A stretch of 64,000 bases of DNA, from positions 9,798,001 through 9,862,000 of the forward strand of contig CM119371.1 of NCBI GenBank assembly GCA_051294905.1, given 5' to 3'. A program made the position numbers and the translations under genes. This DNA comes from Botryllus schlosseri (Eukaryota). This document shows, piece after piece, positions 1-64,000 of this stretch. The stretch's first letter is position 1. The number at the start of each line of letters is the position of its first letter. The notes beneath the pieces were generated by a model. The model made no database searches. It worked only from the letters and a program-made list of their open reading frames with translations, and had not been told where the DNA came from.

Positions 1-917
1 TGACAAATTTCTCCAAACTTGTTTGAAAATAACAAAAAAACATTGAACAAGACATCCATTAATTAATTTCAAGGTAGGTCACCCTGAGACTAATCCTGAT
101 GCTGGTAGTGAGTACAGAGAGCAAGGCGTCGTTCTGTCCTGCCAGGCTAAATTTGATAAGTTTTGGAAATTAATTAAATTGTGTTGATTTATAGCCTAAT
201 TGAGGGCGAAACCGGGCAACCTATGTTGCATCTAAGTCTGTCTTAGGCAGTGCAGTTCGCAAGCTACTGACAAGAGCTGCCCGGCGCCACAAGCTTTAGG
301 CTACTGTCAAAGCTATGAAGCAATGAATGACTTACACGTGGGAATTGCTCTAAATTTACAAAGAATTTCAAAAATTTGCTCAAATGAAGTTGAAATCAGA
401 CTATACTCCGTTGAGCGCGGTTGCTATAGAGTTTGTATTTTGCAAACTTTCTTGAATATGGAATAAATTTCATCTTCATTAATCGTCTTCTCATAATGGA
501 TGTGAAACACATGTTCAGACACGTACAATTTATACTGACTTTGTCAATTTCTCGCGCCCCCCCTATACTGACTTCGTCAATTTTTTGCGCCCCCCCTGAG
601 AGCCTCCCGTGCCCCCCAGGTTGAGAACCCCTGGTATAGTGTGTTACATTACATGACGGATCATAGGGATTCTATTCTAGCTGCACCTTTTATTCGCAAA
701 CGGTGGAATTGGCAATGATACCATAATTTGGCGGATGAATAAAGTTATAAGCCTATAATGCAGTGGCTCTAACGATGGTTCAAGTTGGCATATTTTTATG
801 CTCCCTTCGTTTTAGTGATGTATTGGCATCAACCCTGCGAACGCGTTGTGAGGAATAGAAACGGGGACGTTGGAATTTCCTTCATTGTATTATATCGCGA
901 TTCGAGTTTCTCTAGAG

Positions 918-1160
918 TAGTGGTTCTCAACCCTTCTTTAGACACGCCCGTTTATGATAGTGAAAAATTTCGCACCCCCCTTATCGTGATATCACAAAAT
1001 CCAACCGGGATGCCAGCAACCCCAACATATTGTTTGATGGCATGCAAGGTTATGACTGTTGGTAAGAGAATTAAACTATATTAAATTCGATCTATATATA
1101 GAGAAACACGCTTGAATTGGAGGTAAATCGAGTAGAGACTCCCCAGGTTGAGAACCACTG
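918..1160. mobile_element. hAT (Charlie/Buster-type) MITE
   Basis: TIR (t/c)agtggttctcaacc; perfect 8-bp TSD ctctagag. Confidence 0.85.
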
Positions 1161-1782
1161 CTCTAGAGGCTGGAGACCTCTAATATATTTTCCATGTAAC
1201 CTATATATCAGAACAGACATCAGGACCTGGCCATCCAAGCACTGGTAGAAGCGTTTTCGTGAAATAGTTGAAATCAAAACGAGCGAAATTAGAAACCTTT
1301 TTATTGAGACACTAAATATCTTGAGATACATAGTAGCTAATTTGTTGCACATCTAAGCAAATAAATGTTGTATTTTCATCTTCTTTTTCTATAACAATTT
1401 TCGGTTAGTTTGTGCGAATGAAATTTATTTTACAAAAAAGTGCGAATGAAGCTCAAAAAGGTTGAAAAGCACTGGTCTAAGGCATATTGGAGAGATCACA
1501 CCTCAAAATGTCTTCAATCATTCTTACCGACTTCCCGAACATAAAACCAGCCCTCCTGTTCTATTATTGTCTGATGAATACTATCAATAAATATGGAAGT
1601 ATCCCTGAAGGAAGAGGAATTAAATTTATTTTCGTGTGAAACATCGAGGTGCTTCGACGGGACCGATTGATTATCGAGTCAGCACCACCATGTTGGAATC
1701 ATCACCACAATAGGTAGGTAGCGTCTTGTCATATTGATACTTCACGGAAACTAAAATGGTGGTTTACATGGAATTTACTCAC

Positions 1783-1885
1783 TCGTATTCTATAGGAGCT
1801 GCTTTCCTGGTTGTCATTTCTCGCAAAGATCAGTGTTGTCGATGGAGGAGTAGAACTACTGAAATATGTTGATCCGCATGGCAAG
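1783..1885 (-). CDS. Duplicated copy of inserted-domain exon 4: LPCGSTYFSSSTPPSTTLIFARNDNQESSSYRIR
   Basis: 9 substitutions in 103 nt vs 37668-37770, no indels, intact tttacctccag| and |GTGAGT. Confidence 0.7.
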
Positions 1886-2869
1886 CTGGAGGTAAAGAGA
1901 TCGATTTTTCAAGATGCAACACTGTCAGTTCCAGTAATTTTTATAAACGTTTGGGACGTTATTAGTGATATATTCATGCACGGTGAATCAATCATGACAA
2001 TCATGTTCACTGTTAGACTTTGATCAATTACAGCATCAATGTACTCGATGACGATGGCAACGGTACAAGGTACGACCATTATATACAGACTGTATTCTCT
2101 ATGTAAGTATTATATTATTCATGTAAAACGGTTTAGCATTTGGCTTTTTGCATCTGCTATTTCTTATATTTCATTTCTTCAGAAAACTCTGAACTGAGTG
2201 AGCTCTATTTTGCCCCTCGGAATGATGGAAGTTAAACCTCAACGCAGGTGAGTGATCGTTATAGCGCAGCCTATGGAGATGTTTTATATTTGCTGTCTTG
2301 ACGGTCTATTTATGTCGAAAATCTCAACTTTTGTTAGAAATGTGGTGGATAATACAGGCATTCTCTCATTTCCTAAGAATTGCTTCGCGGGCCGGATTGA
2401 ATCGACTGGCGGGCCGGATGCGACTCGTGGACGGTGTATCTGTCACCCCTGGTCTGGTGAGGTTCATGATGAAATAATATTGAATATTTTAACACCCAAA
2501 ACAATGCAATCTTCATATTTATCGTTCACAAACTTGAGCGAAAGTAGAGGTGAGACTGAGACAAGCAAAGTCTCACCTGTGATAGCGATCCGAGCTCTGT
2601 ATTTATATTAGTCGAACCCTAATGCCGCACTGAATCCGAAAATCCAATACGGTCGAATCCGCATAATTCGAATACACGACAACCCGGACATGGGCTTTAT
2701 TCGATCAAAATGCTCAGGAACAAAACAAAAGCGGAAAGTGTCGTTAACAAGCGCGCGATAATTTTTCACTCAGGAATCAACTTGATATTTTGACTCGCGA
2801 AGAACTCACGTATAGTTAAGTTACGCAATTTTGCGTGAGAATTAGAAATTTATTGCAGAACCATTAGAG

Positions 2870-3519
2870 CAGGGGTTACCAAACTTTTTATGGTCACGAC
2901 CTCAAATTTCGATTTGAAAATTTTCCGCGACCCCACCTCTCAATTTGTCGTTCGGATTACTAAAAATATGGTCAGCACCTTTGCCCAAACGTGGTCCATG
3001 TGGGAATCTGGTGACTTTATGCACAACAGTACTAGCAATTATGCAATTATGAACTCGTCAACATCCGTCAGTCAAGACTATAGCAACGTATATAGGTCTG
3101 TGTGACTATGTGAAATTTTGAGTCACTAAAAATACAGATAACGTTATATAAGTCATCAGGCCGCGACGAGCGCGTGTGTAGGCCTATATATTATACTGGA
3201 ACACTACGACACTGCCGGTCGCTTTTAGTTCTCATGGAAGGATAAATTAACGTCGTAAATTATTTATATACTCCTGACACTTTAATTTTCATAGTGGTGG
3301 CTAGAAACCAACATCACTTTATAGTAGGGGGCACTCCAAAATGACGCTCCGATGGATCTGATAGCTTGCTTGCAGAGTTCGCATTCCTCAGAGCCGTAGA
3401 TATCATCTGCTTAATTGTCATGCTCGTAATGGTAATTAGTATTCAACTTTCGTCTCCGCGACCTCAGAGATTAGGCAAACGACCCGTTTGGGTCGCGACC
3501 CTTAGTTCGTGAACCTCTG
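2870..3519. mobile_element. Non-autonomous hAT (Charlie-type) element
   Basis: caggggttaccaaac...gttcgtgaacctctg; TSD cattagag/cactagag. Confidence 0.75.
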
Positions 3520-4226
3520 CACTAGAGATACTATACTACATCTTCTGATAGTCAGTAACTCGATCATTTAATAAAATTATATTGATTCAAAAGAACTATA
3601 CAAATGCGATATATTAGGATGGTACGAACTGTCTGTCCTTAAGTAGGGGCTTAGCAAGAATGGAGAAAGAAGGTTTAACAGTAGCGGATAACAACTTCTA
3701 CAACACAAAGACAATTTGGCCTGCTTTGTACACAATTCCGACATATTTTGACCTAACGCTACACCTGGCAGAGCAATACCATATTTATTGAATCGTTTGG
3801 TATCAAAAAATCTACAATACAACTAACCAGAAGGTATAACTTTTTGGTTTTTCACGCGCTCAGAGCCAATTACTGCAGCTCGGGAGCTGCAATTCATTCA
3901 TTTTGCATCAGAACATTAGTTTTAATTCGTTGTCCGCCTAATTACTTTCCGCCTAATTCCTACAACGCCGTTACTCCGCTTGATTCGACCAAAAGTGAGA
4001 GGAACCAAATTGTCTGAATTGAAGTGGAGTCGACTGTATTAATATTGCGGAGTGGGCCATGCTACAAGTCGTCAGCTGCGGAATCACAAAAAAAGGATTA
4101 TCGGTCTGGTGTAAATGACCATTGTAGTCGACAAACCCCATGAATACCATAAACAAACAAAAAATACTCGTGCTCCAGACTCACTCGAAATCGCCAATGA
4201 ATGTCAAAATCGGCATTGTTACGTAC

Positions 4227-4954
4227 AATAATATTATTATCTTGTGATTTGTGAATATTGCACGAAGATCACGGCCTGATTAAATCACGTGATCACGGAT
4301 TGCGTAAGCGCGAGAGATAACACGACGCTCACATCGGCCTCGCGTGGGCTTCTCGGTTTTATAACTGTAGGTTGGGAAGGGGGATATTGAGGTTGGGGGA
4401 GTGTTAGGGTATCCCAAGATCCGGGTTGGATTACGCGGGTAGTAGGGTTGGGGAGGGTTACGGTAAAAGTTGGAATATCCCAAGTTTAGGGTTGGGGGTG
4501 ATGGATATTAGGGTTGGGGAGGGGACGGGGGGTATTAGGGATTGGGGAGGGTTAGGGTCAAAGCTCGGGTTATGGAATCCCAAGATTAAGGTTCAGGTGA
4601 GAGGCACGATACTCTCAACCCTAATGTCCACCACCTCCAACCCTGATATTGAGATATCCTCACCCCAACTTCGACCCTAACCCACTTCCTACTCTGATAT
4701 GTACCTTCCACCAACCCCAATATTCCCTCACATTCAACCCTAATATCCCTCTCCCCAAACCCTAATATCCTCCCTAACCCAATCCTAATCTCGAGATACC
4801 CTAACCCCAACTTTGACCTTAACCCTCACCCAACCCTACTATCTCCCCTCTCCGACCTACAGTTACAATAAGGAGCAGGCAACGCGCAATCCGTGATTTA
4901 ATCACGCCGCGACCTCCGTACAATATTGACAAATCACTTGATAATAATATCATT
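4227..4954. repeat. Foldback/palindromic element with G-rich left arm and C-rich right arm (degenerate GGGTTAGGG-like runs)
   Basis: Ends are inverted repeats (atattattatcttgtgatttgtgaatattgcacg / cgtacaatattgacaaatcacttgataataatat). 4370-4600 has GGG runs and 4610-4860 has the mirrored CCC runs. Confidence 0.75.
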
Positions 4955-5986
4955 AGTTTATTAATTCATATTAATAGTGGTTACAACATTTCATTTCAAA
5001 AGCTTCTTGGAGGTATTGATACATTGTATATATTTTGATACAAAATTTCCCAGAGGCCGAGTTCACTGGTAGTGGTTAAAAAAAAATTAGGAAATGTTTT
5101 CTTGTTGACACCACCTTTTCTAACTAACTAGTAACCCTGTTTATACATAGGCGCTAAACCCGGGTAGGCTGGATTTGCCACGCTTACTCCGTAATTATTG
5201 TATTATAGGCATACCCTCAAATTCGTAATCAGCACAACTCCGATGGCCAATTGTGTGGTTCGAAAAATATTGAAAACCATGCATCTCATAAAACGGGATT
5301 GATGCTTATGTGAGTTGAGCAATATACCTAATTAGTAATGAGACGAATATATAAGCGACGCCATAGGATATAACCATGAACTTGCTGCACATGTTGATTC
5401 AGACGCGCGCATGCCGTACGCCGAGAAACATGGTATCTTTTCTGGAATGGACGAGCAAATGCACGTTCTTCGTTGATAGTTTTTTAATCGTAGCGCCAAA
5501 TTGGATAGTGTGTTAGCGTTTTTGCCTGTGAATTGAAATTCATTCAAGCGCACGATCGTTTACTCCAGTATCGATTTGCGAACGTAAATGGGGAAATGGA
5601 TTGAAGCAGCCCAGATCGCTAATATAGTACGCATAGCTTACAATTGCCGCGATGTGAGCTAGTCAATGCGGTGTCCGAACCCTGCCCTAGTGTTGAATAT
5701 AAGAGGGCTATTAGTGATTGGATGCGCGCCTTCCAATTTCTAATCCTCCATTTTGTGTATTCATTCTTGTCTTCTTGATATACTCGTATTGTTGAAATGT
5801 CGCCTAATGTCACTTTCGAGATTGCAGATTAATTGGTTACAGTGCATGACGTTGAATTAAGTTCTCAGATATTGATTCACATCCTGATTGTCAGTGTCAC
5901 TAATTTTGAGTTTATTCGATTCGTTTGAAAGGGAACTCTCTATACTCCACTAAACTTGATCGACGATGGACGGACTGGTAACGAGC

Positions 5987-8546
5987 CAGTGATGAGCATC
6001 GGACGGACTCGGATGGCATTCGGACCGGATATTAGACGATTTTGTGGCAGTCGGATAGGACTCGGATATTATCACAAATATTTTTTCGGATATTGTCGGA
6101 TAGTTGTAACTTTTGATAGGATATTTCCGGATAGTTGTAACCTTATGTGAGATTTGATTACAGGCCTATAGAAAGAAGTCATCAATTCAATAACCAATTA
6201 CAGACAGCTGACACCTTGCGATATGACTGGTAGCAGTCTAAAAATGTTTGTCAAGAGTCCAAGATAATATAGATCAACTATTGCCACTACCATTCAAGAA
6301 TAGACAATACTATAAGATCAGCCATGTTATCAGATTTATTAGCTAAAACACAAAGTATACCATACTTGCCAGTCTAACGATATATAATATGTGAACTGAT
6401 AAAAGATGGTATGATTGGACATGAGCTCGCCTGACATGGTTATCATCAGTACGGTATTCTCGCAGAGCAGTGTCTGAAGTTCGCAAAATTGAAGGTATAG
6501 TTTCAACATCAGTCACAAAACTGCGTATGCTTCTCGCCTTCACATGTAGTTTTTTAACCCATTGCTGATGAATGTCACAATAGGGCATACAATTTCTAGA
6601 ATCCTCAAATTGTTGTTGTGGCAGTCTTCTGTAGATTGATATAGCGGTAAGTCAAATCCCTCTTTGCGTACTTGTAGCATGAATGATTTTCATGCTGCCA
6701 CCCACAGTAGCTGTATGATACCCTTTCGATCAACACTATACAGCGGTGCTTGTGCTATGGCACGATCTTTGGCTACCATGAGTCTTTCAGCAGTTCATGA
6801 TCATAACGGAATATATCCTGATGACGTTCAACAATGTAATAACTCCATTCTGTGAGAAGGTACTCCCAGTGTGGACTTGGACTTCTTGTCAGCTTGGCAC
6901 ATCGAGTTAACAGCTATTCACACACTTGCAGCCCGGTCAACCAAATAAGAATATGCATACAAACATGTACAAGTAACTTTCTGGAGTCAGATAATTATAT
7001 AGAAAAATATGTAAGAAGATATATAGATAAAATGTATGATAATTAATATAAGGATGCCTTGACGATACAGCAGCCTACCAGCCTCTTTGAAATCATTCAA
7101 GATACATGCATATCATACTAAGGCACACTAACAACATATAACAAGGCTATAAAATCCAGAATTCCTATATACCGTTACAAAGAAAGCAAACCTACTCAAG
7201 TGTCCTGCTTACTCTTCCCTTCCTTCAGCTGCTATATTTTCTCCAATATGATTGACGGAATCAATCATCCAGAACCACTGAGCCATACAAGAAAAAGCTG
7301 TTAGTTTTTTTGTCAAGCAATGGTCTGTTAAGTAAATTTGATTTCAGTTAAAGAATTGTGAAAAAAGACTTTGGCGTGATTATGGTGCTTTTCCGTATGA
7401 TTTCAACGGGAGACCATGTAAACAGTTTGAAAGTCAACGCCAAGGAGTGTTGATCAGTACGTTAGTGATGCGTCATATCTCTTGAGTGGAGCTCCATCAA
7501 CTAGTGCATAATGTGCATTGCATTATTTGAAGACCTTGAATGTTGTCAAACTCCTCGTCTGAGTGTCGATTTCAGCTATGATTCCGTACTGTCGGAGTTT
7601 CGTTTCTCAATTATAATGGATTGAAGAAAGTCGACGTCTTGAGAGATAGCACAGCCAGAGTGGAGTGTAGAGGGATTGCATCCGGATTTATGGGACACTG
7701 GCTCTGCTGAATGCTATAATTTCTATGTTCAAGTGAAACACCACACGTTATCAAGTGGTACAATGAACCTTACAAACCATATCCAAAAGGCCAAGGATAC
7801 AGCACAGTTGAAGATGAGTTTCTTCTCGTCCAATAAACAAGTCGGCAAGACAACTACTGACCAGCTACTGGAGAGGAAATTTGGACAGAATGTTGTACAT
7901 TCAGGAATCAGGATGGTGCTATTATTCACATCTTGTGTGACACGACTATAAGCGTCATGCTCGAAGCTTTGAACTGATTGACCAAAGGTATTATAAGCAT
8001 CAGCAAGTTGCTACTAAACAGGCCTTCACGCCTTCCAGCACTTGTGGGCAAAATGTGGCTTATCTGCATCTAATATTGACCATCTCCCGATTGTGAAATT
8101 CCATGCTCACAACTTGCTACTATTACTTCTTGATATATATTGGGTGATATGGTTAAATGCCTGATTGTTACATATGGCTATGGCCTAATAATCTTTGTCA
8201 TTTTACATTTGCTTTTGATCGAGATACCACTTTCATTCACACACTTACTTCAAATTAGTAGCGTTGTTTCTTTGCGTTAACTTTCCCATAAATGAAATTC
8301 CAATTTTTGTTCATTCCATAGATACAATTAGTGATCTTCTTGTGCAGAACTGTAACTAAGCTCAGCTGTACAATTGATATTCTGCGATGTCATTATTCGA
8401 TAAGGATTTTCCGGATTCTTGTAGGAGATTTCCGGATAAATTCGGATAGTTGGATGAGATTATCCGGAGTCGGACGGATAGTTCCGCAGACACCAAAACT
8501 GTCGGACGGATTCGGATTCTCAAAATCCAACATCCGCTCATCACTG
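5987..8546. mobile_element. Non-autonomous hAT element (Ac/Tol2-like) with tcgga subterminal repeats
   Basis: TIR cagtgatgagc...gctcatcactg; perfect TSD taacgagc; BED-finger-like remnant HTLSSGTMNLTNHIQK at ~7740-7790 (+). Confidence 0.85.
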
Positions 8547-9108
8547 TAACGAGCGCACAAATACATTTGGTAAAAATTGGATTTTTGCTGATAAGGTCGC
8601 GACATGCGGTCATTTCTGCAGTTACATCTGAACAAATCGCACCATTTCAAGATTAAATTGGACTGTATGGCTTGATATTAACGAGCGCAGTACCGGCAAT
8701 AAAACATGACGTCACTGTTTTAATGTTGTATCATGTGTGTACAATGTACAATGCACATGCAATGGCAAGGAGTAAATTGCGTTCTCGTGCGGATATGACG
8801 TCATCTACAGACGACACGAAGTAATTATCAGGTCACAGGACTTTGCATACCCCACAAAATGATGATTCCTTGCGATGGTTACAACCGAGCGATAGTTGCG
8901 GTAGCCGAAGCTAGTGCCGAAGCAGTGGTATCAATGCTATCTGGAGCTTGGAGCCGGAGCTAATTCGTAATCGAAGAGAGCTCCGGAACCGGAGCCGGAG
9001 CAGTTAAAAATTTACGACTGCTCCAAAGCCTTGGTTGAGCCTTGGCGAGGTAGCACGTAGTACTTACATATATTTTGGTGCCAAATACATTCTCTTATCC
9101 CACTAGAG

Positions 9109-10594
9109 CAGGGGTGTCAAACATACGGCCCGCGGGCCGCATCTGGCCCGCGAAGCCATTTCATCCGGCCCGCCAGACCATTTCTGGATAATTGAAGAAG
9201 ACGCATGCTAAGATTGCTCAGTTTTAGCAACGGTTTGTATTTATCATATAACATTACGACAGCAATCAGTCAGACGCGTTGTAGCGCGTTGCTTTCAATT
9301 GTTACGTATGAATGCTGCTAATCAGCAGGAATGAACAGTACACAGTTGCAAATTCGAGTGACTGGCATCAGCCGGATGGTGATACGCTTGTCGTTGACAT
9401 CGCATCTCGCCCGCTGGTGACACAAGTGACGACCGAACGAAATTACACTTAGTTAGTTTGCTACAAATTGCGAGCTCTTATCTCAGCGTGGGGCACTGGA
9501 GATTGTATCGACATGACGACAGTCATATTCCTAACGGACCCAGTTATTATTTTATCACGATATTCGTGGCTGGGAAATTCACATTCCGAAAATGGGAAAA
9601 ATTAAACGAGTGGATACTGAGTGCCGAATATTCAAACAAAAATGAACCGAGAGTTTTTCATTCATAGAGGTGGACGCGAAACCAGTATGCTTGGTTAGTA
9701 ATCAGCAAGTTTCTGTCCTCAAAGAATATAATATTCGACGCCACTACGAGACTCACCATAAAAGGAAATACGGAGATTTCAAAGGACATTCACGAAGTGA
9801 CGAAATAAAAATACTTAGGGCCCGCCTGAAGATCAGCAATCCACCTTTACCCGCGGCCGGGATATAGCTGAAGCATCTGTGATGGCAAGCTGCCTTATGA
9901 GTTGGTTCCGGCATCCAGGCCATATGCTGATGGAGAGGTGGTAAAAACGTGCATGTTGAAGGCTGCGAAGGTAGTGTGCCATGAAAAGCGGCACGCATTT
10001 GCCAATATCAGCCTTTCAAGAAACACGGTCGCGAATAGAATAGCTGACCTATCAAATGACTTGGAAAGCGAATTAAAAGACAGAATTAAAATATAATATA
10101 TATCGCATTTTCAGTGGCGATCGATGAGAGCATCGATGTCACAGATGTTACCCAACTGGCCATATTTATTAGGGGTGTTGATCCGTCGTTACAAATTACT
10201 GAGGAATTGCTTCAATTCCTTCCCATGACCGACACTACAACAGCGAGTGATATTTTCATCGCACTCGTTGGAGCGCTTAACAGGGTGGGGGTAGTCTGGT
10301 CCCGTGCCATCAGCCTGGCTACTGACGGTGCGCCGTCGATGGTCGGAAAGAAGACTTGCCTGGCCACGAAATTTCGGGAGAAGGTACGTATCGCGAACGG
10401 CGGACAAGACGTATATTCGAGGGGTATAGCTTATCCCCGCAACGTTAGTATGTTTACTCAGTAAACTGTACGTGTATGCAATAAGCCAGTAACTTCATTT
10501 TTATGTGTGTTGAAACACATTTTACTGATCCGGCCCGCGAGACATTTGAAGGTCTGAATCCGGCCCGCGACCCGAATTGAGTTTGACACCCCTG
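9109..10594 (+). mobile_element. Internally deleted hAT (SPIN/GTF2IRD2-like, Buster group) element, copy 1
   Basis: TIR caggggtgtcaaac, perfect TSD cactagag; frameshifted transposase remnants KPVCLV...KEYNIRRHYETHH, SLSRNTVANRI, AIDESIDVTD, LATDGAPSMVG. Confidence 0.95.
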
Positions 10595-11341
10595 CACTAG
10601 AGCTTATCTCAAACATACCTGACCATACGTTGAATAAAAAACCAATAGCATAGCTACACGCATTCACCAGTTACACTACAGTGAGGGACATCTTCTGATC
10701 AGTACAGGGTTTGGTGTCAGTCAAAATGTAGCATCAGTTTGTAGATGATACGACGCAATAATGAAATTTAAAATCGAACTTAAGTAGGATTATTGCCAAT
10801 GTTTAGACTGTGAAGTTTAAAGAAACATCATTTCTCTCAGGTGGCTTTGCGTCCCCGCCAAATGCGTTCACTCCCCTAATAGGAGCGCGCTACCCAGTTT
10901 GAGAACCACTGACTCAGAGGAATGACAGGAATTTTAGGACTGTTTTCACGAAGTATCATCAATAATTTTATTTTCACAAAATTCAAGTTAAGCCCAGCAT
11001 TTTCGTAGCGCTTAAGGTAAAGTAGATATGCAGCGAGAAGCATGTTTCTACGTAAGTATCAGTGAATATAATATAGGCACCGGGATTATTTCTGAAATAT
11101 ACAATCGGTTTGACCAATAGAAAGTTGTATATTTTTCATGATTATGGAAAAACTGTCGAAGTATAGAAATATTGAAAAATATCCTAACAATACATGTAAA
11201 TTCTAATACCAATACCACACTTGCACATTTCCATATTCCATACAGAAATTTCGTTTCATACCATACGATAATTCTATAACATATCATTCCATACCACACT
11301 ATATGCCCTGCGGGTGACAGTAGGAAACAAATAATACTTAC

Positions 11342-11397
11342 GTCACATTCCTTCCGTATAACGCATTGCCAGACCGACTGCTGCTTCTGATATACAC
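11342..11397 (-). CDS. Duplicated copy of inserted-domain exon 3: VYIRSSSRSGNALYGRNVT (paralog, alternative exon or pseudo-exon)
   Basis: Same 56-nt length and intact aag| and |GTAAGT sites as 49330-49385; flanking intron sequence is homologous. Confidence 0.7.
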
Positions 11398-11911
11398 CTT
11401 CATCAATACATATTGAGTTCATGTCAGATAAATTCAATTTTTAGTCCTACACTTATATATACACTTATATATATCAATTTTAATCACGATGTTTCCTTCT
11501 TCTCTGGTTATGATTACAAAAATTATGGAATATCAGAAAAGTATGTAAATCAGATAGCAATGGTTATCACGTAAATCTTTACATCAACTATATTGTGATA
11601 TTTTGCACGAAGACAAGAAAACAATATTAGTCAGTGCTCTACCTTTTTCACTTCGCAGACAAGTAAAATTTCGGAAAATATTTGGCGGACCGGTGGACTT
11701 TCCTAAATTGAAATTAACCAAAAATATTATGTATGCAACCGCTTTTTGCAAGTATATTGTTCTGGAGAGTGACATTTTCAGAGTTTTGATCGTAAATAAT
11801 TATGTTCACGATGCCATCCATGTGATTTTATGGTTTTGAGTTTGCTGAGTCGACCGCCGAGAGTCGTTTACAGCTTTTCGCGTCGAAGACCGTGGATTTA
11901 ACCGTCTACGC

Positions 11912-13933
11912 CAGTGGTTCCCAAACTTTTTCCGTCTGAGGGCCAAATTTAGAATTTCAGAGTACAGTCGGGGCCGCACGAATACTACGGCTATGAAACG
12001 GACCCAAACAGTCATCATGGCTATTTCGGAGTAGTTTTATGGCGCTGGCGAGATATCAAAACTGTACACTGTTTACCCTACTTTATCTGCTGCATTGGGT
12101 GTCCGTTGAGTGAATCATCTTTGCTCGCCTAAACGCGCGAAGCGCTAAAAATTTCTTTAGTTTCATGACTGAATCGGTCAATATGATCGGGAATTGCATG
12201 CTATCAATTTTCATCCTGTCTCTGTTCACGTATTATGATTTACCGGTAGAGCTGAGTGAGGTGTGTTTGAAAAGGTATGGGCCCCCTCAATAGTAATTAA
12301 ACCTCTCCGGGGGTATAATGGTATATCCGTTGGCAGGAAAGTAACAGCACTTCGTCATGACCCCGGGCTACCATAGGGTGATAAACTGACCCCGCATCAC
12401 GTTGTTTGCCTTTGCCACTAAATTAAAGTTGTACTGTTTAGTGAGACAGCGCGACGCGCGAATATTTCGATAATTCATGATAAAATAGGTGAATAAGATC
12501 GGAAATTGCATGGTTGTCCTCTTTGCCCACGTAATCAGATTTACCGGTAGAGCTGAGTGAGAGGTGTCTTTGCAACTGCAAACCCCGTAAAGTTAAACAT
12601 CTTCGGGCGGGCGGACCCCCAGGTATAACTTCTTTAGATGATGTTATTTCGTGACCTACTGTCTGCTATATCAAAAAATGTAGAATTGCCTAAACGTACT
12701 AAACTGAAAGATCACACGATTTCAGATCGGTATTCTTCACTGGCATATAATTTTCTTTCATGCGGGATGGTACTTGTCTTGTGACGTTCAGATTGCCAAG
12801 ACAAGAACATTCGTCGCCAGTCATTTAGGCGCCTTTATGGACAATTAAACCTATATGCATTTTGTTTATATAACGAAGTTTTTGGTCAGCAGAAAAGCAG
12901 TCCTTTACGGCCAGGCCTTTCTCGCTGCCTATCTTTCTGACACACTTCTTGGAGTAACATGTTACATGCCATAAAACTGTATATGTCTTGGTGCGTTGTG
13001 ATGCAGTCATGGCCAACGCTGATATGCCCATTTCTATAAATCTTGCGTATTTTTTCTTGGGGAAGGGTAGCCTATCCAATAATCAAGATATGTGGCGAAT
13101 TGAAATCGCGCCTAGCGCGAAAAAGTTTTGAAAAAGTTGCATGAATTTTCAAAAAATACTCCATAATTTATGCTAATTCACGTAATAATTTTGGGCCCCC
13201 TCAATTGGGGGGAGGTTTGGGGTGCGGCTGTTACGGCCCTGACTATAGGACAATCAATTATGCTGCTTTTAGCCGGCTAAGCAAAACTGGATCTCGGCGT
13301 ATTCAGCCGTGAGTCACGTGTTGTGCATCTAGTTATCATAGGGTTACCGTTACGTCCACTTTTAGAATGATTTGTCCTCTTTTTTGATTTTTTTTTTCAA
13401 AGTGTAGTCGGAGGACGTCCAAATGTATTATTTTTTTGAGATTTTGTCTTCTTTTTTAAGAATTTTGGTTACATATAGGGCCAAATTCGACTGATATAAA
13501 TTAATTCAGCCTTGTAGGAACGTCATGGCGGCTATTTCGGGAGCTGGACCGGAAAGTTGACGTTTTTTTTCAGTCAACCACCTGTTAATGTGAAATAAAA
13601 ACTGTATTTTCCAGGAGTTGGGCCTCTTTTTCTTTTTTAGTCAAGCCACCACGAAGTGGGAAAAATTTACCATTTTTCATGATTTTTTTCCGGTTTTGAA
13701 AGTTATCAAGACCTATTTATATCTATAGCTACTCCTCATTCAACTGGAAAATTAGGGCACATTGCATTGAAACAGCAGTGACGTAACGTTAGCAGTCTAT
13801 ACTCCAAGCAAGACTATTTTCTAAATTTAAATATTTTTTTTTCATAAATCGATTTCTTATTATATTTTTGGGGCCGCAAGAAGGCTATCTGAGGGCCGCA
13901 TGCGGCCCTCGGGGCCGCACTTGGGAACCACTG
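11912..13933. mobile_element. Charlie-type hAT element with nested repeats
   Basis: cagtggttcccaaac...ttgggaaccactg termini; contains a partial Blackjack-like MITE at ~13340-13700. Confidence 0.65.
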
Positions 13934-14138
13934 TTCTAGAGTCCCAGAGATAACATTTCAGGCAGCATGCGACTCCGTGCGAGGTGTGCGCTGCCCAAAT
14001 GATTGGCGGTGATGAAACCTTGAAATTTAATAACCGCCGCATGTTGGCCAAAACGTTTGGCATTTATATAGTTACTGCTCAGGCACCGAAATGACGAGCG
14101 CTAAATAGTCCAGCTCGGCAGTTTAAGCCGCTCGTATA

Positions 14139-16165
14139 CAGGGCTGTAATGACTCGAGTCACGATTTTTTTGTGACTCGACTTGACTCGAGTCATTTTCT
14201 TGAAATGGGAAAATGACTCGACTCGACTCGAGTCAATATTTGGATTGACTCGACTTGTACTCGAGTCATTACGCACGTACCCAAGTCATTGACTCGGCTT
14301 ATTTCATATGACTTGAAGATGATTAATTTGCGAATCGTAATGGTTAGATCAACGCATCTGACGAGTTCTGCCGACATCGCTATTTGTCACCACTGCTTTC
14401 GTTGCACTCGTCTGATATAAGATATGCCGCCGTAAAAGTAACAGACAATGGTACATAGTAGCAATGCATTGCACAAAATCATCCAGTGATGAAGAGGTAG
14501 TAGATCCTCCGCAATCAAAGTACTCAAGACTATACAATCCATCAATCGAAACCAAGTTCAATTAGAGCCAATGAAATGACTCAGATGGTCAAGTACTTGC
14601 AAGAGACTGATAAGCTCATGTGCGGATTTGAAGGGGATGATGCTTTGCATTTTGGGCGACTAGAAATAATGAGTATTCAATGCTCTTCAGTGTGGTTCAA
14701 AAATGCTGGGCAATTCCTGCATCTAGTGCACCAGTGCAACGTGTATTCAGTAGATGTGGATTTATTATAAGTCCCTGCCGCTTTAACATATCTGAGGATC
14801 TCCCTTTCACTTTAGTATTTTTTAAGTGTAACTCATTGATTTGATCTGCTGTCTGTGAAAACACACAATACCCTCCGTCCATTTGACGTTTTGTTAGGTA
14901 TGTGCATTTTGCACGTGAGTGATAATGAATGGCTAATGTTGCGTAATGTTTGTACATTAGGGCGGTTCAAAAATAACTTCTTTTTTATTCTACTGGGTGG
15001 CTATTTTTTAAAATTATTATGGTACATAAAAGGAATACTGGCTTAATTTTGAAAAATAGAATCAATGATATGAGAGGAGAACATTTTGGATTTGAAAATA
15101 AATAGAGTATTTTTAGTGAGAAATTATTTCATATAATATTATTACATATTAACTTGAGTGGCGATATAGCGCAGTGGTATGATCTGCGGCTGCAACACCA
15201 ATGGGTGCGGGTTCGAGTCCGACCGATGTCGACTTCAGAATTCCGATACCTAAGTGTTGGAGGTTTATCTAGGCTCTTCCTCACCACCTCATCCGCGTCA
15301 GCGGTGTATTACAAAAGCCTAGAGGTGGGCCGTGCTGTAAGTCGGCCGTTAAGGAAAATAAGAAGAATATCGGCCTGGTGTAAATGACCATAGTAGTCGA
15401 CAAACACCATAAATAGCACAAAACAAACAAACAAACCCTAATGACTTCGTTCTTCTAGTTGGAATTGAGTCAAATTTGTTATGAATCATATTTTTACACA
15501 ATATAACCATATCACGAGGCAGCCGGTAAAATTCGAATTCAAGTTCTTTTATGAGCATCCTTTTTGAGATTTTGTCCTCTTTTTTGAGAATTTTTGGTAA
15601 ATGTAGTGCAAATTCGACTAAGATACAGTAAATCAGCACTGAAGTAACGCTCAGGTGGCTATTTCGTGAGCTGAGCAGGAAAGTTGACCTTTTTTAAGTC
15701 AACTACCTGATAATGTGAAAGAAAAACTGTACCTCTGCATCTACATAAACATGCATATGTTGATTCTCTATCAGCTAATATCTACACGTGAATTCGTTGG
15801 TTATCTATAAGCTATTTGTGAGCTGTCGTCGATGTGCTCGTAATAAAAACTGAAGGCTTGTATTTTTGATGTATCAGACTGACGACAAGACAGATATTTG
15901 ATAAAGTTCTACGATTAGTTAAGTTATCATATTGGCGGCCTGTCTTATCTATCTGTAGCATCGGTAAATCGGGCCAGGAACTGTCCGTTATCTGCCTAAA
16001 TATACATGTGCCAAGACTCTGGTAGGGACAAAATACGCATGCTTGGCAAGCAAGGAATTCGATATCGCCCTAGCAGGATTGAGAACATAAGTTGAACATG
16101 ACTTCAATGCTGTGACTTGGACTCGGACTCGAGTCATAACACTATGACTCGAGTCATATGACAGT
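14139..16165 (+). mobile_element. hAT (Ac/ZBED1-like) remnant with gactcgagtc subterminal repeats and a C-terminal dimerization-domain relic
   Basis: ~14635-14835 reads DDALHF..RNNEYSMLFSVVQKCWAIPASSAPVQRVFSRCGFIISPCRFNISEDLPFTLVFFKCN across a frameshift; gactcgagtc arrays at both ends. Confidence 0.75.
15155..15436 (+). mobile_element. tRNA-derived SINE, full-length copy
   Basis: Pol III box A TAGCGCAGTGG and box B GGTTCGAGTCC, (aaac)n tail; further copies at 38200-38482 (+), 49625-49815 (-), and 3' parts at 4050-4160 and 42500-42590. Confidence 0.85.
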
Positions 16166-17352
16166 AACGACGTACTTCTACTTTTTCGTAGGTACTCAAG
16201 TAGTTTTCATCTATTTCTGGTACTTACTAAAGTACATCGAATTTTTGCTACTTCTACTTCTATTTCGTAATATTTTGTGATCTACTTACTTACATTTCGT
16301 TATCTTCAATTTGTCAAGTGGAAGTACTGTATCCCTCCAATCAGAAATAGAAACTGGGGAATTCTCGGGCTGTTTTCACGGAGTTGTAACTTTTATTTTT
16401 AAGAAAATTCAAGTGAAAGCCAGAATTTACGTCGCGCTTCACGCAAAGTAGATATGGAGTTAAAACTATGTTTTCACGGAAGTGAATACTATTTAGGTAG
16501 CAGGTTGCGTGATTCTCTTCGCCCTTCATTGTCGCCCATATGACATATTTCATCACAGTAAATATGGCCCATCATAACGCTTGAAACTATTAATTCGCAA
16601 TCTAGCATTTCCCATCAGATCGTAATCTAGAAGCCCATGGCGTGTCCAAATCTGGAAAAGTGTGCTCTGACTTTTTTGAGCGTTAGACCTGTTTTAGCCG
16701 ACCACCGTTAAAATTGTCTCGACAAAAGACATGGAATACATTTTCCGCTTTTTGAAGTATAGTATTGGTATTTCCCGATGAATTCGCAGTATCATTACTT
16801 AGAGTTCTAATTAGTTTAAGTTCTTTTGTCTGGAGAACATACATGTTTAAATTTAAAAGCAAGTGTAGCATCGCCGTCTATTTTCCGAAAATACAATTAC
16901 ACTACATGGTATTTTTTCGTTACGGGCGTGAAAGCATCTGAGGGGAGGCACGAAACCGTCTGAGATAAATAATGTTTCTTGAACTAGGAATGAGTGTAAT
17001 TTGTGCTAAAATTTTCAACAATAATCCTAATTATATTTCGACTTCAAATGTCATAATTGTGTCGTACAATCCACAATCCACACACTGATGCTAGATTTTG
17101 ACTGATATCAAACCTTGCACTAATCAGAAGATGTCCCTGAATGAAGTGAAACTGGTGAATGCGTGTTGCTGTGCCATTGGCTTTTGATTTGGCTTATGAT
17201 GGTCAGTTACGTTTAAGCTCAATTTGGATAGTAGAAGAGTTTAGGTACCAAAATCGCTAAAATATTTATGTGCTACGTGTCACCATTGCATATGATTATA
17301 TGTTTAACAGAATATCCAACAGGAAATTTACCGCCAGATCGTATAATTATAT

Positions 17353-17729
17353 TAGGGTTACAATACGTCCTCTTTTTAAGAGAATTTGTCTTCTTTCTGG
17401 ACTTTTTTGAATGTGTCCTCGGAGGACGCGCTTCTGTCCTCTTTTTTGAGATTTTGTCCTCATTTTAAGAATTTCGGTCATATTTACAGCAAATTTGGAC
17501 TGATATGCCGTAAATCAGCACCGAAGTGACGCTCCGGCGGGTATTTCGGGAGTTGGGCGGAAAGTTGACCTTTTTTTAGTCAACCACTTGACAATGTAAA
17601 GGAAGAAACGGTATTTTGGGCGCTGAGCCAGAAAGTTGACCTTTTTTTTTGTCAACCGACCGCAAAGTGTGAAAAAATTACCGTTTTTTGAGTGTCCTCT
17701 TTTCAGAATTCCAAAATATGGTAACCCTA
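17353..17729. mobile_element. hAT Blackjack-like MITE
   Basis: tagggttac...gtaacccta TIR, perfect TSD aattatat, tgtcct subterminal repeats. Confidence 0.85.
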
Positions 17730-18518
17730 AATTATATTCACCTGCTAATAAACCGAATTCCAAATTTGAGAAGTGTCTCAACACTCATAACCCCTTCCAC
17801 GCCACAAAACAATCAATTGGCTTTGCAAGCAATCTAGTTGCACTTTTTAATATATTTTGATATGACGATAAGAGGGGCGCGAAAATTTTCGCTGTCATCA
17901 AAGGGGGTGTCGAAAATTTTTTGAGAACCACACTTCTAAATATATATTGTCATTTGAATAAAACTATTGCGATACATTTCAAATACGGAAATATGAACGA
18001 AACAACGTGTGCTTTAATTTCAAACCACAAATAATCAAGATCCACACAGTAGAGACAGGACACTAATTGGTGATTCTAATTGAATAGTGCCGAGTAGACT
18101 ATATATAGGTTACTAGATAAGCAGCCTGATATGCATGTTATGTCGGATGCGCCAATGCACTTTCTCGAAACAAATGTGCCGTTTAGAATCATCCCATATG
18201 TGCTAAATAAATAAACACATCCATCCAACCTGTCATGGCATCCTTATGTTGGCGAGACTAACAGGATGACCATCCGTGCTAAAGTGACAGTGAAATAACG
18301 AACGCATAAGAGCTCCACCATAAGATGCTTTATTTGAGATTTGAGGCCAGCAGGGAACCTACATTCTCATGTTTCTAATTGTTAAAAATATACCCCATCA
18401 TAAATATAGAATATATGAAACAACTTCATGTTTAGCTTGAAATATTGTTATCAATTTAAATACATCATTATTCATCCCATTCAACCACTATTCCATACTT
18501 TTGCGAGAACGAGGAAAC

Positions 18519-18968
18519 TGGGGTTGCATTTGAAACAAACGGTGTTTTAAAACACCTTGTTTTAAACATGTTTTAAACAGTGTTTTAAACATAGGCCTTT
18601 AAAATACAAAATTGTGTTTTTTTGAGTTGTAAAATTATGCCATAATTGTGTAAATACTTTCCAAAAACATATTTTATGAGACTACGGACAATTACCACCC
18701 GATATAGCCGACGGATATCGATATGGGATGGTTAAAACCCTCAAAATAGTCGGTTCAACATTGATAGTACAGATATTTCGTCAAATGAGCTATATTTACC
18801 TTATATTTTCAATTGTCAATGTCAATCCACTCTGACGTCACAATTGCATATTCGTGGCGTCATGGCTTGAAAACAAACAACAAAAAACAATAAGCAACAT
18901 GTTTTAAATTAGGGCCTTGTTTTAAACATGTTTGTTATAAATTGATTTTTGTTTTAAATGCAACCCCA
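18519..18968. mobile_element. hAT-type MITE (gggttgcatt TIR) about 80 nt past the intelectin stop codon
   Basis: TIR tggggttgcattt/aaatgcaacccca; TSD gaggaaac/caggaaac; inverted sibling at 26170-26597 (TSD cgtgtacc/cttgtacc). Confidence 0.8.
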
Positions 18969-19045
18969 CAGGAAACAAAAATGATCGAGATCGTAATTTC
19001 ATTCTAAATCTGCGTGCTATATCTCACAACCATGAATACACTACG

Positions 19046-19149
19046 TCAACGATAAAATATCAATATAGTGGAACGGATATCTTCAAGTGAATGACCATAC
19101 GTAGTCGGACGAGTGGGGAAGAGTAATTCGCTTCCAGAGCCATACCATC
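19046..19149 (-). CDS. ITLN: Intelectin terminal exon: GWYGSGSELLFPTRPTTYGHSLEDIRSTILIFYR*
   Basis: Acceptor tgttttacag|; ends with the intelectin hallmark (I/L)L(I/L)FYR followed by TGA. Confidence 0.95.
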
Positions 19150-22100
19150 CTGTAAAACAGTTCAGAATAGGATATAGGCTAATATTGGTGCGAAATGGAA
19201 ACTCATACTAAAATACATAATAACACCTTTCTAAATTTACAAATATGTTCACAATAATTATTATATGTGTATCAATTTGCGGAGATGTGTGAGTTAAATT
19301 GACTCGCTCTGTTTTTGTAAATGGATATATTTGGTTTAAATTAATAAAAAGGGTCAACACAAAGGTCACTACCATTGATAACTGAGTTGTAGTCAATACT
19401 GCCAATAGAATACTTTTATATACGACAGCCCAACCGAGATCGAAATGGAGTCATGTCACTCGTGACTGTATAAGGTCGACATATCTGATATCAGAAAAGC
19501 CCGCCACGTCACTATAATAGTTTGCCTCAGAATATGCGACCGAGGTAAGGAAAACGATTTTCCGACAAATCACACATTTTAAGCTTCCATGCTCATTACA
19601 ATGAAAATCTGGCAAAAATTCTTGCCGTGGTAACACTGCGCCTTGCCAATTATTAAAAATAATAATACGTGGCAATTAGATACCTGCGAAATCACCACAT
19701 GTGCCGAATTGAGAGATGTCATTCGAAACTCCACCCACACAGACATATTCCGGTTGCATGCTCGTCACCCTACAGAACGCAACGTAGTTAAATATGAAAA
19801 GTTGGTCACGTGTGTTCATGAAATAGCGGTTTAAATTTCGTAAGGGATGATCAACTAGACCGGGGGTGGCCAAACAACGGCCATGGACACCGTTTTGTGT
19901 GGCCCGCGGAAGTCTCAAGAAAATATAACTCGTACGGAAAATGCTGATCGTTGCAGCGTCTTGACAAATCTTTTCCCTAATATATTTCGCCATGACAATG
20001 ATATCATAGTCTTACTATTATTTTTATATTATTGATGGCGCAATAGCCTGATTGCAAAGGCCCACGAATTTTCAAAGGTTTCAATTGCCAAACATTACAG
20101 AAAGTCGAAACGGAAATGGCATATTCGGATCAAGAGTGAGCTTTTAAATTCGAAAATCCATCAAGTTTATTACTTTTGGTGTTGTACTTGGGAAACTGAT
20201 TCGCACGTGTGTTGGGTAGATTCTAGGGATGGTGTGAACGTGAGGTTCACGTTCGTGTTCTGTGTGTGAACCTCGGAAAATTTGAGGTTCGGGTTCACAA
20301 CAGAACCTTGGTAGGTTCTGCACTGTGAACCTTTTTCATATATTGCAATTTTCACTTCACTACAACATCGTTGGTTCAAATTTATTGACTTTCAAATGTG
20401 GGCCACTCTATGCATGGAGCTGGCAACATAAACATTCAGCACCAAACGAGCATGCTCTTGAGTATATCCAAAATTTACTTGTATTGTTACAAAAGTTTGC
20501 TCGAAATATCCAGCTTTCCGTTTGTGCATATCTAGTGTCTCTGTGCTGTGAGCTTGAGCCGCAATCACATGACATCAAGAGCGACATACACTGTATTTTG
20601 TCAGCAAATGATCCTCATTCAACCAATCAATGAGATTGATATCGTCTTCTGATGTAAAAATCTAGCAGGCGTGCGGGGTCAATCTGACTACATGTGTTTA
20701 CTGTATCATAAAAAAAAAACAAATCCGTGCGACTGGGGTGTTGGCTATACTGCTGTATATCTTGTTAATCGGTAGCAAGTATAGAAACCCATTTTACACT
20801 CTGCTCAATATCCATGTGGCAATACTCAGACGCCGAATACATTGTCCGATCAGGTCGAAATTGTTGGCAAAGCGACGCAAGATACTGATTTTGTGGGATT
20901 ATTATATCATTTGTTTGCCTCAGTTGATACACTTGGCGACGTTTCGAACGTCAATATGTACTTCAGTACTGGCCCCGAGTCGTCGCTCGGCATCGTGTAC
21001 AGTAGATTAATATAGATAGGCAATCATCTAATTGAAATATGGGTTCAAATTAGCAATATGACGTCACGTGACGTCATGAGGTTCACGTTCGTGTTCACAC
21101 AGAACCTTTCAAAAAGGTTCACGTTCACACGAACCTGAACCTTTCAGAGGTTCACACCATCCCTACTAGATTCGTCCGTGAGATATGTGTAGAAGTAATT
21201 CATATCTATATTATCTATATACTGTAGAAGCGTATTTAAGGCAAGAAGATGCACAATAGTCATCATTTTGACCTGATACGTCAACCATTATTCTGGTAGT
21301 AATATACGCTATATAATTTCATACTCTCCTTGCCTTTCAGTATACAGTTGTGTGCCCTCTTTGTTTCAGGATAATTCAGCATCACCCTACCCAATCATAC
21401 ATCTTGACACTCAAGACACCAAGTGGACGGTGCACTTCGACGGGCTAGTGATAAATGACGTAGTAGATTTTACATATGCTTTGGCTCTCATTCTGTCACT
21501 GCACTGGGTATTCAATATCCAGTTCGCGCGTGGTGCGAATAACACTCTACATTTCTTGTCCATCTGCATTGCAAAAATCGAAACGCTGCGTATGCCGTCT
21601 GCAGTCGCTTCAATGTGTGATAAAAATTGATGTGCAGTTTTGAAATTGAGTTGATCATTGATATCCAAATTGGTCCGTTATGAAGTAGTTTTGCCTTTTT
21701 GGGATGCTAAAGTAGATTCTGCGTTAAGTGATTATGTTTTCAGCATACTTCATTACTTGACAGTTTTGACGCCGTAAAGTATAAATAGTCATGGAATAGG
21801 TTTGTACTGGACTTGATAATTTCCTTTCAAAACTACACGAGATATTGTCAAACAATTCATCTTCTTCAGCAGCAGCATGCTGTCTTTAGTTGACACGCTC
21901 ATGAGCTTGCCTTAAAACCTTTTACCTCTTCAATATTATTGCTTCTTGCCTGAATATTCGAGTTAGCGTGCTGGGTCTTCTGCAGGCCGAGTCATGCAAA
22001 CATTGCTTTTGCACAATTGCCTTTTCTAGTGCTGCTGTTTATTGTCCATACTGTGCTTGAGCCTGTATATATTGCCTGCTGATCTGCTGCAGTTGTTAAT

Positions 22101-25100
22101 TGGCTGTAAATAAATGAGCCTTTTGCTATAGATTTGTTAACAGTCATGGCCACCGAATGCACTGGGTCTTTCCGCTTTATAGTACTGCCAGTGCAGGTGC
22201 AAGGTTTAGGAATAATGAGAGAGAGAAAAAAAGAGATTTACAAGCTAGGGGCTTGTATTCAGGTAACAAGATTTAGCTTGTCAGCTTGTAACTGAGTTAC
22301 TAGAAAAAGCCTGTAAGCTTGTAATCGAGTCTAGCATGTTTTTTCTTGTTTATTAACAAGAATAATTTTTACAGTGTAGGATGCCTGGTGTGAGCCAAGG
22401 TTTGAGATGGAGTTTGTGCTTGCGTCTTGTAATTCTTTGAAGTGGTGCATGGAAATCAATAAGGGTTCTGACGTCTTGAACAAAGTTATTGAACTTGATG
22501 TTAAGTAGGGTTGAGTCAGCAGTGTTAGAGACATCTACAAAATTACTGGACTTGTCATACGCATCAAGTAGCAGGTTATCTTTGGACAAATTGCTTCGGT
22601 CCCTTCGTAGTGTATAGTTGGGGGGAGAAGTCTTTCGCACAAGGTCTAGTTCGCAGAGGATTGGGTAATGGTCATAAATTTCATAGGCAAGAGTTGCTGC
22701 TCCAAGTTCCACATCAGTGATATGTGTGATGATGTGATCCAGTAGTGTCTGGAAGTGTGTTGTAACTCGAGTCGGAAGTGGTATTAGTTGGGCTGCACCG
22801 AATGAGTTGATGCAATTTTCGTACCGTCTGGTATGCATCGTGTCGTTCACTAGATTCAAATTGATATCACCCAATATGATGAATTTTTGCCTCATATGGG
22901 TTAGTTTTTCAATCGATTTTTCAAACAGGGCTAAAAAATTTGTCAAGCAACCAGAGGGGTGCCGATAAAGTACACCATTGACATAGGATATTGAGTTGTT
23001 GGGGTTTAATGTAACCTCAGTCCATACTTCATCAACATATGGGCAGTTGAGTTGATACGTGGTACCGGGAATATATGTATATCCATCTTCGACATAGATA
23101 CCGACTCCGCCTGCATTTGTACTGGAGGGCGAGTGCTGAAAAGTGAAAGTTGGGTAGATCAACATCTTCAAATGAAGTCGCTTTTAGTCTAGTCTCAGTT
23201 ATAGTAAGTATGCAAGGTGTCCTTTGCATGGAGGACAGCATCGTACAAATATCATTGCGATGTTTTGGCAATGATCGCACATTCATATGCATGATAGTCA
23301 GTTTTCTTCCAATTTCTTTCAGGTTGTCCGGAGATAATTCCTGACATGGTAGGGAATTTATAAAACTTATGCCATCATCGGTATCATTTTGATCCGCATT
23401 AGGATCAGGCAAATAATGCGTTGGAGAAGCCATTGTATGAAAGGTTTTCTTAAAAATAATTTCTCCGGATGCAGTGGATTCAGTGGCTGGACTTCTTACT
23501 CATCTTATTCAAGTCCTCCATACTGTTTATTTGGAGATCTGTACTGTTTTGGTTTTTCCTTATAAGCACTTTACCGTTGTTGATCCATAGGTATGCGTAT
23601 CAAAGCGCTTTCTTCAGGTCTCTTGCCTCAAAGAGTAAGTTTCGGTTTTTTTCTGTACGATTTTCAACAATGAAAACCTTAGGTGTATCTTTATGAGGGC
23701 TATTCTCTGCTGGCCGAAGCTTGGAACGAGATTCATAAATGTTGGTTCTAATTTTGCGCGAAGTAAATTTGACAATGATTGGAGGAGGCTTCGCTTTTGC
23801 ATCGCTCGATTTGAATTTCCTGCGCTAAAAGCTCATACAATTACTGTCATCCAATGAGGTGATTTTTGCTATGACATCCATAACCAGTGAGTCTGTGTCC
23901 TCTGTTGAGCTAACAGGAATACCATGGAATTCTAGCAGGTCTAATCTCGCTTTCCTGTCCATCTCTTCAGTTCTCCTTCTCAGGAGTTGGATCTGTCCTT
24001 TTTGGGTTTCTATAATCTCTTCATTTTTCTTTATTGTTGCAGTGTTGTTCTCAAGTTGTTTCTCGAAGTCATCAAACTTGGAGGCAATGAATTCATGACT
24101 TTCTTGTACTTTTATAAGCTCTTTCTTCATTGAATCTAGTGATAGTTTAATATCTGATAGAGTAGCTTTCAGAGCAGCAGATTCAGAAGCATTTGCTGAG
24201 TTGATCTCAGCAAGACATGACTTGACGATTTCAGGAAGTTGAATTCGGATTTGTTCTATTATTGCTTGCTCGTCTTTTCCTGATCGTGTCTTCATCATAG
24301 GAATATTACTATATACCAGTGTTGGGATCAAGTCACTTCCTTCGAGTCACGAGTCATTTCGAGTCATTGCACATTTTGACTCGAGTCAAGTCAAGTCAAT
24401 CGATTTTCGATAATGACTCGAGTCAAGTCAAGTCAGTCAATTTTTGGAGCTGACTCGAGTCAAGTCGAGTCAAGTCAAGTCAAGTCACAAGTCAAGTCAA
24501 AATTCAAGTCAAGTTGCCTTTTAGAAGTATGAAGCATGATCATGTCATTGCATTTCGCTAGGTCTCTGAATAACAGATTGATTGATCATTGATTCTGAAC
24601 CGATGAACGAATATATGGAGTTGAATATACATGCAATAAGGTGCTGTATCGCTCACATAAACGTAGAACTGTTGAACTACGTAAGTAATTGCATAGCCTC
24701 ATTTTATAGTTACTGGTCAAGATAGAGTATAGAGAAACAAATTGAGAAGATGAAATACATTACCCATTTATACATATTGATATGATACAATTCGAGTCTG
24801 AGCCAATGGTTGAGGAGTATATAAACTATATTCGATTACTATTTCAATAAAATTTGAGGTTCGGTCAAGGTACGAACAGAAAACACAAATATACGTTTGG
24901 CTATTAAATTACTTTACTAGCCTACTAGTACACGACAACGTAAGCTGTAGCTTCGAACACTCCGTTTGTGGACAATATCTTTGTGAGAGAATATTGGGGG
25001 CCTAGTAAAACGCACGATGATTGAATGATCGGTCGCTCTCATGGGTTACACAAAAGTTTGGCGAACAATCCGAACAAGATGCAAGATAAGGTGATTTTTA

Positions 25101-28100
25101 CTTGATGACTTGAAATTGACTCGTGAATTTTGCTCCGAGTCAAGAGTCAATCCACATGTCTGAAACGCCGAGTCAAGTCAAGTCATACGAAAAAGGTGAA
25201 TCGAGTCTGACTCGAGTCAAGTCATGACTCGAGTCATCCCAACACTGCTATAGTGGTATATACCAATATATTAGACAGTTATACGTTATAAATCTTAATT
25301 CAAGGCTTTCTAAGTCCTGCAAAACCCGGTCATTTATCCCAGAAATGGTGAATGCCAAGCGGGGAAACACGGATACAAGTTTTACAGATCAGCTCTTTGG
25401 TCTGACCCGGTCAGGGTGTCAACATAATTCTTATGTCAAATTATAGATCGTTTACAAATCTGTCGTCATGCCACCGTGGACTCCCATCGTACCTACAGAG
25501 CTTAATATGGAATATTGTCACTGGGTATGGTGAGACTTGTCATGAGGAGAGAGGTTGAATATATGCAAATATGAAAATAAAACGTAGTAGAAAAATATTC
25601 AGAATAACAAAGCTGCGCTTTTAGGTATGTGATAACAATAGCTGAATACGGATGCTTCAGATAACTTGATAATTGAAGACATGGGTAATAGAACTAAAAC
25701 AACACCTACCTGACACCCGGACAAAGGGCATTTGCATAACCGTAGACATTGTACGCTCGAAATTGTAAAAATCCGCTTTGAACCAGAGATCTCATTTCCG
25801 TTGGGATTTTTTCGTTCAATTTATTGATTGATCCATCGTCGAATGTCACTGGCACCGTGACAGTTTCAGAGTCAGACTGAGCTGTAGTGTGAGCAAATAG
25901 ACCGATTAACATGATTCACTTGTCCGCAATTTATCTGCTTGGACAACAGTTTGATAAAAGTAGTTATACCAACTTACCAAACTCAGTGCGAGCGCGCAAT
26001 TATAGCTATTTGTCTGAATTATAATATATAACGAATGTCACACTAAGGTGAGACCAAAAGTGGGAGTCATGCTGGACTTTTTATTTCCAGATCCGGTTCG
26101 AGCTATATATGGACAAGCGCGGTCTCCACGTTGATCTGCAATCGACCCCCCCCCCTATGTGCGTGTACCCAGGGTTGCATTTAAAACAAAAATCAATTTA
26201 AAACAAACACGTTTAAAACGAGGCCCTAAGCATGTTTTTTTATTGTTTATTCACCATTACTCAATTGTGACGTCATAATTTATTAACATTGAGGATTGCA
26301 TTTATTATAGTGTAAACATAGCTCCTTTGACGAAATATCTGTACCATAACTATTGAACCGATTTTGAGGGTTCCAACCATCCCACATCAATACGCGTCAG
26401 CTAAATCGGGTGGTAATTGACCGTAGGCTCATACAACATGTTTTTTGGAATGTAATTACACAATTTATGGCATAACTTTACAACTTGAAAGAAAACACAA
26501 TTTTGTAATTATTTTACTTGTCCTTGTTTAATACACTATTTAAGACATGTTTTAAACAAAGTGTTTCAAAACATCGGCTGTTTTAAATGCAACCCTACTT
26601 GTACCTGTCGGGCTCTGGCCTGCTTTGGGATCAATCTGCACTGACCAATCGCAGCTCTTGATGATGGACTAGAACAGGTTAGTGATCGTTTTCGAGGAAT
26701 GAATAGTTCTATTCAAAAGATTCATCATGCCCCACTAATACTTGCACTGAGACAGAATTTGACATAATTATGATACGCATACATAGCGTCACAACCTTTG
26801 GTACTCATACCGTTAGATGTACACGAAGTCAATTCAGTTGGTACGCAGTATAAACGTTTATTTTTAAGTAAAGTTACTGTCTTCAAGAGCGCCATTAGTT
26901 TTAATGCAAGAAATGTCTTCAAGGAATGCATAATTTTATACTTATATGCGTCATTCCACTTAGTCGCAACCCGCCTTGATCAGTTTGTGAAAGAAAAAAC
27001 AATTGCAACAATCACCTTAGATGTTGCCTTGTTTGTTTGTGGTGTTTTTATTGTTTGTCAACTAATAAATAGTCATTTAGATCAGGCCGATATTCTTCAT
27101 TTCATTCCGTAGTTGCCGACTTGTAGCACAGCTTTATTAGACTCCGCCTACGCCGTGTTAGTGTCCGTAATTTATTAAACATGGACGGAATAGCTCGTGG
27201 ACCACCTTTCTTTCCAAATTTCTGTCCCGTGTTATTTGCTAATCCGCCAATGCTAATAACCCTGTAGGTTATATACGTTTCGACTAAAGTTGGGTTTTTC
27301 GTTAACTTCTTGGTATGTATCAAAACCATAGAACAGGGGTGTCAAACATACGGCCCGCGGGCCGCATCTGGCCCGCGAAGCCATTTCATCCGGCCCGCCA
27401 GACCATTTCTGGATAATTGAAGAAGACGCATGCTAAGATTGCTCAGTTTTAGCAACGGTTTGTATTTATCATATAACATTACGACAGCAATCAGTCAGAC
27501 GCGTTGTAGCGCGTTGCTTTCAATTGTTACGTATGAATGCTGCTAATCAGCAGGAATGAACAGTACACAGTTGCAAATTCGAGTGACTGGCATCAGCCGG
27601 ATGGTGATACGCTTGTCGTTGACATCGCATCTCGCCCGCTGGTGACACAAGTGACGACCGAACGAAATTACACTTAGTTGGTTTGCGACAAATTGCGAGC
27701 TCTTATCTCAGCGTGGGGCACTGGAGATTGTATCGACATGACGACAGTCATATTCCTAACCGACCCAGTTATTATTTTATCACGATATTCGTGGCTGGTA
27801 AATTCACATTCCGAAAATGGGGAAAATTAAACGAGTGGATACCGAGTGCCGAATATTCAAACAAAAATGGACCGAGAGTTTTTCATTCATAGAGGTGGAC
27901 GCGAAACCAGTATGCTTGGTTAGTAATCAGCAAGTTTCTGTCCTCAAAGAATATAATATTCGACGCCACTACGAGACTCACCATAAAAGGAAATACGGAG
28001 ATTTCAAAGGACATTCACGAAGTGACGAAATAAAAATACTTAGGGCCCGCCTGAAGATCAGCAATCCACCTTTACCCGCGGCCGGGATATAGCTGAAGCA

Positions 28101-31100
28101 TCTGTGATGGCAAGCTGCCTTATGAGTTGGTTCCGGCATCCAGGCCATATGCTGATGGAGAGGTGGTAAAAACGTGCATGTTGAAGGCTGCGGAGGTAGT
28201 GTGCCATGAAAAGCGGCACGCATTTGCCAATATCAGCCTTTCAAGAAACACGGTCGCAAATAGAATAGCTGACCTATCAAATGACTTGGAAAGCGAATTA
28301 AAAGACAGAATTAAAACATAATATATATATCGCATTTTCAGTGGCGATCGATGAGAGCATCGATGTCACAGATGTTACCCAACTGGCCATATTTATTAGG
28401 GGTGTTGATCCGTCGTTACAAATTACTGAGGAATTGCTTCAATTCCTTCCCATGACCGACACTACAACAGCGAGTGATATTTTCATCGCACTCGTTGGAG
28501 CGCTTAACAGGGTGGGGGTAGTCTGGTCCCGTGCCATCAGCCTGGCTACTGACGGTGCGCCGTCGATGGTCGGAAAGAAGACTGTCCTGGCCACGAAATT
28601 TCGGGAGAAGGTACGTATCGCGAAGGGCGGACAAGACGTATATTCGAGGGGTATAGCTTATCCCCGCAACGTTAGTATGTTTACTCAGTAAACTGTACGT
28701 GTATGCAATAAGCCAGTAACTTCATTTTTATGTGTGTTGAAACACATTTTACTGATCCGGCCCGCGAGACATTTGAAGGTCTGAATCCGGCCCGCGACCC
28801 GAATTGAGTTTGACACCCCTGCCATAGAACCTCGCGGTGGTACGCGGCGAGAAAAATTTTTCAAACCACTGCTTCCCACTGTGCGAACCGGACTTTTGCA
28901 TTTTCATCAGTACCATTGCTGCATCCCAAATAGCTCCGCTATACCCCACCGCGGTAAGATATAATAACAGTTGGCGTTGTAGAAATTTGATCACAGTATG
29001 TGTAGACCCATACCTTTTATTAGTTCATATTGATAGGTGTAAACACTTTGTAAAACCGAGTCCGCCACCGCATCTAGCTCGGATTGCGAATAATTCATCC
29101 CGCTTTCTCTGCAGTAAGATTACGGTGATATGGTGAACGCGGACAGAAAATTAATACAGTGCAATTAGTTACCGTGAAAGTAATACATATCCGAAAAGTA
29201 CTCGGGCAGGCGATCCGTCAATTATGTATTCAGCATTTCTATAACCGTAAGAAGATGTCGATTCTGATAACCTTCGAAGCTTGGAGGGATGTTTGGAATT
29301 CCACACCTTCGTAAAATAATTTACTGAATTGAGTCACCGGTATTTTCCGTGAGAATAATAAAGTATTTCATAGGATAAAATTAGGCATTGATAGACAGTT
29401 CACAATTAGATATATTCATAATACTTGAAATATATTATGCTACATATAGACGGGAATCACATATAGTCGACTGTAACGACACGCGCCTTCAGATCTCAAG
29501 TATCGAATTTTGGAGTCACGGTGCTTGTTAATATGCGTTGAGAGTTTATCTCCTTCTGCGTCTCCTTCAACACTATCCTTTCTGCTAAATAAAATGCATC
29601 CATCGATGGCAAGTGCTCAAAGGCATCGCGTGAAATTAATTGTAGAACGTCCATAATAGCAGTGATATAGAAAGAAAGCGTACAATCATAACTTAGCATC
29701 CACACATTGCATGTCTGAAATTGATTCCATATTGATATAAGGGAGCTCTGTAAAGGACTTCATTTTCTGAAGCCGCAATATTATATTGAGTTCGAGTATA
29801 TATTGTGCTCAATGAGAGCAACATAGTTGATCCCGACTAAACTGTAATCATCCTTGGACGTTTTCAATATCAAATATTTTTGGTGTTGAGTGATTCAATA
29901 TTTCAGAATACTAATGAAGACAGTAAAATATTAATTCGCATACTTGATATTACAATATCGGTTCATTTGGAGCATTGGTTCCCTAACTTTTTTGGTGTCT
30001 CGGAGCCGCATTTCAAATTTCAGAGTACGTTTGGGGCCGCACGAATACACTCACCAAAGGTATACCAAATATTATGGAGCATGAAATCACGTACCAACGG
30101 ATAGCAACACTAACAAGAAAAAATATACACAAATCAATTTAATGTCCAACTTGGCATTGGCTTTGAGCTTTAAGAAGCGTGTCAAAGCGAAGCGTGATTG
30201 CAGAGAATGCAGTAGGCAGTAGCTGCTTGAGGTGGCATCGGTCAATCGATTGCTCTTTTGATTTTTCATTCTGACCATTTTGTCGAAAAGTGCTTTACAT
30301 ACGCAAGTTGATCACAATAGAGAATCGTTTATTTGGTCATTGGTAATCAAGTTGTGATAGGTTCCGTATGGACTTGACTGCAAAATTCCAGTAAGTCCAC
30401 ACTTTTAAATAATACTTGAGCTCGATATCTGACTGCATGTCTAGCAACTCCAGTTGAAAATGACTAGAGGCAGTGGCCACATTAACTGCAATAAGATTTG
30501 AAAACATTTTCATAATGGGCAAAAAACTCATCAATAAAGTTGAAGTTCAGCCTGTTGTATGCATCAAATGATCCATTGGTGTGATGGCCATATACCGTTG
30601 GAAAGTATGTTGTCACACCGCCTGAACTTAAGTCTGGGCACAAGCTGACTTAACTATGAGTGCTGATCCCAACGCATTTGATTGTGAGTATACTTTTTGG
30701 CGTGACTTGAGTAACGAAATCGTTGCTGAGTAGAGAATCGCTACTCGACAGCAGAGAAATTGGTCTCCACCCTTAATTACAAACTTTAGACTCCAAGCCA
30801 AGCAACGGCACTTTTTGAAAATGAATCTAATTTTTTGTTGTTATACATTGATTATTCATCATTTTTGTAGGATTTTCAAACGTCAACGGAAGACGTATGC
30901 AGCTCTCGAAGCCGCGGTTGGGAATCACTGATTTGGAGGGTTTCACGAACTGAAACCAAGCACAGTTAGGCTAAATCATTCTTCTCCTTCCACTTTTGCC
31001 ACAAGTTAATCGTTATGCCACTGAACCATGATGGTATTACTATGGATGGGGTTACTATGCAGGTGAAATAGCGAAGCAGTTTTATACAGACTACTTCAGT

Positions 31101-34100
31101 TAAAATCGAAATGAATAAAATTATTCTTATTTCTAGGTGCTAATAAAGAAATGCATCATGACCCAGCAAAGTTATAAAAATGGTGATCAAAAATGTATCG
31201 AGTTGAATATTTTAAATTGTGGGTCTTGATGTCACAAAATAACATGAAATTTTTGTGATGTCATAACTAATTGGTCTTAGTAGAGAGTATAGCCCGACGC
31301 CCGTCACAAGCAGGATATCTACTAAAGCAGACCTGGACAATGTGTGGCCCGCGGGCCCAATGCGGCCCGCGATTCTGTTATATGCGGCCTGCGCAAAGTT
31401 GCTTGGAATTCAAACAGGAAACCTACTCAATATTACTGCGCGGAATAAAACCATAGTCTGTATAAACTGAACTGAAAATTCGCTTGCTTTTAAGCCTGTC
31501 TAGTTCTTTAATATGCCGAAATTACGAGCCTACGTACCTCGCATGCGATTGCGTAATCCGGATTCACAATATTGCCGAGGTAGCAAATTATTTCGTAACA
31601 ATCAGAGTCACAAGAAGACACAAAACCCCTTTTTTGCCAAATCCCTAATTCGTAAAACAAGTCAATTAATGCCCGTAATTACTACGAGTCATTAACACCC
31701 ATAAAGAATGAACGGGCATGTGGAAAAACACGGCCGACAGTTGGAATTCAAAGTAGGTTTCGAACACTAAATATTTAGAGTCAGGAGTAAACCCGTATTT
31801 TTAGTAGTTCCTGCCGAGCAGGTCGCCGTCTTTAGGGAGTGTAATTTAAGTCGGTCTTATGCCAACACACGAAGACATACGCTCGTTCAGAGAGGGCGAA
31901 TTTTAGAAGGACTGCAAGCTTAACACAACAACAAGGCTATTTTACCAAACTGAACGCTGTTCCGAAGGCAGTGACCAAAGCAATAGGATTTGTAGTATCC
32001 CAAATTCATTTTAATTTCTTGATAGAAAAAAAAGCTGATAGCGGTGTAACGAGAGTTCAAAATATGTCATGTTTAACATTGTTACAAATATAACGGTAAA
32101 TAATTATTTAATTAACCGTCACTTTCTCATTCATAATATCAACACTGAGAAGCATTTATTACCAGTGTCATTCTCTGCTTTCAATTTAGAAATACTATTA
32201 ATACGGTAGAGAATACAGCTAAAATTTTGACTTGGCCCGCCAACGTATTTTCTGCTTCTCATTTGGCCCACGGAGAAAAATAATTGCTCACCCTCCCCCT
32301 GTAATACAGGCAGCAACCAGTTATTAAATAGCACGAACCTTTGTACTCGCCACGTAGAAGTGGAAACGGCATTCCGTTTTTAGTTTCTGGTTCGGCTGAT
32401 AAAACTGGATCGCACTGAAGTAGATTTGGAAGTCGCCAAGCTGTGTGTTACCCTCGAAGTAGGTGATATTGCTGTTCTCGTAGCGAATTCTATACGAGTG
32501 CACCTGTAAAATAAATTGCTCCTCTACTTTTACAGATGACGATTTCCTCTAATCCCGGGCTGTCAAACATATGGCCCGCGGACCTCATCCGGCCCGCGAA
32601 CAAGTTCGAGTAAATGAAAATATTACGTGAATTAATCCAGCACATATTTGACGAATGTTTAGATTTCAGGAAGAAATACTTTCATTAAATAGCCCCTCAA
32701 CACAACAAATGTCGAGTATGTTCATAGGTCACATTAAACCACCCGACCGCGGTGTTACAGTTCCACTACTCCCCATTAGGAACCAAGTTGCTGGCATTGA
32801 CACCCGATTCAAGAAACGTAGAAGGTACACACTGATGTCAGAGGGTTGGGAAAATTGAAGCAAAAATAATTCTTCGCAGAAACGAAAACGCCGATGCGAA
32901 GCCGCAATACGCAGATTAAATGGAGAATAAAATGATCGCGAGATATAATTCAAATATTTGATATTACACTGCTGCAGCTTTTTTGACTCAAAAGGTGCCC
33001 ATTGTAATTTTGTCAATTCCACAGTTTGCGAAAAAAAGGCGTTGCTAAGGCTTGTTAACATGGTATTCAAGTGAAAAAAAAACATGGATTTTGAGGCAAC
33101 ATTTTAGAATCATTTGACTAATCCGGCCCGCGAGCGGTCTGAAAATCTGAATCCGGCCCGCGAGGCAAGCAGAGTTCAACACCTCATCAAACAACACAAC
33201 AGTCGGATATTCTGAGAAGTGGAACCTATTTATCAGAGCGTCAGTCACATAGACCTTAATGCGCAGAGTACACACTTAACACGACTCTGCCATCCATCAC
33301 TTCTAACAAATCGCTCCATGTCACCTACTTACATATTGAGCTGGCAATACCCTATCCCCAAACCCAATATATTGACCGAACAAATGAGTGGGTGACTAAA
33401 AGAAATGATCAATACCATGAATTTTATATTCATGTCATCGAAAATAAACAAGTCAAGCATAGGCGTCAGCGAAAGTCGTGAAACTACACTATTTACATCT
33501 CTCAATTTCTGCTTGATCATGCCTATGGTGTCAAAGCATATTATTTAAAATGATTTCGGTAGGTAAAAGGCAAAGACTGATTTCTATCGTTTATTTCACT
33601 TTAGGCTAATTGTCTTAAAAAGTGCTATAATTGTAAAATCATTTCCATCACATAACTGTAACGTTTAGTAGATACGTGCTCCATCATGGAAGACATTTTT
33701 TCAGACGGGTTGCATCCAAGGTACAAAGCTCCGAGTCACAAGTCCTTCTCACTTTTATAGTTTTGACTTGAGTCAAGTCGAGTTACTTCCAGTTCAACAC
33801 CGAGTCAAGTCCGAATGCAATTCCGCCGAGTCCGAGTCATGATATTATAACTCGAGCCTGAGTCCAAGTTATTGTTTTGACTGTTCAGTTTCCAGTCAGT
33901 CTTGTTGAACCTACTTTCTATAACTCTGTTTGGTGATATCGAATGCTTTGCATTTATAATAGACTAATTTCATCACTATTAGCAGTTTCTGGTCACATTT
34001 TCAAGTACCAGTACCAGTAGACAAAATCATAATAGTGTGGTTACCAGTGTTGGGATGACTCGAGTCCTGACTTGACTCGAGTAAGACTCGAGTCAACTTT

Positions 34101-37100
34101 TTCGTATGACTTGACTTGACTCGAGTCACTTCGGAAAAATGACTTGACTTGACTTGACTCGGCGCTTCAGAAATGTGGATTGACTCGTGACTCGGAGCAA
34201 AATTTACGAGTCAATTTCAAGTCGTCAATAAGTAAATGGGGTCAAATAATTGTTCGGAGTATTCGCGCTACGCCGGTGTCACCCCGGTGAGAGCAACCAG
34301 TCATTCACTGATTGTACGTTTCACTGGTCCTCCATTGTTACATCACAAATAAATTGGCCGGAAACTAAATGATCATAGCTTACGTTGACACATTAGTAGT
34401 AGCTTAATAGCAACGTATCTCCTTTTCGTAGACGGATCACTGCTTATATTGCGCAGTGCTCACCTTTATCAACCCTCTTGTATGTTTTAAATCGAATGAA
34501 TATAGTCAATCCGTTTATATTCTCACGGATGTGTAGATGGGTATTGTATTGTACCATATCAATTTGTTTAAACTTCTCTAGGCTTCGTATTCTATCCTCT
34601 ATTTTGGTCGATAATAACAGACTGTAGCATATAACTATACAGTTACTCACGTATTTTATTAGCAGTTCTACGTGTGTGGGTGCGATACACGCCTTTTTGC
34701 ATGTATATTTAACCTTATATTCGTTATTTTATTCAAGATAAATGGATAATTATTCTGTCTTTCACACAGCTGGCAAAATGTTATGAGTCTGAATTATCAC
34801 TGGCCCTTCAAAAAATCAATTTGACTTGAATTGTGACTTGACTCGACTTGACTCGAGTCAACTCCAAAAATCGAGTTATTTGACTTGACTCGAGTCACCT
34901 TTGGAAAATCTGCAATGACTTGAGATGACTCGGGGGGACTCGAAGGTCGTGACTTGATCCCAACACTGGTGGTTACTATACTATTTTTCGAAATTGCAAT
35001 GAAATGTCGGTATTAGCCGTCTGAGTGTCGACGTGTCGAGTGGTATGACTTGGTTCGAGTGCTGCGCAATGATTCGAGTCGAGTCATGACCCGAGTCATT
35101 ACAACCCTGGTAGACAGTACACACTGTTCAGACAGCCGGGATCGCCAGACGATTTTCTTGGCCCCGCGACCGCCTCTAGAGATCAGTGGTTTTCAAGCGG
35201 ATGGGTCCGCCCTTGGGGTGGTGGTGTGAGGGGAGGGTTGCGAAGTCGAGTCCAACTGAAAATACGTTCGCGCGCTGCGCGATTTACCTCCTATCCATTG
35301 ATATTGTTCACTGTCTAGTCAGAATGTCATGCTTCAAAATTCTCTTATGAGCAGTCATAACCTTGCTTGCCATTAAACCACCTGTTGTGATTGCTATCAG
35401 TGAGCTCGCGCTGTCTACCAAAGTCAGATTTATGAATATGTGGTTTCGAATCAAACATAAAGACTATAATAATCCAGTGACACTTATTTAGCGCAAGTTA
35501 TGAGCACACATTCAAACACATGTACCAGGAGGACGTCGGAGTTTATTACAGCTCCTATCATACCAATATGAAGTAATTTGATTTGGAACAGAAATTCTTT
35601 GTACGATGGGTTTCCCCTATTGTGTTTGTCCTAATATGGGCTTTGACATAACGTATATCGGGTTGCCAATCAATTGGATTACCACAGAAAGTATACGCGA
35701 CAATGTAGTGACTGTGCAGTGTGCAATATACCAAGCCATTTTTCGGGAGTAGGAGGGGTTAGGGAGCGGTTGATAGCTGATTTAAGGCCCAAGGGGCGCA
35801 GGGGGGGGCTTTGCGCAACAAATAATGTGAAATACTGCTCTAGATCAAATTGCTCGAAATCGGTGAAAACCCATGTCGATTCCCTTACGACGCCATTAGT
35901 GAAACGTTTGTATTCAGGGTCAAAGTGACTGAGCGTGGAAAACCTGCCTAATTCAACGAGTAAACTCAGAGGAATCAGAATCCAACTTGATGATTTATTT
36001 ATAGTCAGCAGATTGGGCAGATAGCATACCAAATTTAGCGCAATGTAGCCACAGCAGACAATGACGACCAATTATTTTGATTAATTTAGCGACTGCTAAT
36101 CGTGGCGCATTTTGGGCGGAGATCATAAGTTAGAGTTAGCTGATCCGGAATCATGCTAATCATCTGATTAAAAACTGCTAATCGGGACGCATAAAATCGG
36201 ACAAGGTTACGCCCGATGATTAGGCCTATACCCTAGGTGTCTCAAGTTGGCAACCAAGTTGTGTTGTGTGCCCTGTTATCTGTTGCATCATACTGGTTAA
36301 ACGAGTTAAAGACTGCCAGTTGTCAGGTTGTTGAATGAAAGTGTCGGCTGCCGATAAAAGATAGTGCGATATTGTAACCAGTGTTGGGATCAAGTCAATA
36401 CCTACCAGTCACGACTCATTTCGAATCATTGCAGATTTTGACTCGAGTCAAGTCAAGTCGAGTCACGAGTCAAGTCGCAATTCAAGTCAAGTTGTCTTTT
36501 CGAAGTATGAGGTATGATTGAGTCTTTGCATTCGCCATTTATTATAAATCGAGGAACGACTACAGAATTAATTAGACATGCAAAAAGGCGTTGTATAGCT
36601 CACGCATGCGTAGAATTACGTCTATAATTATCCGCTGAATTATAAAATAACGAAACTTCTGATAGTTGAGACGAATTGATATGAGGCACTACCCAATTAT
36701 ATATCCATGGGATACAATTTAGGCCTACACCAATCGTTGGCGAGTGATATAAACTATATTCGAATTTAATTTATATCTGTACAAGAGGTTTGGTTAAGGC
36801 AGGGGTCGCCAACCACATTTCCAATTTCGTTGTTTCCAATTTCGAGTTCATTTTATCCATATAAAATGGGCAACACAGCTTATCAGCCACGTTTCAAAAC
36901 TTCATGTAAGTACAACGCTGTGCTATCTAACATAGGCGATGGGCATAGTCACCGCAAAGCAGTAGTATTATCAAAGGAATGCAAATGCAACAAAAATCAT
37001 GATCATCACTTTCATTTTATTCTGAAGTCTGAGCTGTGCACGATATCTGGCAACGTTTTTCAGCGACTAAGGAATCTATATTGGGGCTTGCGAGAGACGT

Positions 37101-40100
37101 ACTACCTGAAAGACCATCTACAGTACACAAAGTCTGATTTTATGGCGAAGCCCTAAGCCGTTTTCTAAGCGTCTATCGGTCTTGCCAGTGTTTGGGCCAT
37201 TGCACGGTAAGGTAATATACCCATGCCCAATGCCCATTCATATCAGCTGATTCTCCCTCGACAGAATGATGTTGCCAATGTTGCCATCGCCAAAGCCGTT
37301 TTAGATTGTGAGGAATAGTGATGTCGGGCACAAGACAATAGTTTGTTTTGAAACAACAACAATATGTTGAAACTGTATTCAATTTGAGCATTTCAAAACG
37401 CTTTTCATAGCATTCTTCCGAAATATCAAATCAAGTCGCGGGCCGCATGCGGTAGGCCTAGTGAGCAACATCCATTGAGGAATAGGAATTTAATTTATAT
37501 TAGTGTGAAACGTTGAGGTCTTTCGGCAATGGCTTTGCGACGCGACCGATTGATTATCGAGTCAGTACCTCCATCTTTGAATCATTATTACCACCATGGG
37601 TGGGAGCGTATCGTCATATTATTACTTCGCCGAAACTAAAATGGTGGTTTACTTGGAATTTACTCACTTGTAGTCTATAGTAGCTGCTTTCTTGGTTGTC
37701 ATTCCTCACAAAGATTAGTGTTGTCGATGGAGGAGTAGAACTACTGAAATAAGTTGATCCGCATGGAAAGCTGGAGGTAAAAAGATAGATTTATCTACAT
37801 GCAACTTTGTGATTGACAATAATTTTTACTATCGTTCTATCTATCATTGGTTTATTAGCAATTTTATCAGTTCAATACACCACAAAAATGCGATACAACG
37901 AATGGATAGGTAGGTGACGAAGCGACTTGGAGTAGTCTATGGAATCAGACACCCACCTTGGTCTAGTCTAGGCGATGTAAAGAGGAGGCATGCACACTGA
38001 ATGACAGTGAAAGAAGATGGGGTGGCATGTCATGGAAGGCGAATCGATAGGTCAGGTCGTGGTCCGTTTTTGATGGTATTGGTGATATATTGATGTGCAA
38101 TGAACCAACTGTATTATAACAGGAATTCTCAACCCGCAGACGTTTATTTGTAGGCAATTATACTGTTGATATGGTATTGTTACATATTAATTTATCTACT
38201 TAGCTCGTTCATGGCAGCATGTCTGTTACTCCACTGCTAAAACATCAATGGGTTGTGGGTTCGAGTCAGACCGAGGCTGACTCCAGAATTTCTACCAAAG
38301 TGTTGTAGGTTTATCTAGGCTCCTCCTCGCCATCTTATCTGTGTAAACGATGTCCTAAAAAGCCTAGAAGTGGGCCGTGCTCTATGTCGGCAGTTACGCG
38401 ATCAAAAATGACGAATATCGGCCTGGTGTGAATGACCATTGCAGTCGACAAACACCATGAGTTCACAAACAACAACAACAACCGTGTCTGTATTGTTGTG
38501 ACTCATTCTTTGACTGTTACAATCAGGACTCGCCACGACTGGCTTGAACAGATCGCGACAAGGAAAGAGAAATTAGCGACGAATACTGGGTTTGCAAGTC
38601 TGCGTTGAACGATGAATTTGCTTTCGCAGGTATTCAAAGTTTAAAACGACATCACCGACAGTTTGATCTAGAGTTCGAAAATAAACATGGACCTGGTCCA
38701 CCTGATCTTTTAAAAAAAGTGTTGCTGGTGTCAAGCCCGGCAATCCATCTTTCGAGGCAATAACGTTAAAGAGGCATTGTTCACAATTGCTTGGAATATC
38801 GTTGAAGCCAAGAAGTCAAGTATACTATGTGGAATTTTAAGAAAGGCTGTGGGAACTCATTGATTCCAGAATTTAGCAACAACGACAACATCACCTGGCA
38901 AATGTCGATCTGTTATCGTAGTTTCGGAAACACGTTGCCGCACAGGCTACTCTGACCTTGCATTGGAGGAGCTCACCGACTCACCCACAGATATTACGTA
39001 GCTAAATAATCTTACGTCATTTTTTTAGAGTGGGCCCATTTGAAGAGGAAATGCAGGGCAAACGTGGGAGGGGACAGTCGTTCTGCATTGAGGGGCTTTT
39101 ATCGAAGACCAGCCAAAAACATCAACTTGACAAAGCTGACTTGCGCCATTGGAAGATGACTAATTCATACAGAAACAGTAATTTCTAACTTACGAACGCT
39201 GTTCAACAATGCTTTAGAATGCAACAAAATCTATTAAACGTCCCTTACGACTGGTAAATAAAGAAAATTTAATACAGCCTGCAAATACATGGTAATAATG
39301 TTCTGCGCCCCCGCAGCCTGCTTTGCTGTTAAAATGGGACCCGTTATACATGATATGTTGATAACCCCTATATTATACTCCGGTAACAACACCACTACGA
39401 CACTGCCAGTCGCTTTTAGTTCTCATGAAAGGATAACTTAACGTCGTATGGATTTGTATACTCCTGACACTTTAATTTCCATGGTGGTGGCCAGAAACCA
39501 TCCTTACCTTATAGTAAGGGGCACTCTAAAATGACGCTCTGGCGGATCTGATACCTTGCTGGCAGTGTTTGCATTCCTCGGAGCCGCCGATACCATCCGC
39601 TTAATTGTCATTCTTGGTATGGTCGTTAGTATTTAACTTTCGTTTCCGCGACCCAAGAGAATAGGCAAACGACCTTATTGTGGTCCCGATCCCTAGTTTG
39701 AAACCCTTGCAATGGATATATTATACTATATTTTCTGATAGTCAGTCAGTCAGTCAGTCAGTCAATCAATAAGTAAAGTTATATTGATTCGGAATAACTA
39801 TAAAATGCGATATCATACGAACTGTCTGCCTGCCTGTAGCTTGGCAAGAATGGAGATCGGAGGTTGAACAGTAGCGGAGAACAACTTCCACAACATAAAA
39901 ACGATTTTGCTTGCTTTTTACACAGTTTCGACAATTTTTTGACCTAACGCTACACTCACGACAAAATTCCGACACTTTTTGACACATGTCAAATAATAAT
40001 CGCTTTAGTTATGGCACAATGAACAGTTCTTCGTTCGTTTCAACAGAAGCTGGACCATTAGGTTGAAACAATGAGATCCATGCAGCAGTGGCGGCTCGTC

Positions 40101-43100
40101 CTATAGGGCAACTGGGGCATTGCCCCACCTAATATTCTGTTCAATAACAATTCTTTATCATTTATAGACGCACACCAATCTATATATACCGAAATCACAG
40201 CGAAAATCGTATTCTTCTTGTCCTTTCGCTTGTAAATGCCCATATATAGCGAAGTCTCTGCGAAAATCGAATTCTCTTCCGTGTTTTCGCTTGCGAATGC
40301 CTAGCCGGGGATGCCCCGGTAGCGCTCATAACAAGCTTTCACTGTCTATTCTCTCAAAGCCGCGCACAATAAAGAAACGGTGATTTACTCTCTCCTATTC
40401 GTAAAGTGGCCGAGCAACCGGGGCGAATATGCCTGGTCGCCCCTAAGGTGTGATGTAACAATCGTATCTATATGTGAACTCAATTACCGTAATATGCGTT
40501 TAGTCGACCTTTGCTGGTATAGGTCGATTTTGATGATGTTTCACACCATGAACACTCTTGAAATTTGGTATGTCATGTCGTGATGGTGGTATTTAACACT
40601 GCCCAAGTTTCAGGGTTTCTACTTAAAGTTTAGGGTAGTCATTCCGTTTCCGAAGTTGAGTTTGTGCTGATCCGTCATGCATCGCAAACAGATTTTACTC
40701 AAAAGCCGGTATTGGTATCCATTGATTTTGACGATGTTCAATACTGAGATCGATTATGAAATTTGGCACGGTAAGTTTTAATGTTGATATCGAACGCTGT
40801 ACCAAGTTTCAAGTTTGTCACTGAACTGTGTTAGTGGTAATTTCGTTTCCTAATTCGAATGAGAGCTGACTCGTCATTTATCGCTAACAGATTATACGCA
40901 AAGCTGGTATTGGTATCTATTGATTTTAACGATGCTCCTTACCTAGATCCGTCATCAGCTTTTGCACGGTTTGTCTTGATTTTAGTATCGAACGCTATGC
41001 CAAGTCTCAAGGTTGACACTCACTGATTAGGGCCGTAATTTCGTTATCAAGGTCGAGTATGGTAGAGATGTGCTCCGATCTGACATTTTAGCCTTCAACG
41101 CATTGCGGATTTCACGCAAAAGCCGTTTTATCTGCGGTAACGTTAACTGAGATGATAATATCATTCTCAGTTTGCATTCAAATATTTACTTTGATATTAT
41201 ATTCTCCAATGTCAATTTCACCGTGAAATTGTGGCCGTCAAGCCGTTTGCTAACAACCCCCTGTCGAGCGCGATAGCTATTTAGTTTTCGATGGCCGCCA
41301 ACAGCTGATCACTTGATCAGCCTATTCCTCAGTAAATTTTACGCAAAATTCGGTGTTGGTCTGTTCGCATTAATTTTGACAGCGTGCCATATCGAAAAGG
41401 GCAATGAGGCCACTTCTCGATGATGTCATGTAACAGTGTACTAAGTTTAAGGCTTTCATCCACGTATTTATTCCGTAATATATATTCCAAAGGCGATTTC
41501 GCAGCAGACCTATAGACAGTAATAAAGACTTATGTGTCGTGTTACAATCTCTAGTTTCAAGGCCAAAATCTTCTATGCTGTACCGAGACCTAAATTCTGA
41601 GGCTGCTATTCCTAGTTCGTCAGAATGATGATTTGGATTCAATGTGACAGGCCCAATCTATGAGATAACAATTGCGTATCTTTCCGAACTCGTTGACCTT
41701 TCCAATTAGACTTACACTATCTCTCGAGTTATAGTCATTTCCATTTCTGCAGATAATTAGTCAGGTCTAGTGCGAACATGAACCGTCTTGAATCTTTGTT
41801 CCGTACGCCGTTTACGCAGTTGCCATACTTCAAGTCACAGCTCACCGGCGGACCTCTCGTGGCACATACGTTAAAATCACTGTTGCCGAGAAATTCATGT
41901 TACCATACCATCATTTAGTTACTTGTTTACGTTAGAAAACGCCATTGTGACGTCATCTTGATAAAAAGTCGTGTGCAGCCCTTGCCCCACCACCCGATAT
42001 TGTCACGAGCCGCCACTGCCATGCAGTGGTAGTAGACGGTTAACTCATACAGGGCCATGATGGCATAATTGTTTTTTTTAACTTCGACAGAATCGTGTCC
42101 ATGCTGCAGAACAGAATCGTACAGAAAATACCGTTTCATCTTGCTGAATCGCATTGTACTGTATATGAATAATACTGTACTATTTGTAACTTTTTATGTG
42201 TCAATGTTTGTGTAACATGGCAATACAATATTTATTGATTTATTAGGCATCAAAATAATGTACAGTACAACTAACCAGAAGCAATAGTTTTGGGTGTTTG
42301 ATGGGCTCAGTGTCAATTACTGCAGCTCGGTAGCTGTAATTCAACCATTTCGCAACAGTACATTGATTTCAATGCGCTGTCTTCCAAGTGATTTTCGCCT
42401 AATTCGCACAACGCCGTTTCTCCGCTTGATTCGGCCAAAAGAGAGAGGAACCGAATTTTCCGAATTAAAGTGGAGTCGACTATCTTGATAATACGGGGTA
42501 GGCCGTGCTACAAGTCGGGAGGTGCGGGATCTAAAAATAAAGATTATCGGCCCAGTGTAAATGACCATTCTAGAAGATAAACACCATGAATACTACATGG
42601 GAATCCAGACTCTCTCAAAATCGCCAAGGAATGTGGAAATCGGCATTGTTACGTACAAATACATTGCGGTGAAGCAATGCAAGTCGAGTCACAAACTAAT
42701 GAGCCTTGCTTTTGTTGCCCTACCGACCTGGTAATCGCACTGTCATGAAATAATGCGCCATCGAGTGTGGATTTAGCGAACCAATAGTTTTCCATATCTA
42801 TCCACAATTGTTGATACGTTGCTTCTTCTTACGTACCGTGCAGAATCAGTCTACTTTTTGGACGTACTCAAGTCGTTTTCCACTAATTGTTGTACATACT
42901 CGAGTAAATCTAATTTGCCAATACTTTGAATTCGTAATATTTTTCGATTTACTTAGAATATTCGCTATTTTCAGATTGTCAAGTAGAAGTATTGTGTTCC
43001 TTCAATTGGAACGGTGTTTCTCAAACTTTTTTGGGCAGGCCCCTCTCGATGATAGTGAAAAATTTTACTCTTCGTTATCGTCATTTCTAAACCATAATCT

Positions 43101-46100
43101 TTGCAATCTCAACGCAATGTTTGGTGACATGCAGTGTTAGGTTGTCTATAGAAATGATGTTCGCGAAATTTGGTTCAATTCCAACCCGTGGAAGCGGAGT
43201 TACTGCCGTCGTGGATTAGGATTTGAATAAAATAGTATTTAGGGTGACCAATTCTTTATTTATTTATTATAGTGGTGCCCACCGTAAATACCATTTTATT
43301 GAAATCCAAATTTTTCGACATCAATAACTCCGCTTCCAGTGGTTGGAATTGAACCAAATTTGCTGTGTAGGCTTAAATTAGGTAACCTAACAATTTTATG
43401 GAGTAGTCGGTACGATTTGAGAAAAATAGTTATTTTTAATACCCCTAATATACACAGTGCGAAAATCAACAGTTGGAGGTAAATGGCTCCGAGCGCGGAA
43501 AAATGTCTAGTTGAATATTTTGTTATACGTAATCATGTGCAATGGTAGAACGTAACACGCATATATATATATATATATTGGTGCCTAATCCCATCCATTA
43601 CCCCACTCGAGCTTATTGCAAAAACGTACCTGACCATAAGTTAAATAACAACTCAATGGCATAGCTACATGCATTCACCAGTTACACTACATTCGGGGGC
43701 ATCTTCTGATCAGTGCGAGGTTCGATATCCGTTAAAATCTAGCATCCCTGTGTGGATGTTACGGTGCAATAATTACATTTGAATCAAAACATAATTAATA
43801 TTATTGCCATTGTTTAGACTTGGAAGTTTCAGCATAAATGAAACTCATCCCTAGTTCAGGAAACATCATTTCTCACAGGTGGCTTTGCGTTCCCCCTAAC
43901 ATGCTTTCACGCCCCCAAGGGGTCGCGCTACCCCGTTTGACAACCACTGAATCAGAGGAACGACAGGGATTTCGGGACTGTGTTCACGGAGTACCATCCG
44001 ATAATCTAATTTTCGCGAAAGTAAAGTTCAGCCCTGCATTTTCGTTGCGCTTAACTCAAAGTAGATAAGCAGTGACACGTATGTTTTCATGAAAGAATCA
44101 GTGAATATAATTTGGGTAACGGGTTTGCGCGGTCGTCCAAATGACATGTTTCATCGCAGAAAAAATGGCTCATCAAAATGTTGGGAACTACCGTTAGGCA
44201 ATATAACATCTATTTATCCAATCGTAGGCATTGCGGCGTGTCCTAATCTAGAAAAGTGGTCTTTGAATTTCTTCATCGTTATATCTGTTTTAGCAGACCC
44301 ACCATCGTAGCTTTCTTGACAAAAGGCATGAAATGTATTTCTCGCTATTCAGAAAGAGTATTTTTATTTCTCTTTCATTTCGCAGTATCATTGATTAGTA
44401 CGACCTATCAGATATAACTTCTACGTATTACCCTTGGTCTGAATTACGTGTCTTATATTACGGGGGAGGCCGTTGGAGTGACATGACATTTTCTGAGTAA
44501 ACAAAAGATTATAATCGCTTTTTCATAGCAACACTATCATTTACATCCCATGATGCAGTCAAAAGCCTATGCCAGGGGTCACCAACACGCGGCCCGCCAA
44601 GTCATATTCTGCGGCCCGCAGTGATTTGAGATTTCGGAAGAAAGCTAAGAAAACCAATTTGAAATGCTGAAATTGACTACTGTCTCTACATGTTTTTGTG
44701 TTGTTTCAAAATAAGCTATCCTCCTGTGCCCAACATCAATATTTGACACTAGCTAAAACGGCTTTGGTGATGGAAACAGCATTCCATCGAGGGATAATCG
44801 GCTGTTATGAATGGACATATTGCCTTGACTTGCAATGGCACAAACACTGCCAAGACCAAGACGCTTAGAAAACGGCTCAGGTCAGTGGTTCCCAAACTTG
44901 GGAGCGCGCGCTCCTTGTGGGGGCGCGAAAGCAACTGAAGGGGAGGCGGAGCTGCGCTCAACTGAAAAATGTTTGCGCTTCACGCGATTTACCTCGAATT
45001 AATAGTTATTACTCTGTGTATGGTCCGGAGTTCACTATAGAACTCTCTCACCAACAGTCATAACCTTCCATGTCACCAAATTAGCCGTTGGGATTGCTAG
45101 CTTTCTGGTTGCGTTTTGTGATATGACGATTTTTCAGTATCATAAAGGGGGGCGTGTCCAAAATATTTTGAAAACCACTGGCCTAGGGTTTTCTCACAAG
45201 ATCAACCGTTACGTGGAGACGGTCTTCCATATAGTAACGGATTTCACTAGTCCCAATATCGCCTCCTTAGTCGCAAAAAAGCGTTTCCACGTATCGTGTA
45301 CAGCTCACAGTTCGAAATAGCTCACCGTCATACTGACGTATAGAGTTTTCGAACGAAGTTGCCTATTTTACATCGATATGGAATGCAGCCTGCGGCCTCT
45401 ACTAAATTTGAAAAGTGGCCGCGACCCGTTTTGAGTTGGCGACCCCTGGCCTATGCTGTCGAAAATTAATGACTCCTCCGATGCATCAATAGAAATCAAG
45501 CTCCACACTAGTGTTTCTCAACCTTTTTGACTTCGCTGACCCCTTTCGGACCGTCACGGACCCCCACGGACTCCCACGAAGTTTCAGTTCAAATTTAGCT
45601 CAATTATCGTGCAATCACCATCTGTCTCGTGCAAATAATAACTGTAGGATTAGTAATAAACAGCCACAGAATGGTTTTTCATGAGAATAATATCATACTA
45701 TTCATGTAGAAATTGGGTTGACTTCTATTATTTCAAAGTAAATTCTGCAACTGCACTTTTTGAAATACGTGGTGGTGTCTTGAAAATTCGCTTCTTCCAT
45801 TTGATATGAACGAGTGCCGAAAATCAATTTCCTCAAATATAGGTGGTGACGAATGTAATATTAACGCGTAACGCTTCCGACGACACATTTGAGTATGATC
45901 GCGACAAATAAGGCACCGAAATTGACAAACATATTATCTTATTGAACATATAACGTCAAGCCTGATCATGTCTATCTGGCAGCTTATCTTGAAGTTTTTA
46001 TGGAAAAAATGGTTTTGTATATCGCAGGAGAAAATGTTTTTTTGTAATGTCATCATGATTGACCGTAGTCAGCCGATTTTTTTTCTTTACAATCCCCAAT

Positions 46101-49100
46101 AAAACATCTCTAAACTGCAACATGTTTGTATCCCTAGGCCATTGACAATTTAGCAATGAAAATGAGTGTGCACGCTAGGATTTTTTTTTTATCTCAGATG
46201 GCCGTTCTGTTGATGTGAACTCTGGAGTTTAGCTAGTAATGAAGCGAAACTCCCTCGCGATATTCCGAATTGAAATAAAATACAAATTAGGTAATCAAAA
46301 TGTTTGTATCAGTAGGATATTGACAATTTAGCCATTAAAATGAGTCCGCACGGTAGGATTTTTTTTTGTTATCTCAGATGGCCATTCTGTTTATGTGAGC
46401 TTTGTAGTTTCCCTAGTAGTGAAGCAAAACTGGCTCGCGATATTCCGAATTGAAACAAAATACAAATTAGGTTATCAAAATGTTTGTATCAATAGGATAT
46501 TGACAATTAAGCAATGAAAATGAGTCTGCACGTTAGGATTTTTTTTAATCTTAGATGGTCATTCTGTTGATGTGAGCTTTGTAGTTTCACTAGTAATGAA
46601 GCGAAACTGCTTCGCGATATTCCGAATTGAAACGAAATACAAATTAGGTTATCAAAATGTTTGTATCAGTCGGATATTGACAATTTAGCAATTAAAATGA
46701 GTCTGCACAGTAGGATTTTTTTTTATCTCAGATGGCCATTCTGTTGATGTGAGCTCTGGAGTTTCACTAGTCATGAAGCGAAACTGCCTCGTGATATCCC
46801 GAATTAAAAAAAAAAATCGGTTATCAACTATTTTGAGGCTTCGCGGACCCTTCGAAACTGCTTTACGGACCCTCGCTTGCGAACTACTGCTCTACACCTT
46901 CCGTATAACTCAATTTGCAGCTTTTGGGTGTTCCTGCGAATGTATTATGACTGTTTTCGGAACTGCCTAAATAGCCTACTTACTCGAGTAGATTTTAAGG
47001 CCAGCTAATTCTACTTCTACTTGAACTAGTTTCCGTTTGATTTTAAAAGTACTACATCTACTAGTACTTTAGTAGATTTTAGCGTTGCTTCTTCTATTTC
47101 TACTTGAGATTCTTTCCTCACTACTTTGACCACCTCTGGTAGCGTGGGTGTGAAGAGTGCTAATGTGATACGAAACAAGTCGTCATCTCATTTAGCCAAC
47201 ATTTCAAGGTTTTATATAATAACCACGGTATGTAACTTCCGAATAGTCAATCTCAACGCTCTCGCTAATGAAAGAGTGATCGAGATTATTGACAATGTCA
47301 TTAATTTTACGTCCTCGAACTCGAGCCTAGAATACACATTCGAAGGTAATGAACGATAGGGAGGTTTCATCAAATACATTAAATAATTTCAACTTTATCG
47401 TGCTGTCATTTAAATTAACATTCGTGAATCATTATTCGATTTTTGCGAGCACCCGATAACGGTCGATTATGTACATGTCGCGATAACGGATCAAACGGCC
47501 AATTTCCGGAAATCATGGGTCATTCTGATTAGCATCATTAGAAAACACCGGCGGTGTCCATTCTTTAATCAGAGATAACCAGAGTAGATGAAGCTACATT
47601 GCATGAGGAACGACATGACGTAACACGGCCCCGAGAAGCTATATCTTTGTGAATTATAATTATGCAATGATCAAAATCGATATAGTGTGATGGTAATCAG
47701 AACGATATGAATTAAGCGAGAGGGAGTCTTATTTTTATCCAACTGGAAGTTGGAAGCAAAGCGCAAGTAATGATTTCTGGGTTCAGCAAATTCATTTAAA
47801 TGCTCTTGTAGCCTAACTGCTAGAATTTCAGTCTACGATTTTTAGATTCTTGACATAGATTGCGCAGTAAACGTTTCGATATGTAACGCTGGATCGCTTC
47901 CGCAAACCTTCGTTTTTATTTTTTTGTACATTAGAATAATTATCATTAATATTATTCTCATTCTTATACCCACCGTTGACAACTTTTTGCCTCAAAAAAT
48001 GTCTAGACCAGGGTGGTCAAGTCTGTGTCGCAATTTGCGATTGAAACAGACACCTTCCGGTGAATGGTTTTCGGGGGTAGACCTTTACAATCGCGAAAAT
48101 GTTTCAAAAAAGTTGCATAAATATTCAAAAACTACATTTACGTCAATTCACGAAATTATCGTCTTCGGTTAAACAGTTTTATCACTTAGATATAGATCAG
48201 AAGCGGGCAACCTTCCCTGAAAGTGAAATTCCAGTCTGAAAGTATTGTAAAATTTTATGAGTCACAGAATGAATCCCAGTTTGTCAAGATGAGAAAAACA
48301 GTCATGGCACTATTGGTTCTGTTCGTGTCTAAATACATTCGCGGGCAAACAATTTCGACCGTTAACATTAGCAAGACAAGAATGCATGCCAACATAACTG
48401 ATGTTCACGTGCAGTCTTTACCAAGGGTTTCTGCGACACGCAGCCAAAGTTAAAAGAACTTGTTGACAACTTTGATCGACCACAGATGTCTGATTGAATT
48501 AAACAGCTATTGCAGTAGACATTAGGTTAACAAATTTATCAAATACTGTTCTTCCGTCTCTATGCTTTAAACCTATAGTTCACAATAATACGGTTTATTT
48601 CTTACATAGGCTCTCTCTTCCGAAATTTCATGCTGGTGACGTCATATTTTCGATACGATTGTTGATATACAATGTTCTTTCCAAATCTCTACTAGTTGCT
48701 AACGATTGCCCCTAACGAGTGTCAGCCGAAAATATTCGGGTTTATTTCAATATGAATATACTTGTCAATTGTATATTGAAGTTCTGTACCTCAAAGAAGC
48801 TCTTTATATAGGAGGATAAATGCGCGATTAATGTATCGATTCTGTATTCTGGCCCACTAAGTACTTCAACTTCCCATATCAGGCTCGCCGACCGGGGAAG
48901 TTGCCCACCCGTGGTATAGATCATTGGTACGGAATGGGTGTTCTGATGATGATGACCACCGACTGTTAAAATGCTGTATAGCGATGTAGTCCTGATTAAA
49001 GATATTTTTGATTCGTTTATGACAGTGGTCGGAAGCTCTTTTCGTCGAAGGAGCCATATTTACGCTATATTCTCAATTGTCAATGCCAATATACTTTGAC

Positions 49101-52100
49101 GTCTTTATTATTTATTTGTGATGTCATGGCTAAAATAATAAACAAGAATCAATTTGAAACAAACTGATTTTTGTTTTGAATGTAACCCTAAAGACCACCC
49201 CAAATACCACACATTTTCGTATTCCATACAGAAATTTCGTTACATCCCATAGATTACTTCCATAACATGTCATTCCATACTACACTATATATGCCCTGCT
49301 GGTGAAAGTAGAGAAAAAAGAATACTTACGTCACATTCCTTCCGTAGGTCGCATAGCCAGACCACCTGGTGCTCCTGATATACACCTTCATAAATAAATA
49401 ATGACTTCATTTCACATAAATTAAAGTTTTAGTCCTACACATATATACTTATAATTTTTAATCACGATGTTTCTTTCTTCTATGGTTATGATAACAAGAA
49501 TAAGGTGATATCGTTAAAATATAATAATCAGTTAACTATGATTGTCATAAAATTCTTTAAATCAACTATATTTTGGCATTTTTCACGAAGACAATAGGAC
49601 AATATTACTCAGTGCTCTATTGCAGTGTTTGTTGTTGTCACGGTGTTTGTCGACTACAATGGTCATTTACACCAGGCCGACATTCCCTATTTTTATTACG
49701 TAGTTGCCGACTTGTATCACGGCCAACTTCTGGGCTTTTTGAAGACATCGCTTACTCGGATCATATAGCGAGAAGTAGCCTAGGTAAGCCTCCCACACTT
49801 CAGCAGGAATTCTAAAATCGACCGTGCAATGATTCTCAACTTTTTTCGTTTTGTGACCCGGTAAAATTCGAAAAAATATTTTGTGGACCGGTGGACTTTC
49901 AAAAATTGAAATCGACCAAAAATATAAAGTATGCAACCGTTTTTCTGCATATATATGGTGCTGAAAAGTGACATTTTTAGAGTTTTGGTCGTAATTAATT
50001 ACGTTTATGATGGCATCCATGTGATTTTGCAGTAGTGTGTCTGCTGAGTCGACCGCCGGGATTCGTTTACAGTCTTTCGCGCCGTGGATTTAACCGACCA
50101 CGCTAACTCGAATAATATTCTTTTCTTTGACAATATCGGGAGAAGAAGCGTTTCGGAGTAGAACCAAACACTTTATCGCGCTACCTCTCGCATTGGTCAC
50201 TATCACCAAACGTAGGCTATAATCGGGCTACTACGAATACATGGTAGGCAACGGCACGAAAACGCCTGACAACAGCTATACCCGGAAATCCACAAAATCA
50301 GCGCCGAAAGGGCACTTCGGCAGCCCCCACCCCCAAAAAAACGATGATCTCTGGCCCACCACAGTTGGATGAGGGCACTTCCTGCACGATAAAAAACGCA
50401 AGTTAGTGACTATGGCGACCACGAATACCGCAACGTAAGCAACAACGTACATCAGCAAACCAAGAGGCGACGCTCAATCAACATATATAACGAACAGAGC
50501 ACGGGGCGCCTGATCAACTGATGACAATAATCCCTACACTAAACCCTGCAGATTACTGTAGTAACAGTACAGAATACCAGGACAGCGAGACTCGGTGCCA
50601 GCCGTTTAGGCCCCTGTGGACAATTAAAAATGAATATATCGGTGTTTTCGGTCATCAAAGGCTCGTCCTTTTTGAACAAGGTTTATTCGCTGCTGAAATT
50701 TCAGCACACTTTTCGGAGTCCCATGTAAGCTGAAACCTAATTATGTATCTGTCCGTCGTGGTGCGATAATCGTTGATGCCAAAATGCCTATTGTAAGAAA
50801 TCATGCGTATTTCACGGGGAAGGGGCGCCCAATGATCAAAACAATGAGTTATGGCAAATCGCGCAATGCGCGAAAAAATGAAATAAGTTGACTATCATTC
50901 AAAAGATGCATCATAATTTATTTTCATTCACAAAATAATTGTCGGCTTCATTAAAGATCGGCCACCCTCACTTGGTGATATATCTGGGGGAGGCACTGAT
51001 TACGAATATGACCTTAGTTTTTTTCAAATTAGCTCTTGTTTTGGATATAACCATTGGGGCTATATTGATCAAAATCCCCCATTTTTGCTATAATAGCTAG
51101 ATAGAAAAGCGGTTTAGTCGTACTATGAAATTTAGACATTCAATCTACTTGTTATTTTTACACACAGTAGACTATTTTGAATCAAAATACAGCAACAGCA
51201 CTATATAGGGGTATTAGATTTATCATAGTTATAGACTTTCACGGATCATATAGGCTACTTAAAAAAAAACTCCAGTCATATATATAAGTTTTTACCTATA
51301 GATACTCAAATACCGTGGCAATTATTCAATCAGTTTAACGTTAACCACCTATTATAAATTGGAAATAATCAGTTGGAATATAACATTATTAAATTATATT
51401 GAAGCACAATTGTTTTCCGTACGATTTTCGCTTGTAAGCAATTTAGTTCAGTTTCTCAAAAGGTTCCAGCAATGGTCTGCCATAATATGCTCATCTCAAC
51501 TGCCCTGGTAACTTTCTTTTGATGTTTTGATGACTTGGCGGAACCTCTTCTCTTCTTAATAAACAATAAATTCGGGAAATATATCAAGATGACTGAACAA
51601 GAATTGAACTTTTATGCCATGTTTGTTCCAAGTTCTCCATGTGCAGCTACGAATGTTCGGACCAACTATTTGTAATTGGGTGCTTTGTAGTCATCTAAAA
51701 AGTTTTCTTTGCTACATCTTAGGAGATATTCAATGTAGTGAACTACCTATTCGAATCGGTAATCCATCAAAGATACCAGATTTGGGCTTCTCGTTTGATA
51801 GGTATACTAGGAATCAGGGCTGTGGAGTCGGTAAATTTTACCAACGACTCCGGCTCCGACTCCGACTACACACATTTTCAATATACCGACTTCGACTCCG
51901 ACTCCGACTCCTGGGTCTTTAAACGTTCCGACTTTGACTCTGACTCCCGACTCCGACTCCAGCATTATTACCAATTTACTTCATTGTCGGTTGAATGACT
52001 ATCATACAACCATTAAACATATGCAAACATATGATAAACGGTGATATGCTAAATTTTTTCATTGTGGCTCAGGTCGAATTATCCACTATGCAATTAACAT

Positions 52101-55100
52101 GAAAGAACGATTTGGTAGATATCCTTCCTTTTTGAAGTTTTTATAACATGGACTCTATAATATCCGGAAGTTTATGAATCATTCAAATATGGCAGCTATC
52201 CAATCCGGTATAATAAAAATATAGATAAAAAATCCAAGTGCAGCTCTTGTGTATGAGTCAGCAACTAATAAAGAGATTGAACCTACTAATTTTGTCATTG
52301 CACACTATACTGATTACAGGCACACACACTCTTACTACTAATAGGCATTGGACATAAATGGAATTTAGTTAAGTGGCCCAAGACCATAGCCTATGTCTAG
52401 TATACATGTACTTAATCAAGTATTTAAGGATTTGGACTTGCAGTCTTTCTTAATGATTTGTTCGACCCAAACAGCTAAGCTACACTACAAATATTTTTAA
52501 TTTTGTCCAATGTAAAGCATCGTTTGGTCAAATTCTCATCATTTTTACAATTTTACTTAACCAGTCGATGCATTTGCTCTGTCACAGTATCACGGTATAA
52601 TTCCAAAAATTGCATCAATTTTGACTGCATCGTGAAAACGCATATTGCGATTTTCTTCCCCTGTACAACTGAGTTGTAATTTGCAAGTAATGTCTAATTT
52701 TATCTATGTCAGAGATGGGCAACTTTTTCGGCCAAAGGGACACATGAGATTAACAAACCATTGCGCGGGCAGCTGGAATGTTGGTAACCTATTTTTAGTC
52801 GTCCGATAGGAGCGAACCGAATTAGGTAACAATACTTATATTAATACGCTCTAAATTTGATAACAATATGTCATGCAACTTTGCAGTGCGCAATCAGGCC
52901 CTGGTCGCGCAAAGCGCGAAATTTTTTTGCAAGATTCGCAAGACTGAATTATATCAATAAATATGTTGCTACCATACATTGGGGGTCGCATCTGGGCTCA
53001 TTTGGCAAGGACAGCATTATTCGACGTTTAGACATAGCAAAATTGACGGTATCAGTGAACATGCCTCTATCATTTTGTGCAAATGTTTTGTCGAAGATCT
53101 CGCTGCGAGTGCACAAGCGAAGCCGCATGTTGGACGACACGTTATCTCCTAATTGCGAATATAGTTAGACTCAATTCTGTGAATAATATGTATTTATAAT
53201 TTTCAGTAGGACTCTCAAATACTGAATGCAAGAAATCTAGTGACAATGAATCATGAGAAGTACCGAGAAAAATTTCAAGTCAAATAAATCAGCTTTGAAA
53301 TATTATACTTTATGGTCATATACGAAGATCTGGGATTAATGTGGCTGTCCCCTGGATACGTCAATGCGTCAGAACTATTGTTTTAGTCATCACCAAATTT
53401 CGCGGTCATGCTAATCAAATTTTGGTTGGCCTTGCAATTGCACCTGATGTCATAAATAATTTCGATAATTACCTCGCAGGCCACACCTATCCTTCTCGTG
53501 TGCCAAATTTGACCTGCGTGCCGCGGGATGGCCGCACCTGATCTGTATGGTTATTAATAACAGGGATTGGTGGTACATAAAAATTATATTGAAAATTCTT
53601 TGAAAGCAAATGCTTTCATGATAGAGAAGTCGCAGTCGGAGTCGAAGTCAGGGTCATTCTCACAAACTCCGACTCCGACTTCAGTCAGTATTTTCCCCAC
53701 GACTCCGACTCCAGCTATTATAGTTTCCACGACTCCGACTCCGACTCCATCAAGCTAAAATTACCCAGACTCCGACTAGGAATCCCTGCTAGGGATAGTC
53801 ATTCCTGCTAGGAATACCCACTTTGTTGACTCGGCGGTAAATTATCCATTTACAAGAAATGAGACGCATATAAGTATTGTAGTTAAGCTTTTCAAGGACA
53901 CATGCTACTCCTCTTTAATCTTGGTAGAATGACCAATTGATACAGTAGAATATGTGTTTCCGTTGTGCAAAAGTACATTTTTTCGGCTTGACAAACAGCT
54001 TTTTGACAAACAAATATTTCGCTTATTTGAGGGACAAAGGTGGCAATAGTGATTTCAATGAATGATAACTCAAGACCAGATTTGTTCCAGTTCATTTGAA
54101 TGACTTCTCGATTGAGTAAAAATGCCACTTATAGCCATTCAAGTGAAAGTTCGATTTAGAGCAGTGGTTCTTAACCTTTTTCACTCCAGCACATCCTTTC
54201 AACAATTGCATGGGCCTGGCGACCCCCTATTTTAGGGACTTTAGTGAAAAAATGGGAATATGGTCGAAGTCCAGTAGTTTTTTTCGGGTTGAGACTTTGC
54301 TATTGGAAATATTTCGCGCTTGAATCGTGCCCGAGGACCACTCGAGTAATTAACGATATAATACTTGTATATGTGCTATACTCGGGATCAAATAAAGATT
54401 GTAATTTATAAGGACGACCGGGTAGGTAGGCCTACCTGTTCATACCATACCATACGATCTACACATCCCGATTTCACATCTGCGATTGGCAATATACGGG
54501 AAGGTATTTGTATTGGTTTTAGTTTTATCGCTTCGTGTTATTAGTAAATCGACTGAGAATGTGACAGAGATCATTTCTCATTGGCTTGATAGCTTCAAAT
54601 CTTCTTTAATGTACAAAGGGCATCACTCCCGAAAGGAGTACAGCAGTACCTCTTCGATTTTGACGCGATATGCGCTGCAGTGTATACAATTAGTATAGTT
54701 GGAAACATTTTGTAGGGAATAATCCGAGCTAGCTTGACGGAAGTGTTTTGACGGAGAATTGGCTATCCAAAAGTACGCGCAATTAACATTACATCAATTA
54801 TAACAAACCACTGCATTCATGGAGTCAGGGTATGAATAAATTTCGCGCAGAGCAAGACGAAAAATTTCGAGATTTGACTGATTTTGTCTAATGTTAATTT
54901 GTAATGAGAATTCAGGGAAATAGAGAACTCTTGTTCTACTACATAAACATAAGACTCTACTACACCATGTTCTGCTACGTTATTTCTCTTCAGCACCCCC
55001 CATACAGCCCCCCTGAGCCCAGCGTCCCGCATATTGCCCCCTTGGCGTTTCCGACCCCTTTAAAATCCAAATCACCCCCTGGGTGACGCTGGAGACAAGG

Positions 55101-58100
55101 TTAAGAATCACTGATTTAGAGTATAGAATACTAACCTACAGATAGATACGCAACTCCCGTCGTTACGCTCGGGCAAGCAGTTGGACTTGTTGCTGAGCAA
55201 TCTAAAAGTACGGTTACCATACGTCCTTTTTAAAAGGATTTTGTCCTCTTTTTTGACTTTTTTGAAAGTGTCCTCGGAGGACGCCATTTTGTCCCATTTT
55301 TTGAGATTTTTGACTCTTTTTAAGAATTTTGGTCATATTTATAGCAAACTGCGACTGATATGCCGTAAATCAGCTCCAAAGTGACGCTCCGGTGGGTATT
55401 CCGGGAGCCAGGCGGGAAGTTGACCTTTTTTTTATTTTAGTCAACCGATCTTAAAGTGGAAAAAGTTGACCGTTTTTTGATAATTCTTCTCAGGTTTTAC
55501 AAGTCTGAAAATTCTGAAAAAGTTTCCTCTTTTCAGATATCCAAAATATGGTAACCCTATCTAAAAGGAGCATAATAGATGGTTTTATAGCTTGCGACCC
55601 TTGTGCTGAAATTTAATGAAACTTGTCCTAATTGACAGCTACTGTCGCTCTCATTCCAAAAATACGAATTGAAATCGCGTCAGGGAAATGGAACCACCTA
55701 AGATCAACCCTGAAAGTTTTGAAATCGGCATTGTTTCAATTATGCTTTCAGATTGCTCAGCAAGAAGTGTAACTGCTTGCTACAGCGTAGCGACGGGAGT
55801 TGCGTATCCATCCGTAGGTTAGTAATGTATATTTAGAGCACATATAGGTACAAGTTAATTCGAGGAAATGTTAAATCAGGGGTCGCCAACTCAAAACGGG
55901 TCGCGGGCCACTTTTCAAATTTCGTAGCCGCCGCGGGCCGCATTAATTCAATATCGATATAAAGTGGGCAACCACTTTTAAAACTATACGTCAGTACAAC
56001 GCTGTGCTACCTAACATAGGCGATGGGTATAGTGACCAAAAAGTAATATTTTATTATAGGAATAAAAATACAACTAAGGATCACTGTCATCAATTTTATT
56101 TTATTTTGAACTCCGAGCTGTGCACGATACCTGCAAACGCTTTTCAGGGCTAGCGATATACTTAACTAGTTGAAAGACCATCCCCACTTGATGCTTAATC
56201 TTGTGGGTACAAGGCTTAAGCCAGTGGTTCTCAAACCTTTTTAGACATGCCCCCATTTATTATACTGAAAAATTTCGCGCCTCCTTATCGTCATATCACA
56301 AAATGCATCCACAATGCTAGCAACAGGTAGTTTGATGGCATGGAAGGTTATGAATGTTGATGAGAGAATTCTATGATATGAATTCCGGATTATACACAGA
56401 GTAGTACAGTAACTATAAATATGAAATCGAAGCAAATCGCAGCTCCGCCCCTCTTTATCTGCTTTCGCGGCCCTATAGGCGGACGCACCCTCAGTTTTAG
56501 AGCCACTGCCCTAAGCCGTTTTCTAAGCGTCTCGGTATTGGCAGTGTTTGGGCCACTGCACGCCAATGTTAGCATTTCAAAATCTTTTTTATCATTCTTC
56601 CAAAATCTCAAATCATGTCGCGGGCGGCAAAATATGACCTGACAAGCCACATGCGGCCCGCGGGCCGCGTGTTGGTGACCCCTGTGTTAAATCAAGTGAC
56701 AATCCCGGTGATTGAATTTATGACAGACAAATGGATATGGTTCCTCGGCTCTGAAGACTTTGTCATATCGTACCACTCGTCTACCTTGCATGTCGCATTT
56801 CACTGTTACATTTTTGTAGTGTTATGTTGATATGTAATGTATACGAATAAAGATTCTCTCTCTCTCTATAGTTAGAGCTAGCATGAAAGATCTTAAAAAT
56901 ATTTTGTAACAAAGTGCTGTTTAACGTTGTTTTCTCGCTGACCTCCTATGTTTGAAAACAAAACAACAGTGGTTCCCAACCTTTTTGTTGTCACGGACAG
57001 CTTTCGTCAAATTAATTCTGCGGACCCCTGCTGAAATTTTGCCTGAAACTCAATTAACACACTATTGACTATTATAATAATTATGCTACTAAACTATTGT
57101 ACAGTGTCTAACTGTTGACGTTGTTGTTGTTGTTGTTGTTGTTTATTAGGGATTCGGGCTCGTTCGTGAACCTCTCTTGCATTGCCGGACTTTGTTCGCT
57201 ACTGCAAGTTAATGTGTGTGCGATGTCTATGAATTGTGTGAAGACTATAGTGATGGAATCGCCCTTAATAGAGGGACGGGCGAATATGGGGAAGGGGGGG
57301 TTCCCCGGGAAAGGGTGAGTTTCTCTCATCTTATGAAAAACTCGCCAGATTTAAATATATTTCTTCTGGCTGCGACCTTGCTAAACCTCTTCGCGTTACG
57401 CATATACCAGAAAAGTAAGTTTAGGAAGTATGCTTCATATTGAAAATGTGGCACGAGAAATTCGATAAACGATGATCCAAGTCTTCTCTGTGATAATACA
57501 AATTCAAAATACTTACATAATTTCCATGGGAGCTAAACATCTCGCGATCGGTTATATAATGCCTGCCTGGTATCATGTCATAGTCAAACCAACCAGATAT
57601 CGAATTTTTAACAGTTAGATCCTGGGAAACGTTGCGCAGCACCATGGCATTGTAATCTAAATATACCAATAATATTGTTCAAATTCCTACAATCATATAA
57701 TTCAAGCTCCCGCTGTTACAATTACGCTCTTTTCGCACTTTCGATCTCGATTAGGAAAAATGTCTTATCAGGCGCGTAGCCGCAGCCGAGAATAAAAGAG
57801 GATGTTTTGTCAACAGAGGATGTTTTGAATTATACCAGATTTTTCGGTCTAATTGTATGCAAAAAGGCTTCCACAACAAGTATCAGATAGTCTCGCCCGA
57901 GTTAACAACTCTATGCGTTTATATCTACATAGCCATGGTCTACTAAAAGATGGCGCCAATGACGTATGCTACGATTGATAGAAGCCTCAATACTTCTTTT
58001 CGTAGGTGCGCTTCTAATTACTGAGAGCGAGTTGCGACATCGACAATCGACAAAACGCCCGTGCAGACTAATATCGTATCAGAACCAGATTCACGAATGT

Positions 58101-61100
58101 TGATATGTGCAGCCGGAATCTGATATATCGTGATAACTTGTGACATGGTTCAGTGCAATGTAACGCCCGCCCGACGTTCCAATCTTTTTTATTTTTGCCC
58201 GTAGCTTACCCACTCAACCAAGTTGTAAGATATAGAACCACAATGGTAGGCTGAGATAACAGCAGAAAGAGATACATAGTTTGCCCTTAATTATCAAAAG
58301 TGAGCAATAGTAGTGTGATCAAGTTACAACACAGCAAGATATCCGGCCATTTCGCGTTCACATAAGAACGCGACCTCGAGTTGGTAATTATATCAGCTCT
58401 CACAAATTATAAAGTGGAATGCGGAATCTCTTATGTATTGATGAAATTGGCGACGAATTAGCTCGGCTGTTGCAATAACAATTGTCCGTATTTGGTACTC
58501 GGGCCTTTAACACATCTCCTGATAGTCATAGTTTAAAATCCGCGCAAAAAACCTCGCTTTTGCTATTAATTGTTCAATGTTCTGTTAACAAATCGACTCT
58601 GCGGATCTTGATTAATTCAAATTGTGCGCCATGAGCTTAGATTCACCATAATATCGTTGGATAATTTGATGTAGGATTTTTGCTATGTTGGGATGGTAAA
58701 GACCAATGTGTGCGCTACAATAGACAATGTCAGTAGCCCGGCTCAATCTCATATTGGCCCAATATTTTCATATCAATCAACTGTTACGTCTAAAATGAAA
58801 ATTTCTGAGGTACTGGTAGCACTAGTTATTATATGAGAATCGTAGTGTGCGCCATATTTTCTCTGCTCACATGCGTAGGTGGAGCCAAACATGGTCAGTG
58901 GTCACTGCAGAAGTGCATACCTTGAAACCTTGAATGAATGTTGATACGGTCTCTTGATGTTTATAAATGACTAGATTTTCATATTTCTTTTTCGAAAAGA
59001 CAGTAGAGTTAAGGCCCCGGTGAGACACAGAGTTGCCTAGCCTCACCTGCCATATAGCGCAATTTATCGAAAATAGCTTTGAATTGATAATCACTTATCA
59101 TAATTTAATGTTAGCATCACTTCGATTCCGGATATCTAAATATTAATCAACCTCTTAAGTATTCGGCGTACATTGCGCTACATACCTAACCTACATTTTT
59201 ACTGCTGTAGCTTACTGCAAAGCTACTTTCCAATCAATAACATGGATAGCAATAATGGCATTGCTTTTAATTTTAATTTGTGATTGGCAATGTCACTTCC
59301 ATAGCAGTTTATTTCTCGGCGTGGATCAGGGAGGAAATTTGAAGACTGCATTGTCAGGCAAGTGTTTTCATGTCTGCTCGTCTCTTCGATCAATTACCGT
59401 ATCAAGCAAAACACGACTTCGAGGTGCACGATGTCGGGTAGGTAGAATTCGCGAGCGATGTTAGTCGTCGGCGCTAAAGTAACTTAATTTTGAGGATTTT
59501 GGAAAGGGAGATATTAGCCCCTAACCATGGATATATATAGAAAAAGACTTTTCGATTAAATAAAAAGGGCAAAAGAAAACAGGAAGCAGAAATACATCAA
59601 GAGAATCAGTTTTGGGCACTTGTTAAGCGCCTCCAGCGTGAGCGGTAGTGGGCATCTTCGAGGGACAGTTCGTGTTGCCCTAGGTCGGTCTCCATTGTCT
59701 AGCGCCATGTGGTTCTATTCCAGCCACTTCTGCGCCACGGCTACGTCGGAATGTGGTTAATGATGGCGGCAACTGGTTGATCGTCTTGATGCCTCACGAG
59801 ATGACCGGTTAGGGGTATACAAAACTCGTTACATTATTGAGCCCGATTTTTCCAAGATGACTTTGTGTCGCGTTCTTCGACGGAGCTGGTATGGCCAGAA
59901 CCTCAGTCTTCTTGGCATTGATCTGGAGGCCAATTAGAGCGGCGGAGGCCTCTAGCTGGTTGATGAGGTGCTGTGCTGATGCAGCATTCGGGTCAAGCAA
60001 GGCGAGGTCGTCTGCGTAAGCAGGAATACCTACGTAGATAGCCTCGCGAGTCGTACGCGTACGCGTTGCTTGCCGTGGCCGCCATTCAAAAAAGTTAGTG
60101 TTGTCCGGGAAGGCTGTGCGTAGCGCGAAGTCAAGGATGACCACGAACTAGAATGGTGCCAGGTTGTCACGTTGAAGCACGCAAGCCGAAGTGGTAAAAT
60201 CTCAGCTTGGGCCATCATCTGTTCGGATTCGTTCTCGTGTGTCAATGTAGAGGGCCATAATGGCGTACGTTATCACCTCAGGAATTCCAAAGAATCTGAG
60301 GATCTTCGCCATGGCTGGGCTCTCTCGCCACTGCTTGGAAGTGTCTTGAACATCTCCGCCTTCGATTTGATACGATCAGGTTTCTTAAATCCACTCCACA
60401 AAGACAGGTGGTGACAAATAGGGTAATAACGCGCAACGCTTCTAACGACACATTTAAGTATGATCGCAACAAATATGACACCAAAGTTGAGAAACAGACT
60501 TTTAATGGATATAAAACGTCCAACCTTGTCATTTTCATTTAGCATCTCATCTTGAATTTATTATGGAATAGTGGTTGTGTATATAACAGAAGAAAATGGA
60601 TCTCTGTAAACATTTCGAAGTCATCGTGATTGACCTTTCTACTTCAACTTCTTATTTTTCCACAAGGTTCAACAAAACATCTCTAAACAGCAATATGTTT
60701 GTATCGGTAGGCCATTAACAATTTAAAGATTGAAATGAGTTTGCACAGCACGATATTTCATCTCAGACGGTAGGTCTGTTAATGTGAGTCCTGGAGCTTT
60801 ACCAGTAATGAAGCAAAACTACCTCGTGATTTTCCTAATTTAAATAAATACAAATTAAGGCGTCAACCATTTTGTAAATATCAAGGTCTTGCGGACACCC
60901 TGTAAATGGTTCGCGGACCCCCGGTTGAGAACCATCGATATAATTTGACCAATATTCTTATGTTCTTTATTCACAGTGAAACTGGTAAAAACACACATGG
61001 GCCGGGAAGGAAGCTGCCCCAAGAGAAAATAGCGAGAATGAAGTAATTGTTTTTTAATTTCAGTAAGGCAGTCAAATTGTTATTCCTATATGAAATACAT

Positions 61101-63499
61101 GAAGAGCTCAGATTACAGAATTGCAATAGATGAAGAATTGGCACGGGCTGCAGAGCAGAGATGAAGATGGATTATTCTTGGCGGGATTGTTCTTTCCAAG
61201 TAGGCTAATGACAATCAGAATGGCATTTGAATTGATAAACTACGGTATATTGCTTTATAGCGAAGCAGGAAGTAGCCTATATCGTTGCGCGTTGCGGGAT
61301 GTAATTGATTGGTGGTTATCACAACATTGGCTTTGACGTTGTTATGTAATGATTTACAGTTGTTTCTTAAAGAAAGCAGAGATGGCGCTAAGTCAAGGTA
61401 AATAAATGTATGAAATTTACACAGAGCGTGATTCGTTTATTGATACTTATATACGTTGTAATTGCTCGTTTTTTGCCACTAATCTCTGGACGATTTGTTC
61501 GTGCTATCTTTTATCAATTCGCATTTTCCGTATATATTAGAGTTTCGAATTTAATTTCACACCCGGACAGATCATCAATTCTCTATGTACCAATTTGCCA
61601 ATCAAATTCAGTTTTCTGCGTTTCGGACAGAATCCCAGGTCAAACATTGTCCGGTAAACGGAAGTCACGAAATTGCTACCTCGATTTTCAAAAACGCTTT
61701 TCTACCAACACTTTTCTATCAGAAGAAATGAAACGAATATGAACATATAAAAAGCTACCAATGGGAGGTGATCCGATCGGGAAGTGATCACTGAAAAGAC
61801 TTTTCAGGTTTCCCCCGAAGCTCTTCAGAAATCGATTAGTAGTTCGATATTTCATTATGGCTCCTGATTGCAACGATACCATTTCCTGCTGACCTTGAAC
61901 ATGCCACACCATCACGTCAGATGCCTGAAAAATTATCGGTAGGATCTAAGTCACACAAGTTGGCATTCATTTTAAGAGCACCGTTCACACTGAAAATACA
62001 TTGTTGTGCATATATGTCGTGATTTCTGGCCAGGAATCTCACGCCGGGAATCTATTGCTATGCAATACCAACATATCTCAGGAACAATTTAACATAAGCC
62101 CAAATTGTGCGTAAGCTTCAAGACATATAAAATATTAACAGATAATTACATTGAAAGTATAGGGATCAATTTACCATACGTTACCATATGCACATAATTC
62201 ATGAATGTAGGGAGGCGTTGCAATAGTTTATTATGAAGATTGGTAATTTAACAGAAATTATTCGGTCGCTTTACCAATAATTCGGATCTATGGATTTAAC
62301 AAATTGTTAAGAAAAAATTTCCATATTCTGGAAACCCGGCGTAATTTATAACTGCTTTGGCACTGCTTCATTCTGATTCTCGGAAAGAGCATTCCGTCAA
62401 GTCCACTTACATTCATTTTGTAATAGCCTTGGCTTTTAAAGTCATCTTGCAAGCACTCACGAACGTGACCAAACGTCACCTTGTTTTCCCAGTTCGTTTT
62501 ACCTGGCAACATAGCGAATATAACCTCAAGAGCCTGTTGGAGGTATAGATCTTCAATATGAAATTGAATGGTGTATTCATATTGAAATGTGACCCGAATA
62601 TTTGACTGACACTCGTCAGGGCACTCAGTGGTAATTGTCAACAATTATAGTAGAGAGTTTGAAAGAGCATTGTACATCAACATTCGTATCACAATATATG
62701 ACCTCACCGGCAAGGAATATTTTATATTCAGGGTGACTAGATTGCCTAATTCAATGTACAATTTTCGATGATACACGGTTACATCGAATAAACTATCAAT
62801 ATTTATCACAAATTTTATTCTAAATATCCTGAAATTTTTAATTACGTACCGTTCGCGTTACCGCGGGTTAAGAACGATTCTTTTCGGCGGTATGATATCG
62901 AATATTATTGCTAAGTCTCGCAATCACAGTATCAATTCTCGATGATATGCTGCGCCATGCAACTACTAGAAAGACTCGCGATTTCACTATTTTATTGCCG
63001 CCTGACCCACATGTCAAAAAGGTTGCACATGCATGCACTGAACCAAACCAGCTATTTGGTATTACTGCCATTTTCTATTACATTTGGGTACGGGAATTTT
63101 CCGTTTAAATTTTAACAGTCAGTCATTGTAAAATTAAATTACGGGCAACAATATTTACGGAAAAACTTTTTCAACTTCACCTTTCCAAGAGTCGCAAAAC
63201 TGCTGCCAGGACCAGGCCAATATTTTGGTATAGAATATATTTTAACACTGCAAGCATTTTTCCAAGTCTTTCGACTGTACGAACTTCACACTGCAACCTT
63301 CATTATAGCTAGTCAATCGAATAATATGTTTGTACTGCACTGTGCATTCTATTAACCCCGCACCTGTATAATGCGAAGACCTGTCCTTGATGTACGTCGA
63401 CCATCTATCATCGTGGGTACATTTTGCAAGTATGTCACTTTCATGGATACTCGCCACCAGTGTCCAACCACCACCATCTGTTTGCATGTCACAATAGAC
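19046..63499 (-). CDS. ITLN: Intelectin-like (X-type lectin, fibrinogen-related) gene, 13 coding exons in window, with a ~237-aa inserted domain; N-terminus incomplete
   Basis: Hand-spliced GT-AG exons with consistent phases give [22 protein letters not shown]...CTHDDRWS...NWENKVTFG...DDFKSQGYY...VWHV...[insert]...VPVTFDDG...GFLQFRAYN...ANALCPGVR...VCVGG...CGDFAGW...STILIFYR*. This is colinear with the human ITLN1 motifs [57 protein letters not shown], CGDF and LLFYR. Confidence 0.9.
19684..19769 (-). CDS. ITLN: Intelectin exon: VTSMQPEYVCVGGVSNDISQFGTCGDFA (phase 2-1)
   Basis: Matches VTGCNTEHHCIGGGG...QCGDFSG; acceptor ttctgtag|, donor CAG|GTATCT. Confidence 0.92.
20224..21165. mobile_element. 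hAT MITE with gtgaac/gttcac subterminal repeats
   Basis: TIR tagggatggtgtgaac/gttcacaccatcccta; TSD gtagattc/ctagattc. Confidence 0.85.
21180..22376 (+). mobile_element. EnSpm/CACTA-like transposon right end with an accessory-ORF exon (21370-21630)
   Basis: Ends in tttttacagtg (CACTGTAAAAA terminus) after acaag/cttgt subterminal repeats. The exon after ttgtttcag| reads DNSASPYPIIHL...FTYALALILSLHWVFNIQFARGANNTLHFL, resembling the SAMD3-like accessory ORF of animal EnSpm elements (recalled, not searched). Confidence 0.6.
22377..24300 (-). mobile_element. CR1/L2-clade LINE, 5' half only (ORF1 plus APE endonuclease of ORF2), frameshifted
   Basis: ORF1 coiled coil plus LEFHGIP and WINNGKVLIRK; ORF2 MHMNVRSL, ITETRL, GGVGIYV, LYRHP, IILGDIN, PTRVT...LLDHI, DHYPI, KPWLTPGIL. 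Cut at the EnSpm terminus; no RT. Confidence 0.9.
24317..25247. mobile_element. hAT MITE with gagtcaagtc subterminal repeats
   Basis: TIR cagtgttgggat/atcccaacactg; same family as 34045-34968 (opposite orientation) and the truncated copy at 36379-36800. Confidence 0.85.
25710..25881 (-). CDS. ITLN: Intelectin exon: AQSDSETVTVPVTFDDGSINKLNEKIPTEMRSLVQSGFLQFRAYNVYGYANALCPGVR (phase 1-2)
   Basis: Matches IPVVYDFGD...[23 protein letters not shown]; acceptor cacactacag|, donor AG|GTAGGT. Confidence 0.95.
26170..26597. mobile_element. hAT-type MITE (sibling of 18519-18968)
   Basis: agggttgcatttaaaac TIRs, near-perfect 8-bp TSD. Confidence 0.8.
27334..28821 (+). mobile_element. Internally deleted hAT (SPIN/GTF2IRD2-like) element, copy 2
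   Basis: Near-identical to 9109-10594, with a different perfect TSD (ccatagaa). Confidence 0.95.
29014..29108 (-). CDS. Inserted-domain exon 7: ESGMNYSQSELDAVADSVLQSVYTYQYELIK (phase 2-1)
   Basis: Acceptor cttactgcag| after a 64-nt intron, donor AAAG|GTATGG. Phase 1 rejoins the intelectin frame at 25881. Confidence 0.85.
29173..29306 (-). CDS. Inserted-domain exon 6: VWNSKHPSKLRRLSESTSSYGYRNAEYIIDGSPARVLFGYVLLSR (phase 0-2)
   Basis: Acceptor attattttacgaag|, donor CG|GTAACT; phase matches the next exon. Confidence 0.8.
29973..30930 (-). mobile_element. Charlie/SPIN-type hAT deletion derivative
   Basis: cattggttcccta...ttgggaatcactg; perfect TSD atttggag; minus-strand relics FQLELLDMQSDIELK and KSNRLTD. 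Confidence 0.8.
31328..32301 (+). mobile_element. Degenerate SPIN-like hAT element
   Basis: ggcccgcggg subterminal motifs; decayed N-terminal transposase segment (KPV...EQVAVFRECNLSR) at ~31790-31860. Confidence 0.6.
32339..32503 (-). CDS. Inserted-domain exon 5: VHSYRIRYENSNITYFEGNTQLGDFQIYFSAIQFYQPNQKLKTECRFHFYVASTK (phase 0-0)
   Basis: Acceptor tttattttacag|, donor AAG|GTTCGT; 165 nt, open in the required phase-0 frame. Confidence 0.85.
32556..33184 (+). mobile_element. MITE sharing termini with the 9109/27334 SPIN-like elements
   Basis: gggctgtcaaacatatggcccgcgg...atccggcccgcgag...agagttcaacacctc. Confidence 0.65.
33333..33395 (-). CDS. Possible in-frame cassette exon: SPTHLFGQYIGFGDRVLPAQY (63 nt, phase 0-0)
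   Basis: Strong acceptor catttcttttag| and donor |GTAAGT. Frame-preserving, but not needed for gene continuity. Confidence 0.4.
34045..34968. mobile_element. hAT MITE (gactcgagtc family) nested in an older related element (~33705-35110)
   Basis: TIR cagtgttgggat; perfect TSD gtggttac. Confidence 0.9.
36800..37452. mobile_element. Charlie-type hAT MITE (caggggtcgccaac family), copy without the nested insertion
   Basis: Homologous to 55877-56684 and 44573-45448; empty ccctaagc site at ~37151. Confidence 0.7.
37668..37770 (-). CDS. Inserted-domain exon 4: FPCGSTYFSSSTPPSTTLIFVRNDNQESSYYRLQ (phase 2-0)
   Basis: Acceptor tttttacctccag|, donor |GTGAGT. The paralog at 1783-1885 has no indels and 4 synonymous differences. 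Confidence 0.85.
38560..39370 (+). mobile_element. Highly degenerate Buster-type hAT transposase fragment
   Basis: Relic motifs SLKRH, IAWNIVEAKK, LALEELTD (cf. LxLDESTD); ends in gttgataacccct. Confidence 0.5.
39741..39764. repeat. (GTCA)n microsatellite
   Basis: Six units; the paralogous site at ~3551 has only gtcagt. Confidence 0.9.
40086..42018. mobile_element. hAT Tip100-like non-autonomous element containing ~200-bp imperfect tandem repeats (~40500-41050)
   Basis: TIR cagtggcggctcgt/acgagccgccactg; perfect TSD ccatgcag. Confidence 0.9.
43166..43361. repeat. ~200-bp hairpin (inverted arms of ~85 bp)
   Basis: aaatttggttcaattccaacc..ggaagcggagtta pairs with taactccgcttcc..ggttggaattgaaccaaattt. 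Confidence 0.85.
44573..45448. mobile_element. Composite Charlie-type MITE with nested MITE at 44883-45180
   Basis: caggggtcaccaac/gttggcgacccctg; perfect TSD gcctatgc. Confidence 0.85.
46120..46830 (+). repeat. Tandem array of four ~180-bp units inside a Charlie-type hAT element (~45510-46890)
   Basis: Units begin atgtttgtatc at ~46122, 46300, 46480, 46658; a single-unit homolog sits at ~60695-60870. Confidence 0.9.
48198..48913 (+). mobile_element. SPIN-like hAT remnant with C-terminal dimerization relic
   Basis: KFYES...KMRK..MALLVLFVSKYIRGQTISTVNISKTRMHANITDVHVQSLPRVS resembles LVLFGSTYICEQTFS...LTDxHL; gggcaac termini. Confidence 0.65.
49330..49385 (-). CDS. Inserted-domain exon 3: VYIRSTRWSGYATYGRNVT (phase 0-2)
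   Basis: Acceptor tttatttatgaag|, donor |GTAAGT. Length and splice sites are conserved in the paralogous copy at 11342-11397. Confidence 0.85.
51455..51720 (-). mobile_element. Decayed DNA-transposase C-terminus, probably Chapaev/CMC-like
   Basis: With stops and a frameshift it reads NFLDDYKAPNYK..ELGTNM.IKVQFLFSHLDIFPE...EEKRFRQVIK..KESYQG..DEHIMADHCWNL, matching the recalled KVHFLHSHLDFFP..GERFHQDI..RYQG..MMADYCW family. Superfamily assignment is from memory. Confidence 0.6.
51815..53788. mobile_element. hAT element with (gactcc)n subterminal repeats; nested Charlie-type element at 52710-53540
   Basis: cagggctgtggagtcgg...ccgactaggaatccctg; TSD ctaggaat/ctagggat. Confidence 0.8.
54162..55113. 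mobile_element. Charlie-type hAT MITE
   Basis: cagtggttcttaacctt/aaggttaagaatcactg; perfect TSD atttagag. Confidence 0.9.
55129..55824. mobile_element. TIR element (~40-bp TIRs) interrupted by a Blackjack-like MITE at 55209-55559
   Basis: tactaacctacagatagatacgcaactcccgtcgttacgct / agcgtagcgacgggagttgcgtatccatccgtaggttagta; the nested MITE has TSD tctaaaag. Confidence 0.8.
55877..56684. mobile_element. Composite Charlie-type MITE with nested MITE at 56222-56508
   Basis: caggggtcgccaac/gttggtgacccctg; perfect TSD tgttaaat. Confidence 0.85.
57113..57330 (-). mobile_element. 3' end of a non-LTR retroelement with (AAC)n tail
   Basis: The minus strand ends in AATAAAC followed by (AAC)n; unique-looking body upstream. 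Confidence 0.5.
57517..57621 (-). CDS. Inserted-domain exon 2: DLTVKNSISGWFDYDMIPGRHYITDREMFSSHGNY (phase 0-0)
   Basis: Acceptor gtttcccag|, perfect donor |GTAAGT, 105 nt open frame in non-repetitive sequence. Confidence 0.8.
58921..58970 (-). CDS. Inserted-domain exon 1: VIYKHQETVSTFIQGFK (phase 1-0; 5' boundary uncertain)
   Basis: Donor AAG|GTATGC. The phase-1 acceptor gaaaatctag| is the simplest join to the previous exon, but other AG options exist upstream (58987, 59046). Confidence 0.55.
59570..60330 (-). mobile_element. RTE-like LINE reverse-transcriptase fragment (pseudogenic)
   Basis: MAKILRFFGIP..IMALY...VLQxDNLAPFxFVVILDFALR...PAYADDLALL...AQHLINQLEASAALIGLQINAKKTEVL; in-frame stops. 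Confidence 0.9.
61759..61924 (-). CDS. ITLN: Intelectin exon: ASDVMVWHVQGQQEMVSLQSGAIMKYRTTNRFLKSFGGNLKSLFSDHFPIGSPPI (phase 0-1)
   Basis: Matches AKDLGIWHVPN...LLRYRTDTGFLQTLGHNLF...YPV; acceptor atttttcag|. The donor G|GTAGCT is plausible but weak. Confidence 0.9.
62411..62502 (-). CDS. ITLN: Intelectin exon: GKTNWENKVTFGHVRECLQDDFKSQGYYKMN (phase 1-0)
   Basis: Matches intelectin [10 protein letters not shown]...[10 protein letters not shown]; acceptor tgttgccag|, donor |GTAAGT. Confidence 0.95.
63364..63499 (-). CDS. ITLN: Intelectin exon: [45 protein letters not shown] (phase 0-1)
   Basis: Fibrinogen-like CDM..[9 protein letters not shown].HE signature; acceptor tttgtgtgcag|, donor G|GTGCGG. 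Confidence 0.95.
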
Positions 63500-63723
63500 C
63501 TGCACACAAAAACTTATCAGACTGCGTCCCTTTTAATTTAATTGCCCTCTCAAACTCACTAAAGTGGAAAGAATTATTCCGAAACATATGTTATAAATTA
63601 TTTACTCTGTCAAATTTAAAATCGTGCCGTTACGTGTGTTCGTTAACTTAACTCGTCGGGCTATATGGGCTGCATGAACATCAGAGTGAAAACACATTGT
63701 GATTGATTTATTAGCCCAAATAC

Positions 63724-63884
63724 CAAGATATCATTACACCGACATTGCAGCGGCTTATATTTGTGAATCCATATGTTGGCTTCTAAGCATTCGCTAAAAT
63801 ATTGCTGAATTGTTTCATCCTGTGGCGGCCAAACTGGGGCTAATGGATGATTGCACAATTCTCTATCTCGCCAAGAGATACATC
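63724..63884 (-). CDS. Candidate upstream exon of the intelectin-like gene (GCISWRDRELCNHPLAPVWPPQDETIQQYFSECLEANIWIHKYKPLQCRCNDIL)
   Basis: Acceptor ttttttgaaaatcag|, open Cys-rich frame, donor |GTATTT in phase 0 that joins VYCDMQ. It does not clearly match the canonical PRSCKEIK segment. Confidence 0.35.
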
Positions 63885-64000
63885 CTGATTTTCAAAAAAT
63901 TCTTGCTAAATTTACGTGACTGCACATGGTGTGATTTGATCAATTGAACTATCGAATCGAGTTACGTGCGGCATTGATGACGGACAACGACCTTGATAAA

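Follow-up and report, generated by a model that had tools for sequence, protein, structure and literature searches.

Intelectins are sugar-binding immune lectins. The stretch of Botryllus schlosseri DNA analyzed here (64,000 nucleotides, referred to below as the window) carries a sea-squirt-type intelectin gene, gene A, which runs on the minus strand from about 63.5 kb to a stop codon at 19046. Downstream of that stop codon, on the same strand, lie copies of exons from the second part of the gene, here called B. An earlier reading of the sequence alone had drawn attention to two of these exons and had offered two explanations for them: that they belong to an alternative 3' half onto which the 5' exons of gene A can be spliced, so that one N terminus is combined with either of two C-terminal halves, or that they are what is left of a 5'-truncated duplicate or pseudogene. 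Here we ask which of these B is. The answer that fits best is that B is a partial duplicate which, most likely, died recently and does not work as an alternative ending.

Results

Gene A is colinear over its whole length with the tunicate insert-bearing intelectins Styela clava LOC120335080 (P0003) and Ciona intestinalis LOC100183062 (P0004), and, like them, it carries an insert of roughly 230 residues that splits the intelectin domain into two halves. The exon at 63364-63499 contains the N-terminal motif YCDM..GGGWTLVAS and matched PDB entries 4wmo, 7e1e, and 4wmq at an E value of about 1e-12. When the conceptual protein of gene A and the 3' half of B were aligned with the Styela and Ciona homologs (P0003-P0005), the alignment ran end to end. 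The features of both copies are listed in Table 1.

Table 1. Exons and flanking features of gene A and duplicate B (window positions unless an L009 or L010 position is given)
Feature	Position	Strand	Remark
Gene A exon with YCDMQTDGGGWTLVAS intelectin motif	63364-63499	-	Not the first exon of gene A
Gene A e2 (KTNWENK...)	62411-62502	-	
Gene A e3 (ASDVMVWHV...)	61759-61924	-	
Gene A e4	57517-57656	-	Phase-0 donor at 57517, the last exon boundary ahead of the duplicated part
Gene A e5	49330-49385	-	Paralog, B 11342-11397
Gene A e6	37668-37770	-	Paralog, B 1783-1885
Gene A e7 (VHSY...)	32339-32503	-	
Gene A e8	29173-29306	-	134 nt; B copy, 133 nt
Gene A candidate exon e9a	25920-25972	-	Inferred from phase and A/B conservation; 38 nt from e9b
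Gene A e9b	25710-25881	-	
Gene A e10	19684-19769	-	
Gene A e11 (last)	19046-19149	-	Ends ...ILIFYR + TGA
Gene A 3' flank	18373-19045	-	About 200 bp common to the B 3' flank; A-only 476-bp repeat inside, 18502-18977
Spacer between gene A 3' flank and B	11912-18372	.	Mostly repeats: 2-kb high-copy element 11912-13940 and others
B, part inside the window	1-11911	-	Colinear with A 37470-50103
B e5 (first preserved exon)	11342-11397	-	56 nt, phase-0 start; 48/56 nt identical to A; AG acceptor and GT donor
B e6 (second exon)	1783-1885	-	103 nt; 94/103 nt identical to A; AG/GT
B e7	L009:3199-3363	-	Left of window
B e8 (fourth exon)	L009:1084-1216	-	133 nt; left of window; 1-nt deletion between L009:1192 and 1193
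B e9a	L010:9155-9207	-	Left of window
B e9b	L010:8944-9115	-	Left of window
B e10	L010:7541-7626	-	Left of window
B e11	L010:6930-7048	-	Left of window

The two exons singled out by the sequence-only reading are, as it had claimed, intact paralogs of gene A e5 and e6 on the same strand, with lengths and splice dinucleotides kept. They are part of a much larger unit. B is a 25-kb colinear duplicate of gene A 18373-50103, likewise on the minus strand, and it reaches 13285 bases (13 kb) beyond the left edge of the window. Self-comparison of the two regions (A 18373-50103 versus B -13285..11911) gave 17 colinear matches at 76-84% identity, and the likeness of the exon pairs is therefore not due to chance. 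The earlier suggestion to search left of the window for further paralogous exons proved productive, for the remaining six exons of B were found there. B thus has all eight 3' exons, which encode the larger part of the insert domain together with the C-terminal half of the lectin fold. Alignment with the gene A protein and P0003-P0005 showed that it begins exactly at the e4/e5 boundary, with its first exon 7.6 kb downstream of the gene A stop codon. AG or GT is kept at 15/15 splice sites of B, and the frame is open across e5/e6 in both copies (VYIRSTRWSGYATYGRNVT/FPCGSTYF... in A and VYIRSSSRSGNALYGRNVT/LPCGSTYF... in B).

The paralogy takes in the introns, which are 82.7% identical (4,962/5,997 aligned bases) and show gap openings at a rate of 14.7 per kb; the exons are 88.1% identical (768/872). 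Repeat content differs as well: the 2-kb high-copy repeat accompanies only B and the 476-bp repeat only A. On the gene A side the duplicated unit ends near 18373. Many copies of the 2-kb repeat, at 84-93% identity, are present in the genome. There is no copy of it at the far end of B, and we rejected the idea that the duplication arose by recombination between repeats.

B lacks N-terminal lectin exons, both nearby and elsewhere in the assembly. The sequence-only reading had seen none between 11.4 kb and the stop codon of gene A, and tblastn bears this out: queries consisting of the four 5' exons of gene A and the N-terminal parts of three tunicate homologs found no intelectin 5' exons in 11398-19045 (best E value, 0.16-0.18), while the same queries against a same-sized 5' stretch of the neighboring gene C, which served as a control, gave E values of 1e-9 to 5e-24. 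Genome-wide, there are three close copies of e3 (A, C, and D) and four of e9b (A, B, C, and D), which argues that no displaced 5' half exists in the genome; likewise, no orphan e3 close to that of gene A was found across 219 contigs.

The coding sequence of B nevertheless does not have the pattern expected of neutral evolution since its origin. Pairwise comparison of A and B gave a Ka of 0.086, a Ks of 0.29, and a ratio of 0.30. With C as the outgroup, 22 nonsynonymous and 17 synonymous changes fall on the B branch (ratio, about 0.38; 95% interval, 0.19-0.76), and neutrality is rejected (P = 0.003); with C and D together the counts are 21 and 15, and neutrality is again rejected (P = 0.008). 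The Ka/Ks of the B branch is thus about 0.38-0.41. Insertions and deletions tell the same story, with a single one in 872 exon bases where the intron rate predicts 12.8 (P = 4e-5). Gene conversion can be set aside as the source of exon similarity, since Ks (0.29) is not below intron divergence (0.20). These substitution and indel patterns show that purifying selection acted on the B coding sequence through most of the period since the duplication, and hence that B was probably in use, and translated, for most of its life. As a point against a B that is now dead, its selection signal does not differ significantly from that of A (Fisher's exact test, P = 0.33 to 0.81), and any neutral phase of B must therefore be short.

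In its present state, B is damaged. In the one assembly available, a 1-nt deletion in e8, at a run of two Gs, disrupts the reading frame so that a stop follows after 27 codons, and in that assembly the B cassette has no uninterrupted open frame to its own stop. Downstream of this break, e9b-e11 align fully with P0003-P0005, up to the point where the TGA of gene A is replaced by CGA in B. The ancestral stop is thereby lost and five residues (RRFVV) are added, an extension with no counterpart in any of the five aligned sequences other than B. We considered whether use of a downstream AG within e8 could have bypassed the frameshift as the historical mode of splicing. This bypass would cost the protein the motif VWNSKHPS, found unchanged in A, B, and C and as AWNSKHPS in D, and it was rejected for that reason.

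For L010:6600-9300, a search of sequencing runs listed 24 runs, with no RNA run among those that contain this sequence. Four raw-read RNA runs (X3, X5, X7, and X8; 6-13% of each read) were compared with window positions 1-20000, where 762-1,000 reads per run could be placed. Between 94% and 100% of the placed reads continue for at least 20 letters unlike the stretch, which indicates that those reads derive from repeats. Depth was zero in 4/4 runs in the bin containing A e10 and 0-0.8 in the bin containing B e5, and none of the 15 joints listed lies at 11397, 11342, 1885, or 1783. The A/B locus is thus silent in these four samples, and the RNA result speaks neither for nor against either reading. 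At the protein level, comparison of B e9b with longer proteins in the databases yielded 12 candidates, none at an E value of ≤0.001, and the database search found no annotated or transcript-derived product of A or B; both are weak evidence.

Discussion

Overall, it appears that B is an unprocessed tandem copy of the 3' two-thirds of gene A and about 200 bp of its 3' flank, a 5'-truncated duplicate that was functional for most of its history and is now a pseudogene. We give this reading a probability of roughly 0.6. The second option of the sequence-only reading, a truncated duplicate or pseudogene, is therefore the best fit to the present state of B, with its frameshift in e8 and its missing 5' exons. 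The selection data suggest that B formerly belonged to a gene that was translated. The simplest history would start from a complete tandem copy, as in the neighbors C and D, whose 5' half may later have been deleted together with part of the gene A 3' flank, and which would then have started to decay through the frame-breaking deletion and loss of the ancestral stop codon. As a consequence of this decay, B would give no full-length lectin in this haplotype. A one-step partial duplication followed by splicing from the exons of gene A would leave the same structure.

The other option put forward at the outset is that B serves as an alternative 3' half. Gene A transcripts would at times skip A e5-e11 and the poly(A) site and splice from 57517 to B 11397, which seems unlikely to us. 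We are similarly doubtful that two tandem 3' halves are served, or were served until very recently, by a single set of 5' exons, and that a second lectin arises which keeps the N-terminal part but has another insert domain and another C-terminal half. The e8 frameshift would then have to be an assembly error, a polymorphism or haplotype-specific defect, or a very recent loss, and this, too, strikes us as improbable. Several elements of the proposal did stand up: the two copies share a strand, the donor at 57517 is indeed phase 0 and fits the phase-0 acceptors at 49385 and 11397, and B is a complete 3' exon set that has a stop of its own, followed 143 nt further on by its own ATTAAA. Long purifying selection acted on B although its own 5' exons are nowhere in the assembly. 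Moreover, the duplicated part of the gene A 3' flank has no canonical poly(A) hexamer, the first AATAAA being at 18334. What did not stand up is an intact second ending, because the deletion in e8 leads to a premature stop and the ancestral stop is lost. Genome-wide, 15/18 e9b matches have their own upstream e3 match, which argues that spare 3' halves are not a repeated design of the intelectin family here. Pairing of the donor-proximal A intron RNA with either e5 upstream region did not go beyond shuffled controls: for docking/selector pairing in the first 1 kb of the intron after e4, 6/25 and 15/25 mononucleotide shuffles reached the best duplex, in what is a crude and weak test.

Still less likely is that B is an independent gene, with its own promoter and one or more unrelated 5' exons in the 11.9-18.4 kb spacer or taken from a repeat. 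That its protein would begin with a new leader, followed by the insert domain and the C-terminal lectin half, seems equally remote. Purifying selection on B and the presence of open frames in the 6.5-kb spacer would be in line with such a gene. The spacer is mostly high-copy repeat, however, and no RNA joint leads into 11397 from within 1-20000 (in four runs in which the locus is silent). A C-terminal intelectin half is also unlikely to fold in the absence of an N-terminal half, and the frameshift in e8 weighs against an independent gene too. Most improbable of all is an assembly artifact, in which either assembly of the repeat-rich spacer dropped or misjoined the 5' exons of B, or B represents a haplotype of A that failed to collapse: homology does stop exactly at the edge of the high-copy repeat (11911/11912), but no orphan e3 close to that of A was found on the 219 contigs and there is no letter N in the window or in the fetched flanks, and the haplotype idea, which the sequence-only reading had named as a possible refutation, is excluded by 17% intron divergence, a Ks of 0.29, and different repeat insertions.

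A pseudogenic B has much in common with unprocessed partial pseudogenes in tandem arrays: its introns are kept, promoter and 5' exons are missing, there is a frameshift, and the stop codon is lost. B is unlike a dead-on-arrival pseudogene in having a B-branch Ka/Ks of about 0.4, a single indel in place of the expected 13 or so, and splice sites that are all intact. Compared with the tunicate proteins P0003 and P0004, it matches them from the insert to the ...LIFYR end and differs from them in lacking the YCDM...GGGWTLV N-terminal half and in carrying the 5-residue C-terminal extension.

Alternative 3' exon clusters occur in Drosophila PGRP-LC (PMC6191721). A/B resembles PGRP-LC in that common 5' exons precede tandem, paralogous sets of 3' exons, all on one strand and compatible in phase, and in PGRP-LC each 3' set encodes an immune-receptor recognition module with its own end. 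In contrast to PGRP-LC, the second cassette of A/B is frame-broken, the swap point would lie inside the lectin fold and not between domains, the crude test above gave no sign of competing RNA pairing, and no isoform RNA was seen in the four runs. A PGRP-LC-like arrangement at this locus is possible but unsupported, and we think it improbable.

Should B be nothing more than a partial duplicate in decay, it is the kind of by-product that the tandem expansion of an immune lectin family ordinarily leaves behind. Its main use is then as a warning for annotation, since gene-prediction programs may merge A with B or report B as a fragment. If B were truly an alternative 3' half, an insert domain and a sugar-binding half would be swapped as insect PGRP-LC swaps recognition domains. 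What is unusual is the long purifying selection on a copy that lacks 5' exons, and the locus therefore offers an inexpensive and clearly defined test of whether cassette-type lectin diversification exists in a chordate relative.

Structure of gene A

The window (C1:9798001-9862000 of the 495-Mb eukaryotic assembly) carries on its minus strand an intelectin (X-type lectin) gene, A. The exon at 63364-63499, which encodes VYCDMQTDGGGWTLVASIHE..., matches three intelectins of solved structure, Xenopus XEEL (4wmo), lamprey serum lectin (7e1e), and human intelectin-1 (4wmq), at E values of ~1e-12. Full-length relatives are three uncharacterized proteins of tunicates, the 568-aa P0003 (Styela clava), the 593-aa P0004 (Ciona intestinalis), and P0005; in each of them, a large insert separates the two intelectin-domain halves. 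These proteins served as tblastn queries for modeling the exons, whose ends were then read from the splice sites (see the table), and the conceptual protein of A aligns with all three end to end; the two exons that the sequence-only reading assigned to the insert domain thus genuinely belong to a conserved design. Candidate exon e9a lies only 38 nt from e9b, with GT..AG ends, in both A (25882-25919) and its partial duplicate, B (L010:9116-9154); either this intron is unusually small or the e9a model is wrong. No e9a-like sequence was found directly upstream of e9b in the neighboring genes C and D.

Exons of gene A and its partial duplicate B (L009 and L010 lie left of the window)
Exon	Position	Strand	Basis or features
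A YCDM exon	63364-63499	-	tblastn and splice sites
A e2	62411-62502	-	tblastn and splice sites
A e3	61759-61924	-	tblastn and splice sites
A e4 (phase-0 donor)	57517-57656	-	tblastn and splice sites
A e5	49330-49385	-	tblastn and splice sites
A e6	37668-37770	-	tblastn and splice sites
A e7	32339-32503	-	tblastn and splice sites
A e8	29173-29306	-	tblastn and splice sites
A e9a (candidate)	25920-25972	-	tblastn and splice sites
A e9b	25710-25881	-	tblastn and splice sites
A e10	19684-19769	-	tblastn and splice sites
A e11 (end ...ILIFYR, TGA)	19046-19149	-	tblastn and splice sites
B e5	11342-11397	-	length, phase, splice ends as A e5
B e6	1783-1885	-	length, phase, splice ends as A e6
B e7	L009:3199-3363		AG acceptor, GT donor
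B e8	L009:1084-1216		AG acceptor, GT donor
B e9a	L010:9155-9207		AG acceptor, GT donor
B e9b	L010:8944-9115		AG acceptor, GT donor
B e10	L010:7541-7626		AG acceptor, GT donor
B e11	L010:6930-7048		splice end as other B exons (AG/GT)

Extent of the duplicate

The paralogy that the sequence-only reading had noticed is real and well above chance: e5 and e6 of B share with A their lengths, phases, AG/GT boundaries, and open frame, and every remaining 3' exon (e7, e8, e9a, e9b, e10, and e11) is present left of the window. Seventeen colinear matches join A (18373-50103) to B (-13285 to 11911, negative numbers counting bases left of the window). The introns, described earlier as differing in indels and transposon insertions, agree at 4962 of 5997 aligned bases (82.7%), and gaps open 14.7 times per kb; the exons are 88.1% identical (768/872). 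The two copies differ in repeat content. Divergence of this degree rules out an uncollapsed haplotype of A.

Two 1.5-kb stretches (9104-10601 and 27329-28828) at nonhomologous positions in introns of B and A are 98.8% identical and are therefore two young copies of a single repeat, inserted much later than the A/B duplication. The e5-e6 intron of A holds a tandem array (46118-46827; period, ~180 bp; copies 86 to 88% alike), with related sequence at 60691-60857, and the e3-e4 intron holds a minus-strand open frame (59812-60147; ...IPAYADDLALL...) that we take to resemble a retroelement reverse-transcriptase fragment.

The homology ends at 11911, the exact start of a 2-kb high-copy repeat, and for most of the DNA from 11.9 to 18.4 kb, repeat matches were found in the neighborhood or in other genomic regions. 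When 11398-19045 was searched by tblastn with the four 5' exons of A and the N-terminal parts of P0003 to P0005, the best E values were only 0.16 to 0.18, compared with 1e-9 to 5e-24 for an equally long 5' part of gene C, bearing out the earlier statement that no copies of the upstream exons precede B. Close genome-wide copies of A e3 number three (A; C, 69%; D, 65%), and those of e9b number four (A; B, 89%; C and D, 79% each), revealing a local minus-strand array of A, B (3' half only), C, and D; by the same comparison, no displaced 5' half of B exists in the rest of the assembly.

Past selection and present defects

Pairwise Nei-Gojobori comparison of A and B gave a Ka of 0.086 and a Ks of 0.29 (ratio, 0.30), with 244 of 290 residues identical. 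Since Ks is not below the intron divergence (0.20, Jukes-Cantor), gene conversion was rejected as the cause of the low Ka. With C as the outgroup, 17 nonsynonymous and 15 synonymous changes fell on the A branch and 22 and 17 on the B branch (14 sites unassignable), and neutrality of B, with ~77% of sites nonsynonymous, was rejected (P = 0.003; ratio, ~0.38; 95% interval, 0.19 to 0.76). With C and D together, the counts were 14 and 18 for A and 21 and 15 for B (9 sites ambiguous, 8 conflicting); neutrality of B was again rejected (P = 0.008), with no significant difference between the branches (Fisher P = 0.33). The exons contain 1 indel, whereas the intron rate would predict 12.8 (P = 4e-5). 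From these comparisons, B appears to have been a working coding sequence during most of its own history.

In the assembly sequence, e8 of B is 133 nt long, compared with 134 nt in A, one base being missing at a two-G run right after VWNSKHPS (a motif kept in A, B, and C and present as AWNSKHPS in D), and the shifted frame would reach a stop after 27 codons, a defect of the kind that the sequence-only reading had named as telling against its proposal. The compared exon blocks of A, C, and D keep an open frame, suggesting that base-level errors are rare in the assembly. The TGA stop of A is CGA in B, where the frame would continue for five residues (RRFVV); the alignment shows no such extension in A or P0003 to P0005.

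Origin and status of B

We favor, at a probability of about 0.6, the reading that B is a 5'-truncated duplicate that was long functional and is now a pseudogene. Its structure fits two histories equally well. In one, the tandem copy would have been complete at first, as C and D are; one later deletion would have removed its 5' half and, with it, part of the 3' flank of A, and a short recent neutral phase would have brought the first disabling mutations, as is seen; ordinary events would suffice.

In the other, the idea of the sequence-only reading, a single step would have copied only the stretch from within the e4/e5 intron to ~200 bp beyond the stop, and splicing from the phase-0 donor of A at 57517 would have kept the copied exons in use. 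Splicing of one 5' part to alternative 3' parts has a reported precedent in Drosophila PGRP-LC (PMC6191721). The duplicated 3' flank of A lacks a canonical poly(A) hexamer, and B has ATTAAA 143 nt past its stop, a suggestive pattern that cannot decide between the histories. The first AATAAA past the stop of A (18334) lies just outside the homology, and a 476-bp repeat insertion in the 3' UTR of A (18502-18977) is absent from B. That an alternative 3' half still works, or has only just been lost, is unlikely. It would require read-through of the 3' end of A, and the frameshift would terminate its product in the present haplotype anyway; when competing RNA pairings of the PGRP-LC type were searched for by a crude method, nothing exceeded shuffles.

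A search of L010:6600-9300 listed no RNA run matching the 3' exons of B. Over window positions 1-20000, four raw-read runs (X3, X5, X7, and X8) gave almost solely repeat-derived partial reads, with zero depth in the bin containing A e10 and no joints at B exon boundaries, the locus being silent in these samples. Reads of all four pile up at 14675-16008 (to ~20-fold in X5); these reads disagree with the window at many sites, carry loose ends of adapter-like or poly(A) sequence, and contain nonfitting parts, all of which points to expression of other repeat copies rather than of the A/B locus.

A lone C-terminal lectin half could not plausibly fold, so B was presumably once joined to an N-terminal half, its own or that of A; that it is an independent gene with unrelated 5' exons is improbable. 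An assembly fault is least probable of all.

C and D, two more complete insert-bearing intelectin genes on the same strand beyond B (C1:9645001-9765037; L012-L014 and L017-L021), are 84% identical in the compared exons, and the 3' half is much more compact in D (~8 kb, compared with 30 kb in A). Of the 18 e9b matches found across the genome, 15 are accompanied by a same-strand e3 match of their own 9 to 66 kb upstream, so a spare 3' half is no general design of the family; the three without one are B, C1:10427590, and C5:21120450. The match at C1:10427590-10427748, with no e3-like sequence nearby among the matches listed, could represent another orphan 3' half, or its 5' exons may have diverged beyond detection. 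As a partial tandem duplicate, B belongs to an expanding array of immune lectins and is unusual in one respect: purifying selection acted for long on a sequence that today lacks 5' exons.

Follow-up and report, generated by a model that had tools for sequence, protein, structure and literature searches.

An intelectin gene of Botryllus schlosseri with a putative intron-bounded domain in a surface loop

Intelectins are compact single-domain lectins. On the minus strand of the Botryllus schlosseri DNA analyzed here (the window, 64,000 nucleotides of contig CM119371.1), the two halves of an intelectin gene are separated by exons that encode a further domain, which we call the module. This arrangement raises the question of what the module is, how it came to lie within a lectin, and whether it is always part of the product or, as an earlier note on this DNA supposed, is skipped at times so that the gene switches between a plain and an extended lectin.

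The gene keeps a single open frame, with GT-AG sites, through its exons as we would splice them (Table 1); further 5' exons lie outside the 64-kb window. Its whole lectin part aligns to intelectins and, judged by sequence, appears to consist of a fibrinogen-like N-terminal part and an intelectin-specific C-terminal part (exon Ea matches PF00147 at E 3e-4, under the cut-off). Among named proteins, those of Styela clava are the closest, with at most 50% identity in the lectin part; across the ascidian relatives, the module is ~23–31% identical. The insert comprises six exons (693 nt, 231 amino acids), the intron phases around and within it being 1, 0, 2, 0, 0, 2, and 1, and an intron-phase listing of the gene has the whole module as its sole 1-1 block. 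The seven exons counted previously did not hold up: against a profile of homologous inserts the six-exon model scored 153.8 bits, compared with 89.7, 110.6, and 133.6 bits for three others, two of which had seven exons. Addition of module exon 2 accounts for the step from 133.6 to 153.8 bits. The lowest-scoring model, which has seven exons including 48991–48909, a short 32503–32452, and 31644–31538, also has an open frame, but two of its exons are non-homologous and one is cut short. As this model is in frame and yet is rejected by homology, an open frame and matching phases can evidently arise by chance here. A candidate exon at 56812 (4.3 bits) was rejected as well; it has no phase 0 acceptor.

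Table 1. Exons assigned to the intelectin gene, with positions in the window and the basis of each assignment.
Feature	Position	Strand	Intron phases	Basis
Exon Ea, intelectin N-half (fibrinogen-like start)	63364..63499	-	0 to 1	open spliced frame
Exon Eb, intelectin N-half	62411..62502	-	1 to 0	splice sites and frame
Exon Ec, end of N-half	61759..61924	-		XEEL E 9e-6; human ITLN1 E 6e-4
Exon Ec donor (likely)	61759	-	1	weak; donor comparison
Module exon 1, first helix and W-F-D-Y motif	57517..57656	-	1 to 0	profile of homologous inserts, 26.8 bits
Module exon 2	49330..49385	-	0 to 2	donor GAC/GTAAGT; conserved copy at 11397-11342
Module exon 3	37668..37770	-	2 to 0	profile, 9.8 bits; alignment; copy at 1885-1783
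Module exon 4	32339..32503	-	0 to 0 (symmetric)	profile, 30.5 bits
Module exon 5	29173..29306	-	0 to 2	profile, 40.3 bits
Module exon 6, last helix	29014..29108	-	2 to 1	profile, 7.9 bits; donor AAG/GTATGG
Exon C1, start of C-half	25710..25881	-	1 to 2	phase 1 acceptor at 25881; human ITLN1 E 6e-4
Exon C2, sugar-site loop, CxGG and CGDF motifs	19684..19769	-	2 to 1	
Exon C3 to stop codon, ending IFYR	19046..19149	-		sequence and frame

Protein models of relatives, from which rather than from genomes their intron positions are deduced, agree indirectly with these exon limits. Three truncated Styela models (P0017, P0008, and P0005) end within one residue of the first three module intron positions, and the 53 amino acids equivalent to module exon 4 are missing in the Styela isoform P0012 as compared with P0056. 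In another Styela clava record, P0034 (XP_077971262.1), the equivalent of module exon 2 is joined to that of C2, both in phase 2, which leaves both domains broken; this join may be either an annotation gap or a real deletion.

Several other elements occur in the window. Module exons 2 and 3 each recur on the minus strand downstream of the stop codon (Table 1), with splice sites and frame intact and with 8 of 56 and 9 of 103 bases changed (synonymous to non-synonymous codons, 1 to 5 and 4 to 5, respectively). They are contained in a collinear duplicate, ~80% identical, of the region at ~50.1–37.5 kb, and neither module exon 1 nor the N-half was found again between 19046 and 11397; the second copies may represent a duplicate truncated at its 5' end or, instead, an alternative 3' half. 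Two 1.5-kb copies at 9104–10601 and 27329–28828, which are 98.8% identical and have broken frames, look to us like a hAT-type transposase, and one of them sits in the phase 1 intron at the 3' end of the module. A remnant in the C1-C2 intron (24346–22356, minus strand), with ORF1-like and endonuclease-like frames, is presumably LINE-like. At 46118–46814 a 177-base unit is repeated in tandem (3.9 copies, 88% matches), and a related copy lies near 60341–60857.

The module is predicted to be an autonomous, mainly β fold. When the module of the relative P0061 was modeled in isolation, it folded with a pLDDT of 83.4 and a pTM of 0.87. In the model of the full relative P0043, the module is placed at high confidence between helices 183–203 and 404–419, and the lectin part is of low confidence; residues 20–503 of this model nonetheless superimpose on human intelectin-1 (PDB 4wmq) across both halves (Z 15.5, rmsd 3.2, 215 aligned), suggesting that in P0043 both lectin halves close into the intelectin fold. 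The best matches of the module among solved structures are the supersandwich domains of glycoside phosphorylases and hydrolases (5h3z, 8rf9, 7w2t, and 7fe3), the best at Z 9.2 (rmsd 3.7, 178 aligned) and the next at Z 8.8, 8.5, and 8.2. At 5–10% identity, with Z slightly above usual background and no Foldseek match at E 0.001, we regard this likeness as middling and draw from it no homology, activity, or function.

Sequence collections name no family for the module. Pfam returned none for five stretches of the insert and the rejected exon, nor for the inserts of 12 relatives, and NCBIfam and PHROGs each gave one weak match, in one of 11 members. A PDB sequence search had nothing under E 0.6, word-seeded searches with single exons gave no match, and in the Atlas there was nothing for module exon 1 and only leads under 0.9 for P0061.

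Both lectin halves match human intelectin-1 (PDB 4wmq and 6usc), Xenopus XEEL (4wmo), and the lamprey serum lectin (7e1e) by sequence, and the Botryllus gene retains the CPG, CxGG, CGDF, and C-terminal FYR motifs. It differs from these lectins in having the 231-amino acid module at the position of human Gly197, a linker devoid of cysteine, and a longer C-terminal loop. In human ITLN1, E262 and H263 belong to the sugar site, and C199 is bonded to C259. The equivalents of C259, N260, and H263 in the Botryllus gene are M, Q, and Y, while E262 and Y297 (the latter counted from the C-terminus) are kept; the equivalents of residues 274 and 288 depend on the alignment, W288 being ambiguous. N260 is a sugar-site residue according to the available part of PMC9434060, as are E274, W288, and Y297 according to that of PMC12800186, on whose W288 and Y297 the Gly197 numbering (chain number plus 7) is anchored. 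Taken over N260, E262, H263, E274, W288, and Y297, a site of the ITLN1 type does not appear to be present in the Botryllus protein. Among plain intelectins, the linker cysteine and the C259 equivalent are either both present (P0037, P0046, and P0040) or both absent (P0006, P0009, and P0035). This pairing agrees with the C199-C259 bond and would place the module beside the calcium and sugar loop. The module-bearing P0022, P0061, and P0075 keep the cysteine right after the module along with the C259 equivalent, whereas the Botryllus gene has neither.

The insert is not peculiar to Botryllus. Of 61 collected proteins, 18 match it at E < 1e-3 (best 2e-25; Styela clava, Phallusia, and unnamed records), and a Ciona protein from outside the profile, P0076, scores 165.5 bits. 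The same architecture and insertion site are seen in database predictions from Styela clava (LOC120334985, LOC120342979, LOC120347880 with two modules, LOC120328764, LOC120335122, LOC120328249, and LOC120335029), Ciona intestinalis (LOC100177669), and Phallusia (CAB3262707 and CAB3262805). To judge from these homologies, the insert is an old domain common to at least three ascidian genera, and its architecture is already in databases as uncharacterized proteins. In a 23-row tree built from lectin columns, the presence of the insert requires one change (support 83 of 100, not starred). The Styela protein P0054 has tandem modules of 223 and 229 amino acids bounded at the same places, and the residues that follow its lectin N-half and each module are E, G, and E, whose codons start with G, as a phase 1 G/GT donor favors; the introns of P0054 itself are deduced from the protein. 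Several Styela relatives have an internal hydrophobic stretch. Among the unnamed records, P0047, P0061, and P0075 are collagen-tailed intelectins that carry the module, a collectin-like build, and P0061 also has a signal-peptide-like start.

Literature searches listed no paper on intelectins with a domain inserted in them or with an isoform that skips one, and the accessible text of PMC12448946 has no match for the terms sought. According to the accessible text of PMC10980280, ITLN1 and ITLN2 are expressed in the ascidian endostyle, the form being unspecified.

Relatives of the module also occur outside animals. A search with a three-sequence alignment gave 49 loci in bacterial genomes, 7 in metagenomes, and 6 viral ones, and 58 of these 62 non-animal loci hold a near full-length copy of the domain, with two copies in eight ORFs. 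No intelectin half showed in any of the ORFs retrieved. Foldseek found four viral models at E < 0.001. Relatives in large surface proteins of bacteria and viruses, such as L034, L037, and L014 (these three with a secretion-system sorting domain), L059, and the BFVD model A0A8S0HZG8, share the length of the module and its helix-sandwich-helix layout, but there the domain sits among Ig-like, LamG, or subtilase domains; Ig-like or similar domains were found in eight of nine ORFs scanned and a secretion sorting domain in three. The loci L008–L062 together describe a family of ~220-amino acid domains, for which no Pfam model was seen, in large proteins from Bacteroidota, Verrucomicrobiota, and further phyla as well as from giant-virus bins and phages.

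The link between the Botryllus module and this microbial domain is indirect, resting on the profile of its clade and on P0022, P0061, P0075, and P0076. These four score 83–121 bits (P0022, P0075, P0061, and P0076) against the non-animal profile, as compared with 6–24 bits for the other Styela proteins and 7.6 bits for the Botryllus insert (shuffled sequences, up to 3.3 bits). In a profile-profile comparison, the clade of the Botryllus insert matches the non-animal homologs with a probability of 97.5 (E 7e-12) over module residues 3–226 of 231. In an unrooted FastTree phylogeny, the animal copies form one side of a branch (support 98), with viral and unassigned copies between animals and bacteria; judged by this tree, no donor of the domain can be named. 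A different association occurs in P0037 and P0072–P0074, records of a 753-amino acid protein with a C-terminal plain intelectin domain on contigs of ~100 kb from several collections, the source of which is possibly microbial or viral.

These relatives set the domain ends independently of the gene, and the phase 1 introns fall 2 and 5 residues outside them. When 11 introns were placed at random, 1-1 introns lay at both ends in 0.5%, 1.3%, and 2.9% of trials (within 5, 8, and 12 amino acids, respectively), figures that overstate the surprise since the model ignores the phase 1 bias of glycine linkers described in the available part of PMC8001218.

How secure the two boundaries are, and what the gene makes of them, can be considered together. 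The 3' boundary is firm as far as sequence goes, with the frame fixed by homology: the donor of module exon 6 scores 4.6, the best of six GT sites near the end of that exon, and exon C1 starts after the phase 1 acceptor ACTACAG/CT. At the 5' boundary, the phase 1 donor TTG/GTAGCT at 61759 has a score of -1.1, the lowest of the 11 donors of the gene and the best of nine GT sites in its reading frame, and a phase 0 acceptor at 57621 competes with 57656. It is conceivable that this boundary has been misread, a phase 0 donor (61745, 61712, or 61706) being joined to 57621, so that the module is not of the 1-1 class. The consensus at 61759 is poor and the acceptor at 57621 good, and loss of the first 12 module residues lowers the profile score by just 1.3 bits. 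The phase 0 donors nevertheless score lower still (-2.1 to -6.6), and their joins reach 57.4–59.7 bits on the profile as compared with 61.9 bits for 61759-57656 and 60.5–64.3 bits for phase 1 joins that keep the FP motif, differences of only 2–7 bits between rivals; the highest, 61735-57656 (phase 1, 64.3 bits), has the worst donor (-11.5). Joins to 57621 would also delete the conserved first helix. In addition, the homolog P0002 (77% identical) is frame-shifted with respect to the gene directly after a shared I-G-S read-through, which makes the stretch past 61759, where the phase 0 donors would need coding sequence, unlikely to be coding. Counting from the [FY]P aromatic, position +7 holds a residue whose codon starts with G in 11 of 14 insert-clade rows as compared with 4 of 10 plain rows, a non-independent count because the rows are related; human ITLN1, XEEL, and the lamprey lectin have a conserved glycine at +7, and the split codon of the Botryllus gene is at +8. 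We consider a misread boundary very improbable and 61759 the likely donor. The proposal that both bounding introns are phase 1 thus stands at 25881, and 61759 is its best candidate at the other end.

Joining 61759 directly to 25881 keeps the frame to the stop at 19046, and the joined form has 15 residues between the aromatic of [FY]P and the first residue of TVP, VIP, or AVP, as many as human ITLN1 (4wmq chain 183 to 199) and XEEL (166 to 182). The equality with the human linker noticed earlier is therefore borne out, the 14 residues given then depending on other anchors. The match is composed of one residue more before the junction and one fewer after it; plain intelectins differ by up to three residues here (gap 10–13), and notional skips in paralogs give linkers one or two residues shorter than the human one, as counted on the alignment. 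Because any clean insertion at a single intron site would leave a linker of equal length, the equality is not a sign of skipping. A switch by which the gene makes an extended lectin and, by skipping the whole module, a plain one is compatible with this join, with the 1-1 class of the module, with the weakness of the donor at 61759, and with the skipping inside the module that is annotated for P0012. Against it, the skip needs an intron of 35,877 nt past six exons, while the longest other intron is 11,559 nt, and the product would not be a canonical intelectin because of the M, Q, and Y at its sugar site. No whole-module skip occurs among 16 records of six Styela loci, which include one C-terminal fragment and one record without the 0-0 exon and in which 90% clusters may hide such a form. 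Reads were mapped for four (X1, X4, X6, and X8) of 24 runs, none of the 24 being recorded as RNA, on 47500–64000, where exon depth is at most ~5x and repeats fill the tables; among the 15 of 84 joints and 24 of 1587 loose ends listed, none is at an exon boundary, the reads being too thin to test junctions. For module exon 1, the depth of its bin in X8 is ~3x if all bases are on the exon, similar to the 0.7–4.6x of the lectin exons (a few reads); X4 and X6 have nothing in this bin or in the two Ec bins. The X1 sequence over exon Eb is unspliced and has four differences in 267 letters, and so X1 behaves as DNA of this species. We judge the switch improbable. It is scarcely credible that the module exons are a separate nested gene and the lectin halves always joined directly. 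No read ties the module exons to the lectin halves among the joints listed, and the partial second copy of two module exons downstream would suit such a gene, but full-length proteins of three ascidian genera have the module in line between or after the lectin halves, and the intron phases chain without a gap.

As to origin, intron-mediated insertion is likely, on the sequence evidence, to be how the module arrived. The introns coincide with the ends of the domain, and in P0054 the domain is duplicated as a unit. In four plain records that resemble genomic read-throughs (P0016, P0021, P0033, and P0036) the linker is uninterrupted, which would suggest that the intron accompanies the insert. In the class 1-1 mobile modules of exon shuffling described by Patthy (PMC8001218, in its available part), extracellular location, a mainly β fold, phase 1 introns at both ends, a glycine linker, and tandem duplication are features shared with the insert or, for the last, with P0054. 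The insert differs from them in being nested inside another domain rather than lying between domains, in spreading ~225 amino acids over six exons, and in that neither a second animal architecture nor a Pfam, NCBIfam, or PHROG family was found for it: among 1802 candidates of 333–1061 amino acids in a word-seeded search for the module outside intelectins, there were three matches, all with PF00147. The symmetric exon shuffling proposed before is accordingly favored by the phase 1 introns at the domain ends and the tandem P0054; no animal donor was found for it among these candidates. Alternatively, a piece of DNA without introns, of bacterial or viral origin for instance, may have been inserted in frame, both phase 1 introns having been gained later at glycine-rich linkers. 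Relatives of the domain were found only in bacteria, viruses, and unassigned contigs, and introns in glycine-rich linkers are most likely phase 1 according to the same part of PMC8001218, the insertion site being a conserved glycine. This account requires two independent gains, one at each end. Moreover, what is doubled in tandem in P0054 corresponds to the intron-bounded unit, and the animal copies are not nested inside the bacterial set in the FastTree phylogeny. We regard it as unlikely, though a serious alternative.

We therefore favor, with a probability of roughly 0.6, the reading in which the Botryllus gene belongs to an old tunicate intelectin subfamily with a domain built into the surface loop equivalent to Gly197, inserted as an intron-bounded unit, its six exons being usually included. 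A self-contained domain of ~225 residues, probably a β-sandwich with a helix at each end, would have entered this loop once and early between two phase 1 introns, most likely by intronic recombination. It would loop out while the lectin halves form one intelectin fold, and its exons would be included as a rule. The product may be a cell-surface or secreted recognition protein, perhaps anchored in the membrane, with a remodeled calcium and sugar site and, beside it, a second glycan-binding or adhesive surface; calcium-dependent glycan binding is a prediction of this reading. A bolder version, in which a microbial-surface domain became a class 1-1 module beside the sugar site in early tunicates and is still a skippable six-exon cassette, seems to us improbable; if it were true, one gene would make pattern-recognition receptors of two kinds, with one site or with two, and switch between them.

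A subfamily with a large domain beside the sugar site would widen the range of the intelectin fold. It may also provide a new class 1-1 module that has microbial relatives and whose origin can be dated, which would bear on how domains turn mobile in animals.

Follow-up and report, generated by a model that had tools for sequence, protein, structure and literature searches.

A candidate orphan gene nested in the 36-kb intron of a divergent intelectin gene of Botryllus schlosseri

Our analysis of a 64,000-nucleotide window of the Botryllus schlosseri genome (GCA_051294905.1, CM119371.1, positions 9,798,001-9,862,000, forward strand) identifies an intelectin gene, divergent in sequence, in which one intron holds a chain of further exons. 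We tentatively prefer to read these exons, e0 to e7, as a separate orphan gene nested inside the intelectin intron. A sequence-only reading of the same DNA had taken seven of them, e1-e7 (the cassette), as a foreign domain inserted into the lectin fold. All intelectin and cassette exons lie on the minus strand of the window, and their coordinates are collected in Table 1.

Table 1. Exons and other features of the window, in window coordinates
Feature	Position	Strand	Properties
Intelectin exon, fibrinogen-like YCDM..GGGW motif	63364..63499	-	splice sites 9.1/10.0 bits
Intelectin exon	62411..62502	-	phase 1 in, phase 0 out
Intelectin exon, upstream side of 36-kb intron	61759..61924	-	PDB match; phase 1 donor ATTG/GTAGCT
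e0, candidate first coding exon	59047..59101	-	ATG at 59101, 18 codons plus 1 base, donor CAG/GTGAGG
e1, 50 nt	58921..58970	-	acceptor ctag/TC -1.8 bits, donor 7.9 bits
e2, 105 nt	57517..57621	-	phase 0 to 0
e3, 56 nt	49330..49385	-	phase 0 to 2; joint top of 520 phase-fitting candidates
e4, 103 nt	37668..37770	-	splice score rank 1 of 397 candidate exons
e5, 165 nt	32339..32503	-	phase 0 to 0
e6, 134 nt	29173..29306	-	64-nt intron before e7
e7, 95 nt	29014..29108	-	phase 1 donor AAAAG/GTATGG, 8.4 bits (top 1% of GT sites)
Recent hAT-like transposon	27329..28828	+	within 36-kb intron, just downstream of e7
Intelectin exon, downstream side of 36-kb intron	25710..25881	-	phase 1 acceptor; PDB match
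Intelectin exon, ..CVGG..CGDF.. segment	19684..19769	-	top among 190 phase-fitting candidates
Final intelectin exon, ..ILIFYR plus stop	19046..19149	-	no PDB match when queried alone
Partial paralogous copy	1601..11911	-	colinear with 37470-50103, about 80% nucleotide identity

The host gene is an intelectin (X-type lectin) by its sequence similarity to solved intelectins, which extends beyond the fibrinogen-like motif. The exon bearing that motif, and it alone, approaches the Pfam Fibrinogen_C model (E 2.4e-4, 21.5 bits, just below the curated 22). The likeness of the host gene to known intelectins (human intelectin-1, 4WMQ/6USC; Xenopus XEEL, 4WMO; lamprey serum lectin, 7E1E) lies in the exons on either side of the large intron, and probably in this motif as well; of these flanking exons, 61759-61924 matches XEEL (4wmo, E 5.7e-6), the lamprey lectin (1e-4) and intelectin-1 (1.7e-4) in the PDB, and 25710-25881 matches intelectin-1 (6usc, E 3e-4) and XEEL (6.5e-3). 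The last intelectin exon, queried alone, had no PDB match, and a word search with a 56-residue intelectin exon returned no relatives, which marks the host sequence as divergent. One cysteine typical of the C-terminal segment of intelectins is replaced in this gene. Earlier 5′ exons, including that for the signal peptide, lie past the end of the window.

When the cassette is skipped, the six intelectin exons in the window form an open frame of 756 nt encoding 251 residues plus a stop. The two exons that flank the large intron, whose gap from 61759 to 25881 measures 35.9 kb, abut residue for residue in their alignment ranges on solved structures (190/191 in 4wmq_A, 173/174 in 4wmo_F and 163/164 in 6usc_A). 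Without the cassette the host is thus colinear with solved intelectins and similar to them in size, and the placozoan intelectins described in PMC6321704 are about 250 residues long. Where it differs from known intelectins is in its divergent sequence and in the 36-kb intron, which falls within a continuous part of the protein.

We recovered the seven cassette exons between the intelectin halves exactly as the sequence-only reading had placed them, phases included. They sum to 708 nt (236 codons, a multiple of three), enter and leave in phase 1, and together with both flanking intelectin exons give 348 codons free of stops, the extra base G completing a sense codon at each joint. Splice scores, which come from approximate metazoan matrices with no training on this organism, show canonical AG/GT sites in six of the seven exons, in sequence contexts that range from fair to very good. 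The exception is the poor e1 acceptor, at -1.8 bits, in agreement with the earlier mention of one uncertain acceptor; using the AAG 19 nt upstream of it instead would bring a stop after two codons. If e7 is left unspliced, its frame stops at 28991-28993, and no AATAAA or ATTAAA lies between that stop and the transposon.

A phase-matched chain of this kind is not by itself beyond chance, because roughly 400 candidate exons per strand pass equal thresholds in the 36-kb intron (397 minus, 463 plus). In the ranking by splice score, five of the seven cassette exons come no higher than places 14 to 89, and e1 falls below the thresholds. These figures favor a rather improbable alternative, namely that the exons do not form a functional coding unit, or have ceased to form one. 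They would then be either a chance chain of open AG..GT intervals or the remains of a decaying gene, brought into the intron by those rearrangements that also produced the partial duplicate. Amino-acid composition speaks against this alternative. When the make-up of intronic open reading frames (ORFs) was resampled 20,000 times as a null, the 24 tyrosines among 236 cassette residues, an excess observed post hoc, compared with 9.1 ± 3.0 and were reached in 1 of 20,000 resamples (P = 5e-5), and leucine and cysteine were low relative to the intronic ORFs. The log-likelihood of the cassette under the composition of the neighboring intelectin exons was 8.5 versus -21.9 ± 8.8 for intronic ORFs (P 5e-4), although against an all-protein average the cassette could not be separated from them (P 0.43). 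The cassette as a whole is rich in tyrosine and serine.

Homology searches did not place the cassette in any family, in keeping with the earlier reading, which had been unable to name one. Of five exact exons submitted singly to Pfam, none matched at E ≤ 10, and five exon-bearing ORFs gave a sole listing, MOV-10_N at E 0.094, largely over intronic residues. In the PDB there was nothing for e5 and nothing significant for e6 (best E 0.29) or e2 (best E 1.5). An HMMER search of 1.84 billion representatives with e5 found no true match, all five hits being tandem-repeat proteins of unrelated families, and word searches with e5 and e6 found no homologues. The absence of homologues fits exons that do not, or no longer, code, but these blanks carry little weight because the queries were exon-sized, and thus had little power, and because a control intelectin exon was likewise unmatched in those databases.

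The partial duplicate provides a second view of coding potential. It preserves the frames and splice sites of e4 (at 1783-1885) and of e3 (at 11342-11397), and it lacks e0-e2 and the N-terminal intelectin exons. Both frames and splice dinucleotides survived together in 898 of 20,000 neutral simulations at the divergence of the block. At 91% identity, e4 is the best non-overlapping 103-nt window in 2545 aligned nucleotides, so that the best-spliced candidate is also the best-conserved block. In contrast, e3 shows no better conservation than its surroundings (86% identity versus 81% in the flanks, within the top 23% of windows), and its changes are mostly non-synonymous. The dN/dS between copies, 0.56, is indistinguishable from neutral because it rests on only 17 differences. 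Of the listed polymorphisms, the one at 32428 in e5 is, by inspection, non-synonymous, whereas the one at 25799 in an intelectin exon is synonymous. These features lean toward exons that do not, or no longer, code. Taken together, composition, conservation in the paralogous copy and an in-phase ATG exon, from which eight exons read open, point to the cassette as probable coding sequence.

That ATG exon, e0, suggests that the cassette has its own start, because it carries a top-ranked donor and sits in phase upstream of e1. Its donor ranks first of 3570 minus-strand GT sites, an in-frame stop lies two codons upstream of its ATG, and a 76-nt intron of the right phase joins it to e1, leaving the same extra G that splicing from the intelectin exon would require. 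On sequence evidence, e0-e7 thus constitute a self-contained ORF of 261 codons beginning with methionine, in which we found neither a signal peptide nor a membrane helix; a soluble, beta-rich protein is our guess from its make-up.

The separate nested gene that we favor, with reservations, would work as follows. A compact, ordinary intelectin gene would have had one of its in-window introns expanded to 36 kb, with its mRNA spliced directly from 61759 to 25881 to yield the usual secreted, Ca-dependent glycan-binding lectin. Within the intron, the same-strand, eight-exon unit e0-e7 would have a promoter of its own upstream of 59101 and, from its own ATG, would encode a tyrosine- and serine-rich orphan protein of about 261 residues. 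In favor of this model, skipping the cassette leaves a complete intelectin in exact colinearity with the solved ones, and e0 supplies a start. Against it stand the good donor of e7, which a terminal exon would not need; the nearest proven acceptor of the right phase, which is that of the intelectin exon at 25881; the missing AATAAA/ATTAAA after the stop; the poor e1 acceptor; and the fit of phase 1 at both ends to the intelectin. Because the 3′ end of the unit is undefined, fusion transcripts between e0-e7 and intelectin may also occur. Two RNA runs covering 18500-38499 had zero depth in the bin of intelectin exon 19684-19769 and in those of e6 and e7 alike, and no joint was listed.

Several of these points are shared by the inserted-domain reading, in which in-frame splicing would place e1-e7 between 61759-61924 and 25710-25881, either in every transcript or in an alternative isoform. 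We regard such splicing as unlikely, and equally doubt its product, a lectin whose intelectin fold carries a 236-residue orphan domain in one of its loops. The cassette does lie between the two halves with compatible phases, as originally claimed, and the open chain, the length divisible by three, the sense codons at both joints, the strong e7 donor with an intelectin exon as the next bona fide exon downstream, and the intelectin-like amino-acid make-up of the cassette are all as this arrangement would have them. By inspection, 30 nt of e0 might even act as an in-phase micro-exon. However, we found no specific support for an inserted domain beyond phase, which has a prior of roughly one in nine of matching by chance, and the lectin, read without the cassette, aligns with solved intelectins in exact colinearity. 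The joint from 61759 to 58970 would pair a 2.3-bit donor, weak beside the 5.6-10.6 bits of the remaining intelectin donors, with the -1.8-bit e1 acceptor, and the ATG and top-ranked donor of e0 would be left without explanation. The intelectins described in PMC6321704 are all compact and single-domain, and a full-text literature search for intelectin together with domain insertion found no papers. It is a similarly doubtful proposition that cassette splicing is limited to some tissues or to the period after challenge, giving a switchable two-domain immune lectin that has no described counterpart, its fold broken up by a lineage-specific beta domain rich in tyrosine and serine, and for which the duplicate could offer a second cassette.

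An internal promoter might instead give a hybrid transcript joining e0-e7 to the three C-terminal intelectin exons. Such a transcript would start from e0, use the e7 donor in phase with the 25881 acceptor and agree with the duplicate, since a simple tandem duplication, judged from the block ends, would have had a unit holding e3-e7 plus the C-terminal intelectin exons; it is nevertheless very unlikely, and its product, the orphan protein fused to the last 119 residues of the lectin, just as improbable, in that this protein would have no signal peptide and no C-terminal portion of an intelectin is known, from the solved structures, to fold alone.

Nested same-strand intronic genes are known in animal genomes. 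The e0-e7 unit resembles them in that its ORF, spread over several exons and begun by its own ATG, lies wholly within one host intron, and in that normal splicing of the host would skip its exons. It is unlike typical cases in being phase-compatible with its host on both sides and in belonging to no known family. The inserted-domain arrangement, if true, would recall the natterin/Dln1-type lectin-aerolysin fusions, in which the modules stand in tandem rather than one inside the other. The likeness, a lead only, would be the pairing of a glycan-binding lectin with a Ser/Thr/Tyr-rich, cysteine-poor beta-type module; it is without sequence evidence because none of the exons queried matched an aerolysin/ETX-type family in Pfam. 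The transposon downstream of e7 has a 98.8% identical copy at 9104-10601, and its Pfam matches are zf-C2H2_12 (E 1.5e-5, under the curated cut-off) and, weakly, DUF4371 (E 0.048).

If the cassette were indeed spliced into the lectin, this would be the first two-domain intelectin and one of the rare natural cases in which a domain sits inside a compact lectin fold, and it would bear on how innate immune receptors gain effector parts. The more likely picture is of a divergent but ordinary intelectin with an orphan gene inside an intron that has expanded, is laden with transposons and has been duplicated in part. Such a locus also carries a caution, in that gene predictors and readers alike will fuse nested exons on the same strand, when these happen to be in phase with their host, into spurious chimeric models.

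On its minus strand the window harbours a single intelectin gene, whose exons join into an open lectin frame without the cassette, the seven minus-strand exons e1-e7 that lie between its two halves (see the table). Read in this way, the six in-window exons encode 251 amino acids plus a stop, with the last exon, which by itself matched nothing in the PDB, closing the frame; the 5' exons that precede 63364-63499 lie past the window end. We carried the PDB alignment ranges out to the exon ends, and the last codon of 61759-61924 and the first codon of 25710-25881 abut on solved chains (residues 190/191 of 4wmq_A, 173/174 of 4wmo_F and 163/164 of 6usc_A). Judged by these alignments, the lectin would require nothing from the cassette. 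The intron between the two exons measures 35.9 kb, compared with 486, 534, 861 and 5940 nt for the remaining four, and the donor at 61759 that must span it (ATTG/GTAGCT) scores 2.3 bits versus 5.6-10.6 bits for the gene's other donors. Measured in 2-kb steps, GC is 0.37-0.44, which makes the window AT-rich; no second intelectin copy was found in 1-19 kb.

Exons of the host intelectin gene and of the cassette, in minus-strand order (window positions)
Feature	Position	Strand	Scores and matches
intelectin exon	63364-63499	minus	sub-threshold Pfam Fibrinogen_C, 21.5 bits vs cut-off 22
intelectin exon	62411-62502	minus	
intelectin exon	61759-61924	minus	PDB: XEEL E 5.7e-6, lamprey serum lectin 1e-4, human intelectin-1 1.7e-4
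e1	58921-58970	minus	unranked, acceptor -1.8 bits
e2	57517-57621	minus	splice rank 37/397
e3	49330-49385	minus	splice rank 55/397
e4	37668-37770	minus	splice rank 1/397
e5	32339-32503	minus	splice rank 19/397
e6	29173-29306	minus	splice rank 89/397
e7	29014-29108	minus	splice rank 14/397; donor 8.4 bits, top 1%
intelectin exon	25710-25881	minus	PDB: intelectin-1 E 3e-4, XEEL 6.5e-3
intelectin exon	19684-19769	minus	
last intelectin exon	19046-19149	minus	closes frame, ends ..ILIFYR-stop

The sequence-only reading had placed seven exons in the long intron, and their coordinates proved exact: the exons total 708 nt, begin and end in phase 1 and, joined to the intelectin exons on either side, give 348 codons without a stop. 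A caveat to the splice scores is that they come from approximate metazoan matrices rather than from ones trained on Botryllus schlosseri. With these matrices, 397 candidate exons on the minus strand and 463 on the plus strand pass the thresholds in the 36 kb. Because there are about 400 candidates per strand, phase-consistent chains are cheap to assemble, and the seven-exon chain, taken alone, is not beyond chance. The first alternative to be weighed is a chain that is non-functional or fortuitous; we regard it as unlikely, with the first exon, the composition and the duplicate copies described below counting against it. The exons are probably real coding exons, either now or until recently.

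An added candidate first exon, e0 (59047-59101), lies upstream of e1 across a predicted 76-nt intron and opens with an ATG at 59101-59099; two codons before this ATG there is a stop in the same frame. The exon runs for 18 codons from the ATG plus a single extra G, up to CAG/GTGAGG, the highest-scoring donor among 3570 minus-strand GT sites in the window. Splicing it to the e1 acceptor yields a Val codon identical to the one at the joint proposed from sequence alone. A donor of such rank would be very unlikely to fall, in phase, immediately upstream of a cassette exon by chance. The resulting e0-e7 reading frame begins with Met and, if e7 is left unspliced, stops seven codons on at 28993-28991, for a total of 261 amino acids. 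This predicted product has three N-x-S/T sites and two Cys, and no signal-peptide-like or membrane-like stretch. As a signal-peptide-like first exon there is one hydrophobic candidate (58210-58277), which was rejected because its phase does not fit e2.

We tentatively favour, at rather less than even confidence, a model in which e0-e7 would form a separately initiated orphan gene, housed in a canonical intelectin within its expanded intron. Genes nested on the same strand as their host are known. A clean nested gene, however, is at odds with several features of the two ends. The e7 donor is good, and no polyadenylation hexamer lies between the unspliced e7 stop and the hAT-like transposon insertion that follows. 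The other in-phase candidates for a terminal exon after e7 encode only 1-44 residues, several of them within that transposon. At the 5' end, the e1 acceptor faces a competing AAG 19 nt upstream, use of which would give a stop.

More doubtful still is the original proposal, in which the cassette is a domain inserted in the intelectin and the open frame would run through both. Its 5' joint would pair the weakest intelectin donor, at 2.3 bits, with the weak e1 acceptor. The lectin is complete and colinear with solved intelectins without the cassette, and the candidate e0 would provide the cassette with its own in-phase ATG start. A full-text literature search returned no publications joining intelectin with a domain insertion, and broader literature listings held nothing on multi-domain intelectins. 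In excerpts from one study (PMC6321704), intelectins are described as single-domain secreted proteins, and those of placozoans as about 250 amino acids long with a signal peptide. On its 3' side, e7 may splice to the intelectin exon at 25881. A transcript that starts at an internal promoter and continues into the C-terminal intelectin exons seems distinctly improbable.

The locus also contains transposon remains. Two hAT-like copies, at 27329-28828 and 9104-10601, are 98.8% identical over 1500 nt, and their plus-strand ORFs match zf-C2H2_12 (Spin-doc), below the curated cut-off, and, weakly, DUF4371; the insertion in the long intron is recent. That copy lies 160 nt beyond the stop of unspliced e7, and its arrival may have severed an earlier 3' end from the cassette unit. 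Between e0 and the neighbouring intelectin exon, 59809-60147 (minus) holds an RVT_1 reverse-transcriptase fragment, a non-LTR remnant. The 5.9-kb intelectin intron contains LINE-like, non-LTR remains at 22353-24346 (minus), with an Exo_endo_phos endonuclease ORF and a coiled-coil ORF1-like piece.

The composition of the cassette was compared with that of intronic ORF pieces, resampled 20000 times at the lengths of its exons. Tyrosine accounts for 24 of 236 residues versus 9.1 +/- 3.0 in the resampled sets (P = 5e-5; 1/20000 resamples), an excess to be discounted somewhat because it was noticed only after looking. Leucine and cysteine are low (P 0.017 and P 0.018, respectively). Scored with the residue frequencies of the adjacent intelectin exons, the cassette gets 8.5 bits compared to -21.9 +/- 8.8 for the intronic pieces (P 5e-4); under an all-protein average, it is not distinct from intronic ORFs (P 0.43). 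The domain had been described as mostly beta, and hydrophobic alternation, taken as a beta-strand signal, is not significant (P 0.17).

Part of the cassette is present twice. Searching the window with tblastn recovers minus-strand copies of e4 (e4', 1783-1885, 68% amino acid identity) and e3 (e3', 11342-11397, 74%), and blastn aligns 1601-11911 with 37470-50103 in six colinear blocks of 76-82% identity. Over the 2545 aligned nt the copies are 80% identical overall. The e4 pair, at 91%, is the best non-overlapping 103-nt window among these; the e3 pair, at 86%, does not stand out (top 23% of windows). Open frames and all four splice dinucleotides are retained in e3' and e4', an outcome reached in 898/20000 simulations of neutral substitution at the block-wide divergence, indels ignored. 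The 17 differences in the 159 nt of e3 and e4 give a dN/dS of 0.56, a ratio that, with so few changes, is indistinguishable from neutral. Because counterparts of e0, e1, e2 and the N-terminal intelectin exons were all missing from 1-19 kb, we interpret the region as a partial duplicate with its upper breakpoint in the e2/e3 intron. The duplicate lies immediately downstream of the 3' end of the intelectin gene. If it arose by simple tandem duplication, the unit would span about 38 kb and also contain e5-e7 and the C-terminal intelectin exons, left of the window. At the margin of the homology block, 180 nt downstream of e4', sits the best-scoring candidate exon in 1-19 kb (1528-1604, minus; acceptor 12.2 bits, donor 7.2 bits); its phase does not fit that of e4'.

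The sequence-only reading could not name the domain family, and our searches bear this out: queries consisting of single exons from the unspliced window sequence matched no known family or structure. None of five exact exons matched Pfam at E<=10, and the sole listing for the exon-bearing ORFs, MOV-10_N, was at chance level. PDB searches with e5, e6 and e2 gave a best E of 0.29, and word-based searches with e5 and e6 found no homologue. When e5 was compared by HMMER with 1.84 billion representatives, 5 sequences matched at E<=1e-3: one Por_Secre_tail repeat protein, one TPR/TIR protein and three repeat ORFs. Each contains tandem repeats and was matched over 2-6 stretches; the proteins are of unrelated kinds, and all were rejected as repeat-inflated. 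In the ESM Atlas, e5 (recognition 1510) had no match, and neither did a control intelectin exon (1831), so the Atlas is powerless at this exon size. The control exon, 25712-25879, was likewise blank in the word search. Since an equally sized, genuine intelectin exon behaves in this way, and since each query covered one exon of the 236-residue cassette, the blanks for the cassette are weak. On these searches, the putative cassette is an orphan.

No run on record as RNA contained e6/e7, and eight runs of uncertain kind contain 0.11-0.32 of 28 sampled words. We mapped two contig runs, X1 and X3, and two raw RNA runs, X11 and X15, onto 18500-38499. The X1/X3 contigs behave as genomic DNA, because they pass over the acceptors of e5 and of the exon at 25881, and over the e6 borders, without splicing. 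In the RNA runs, 1264/1270 and 1047/1054 mapped reads fit only partially (repeats). RNA depth is zero in bin 19167-19833, which holds intelectin exon 19684-19769, and in the e6/e7 bins alike, with no RNA joint. The locus is silent in the sampled RNA, and the reads carry no splicing information. One 216-letter public X1 contig fits 29139-29304, from 2 nt inside the e6 acceptor into the intron between e6 and e7. The 50 letters at its start match nowhere in 18500-38499; they may reflect haplotype divergence or a junction with an exon beyond that interval. An inverted repeat (18521-18966 versus 26172-26595, about 450 nt, 77% identical) brackets the C-terminal intelectin exons. RNA reads stack partially on both arms, with loose ends at 18911-18964 and 26171-26205, and because of these pile-ups we consider it a transcribed repeat family.

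The same study, citing Yan et al. 2013, gives maximum intelectin numbers of 6 for mammals, 9 for teleosts and 22 for tunicates (PMC6321704). The gene that hosts the cassette is a divergent new member of this family.
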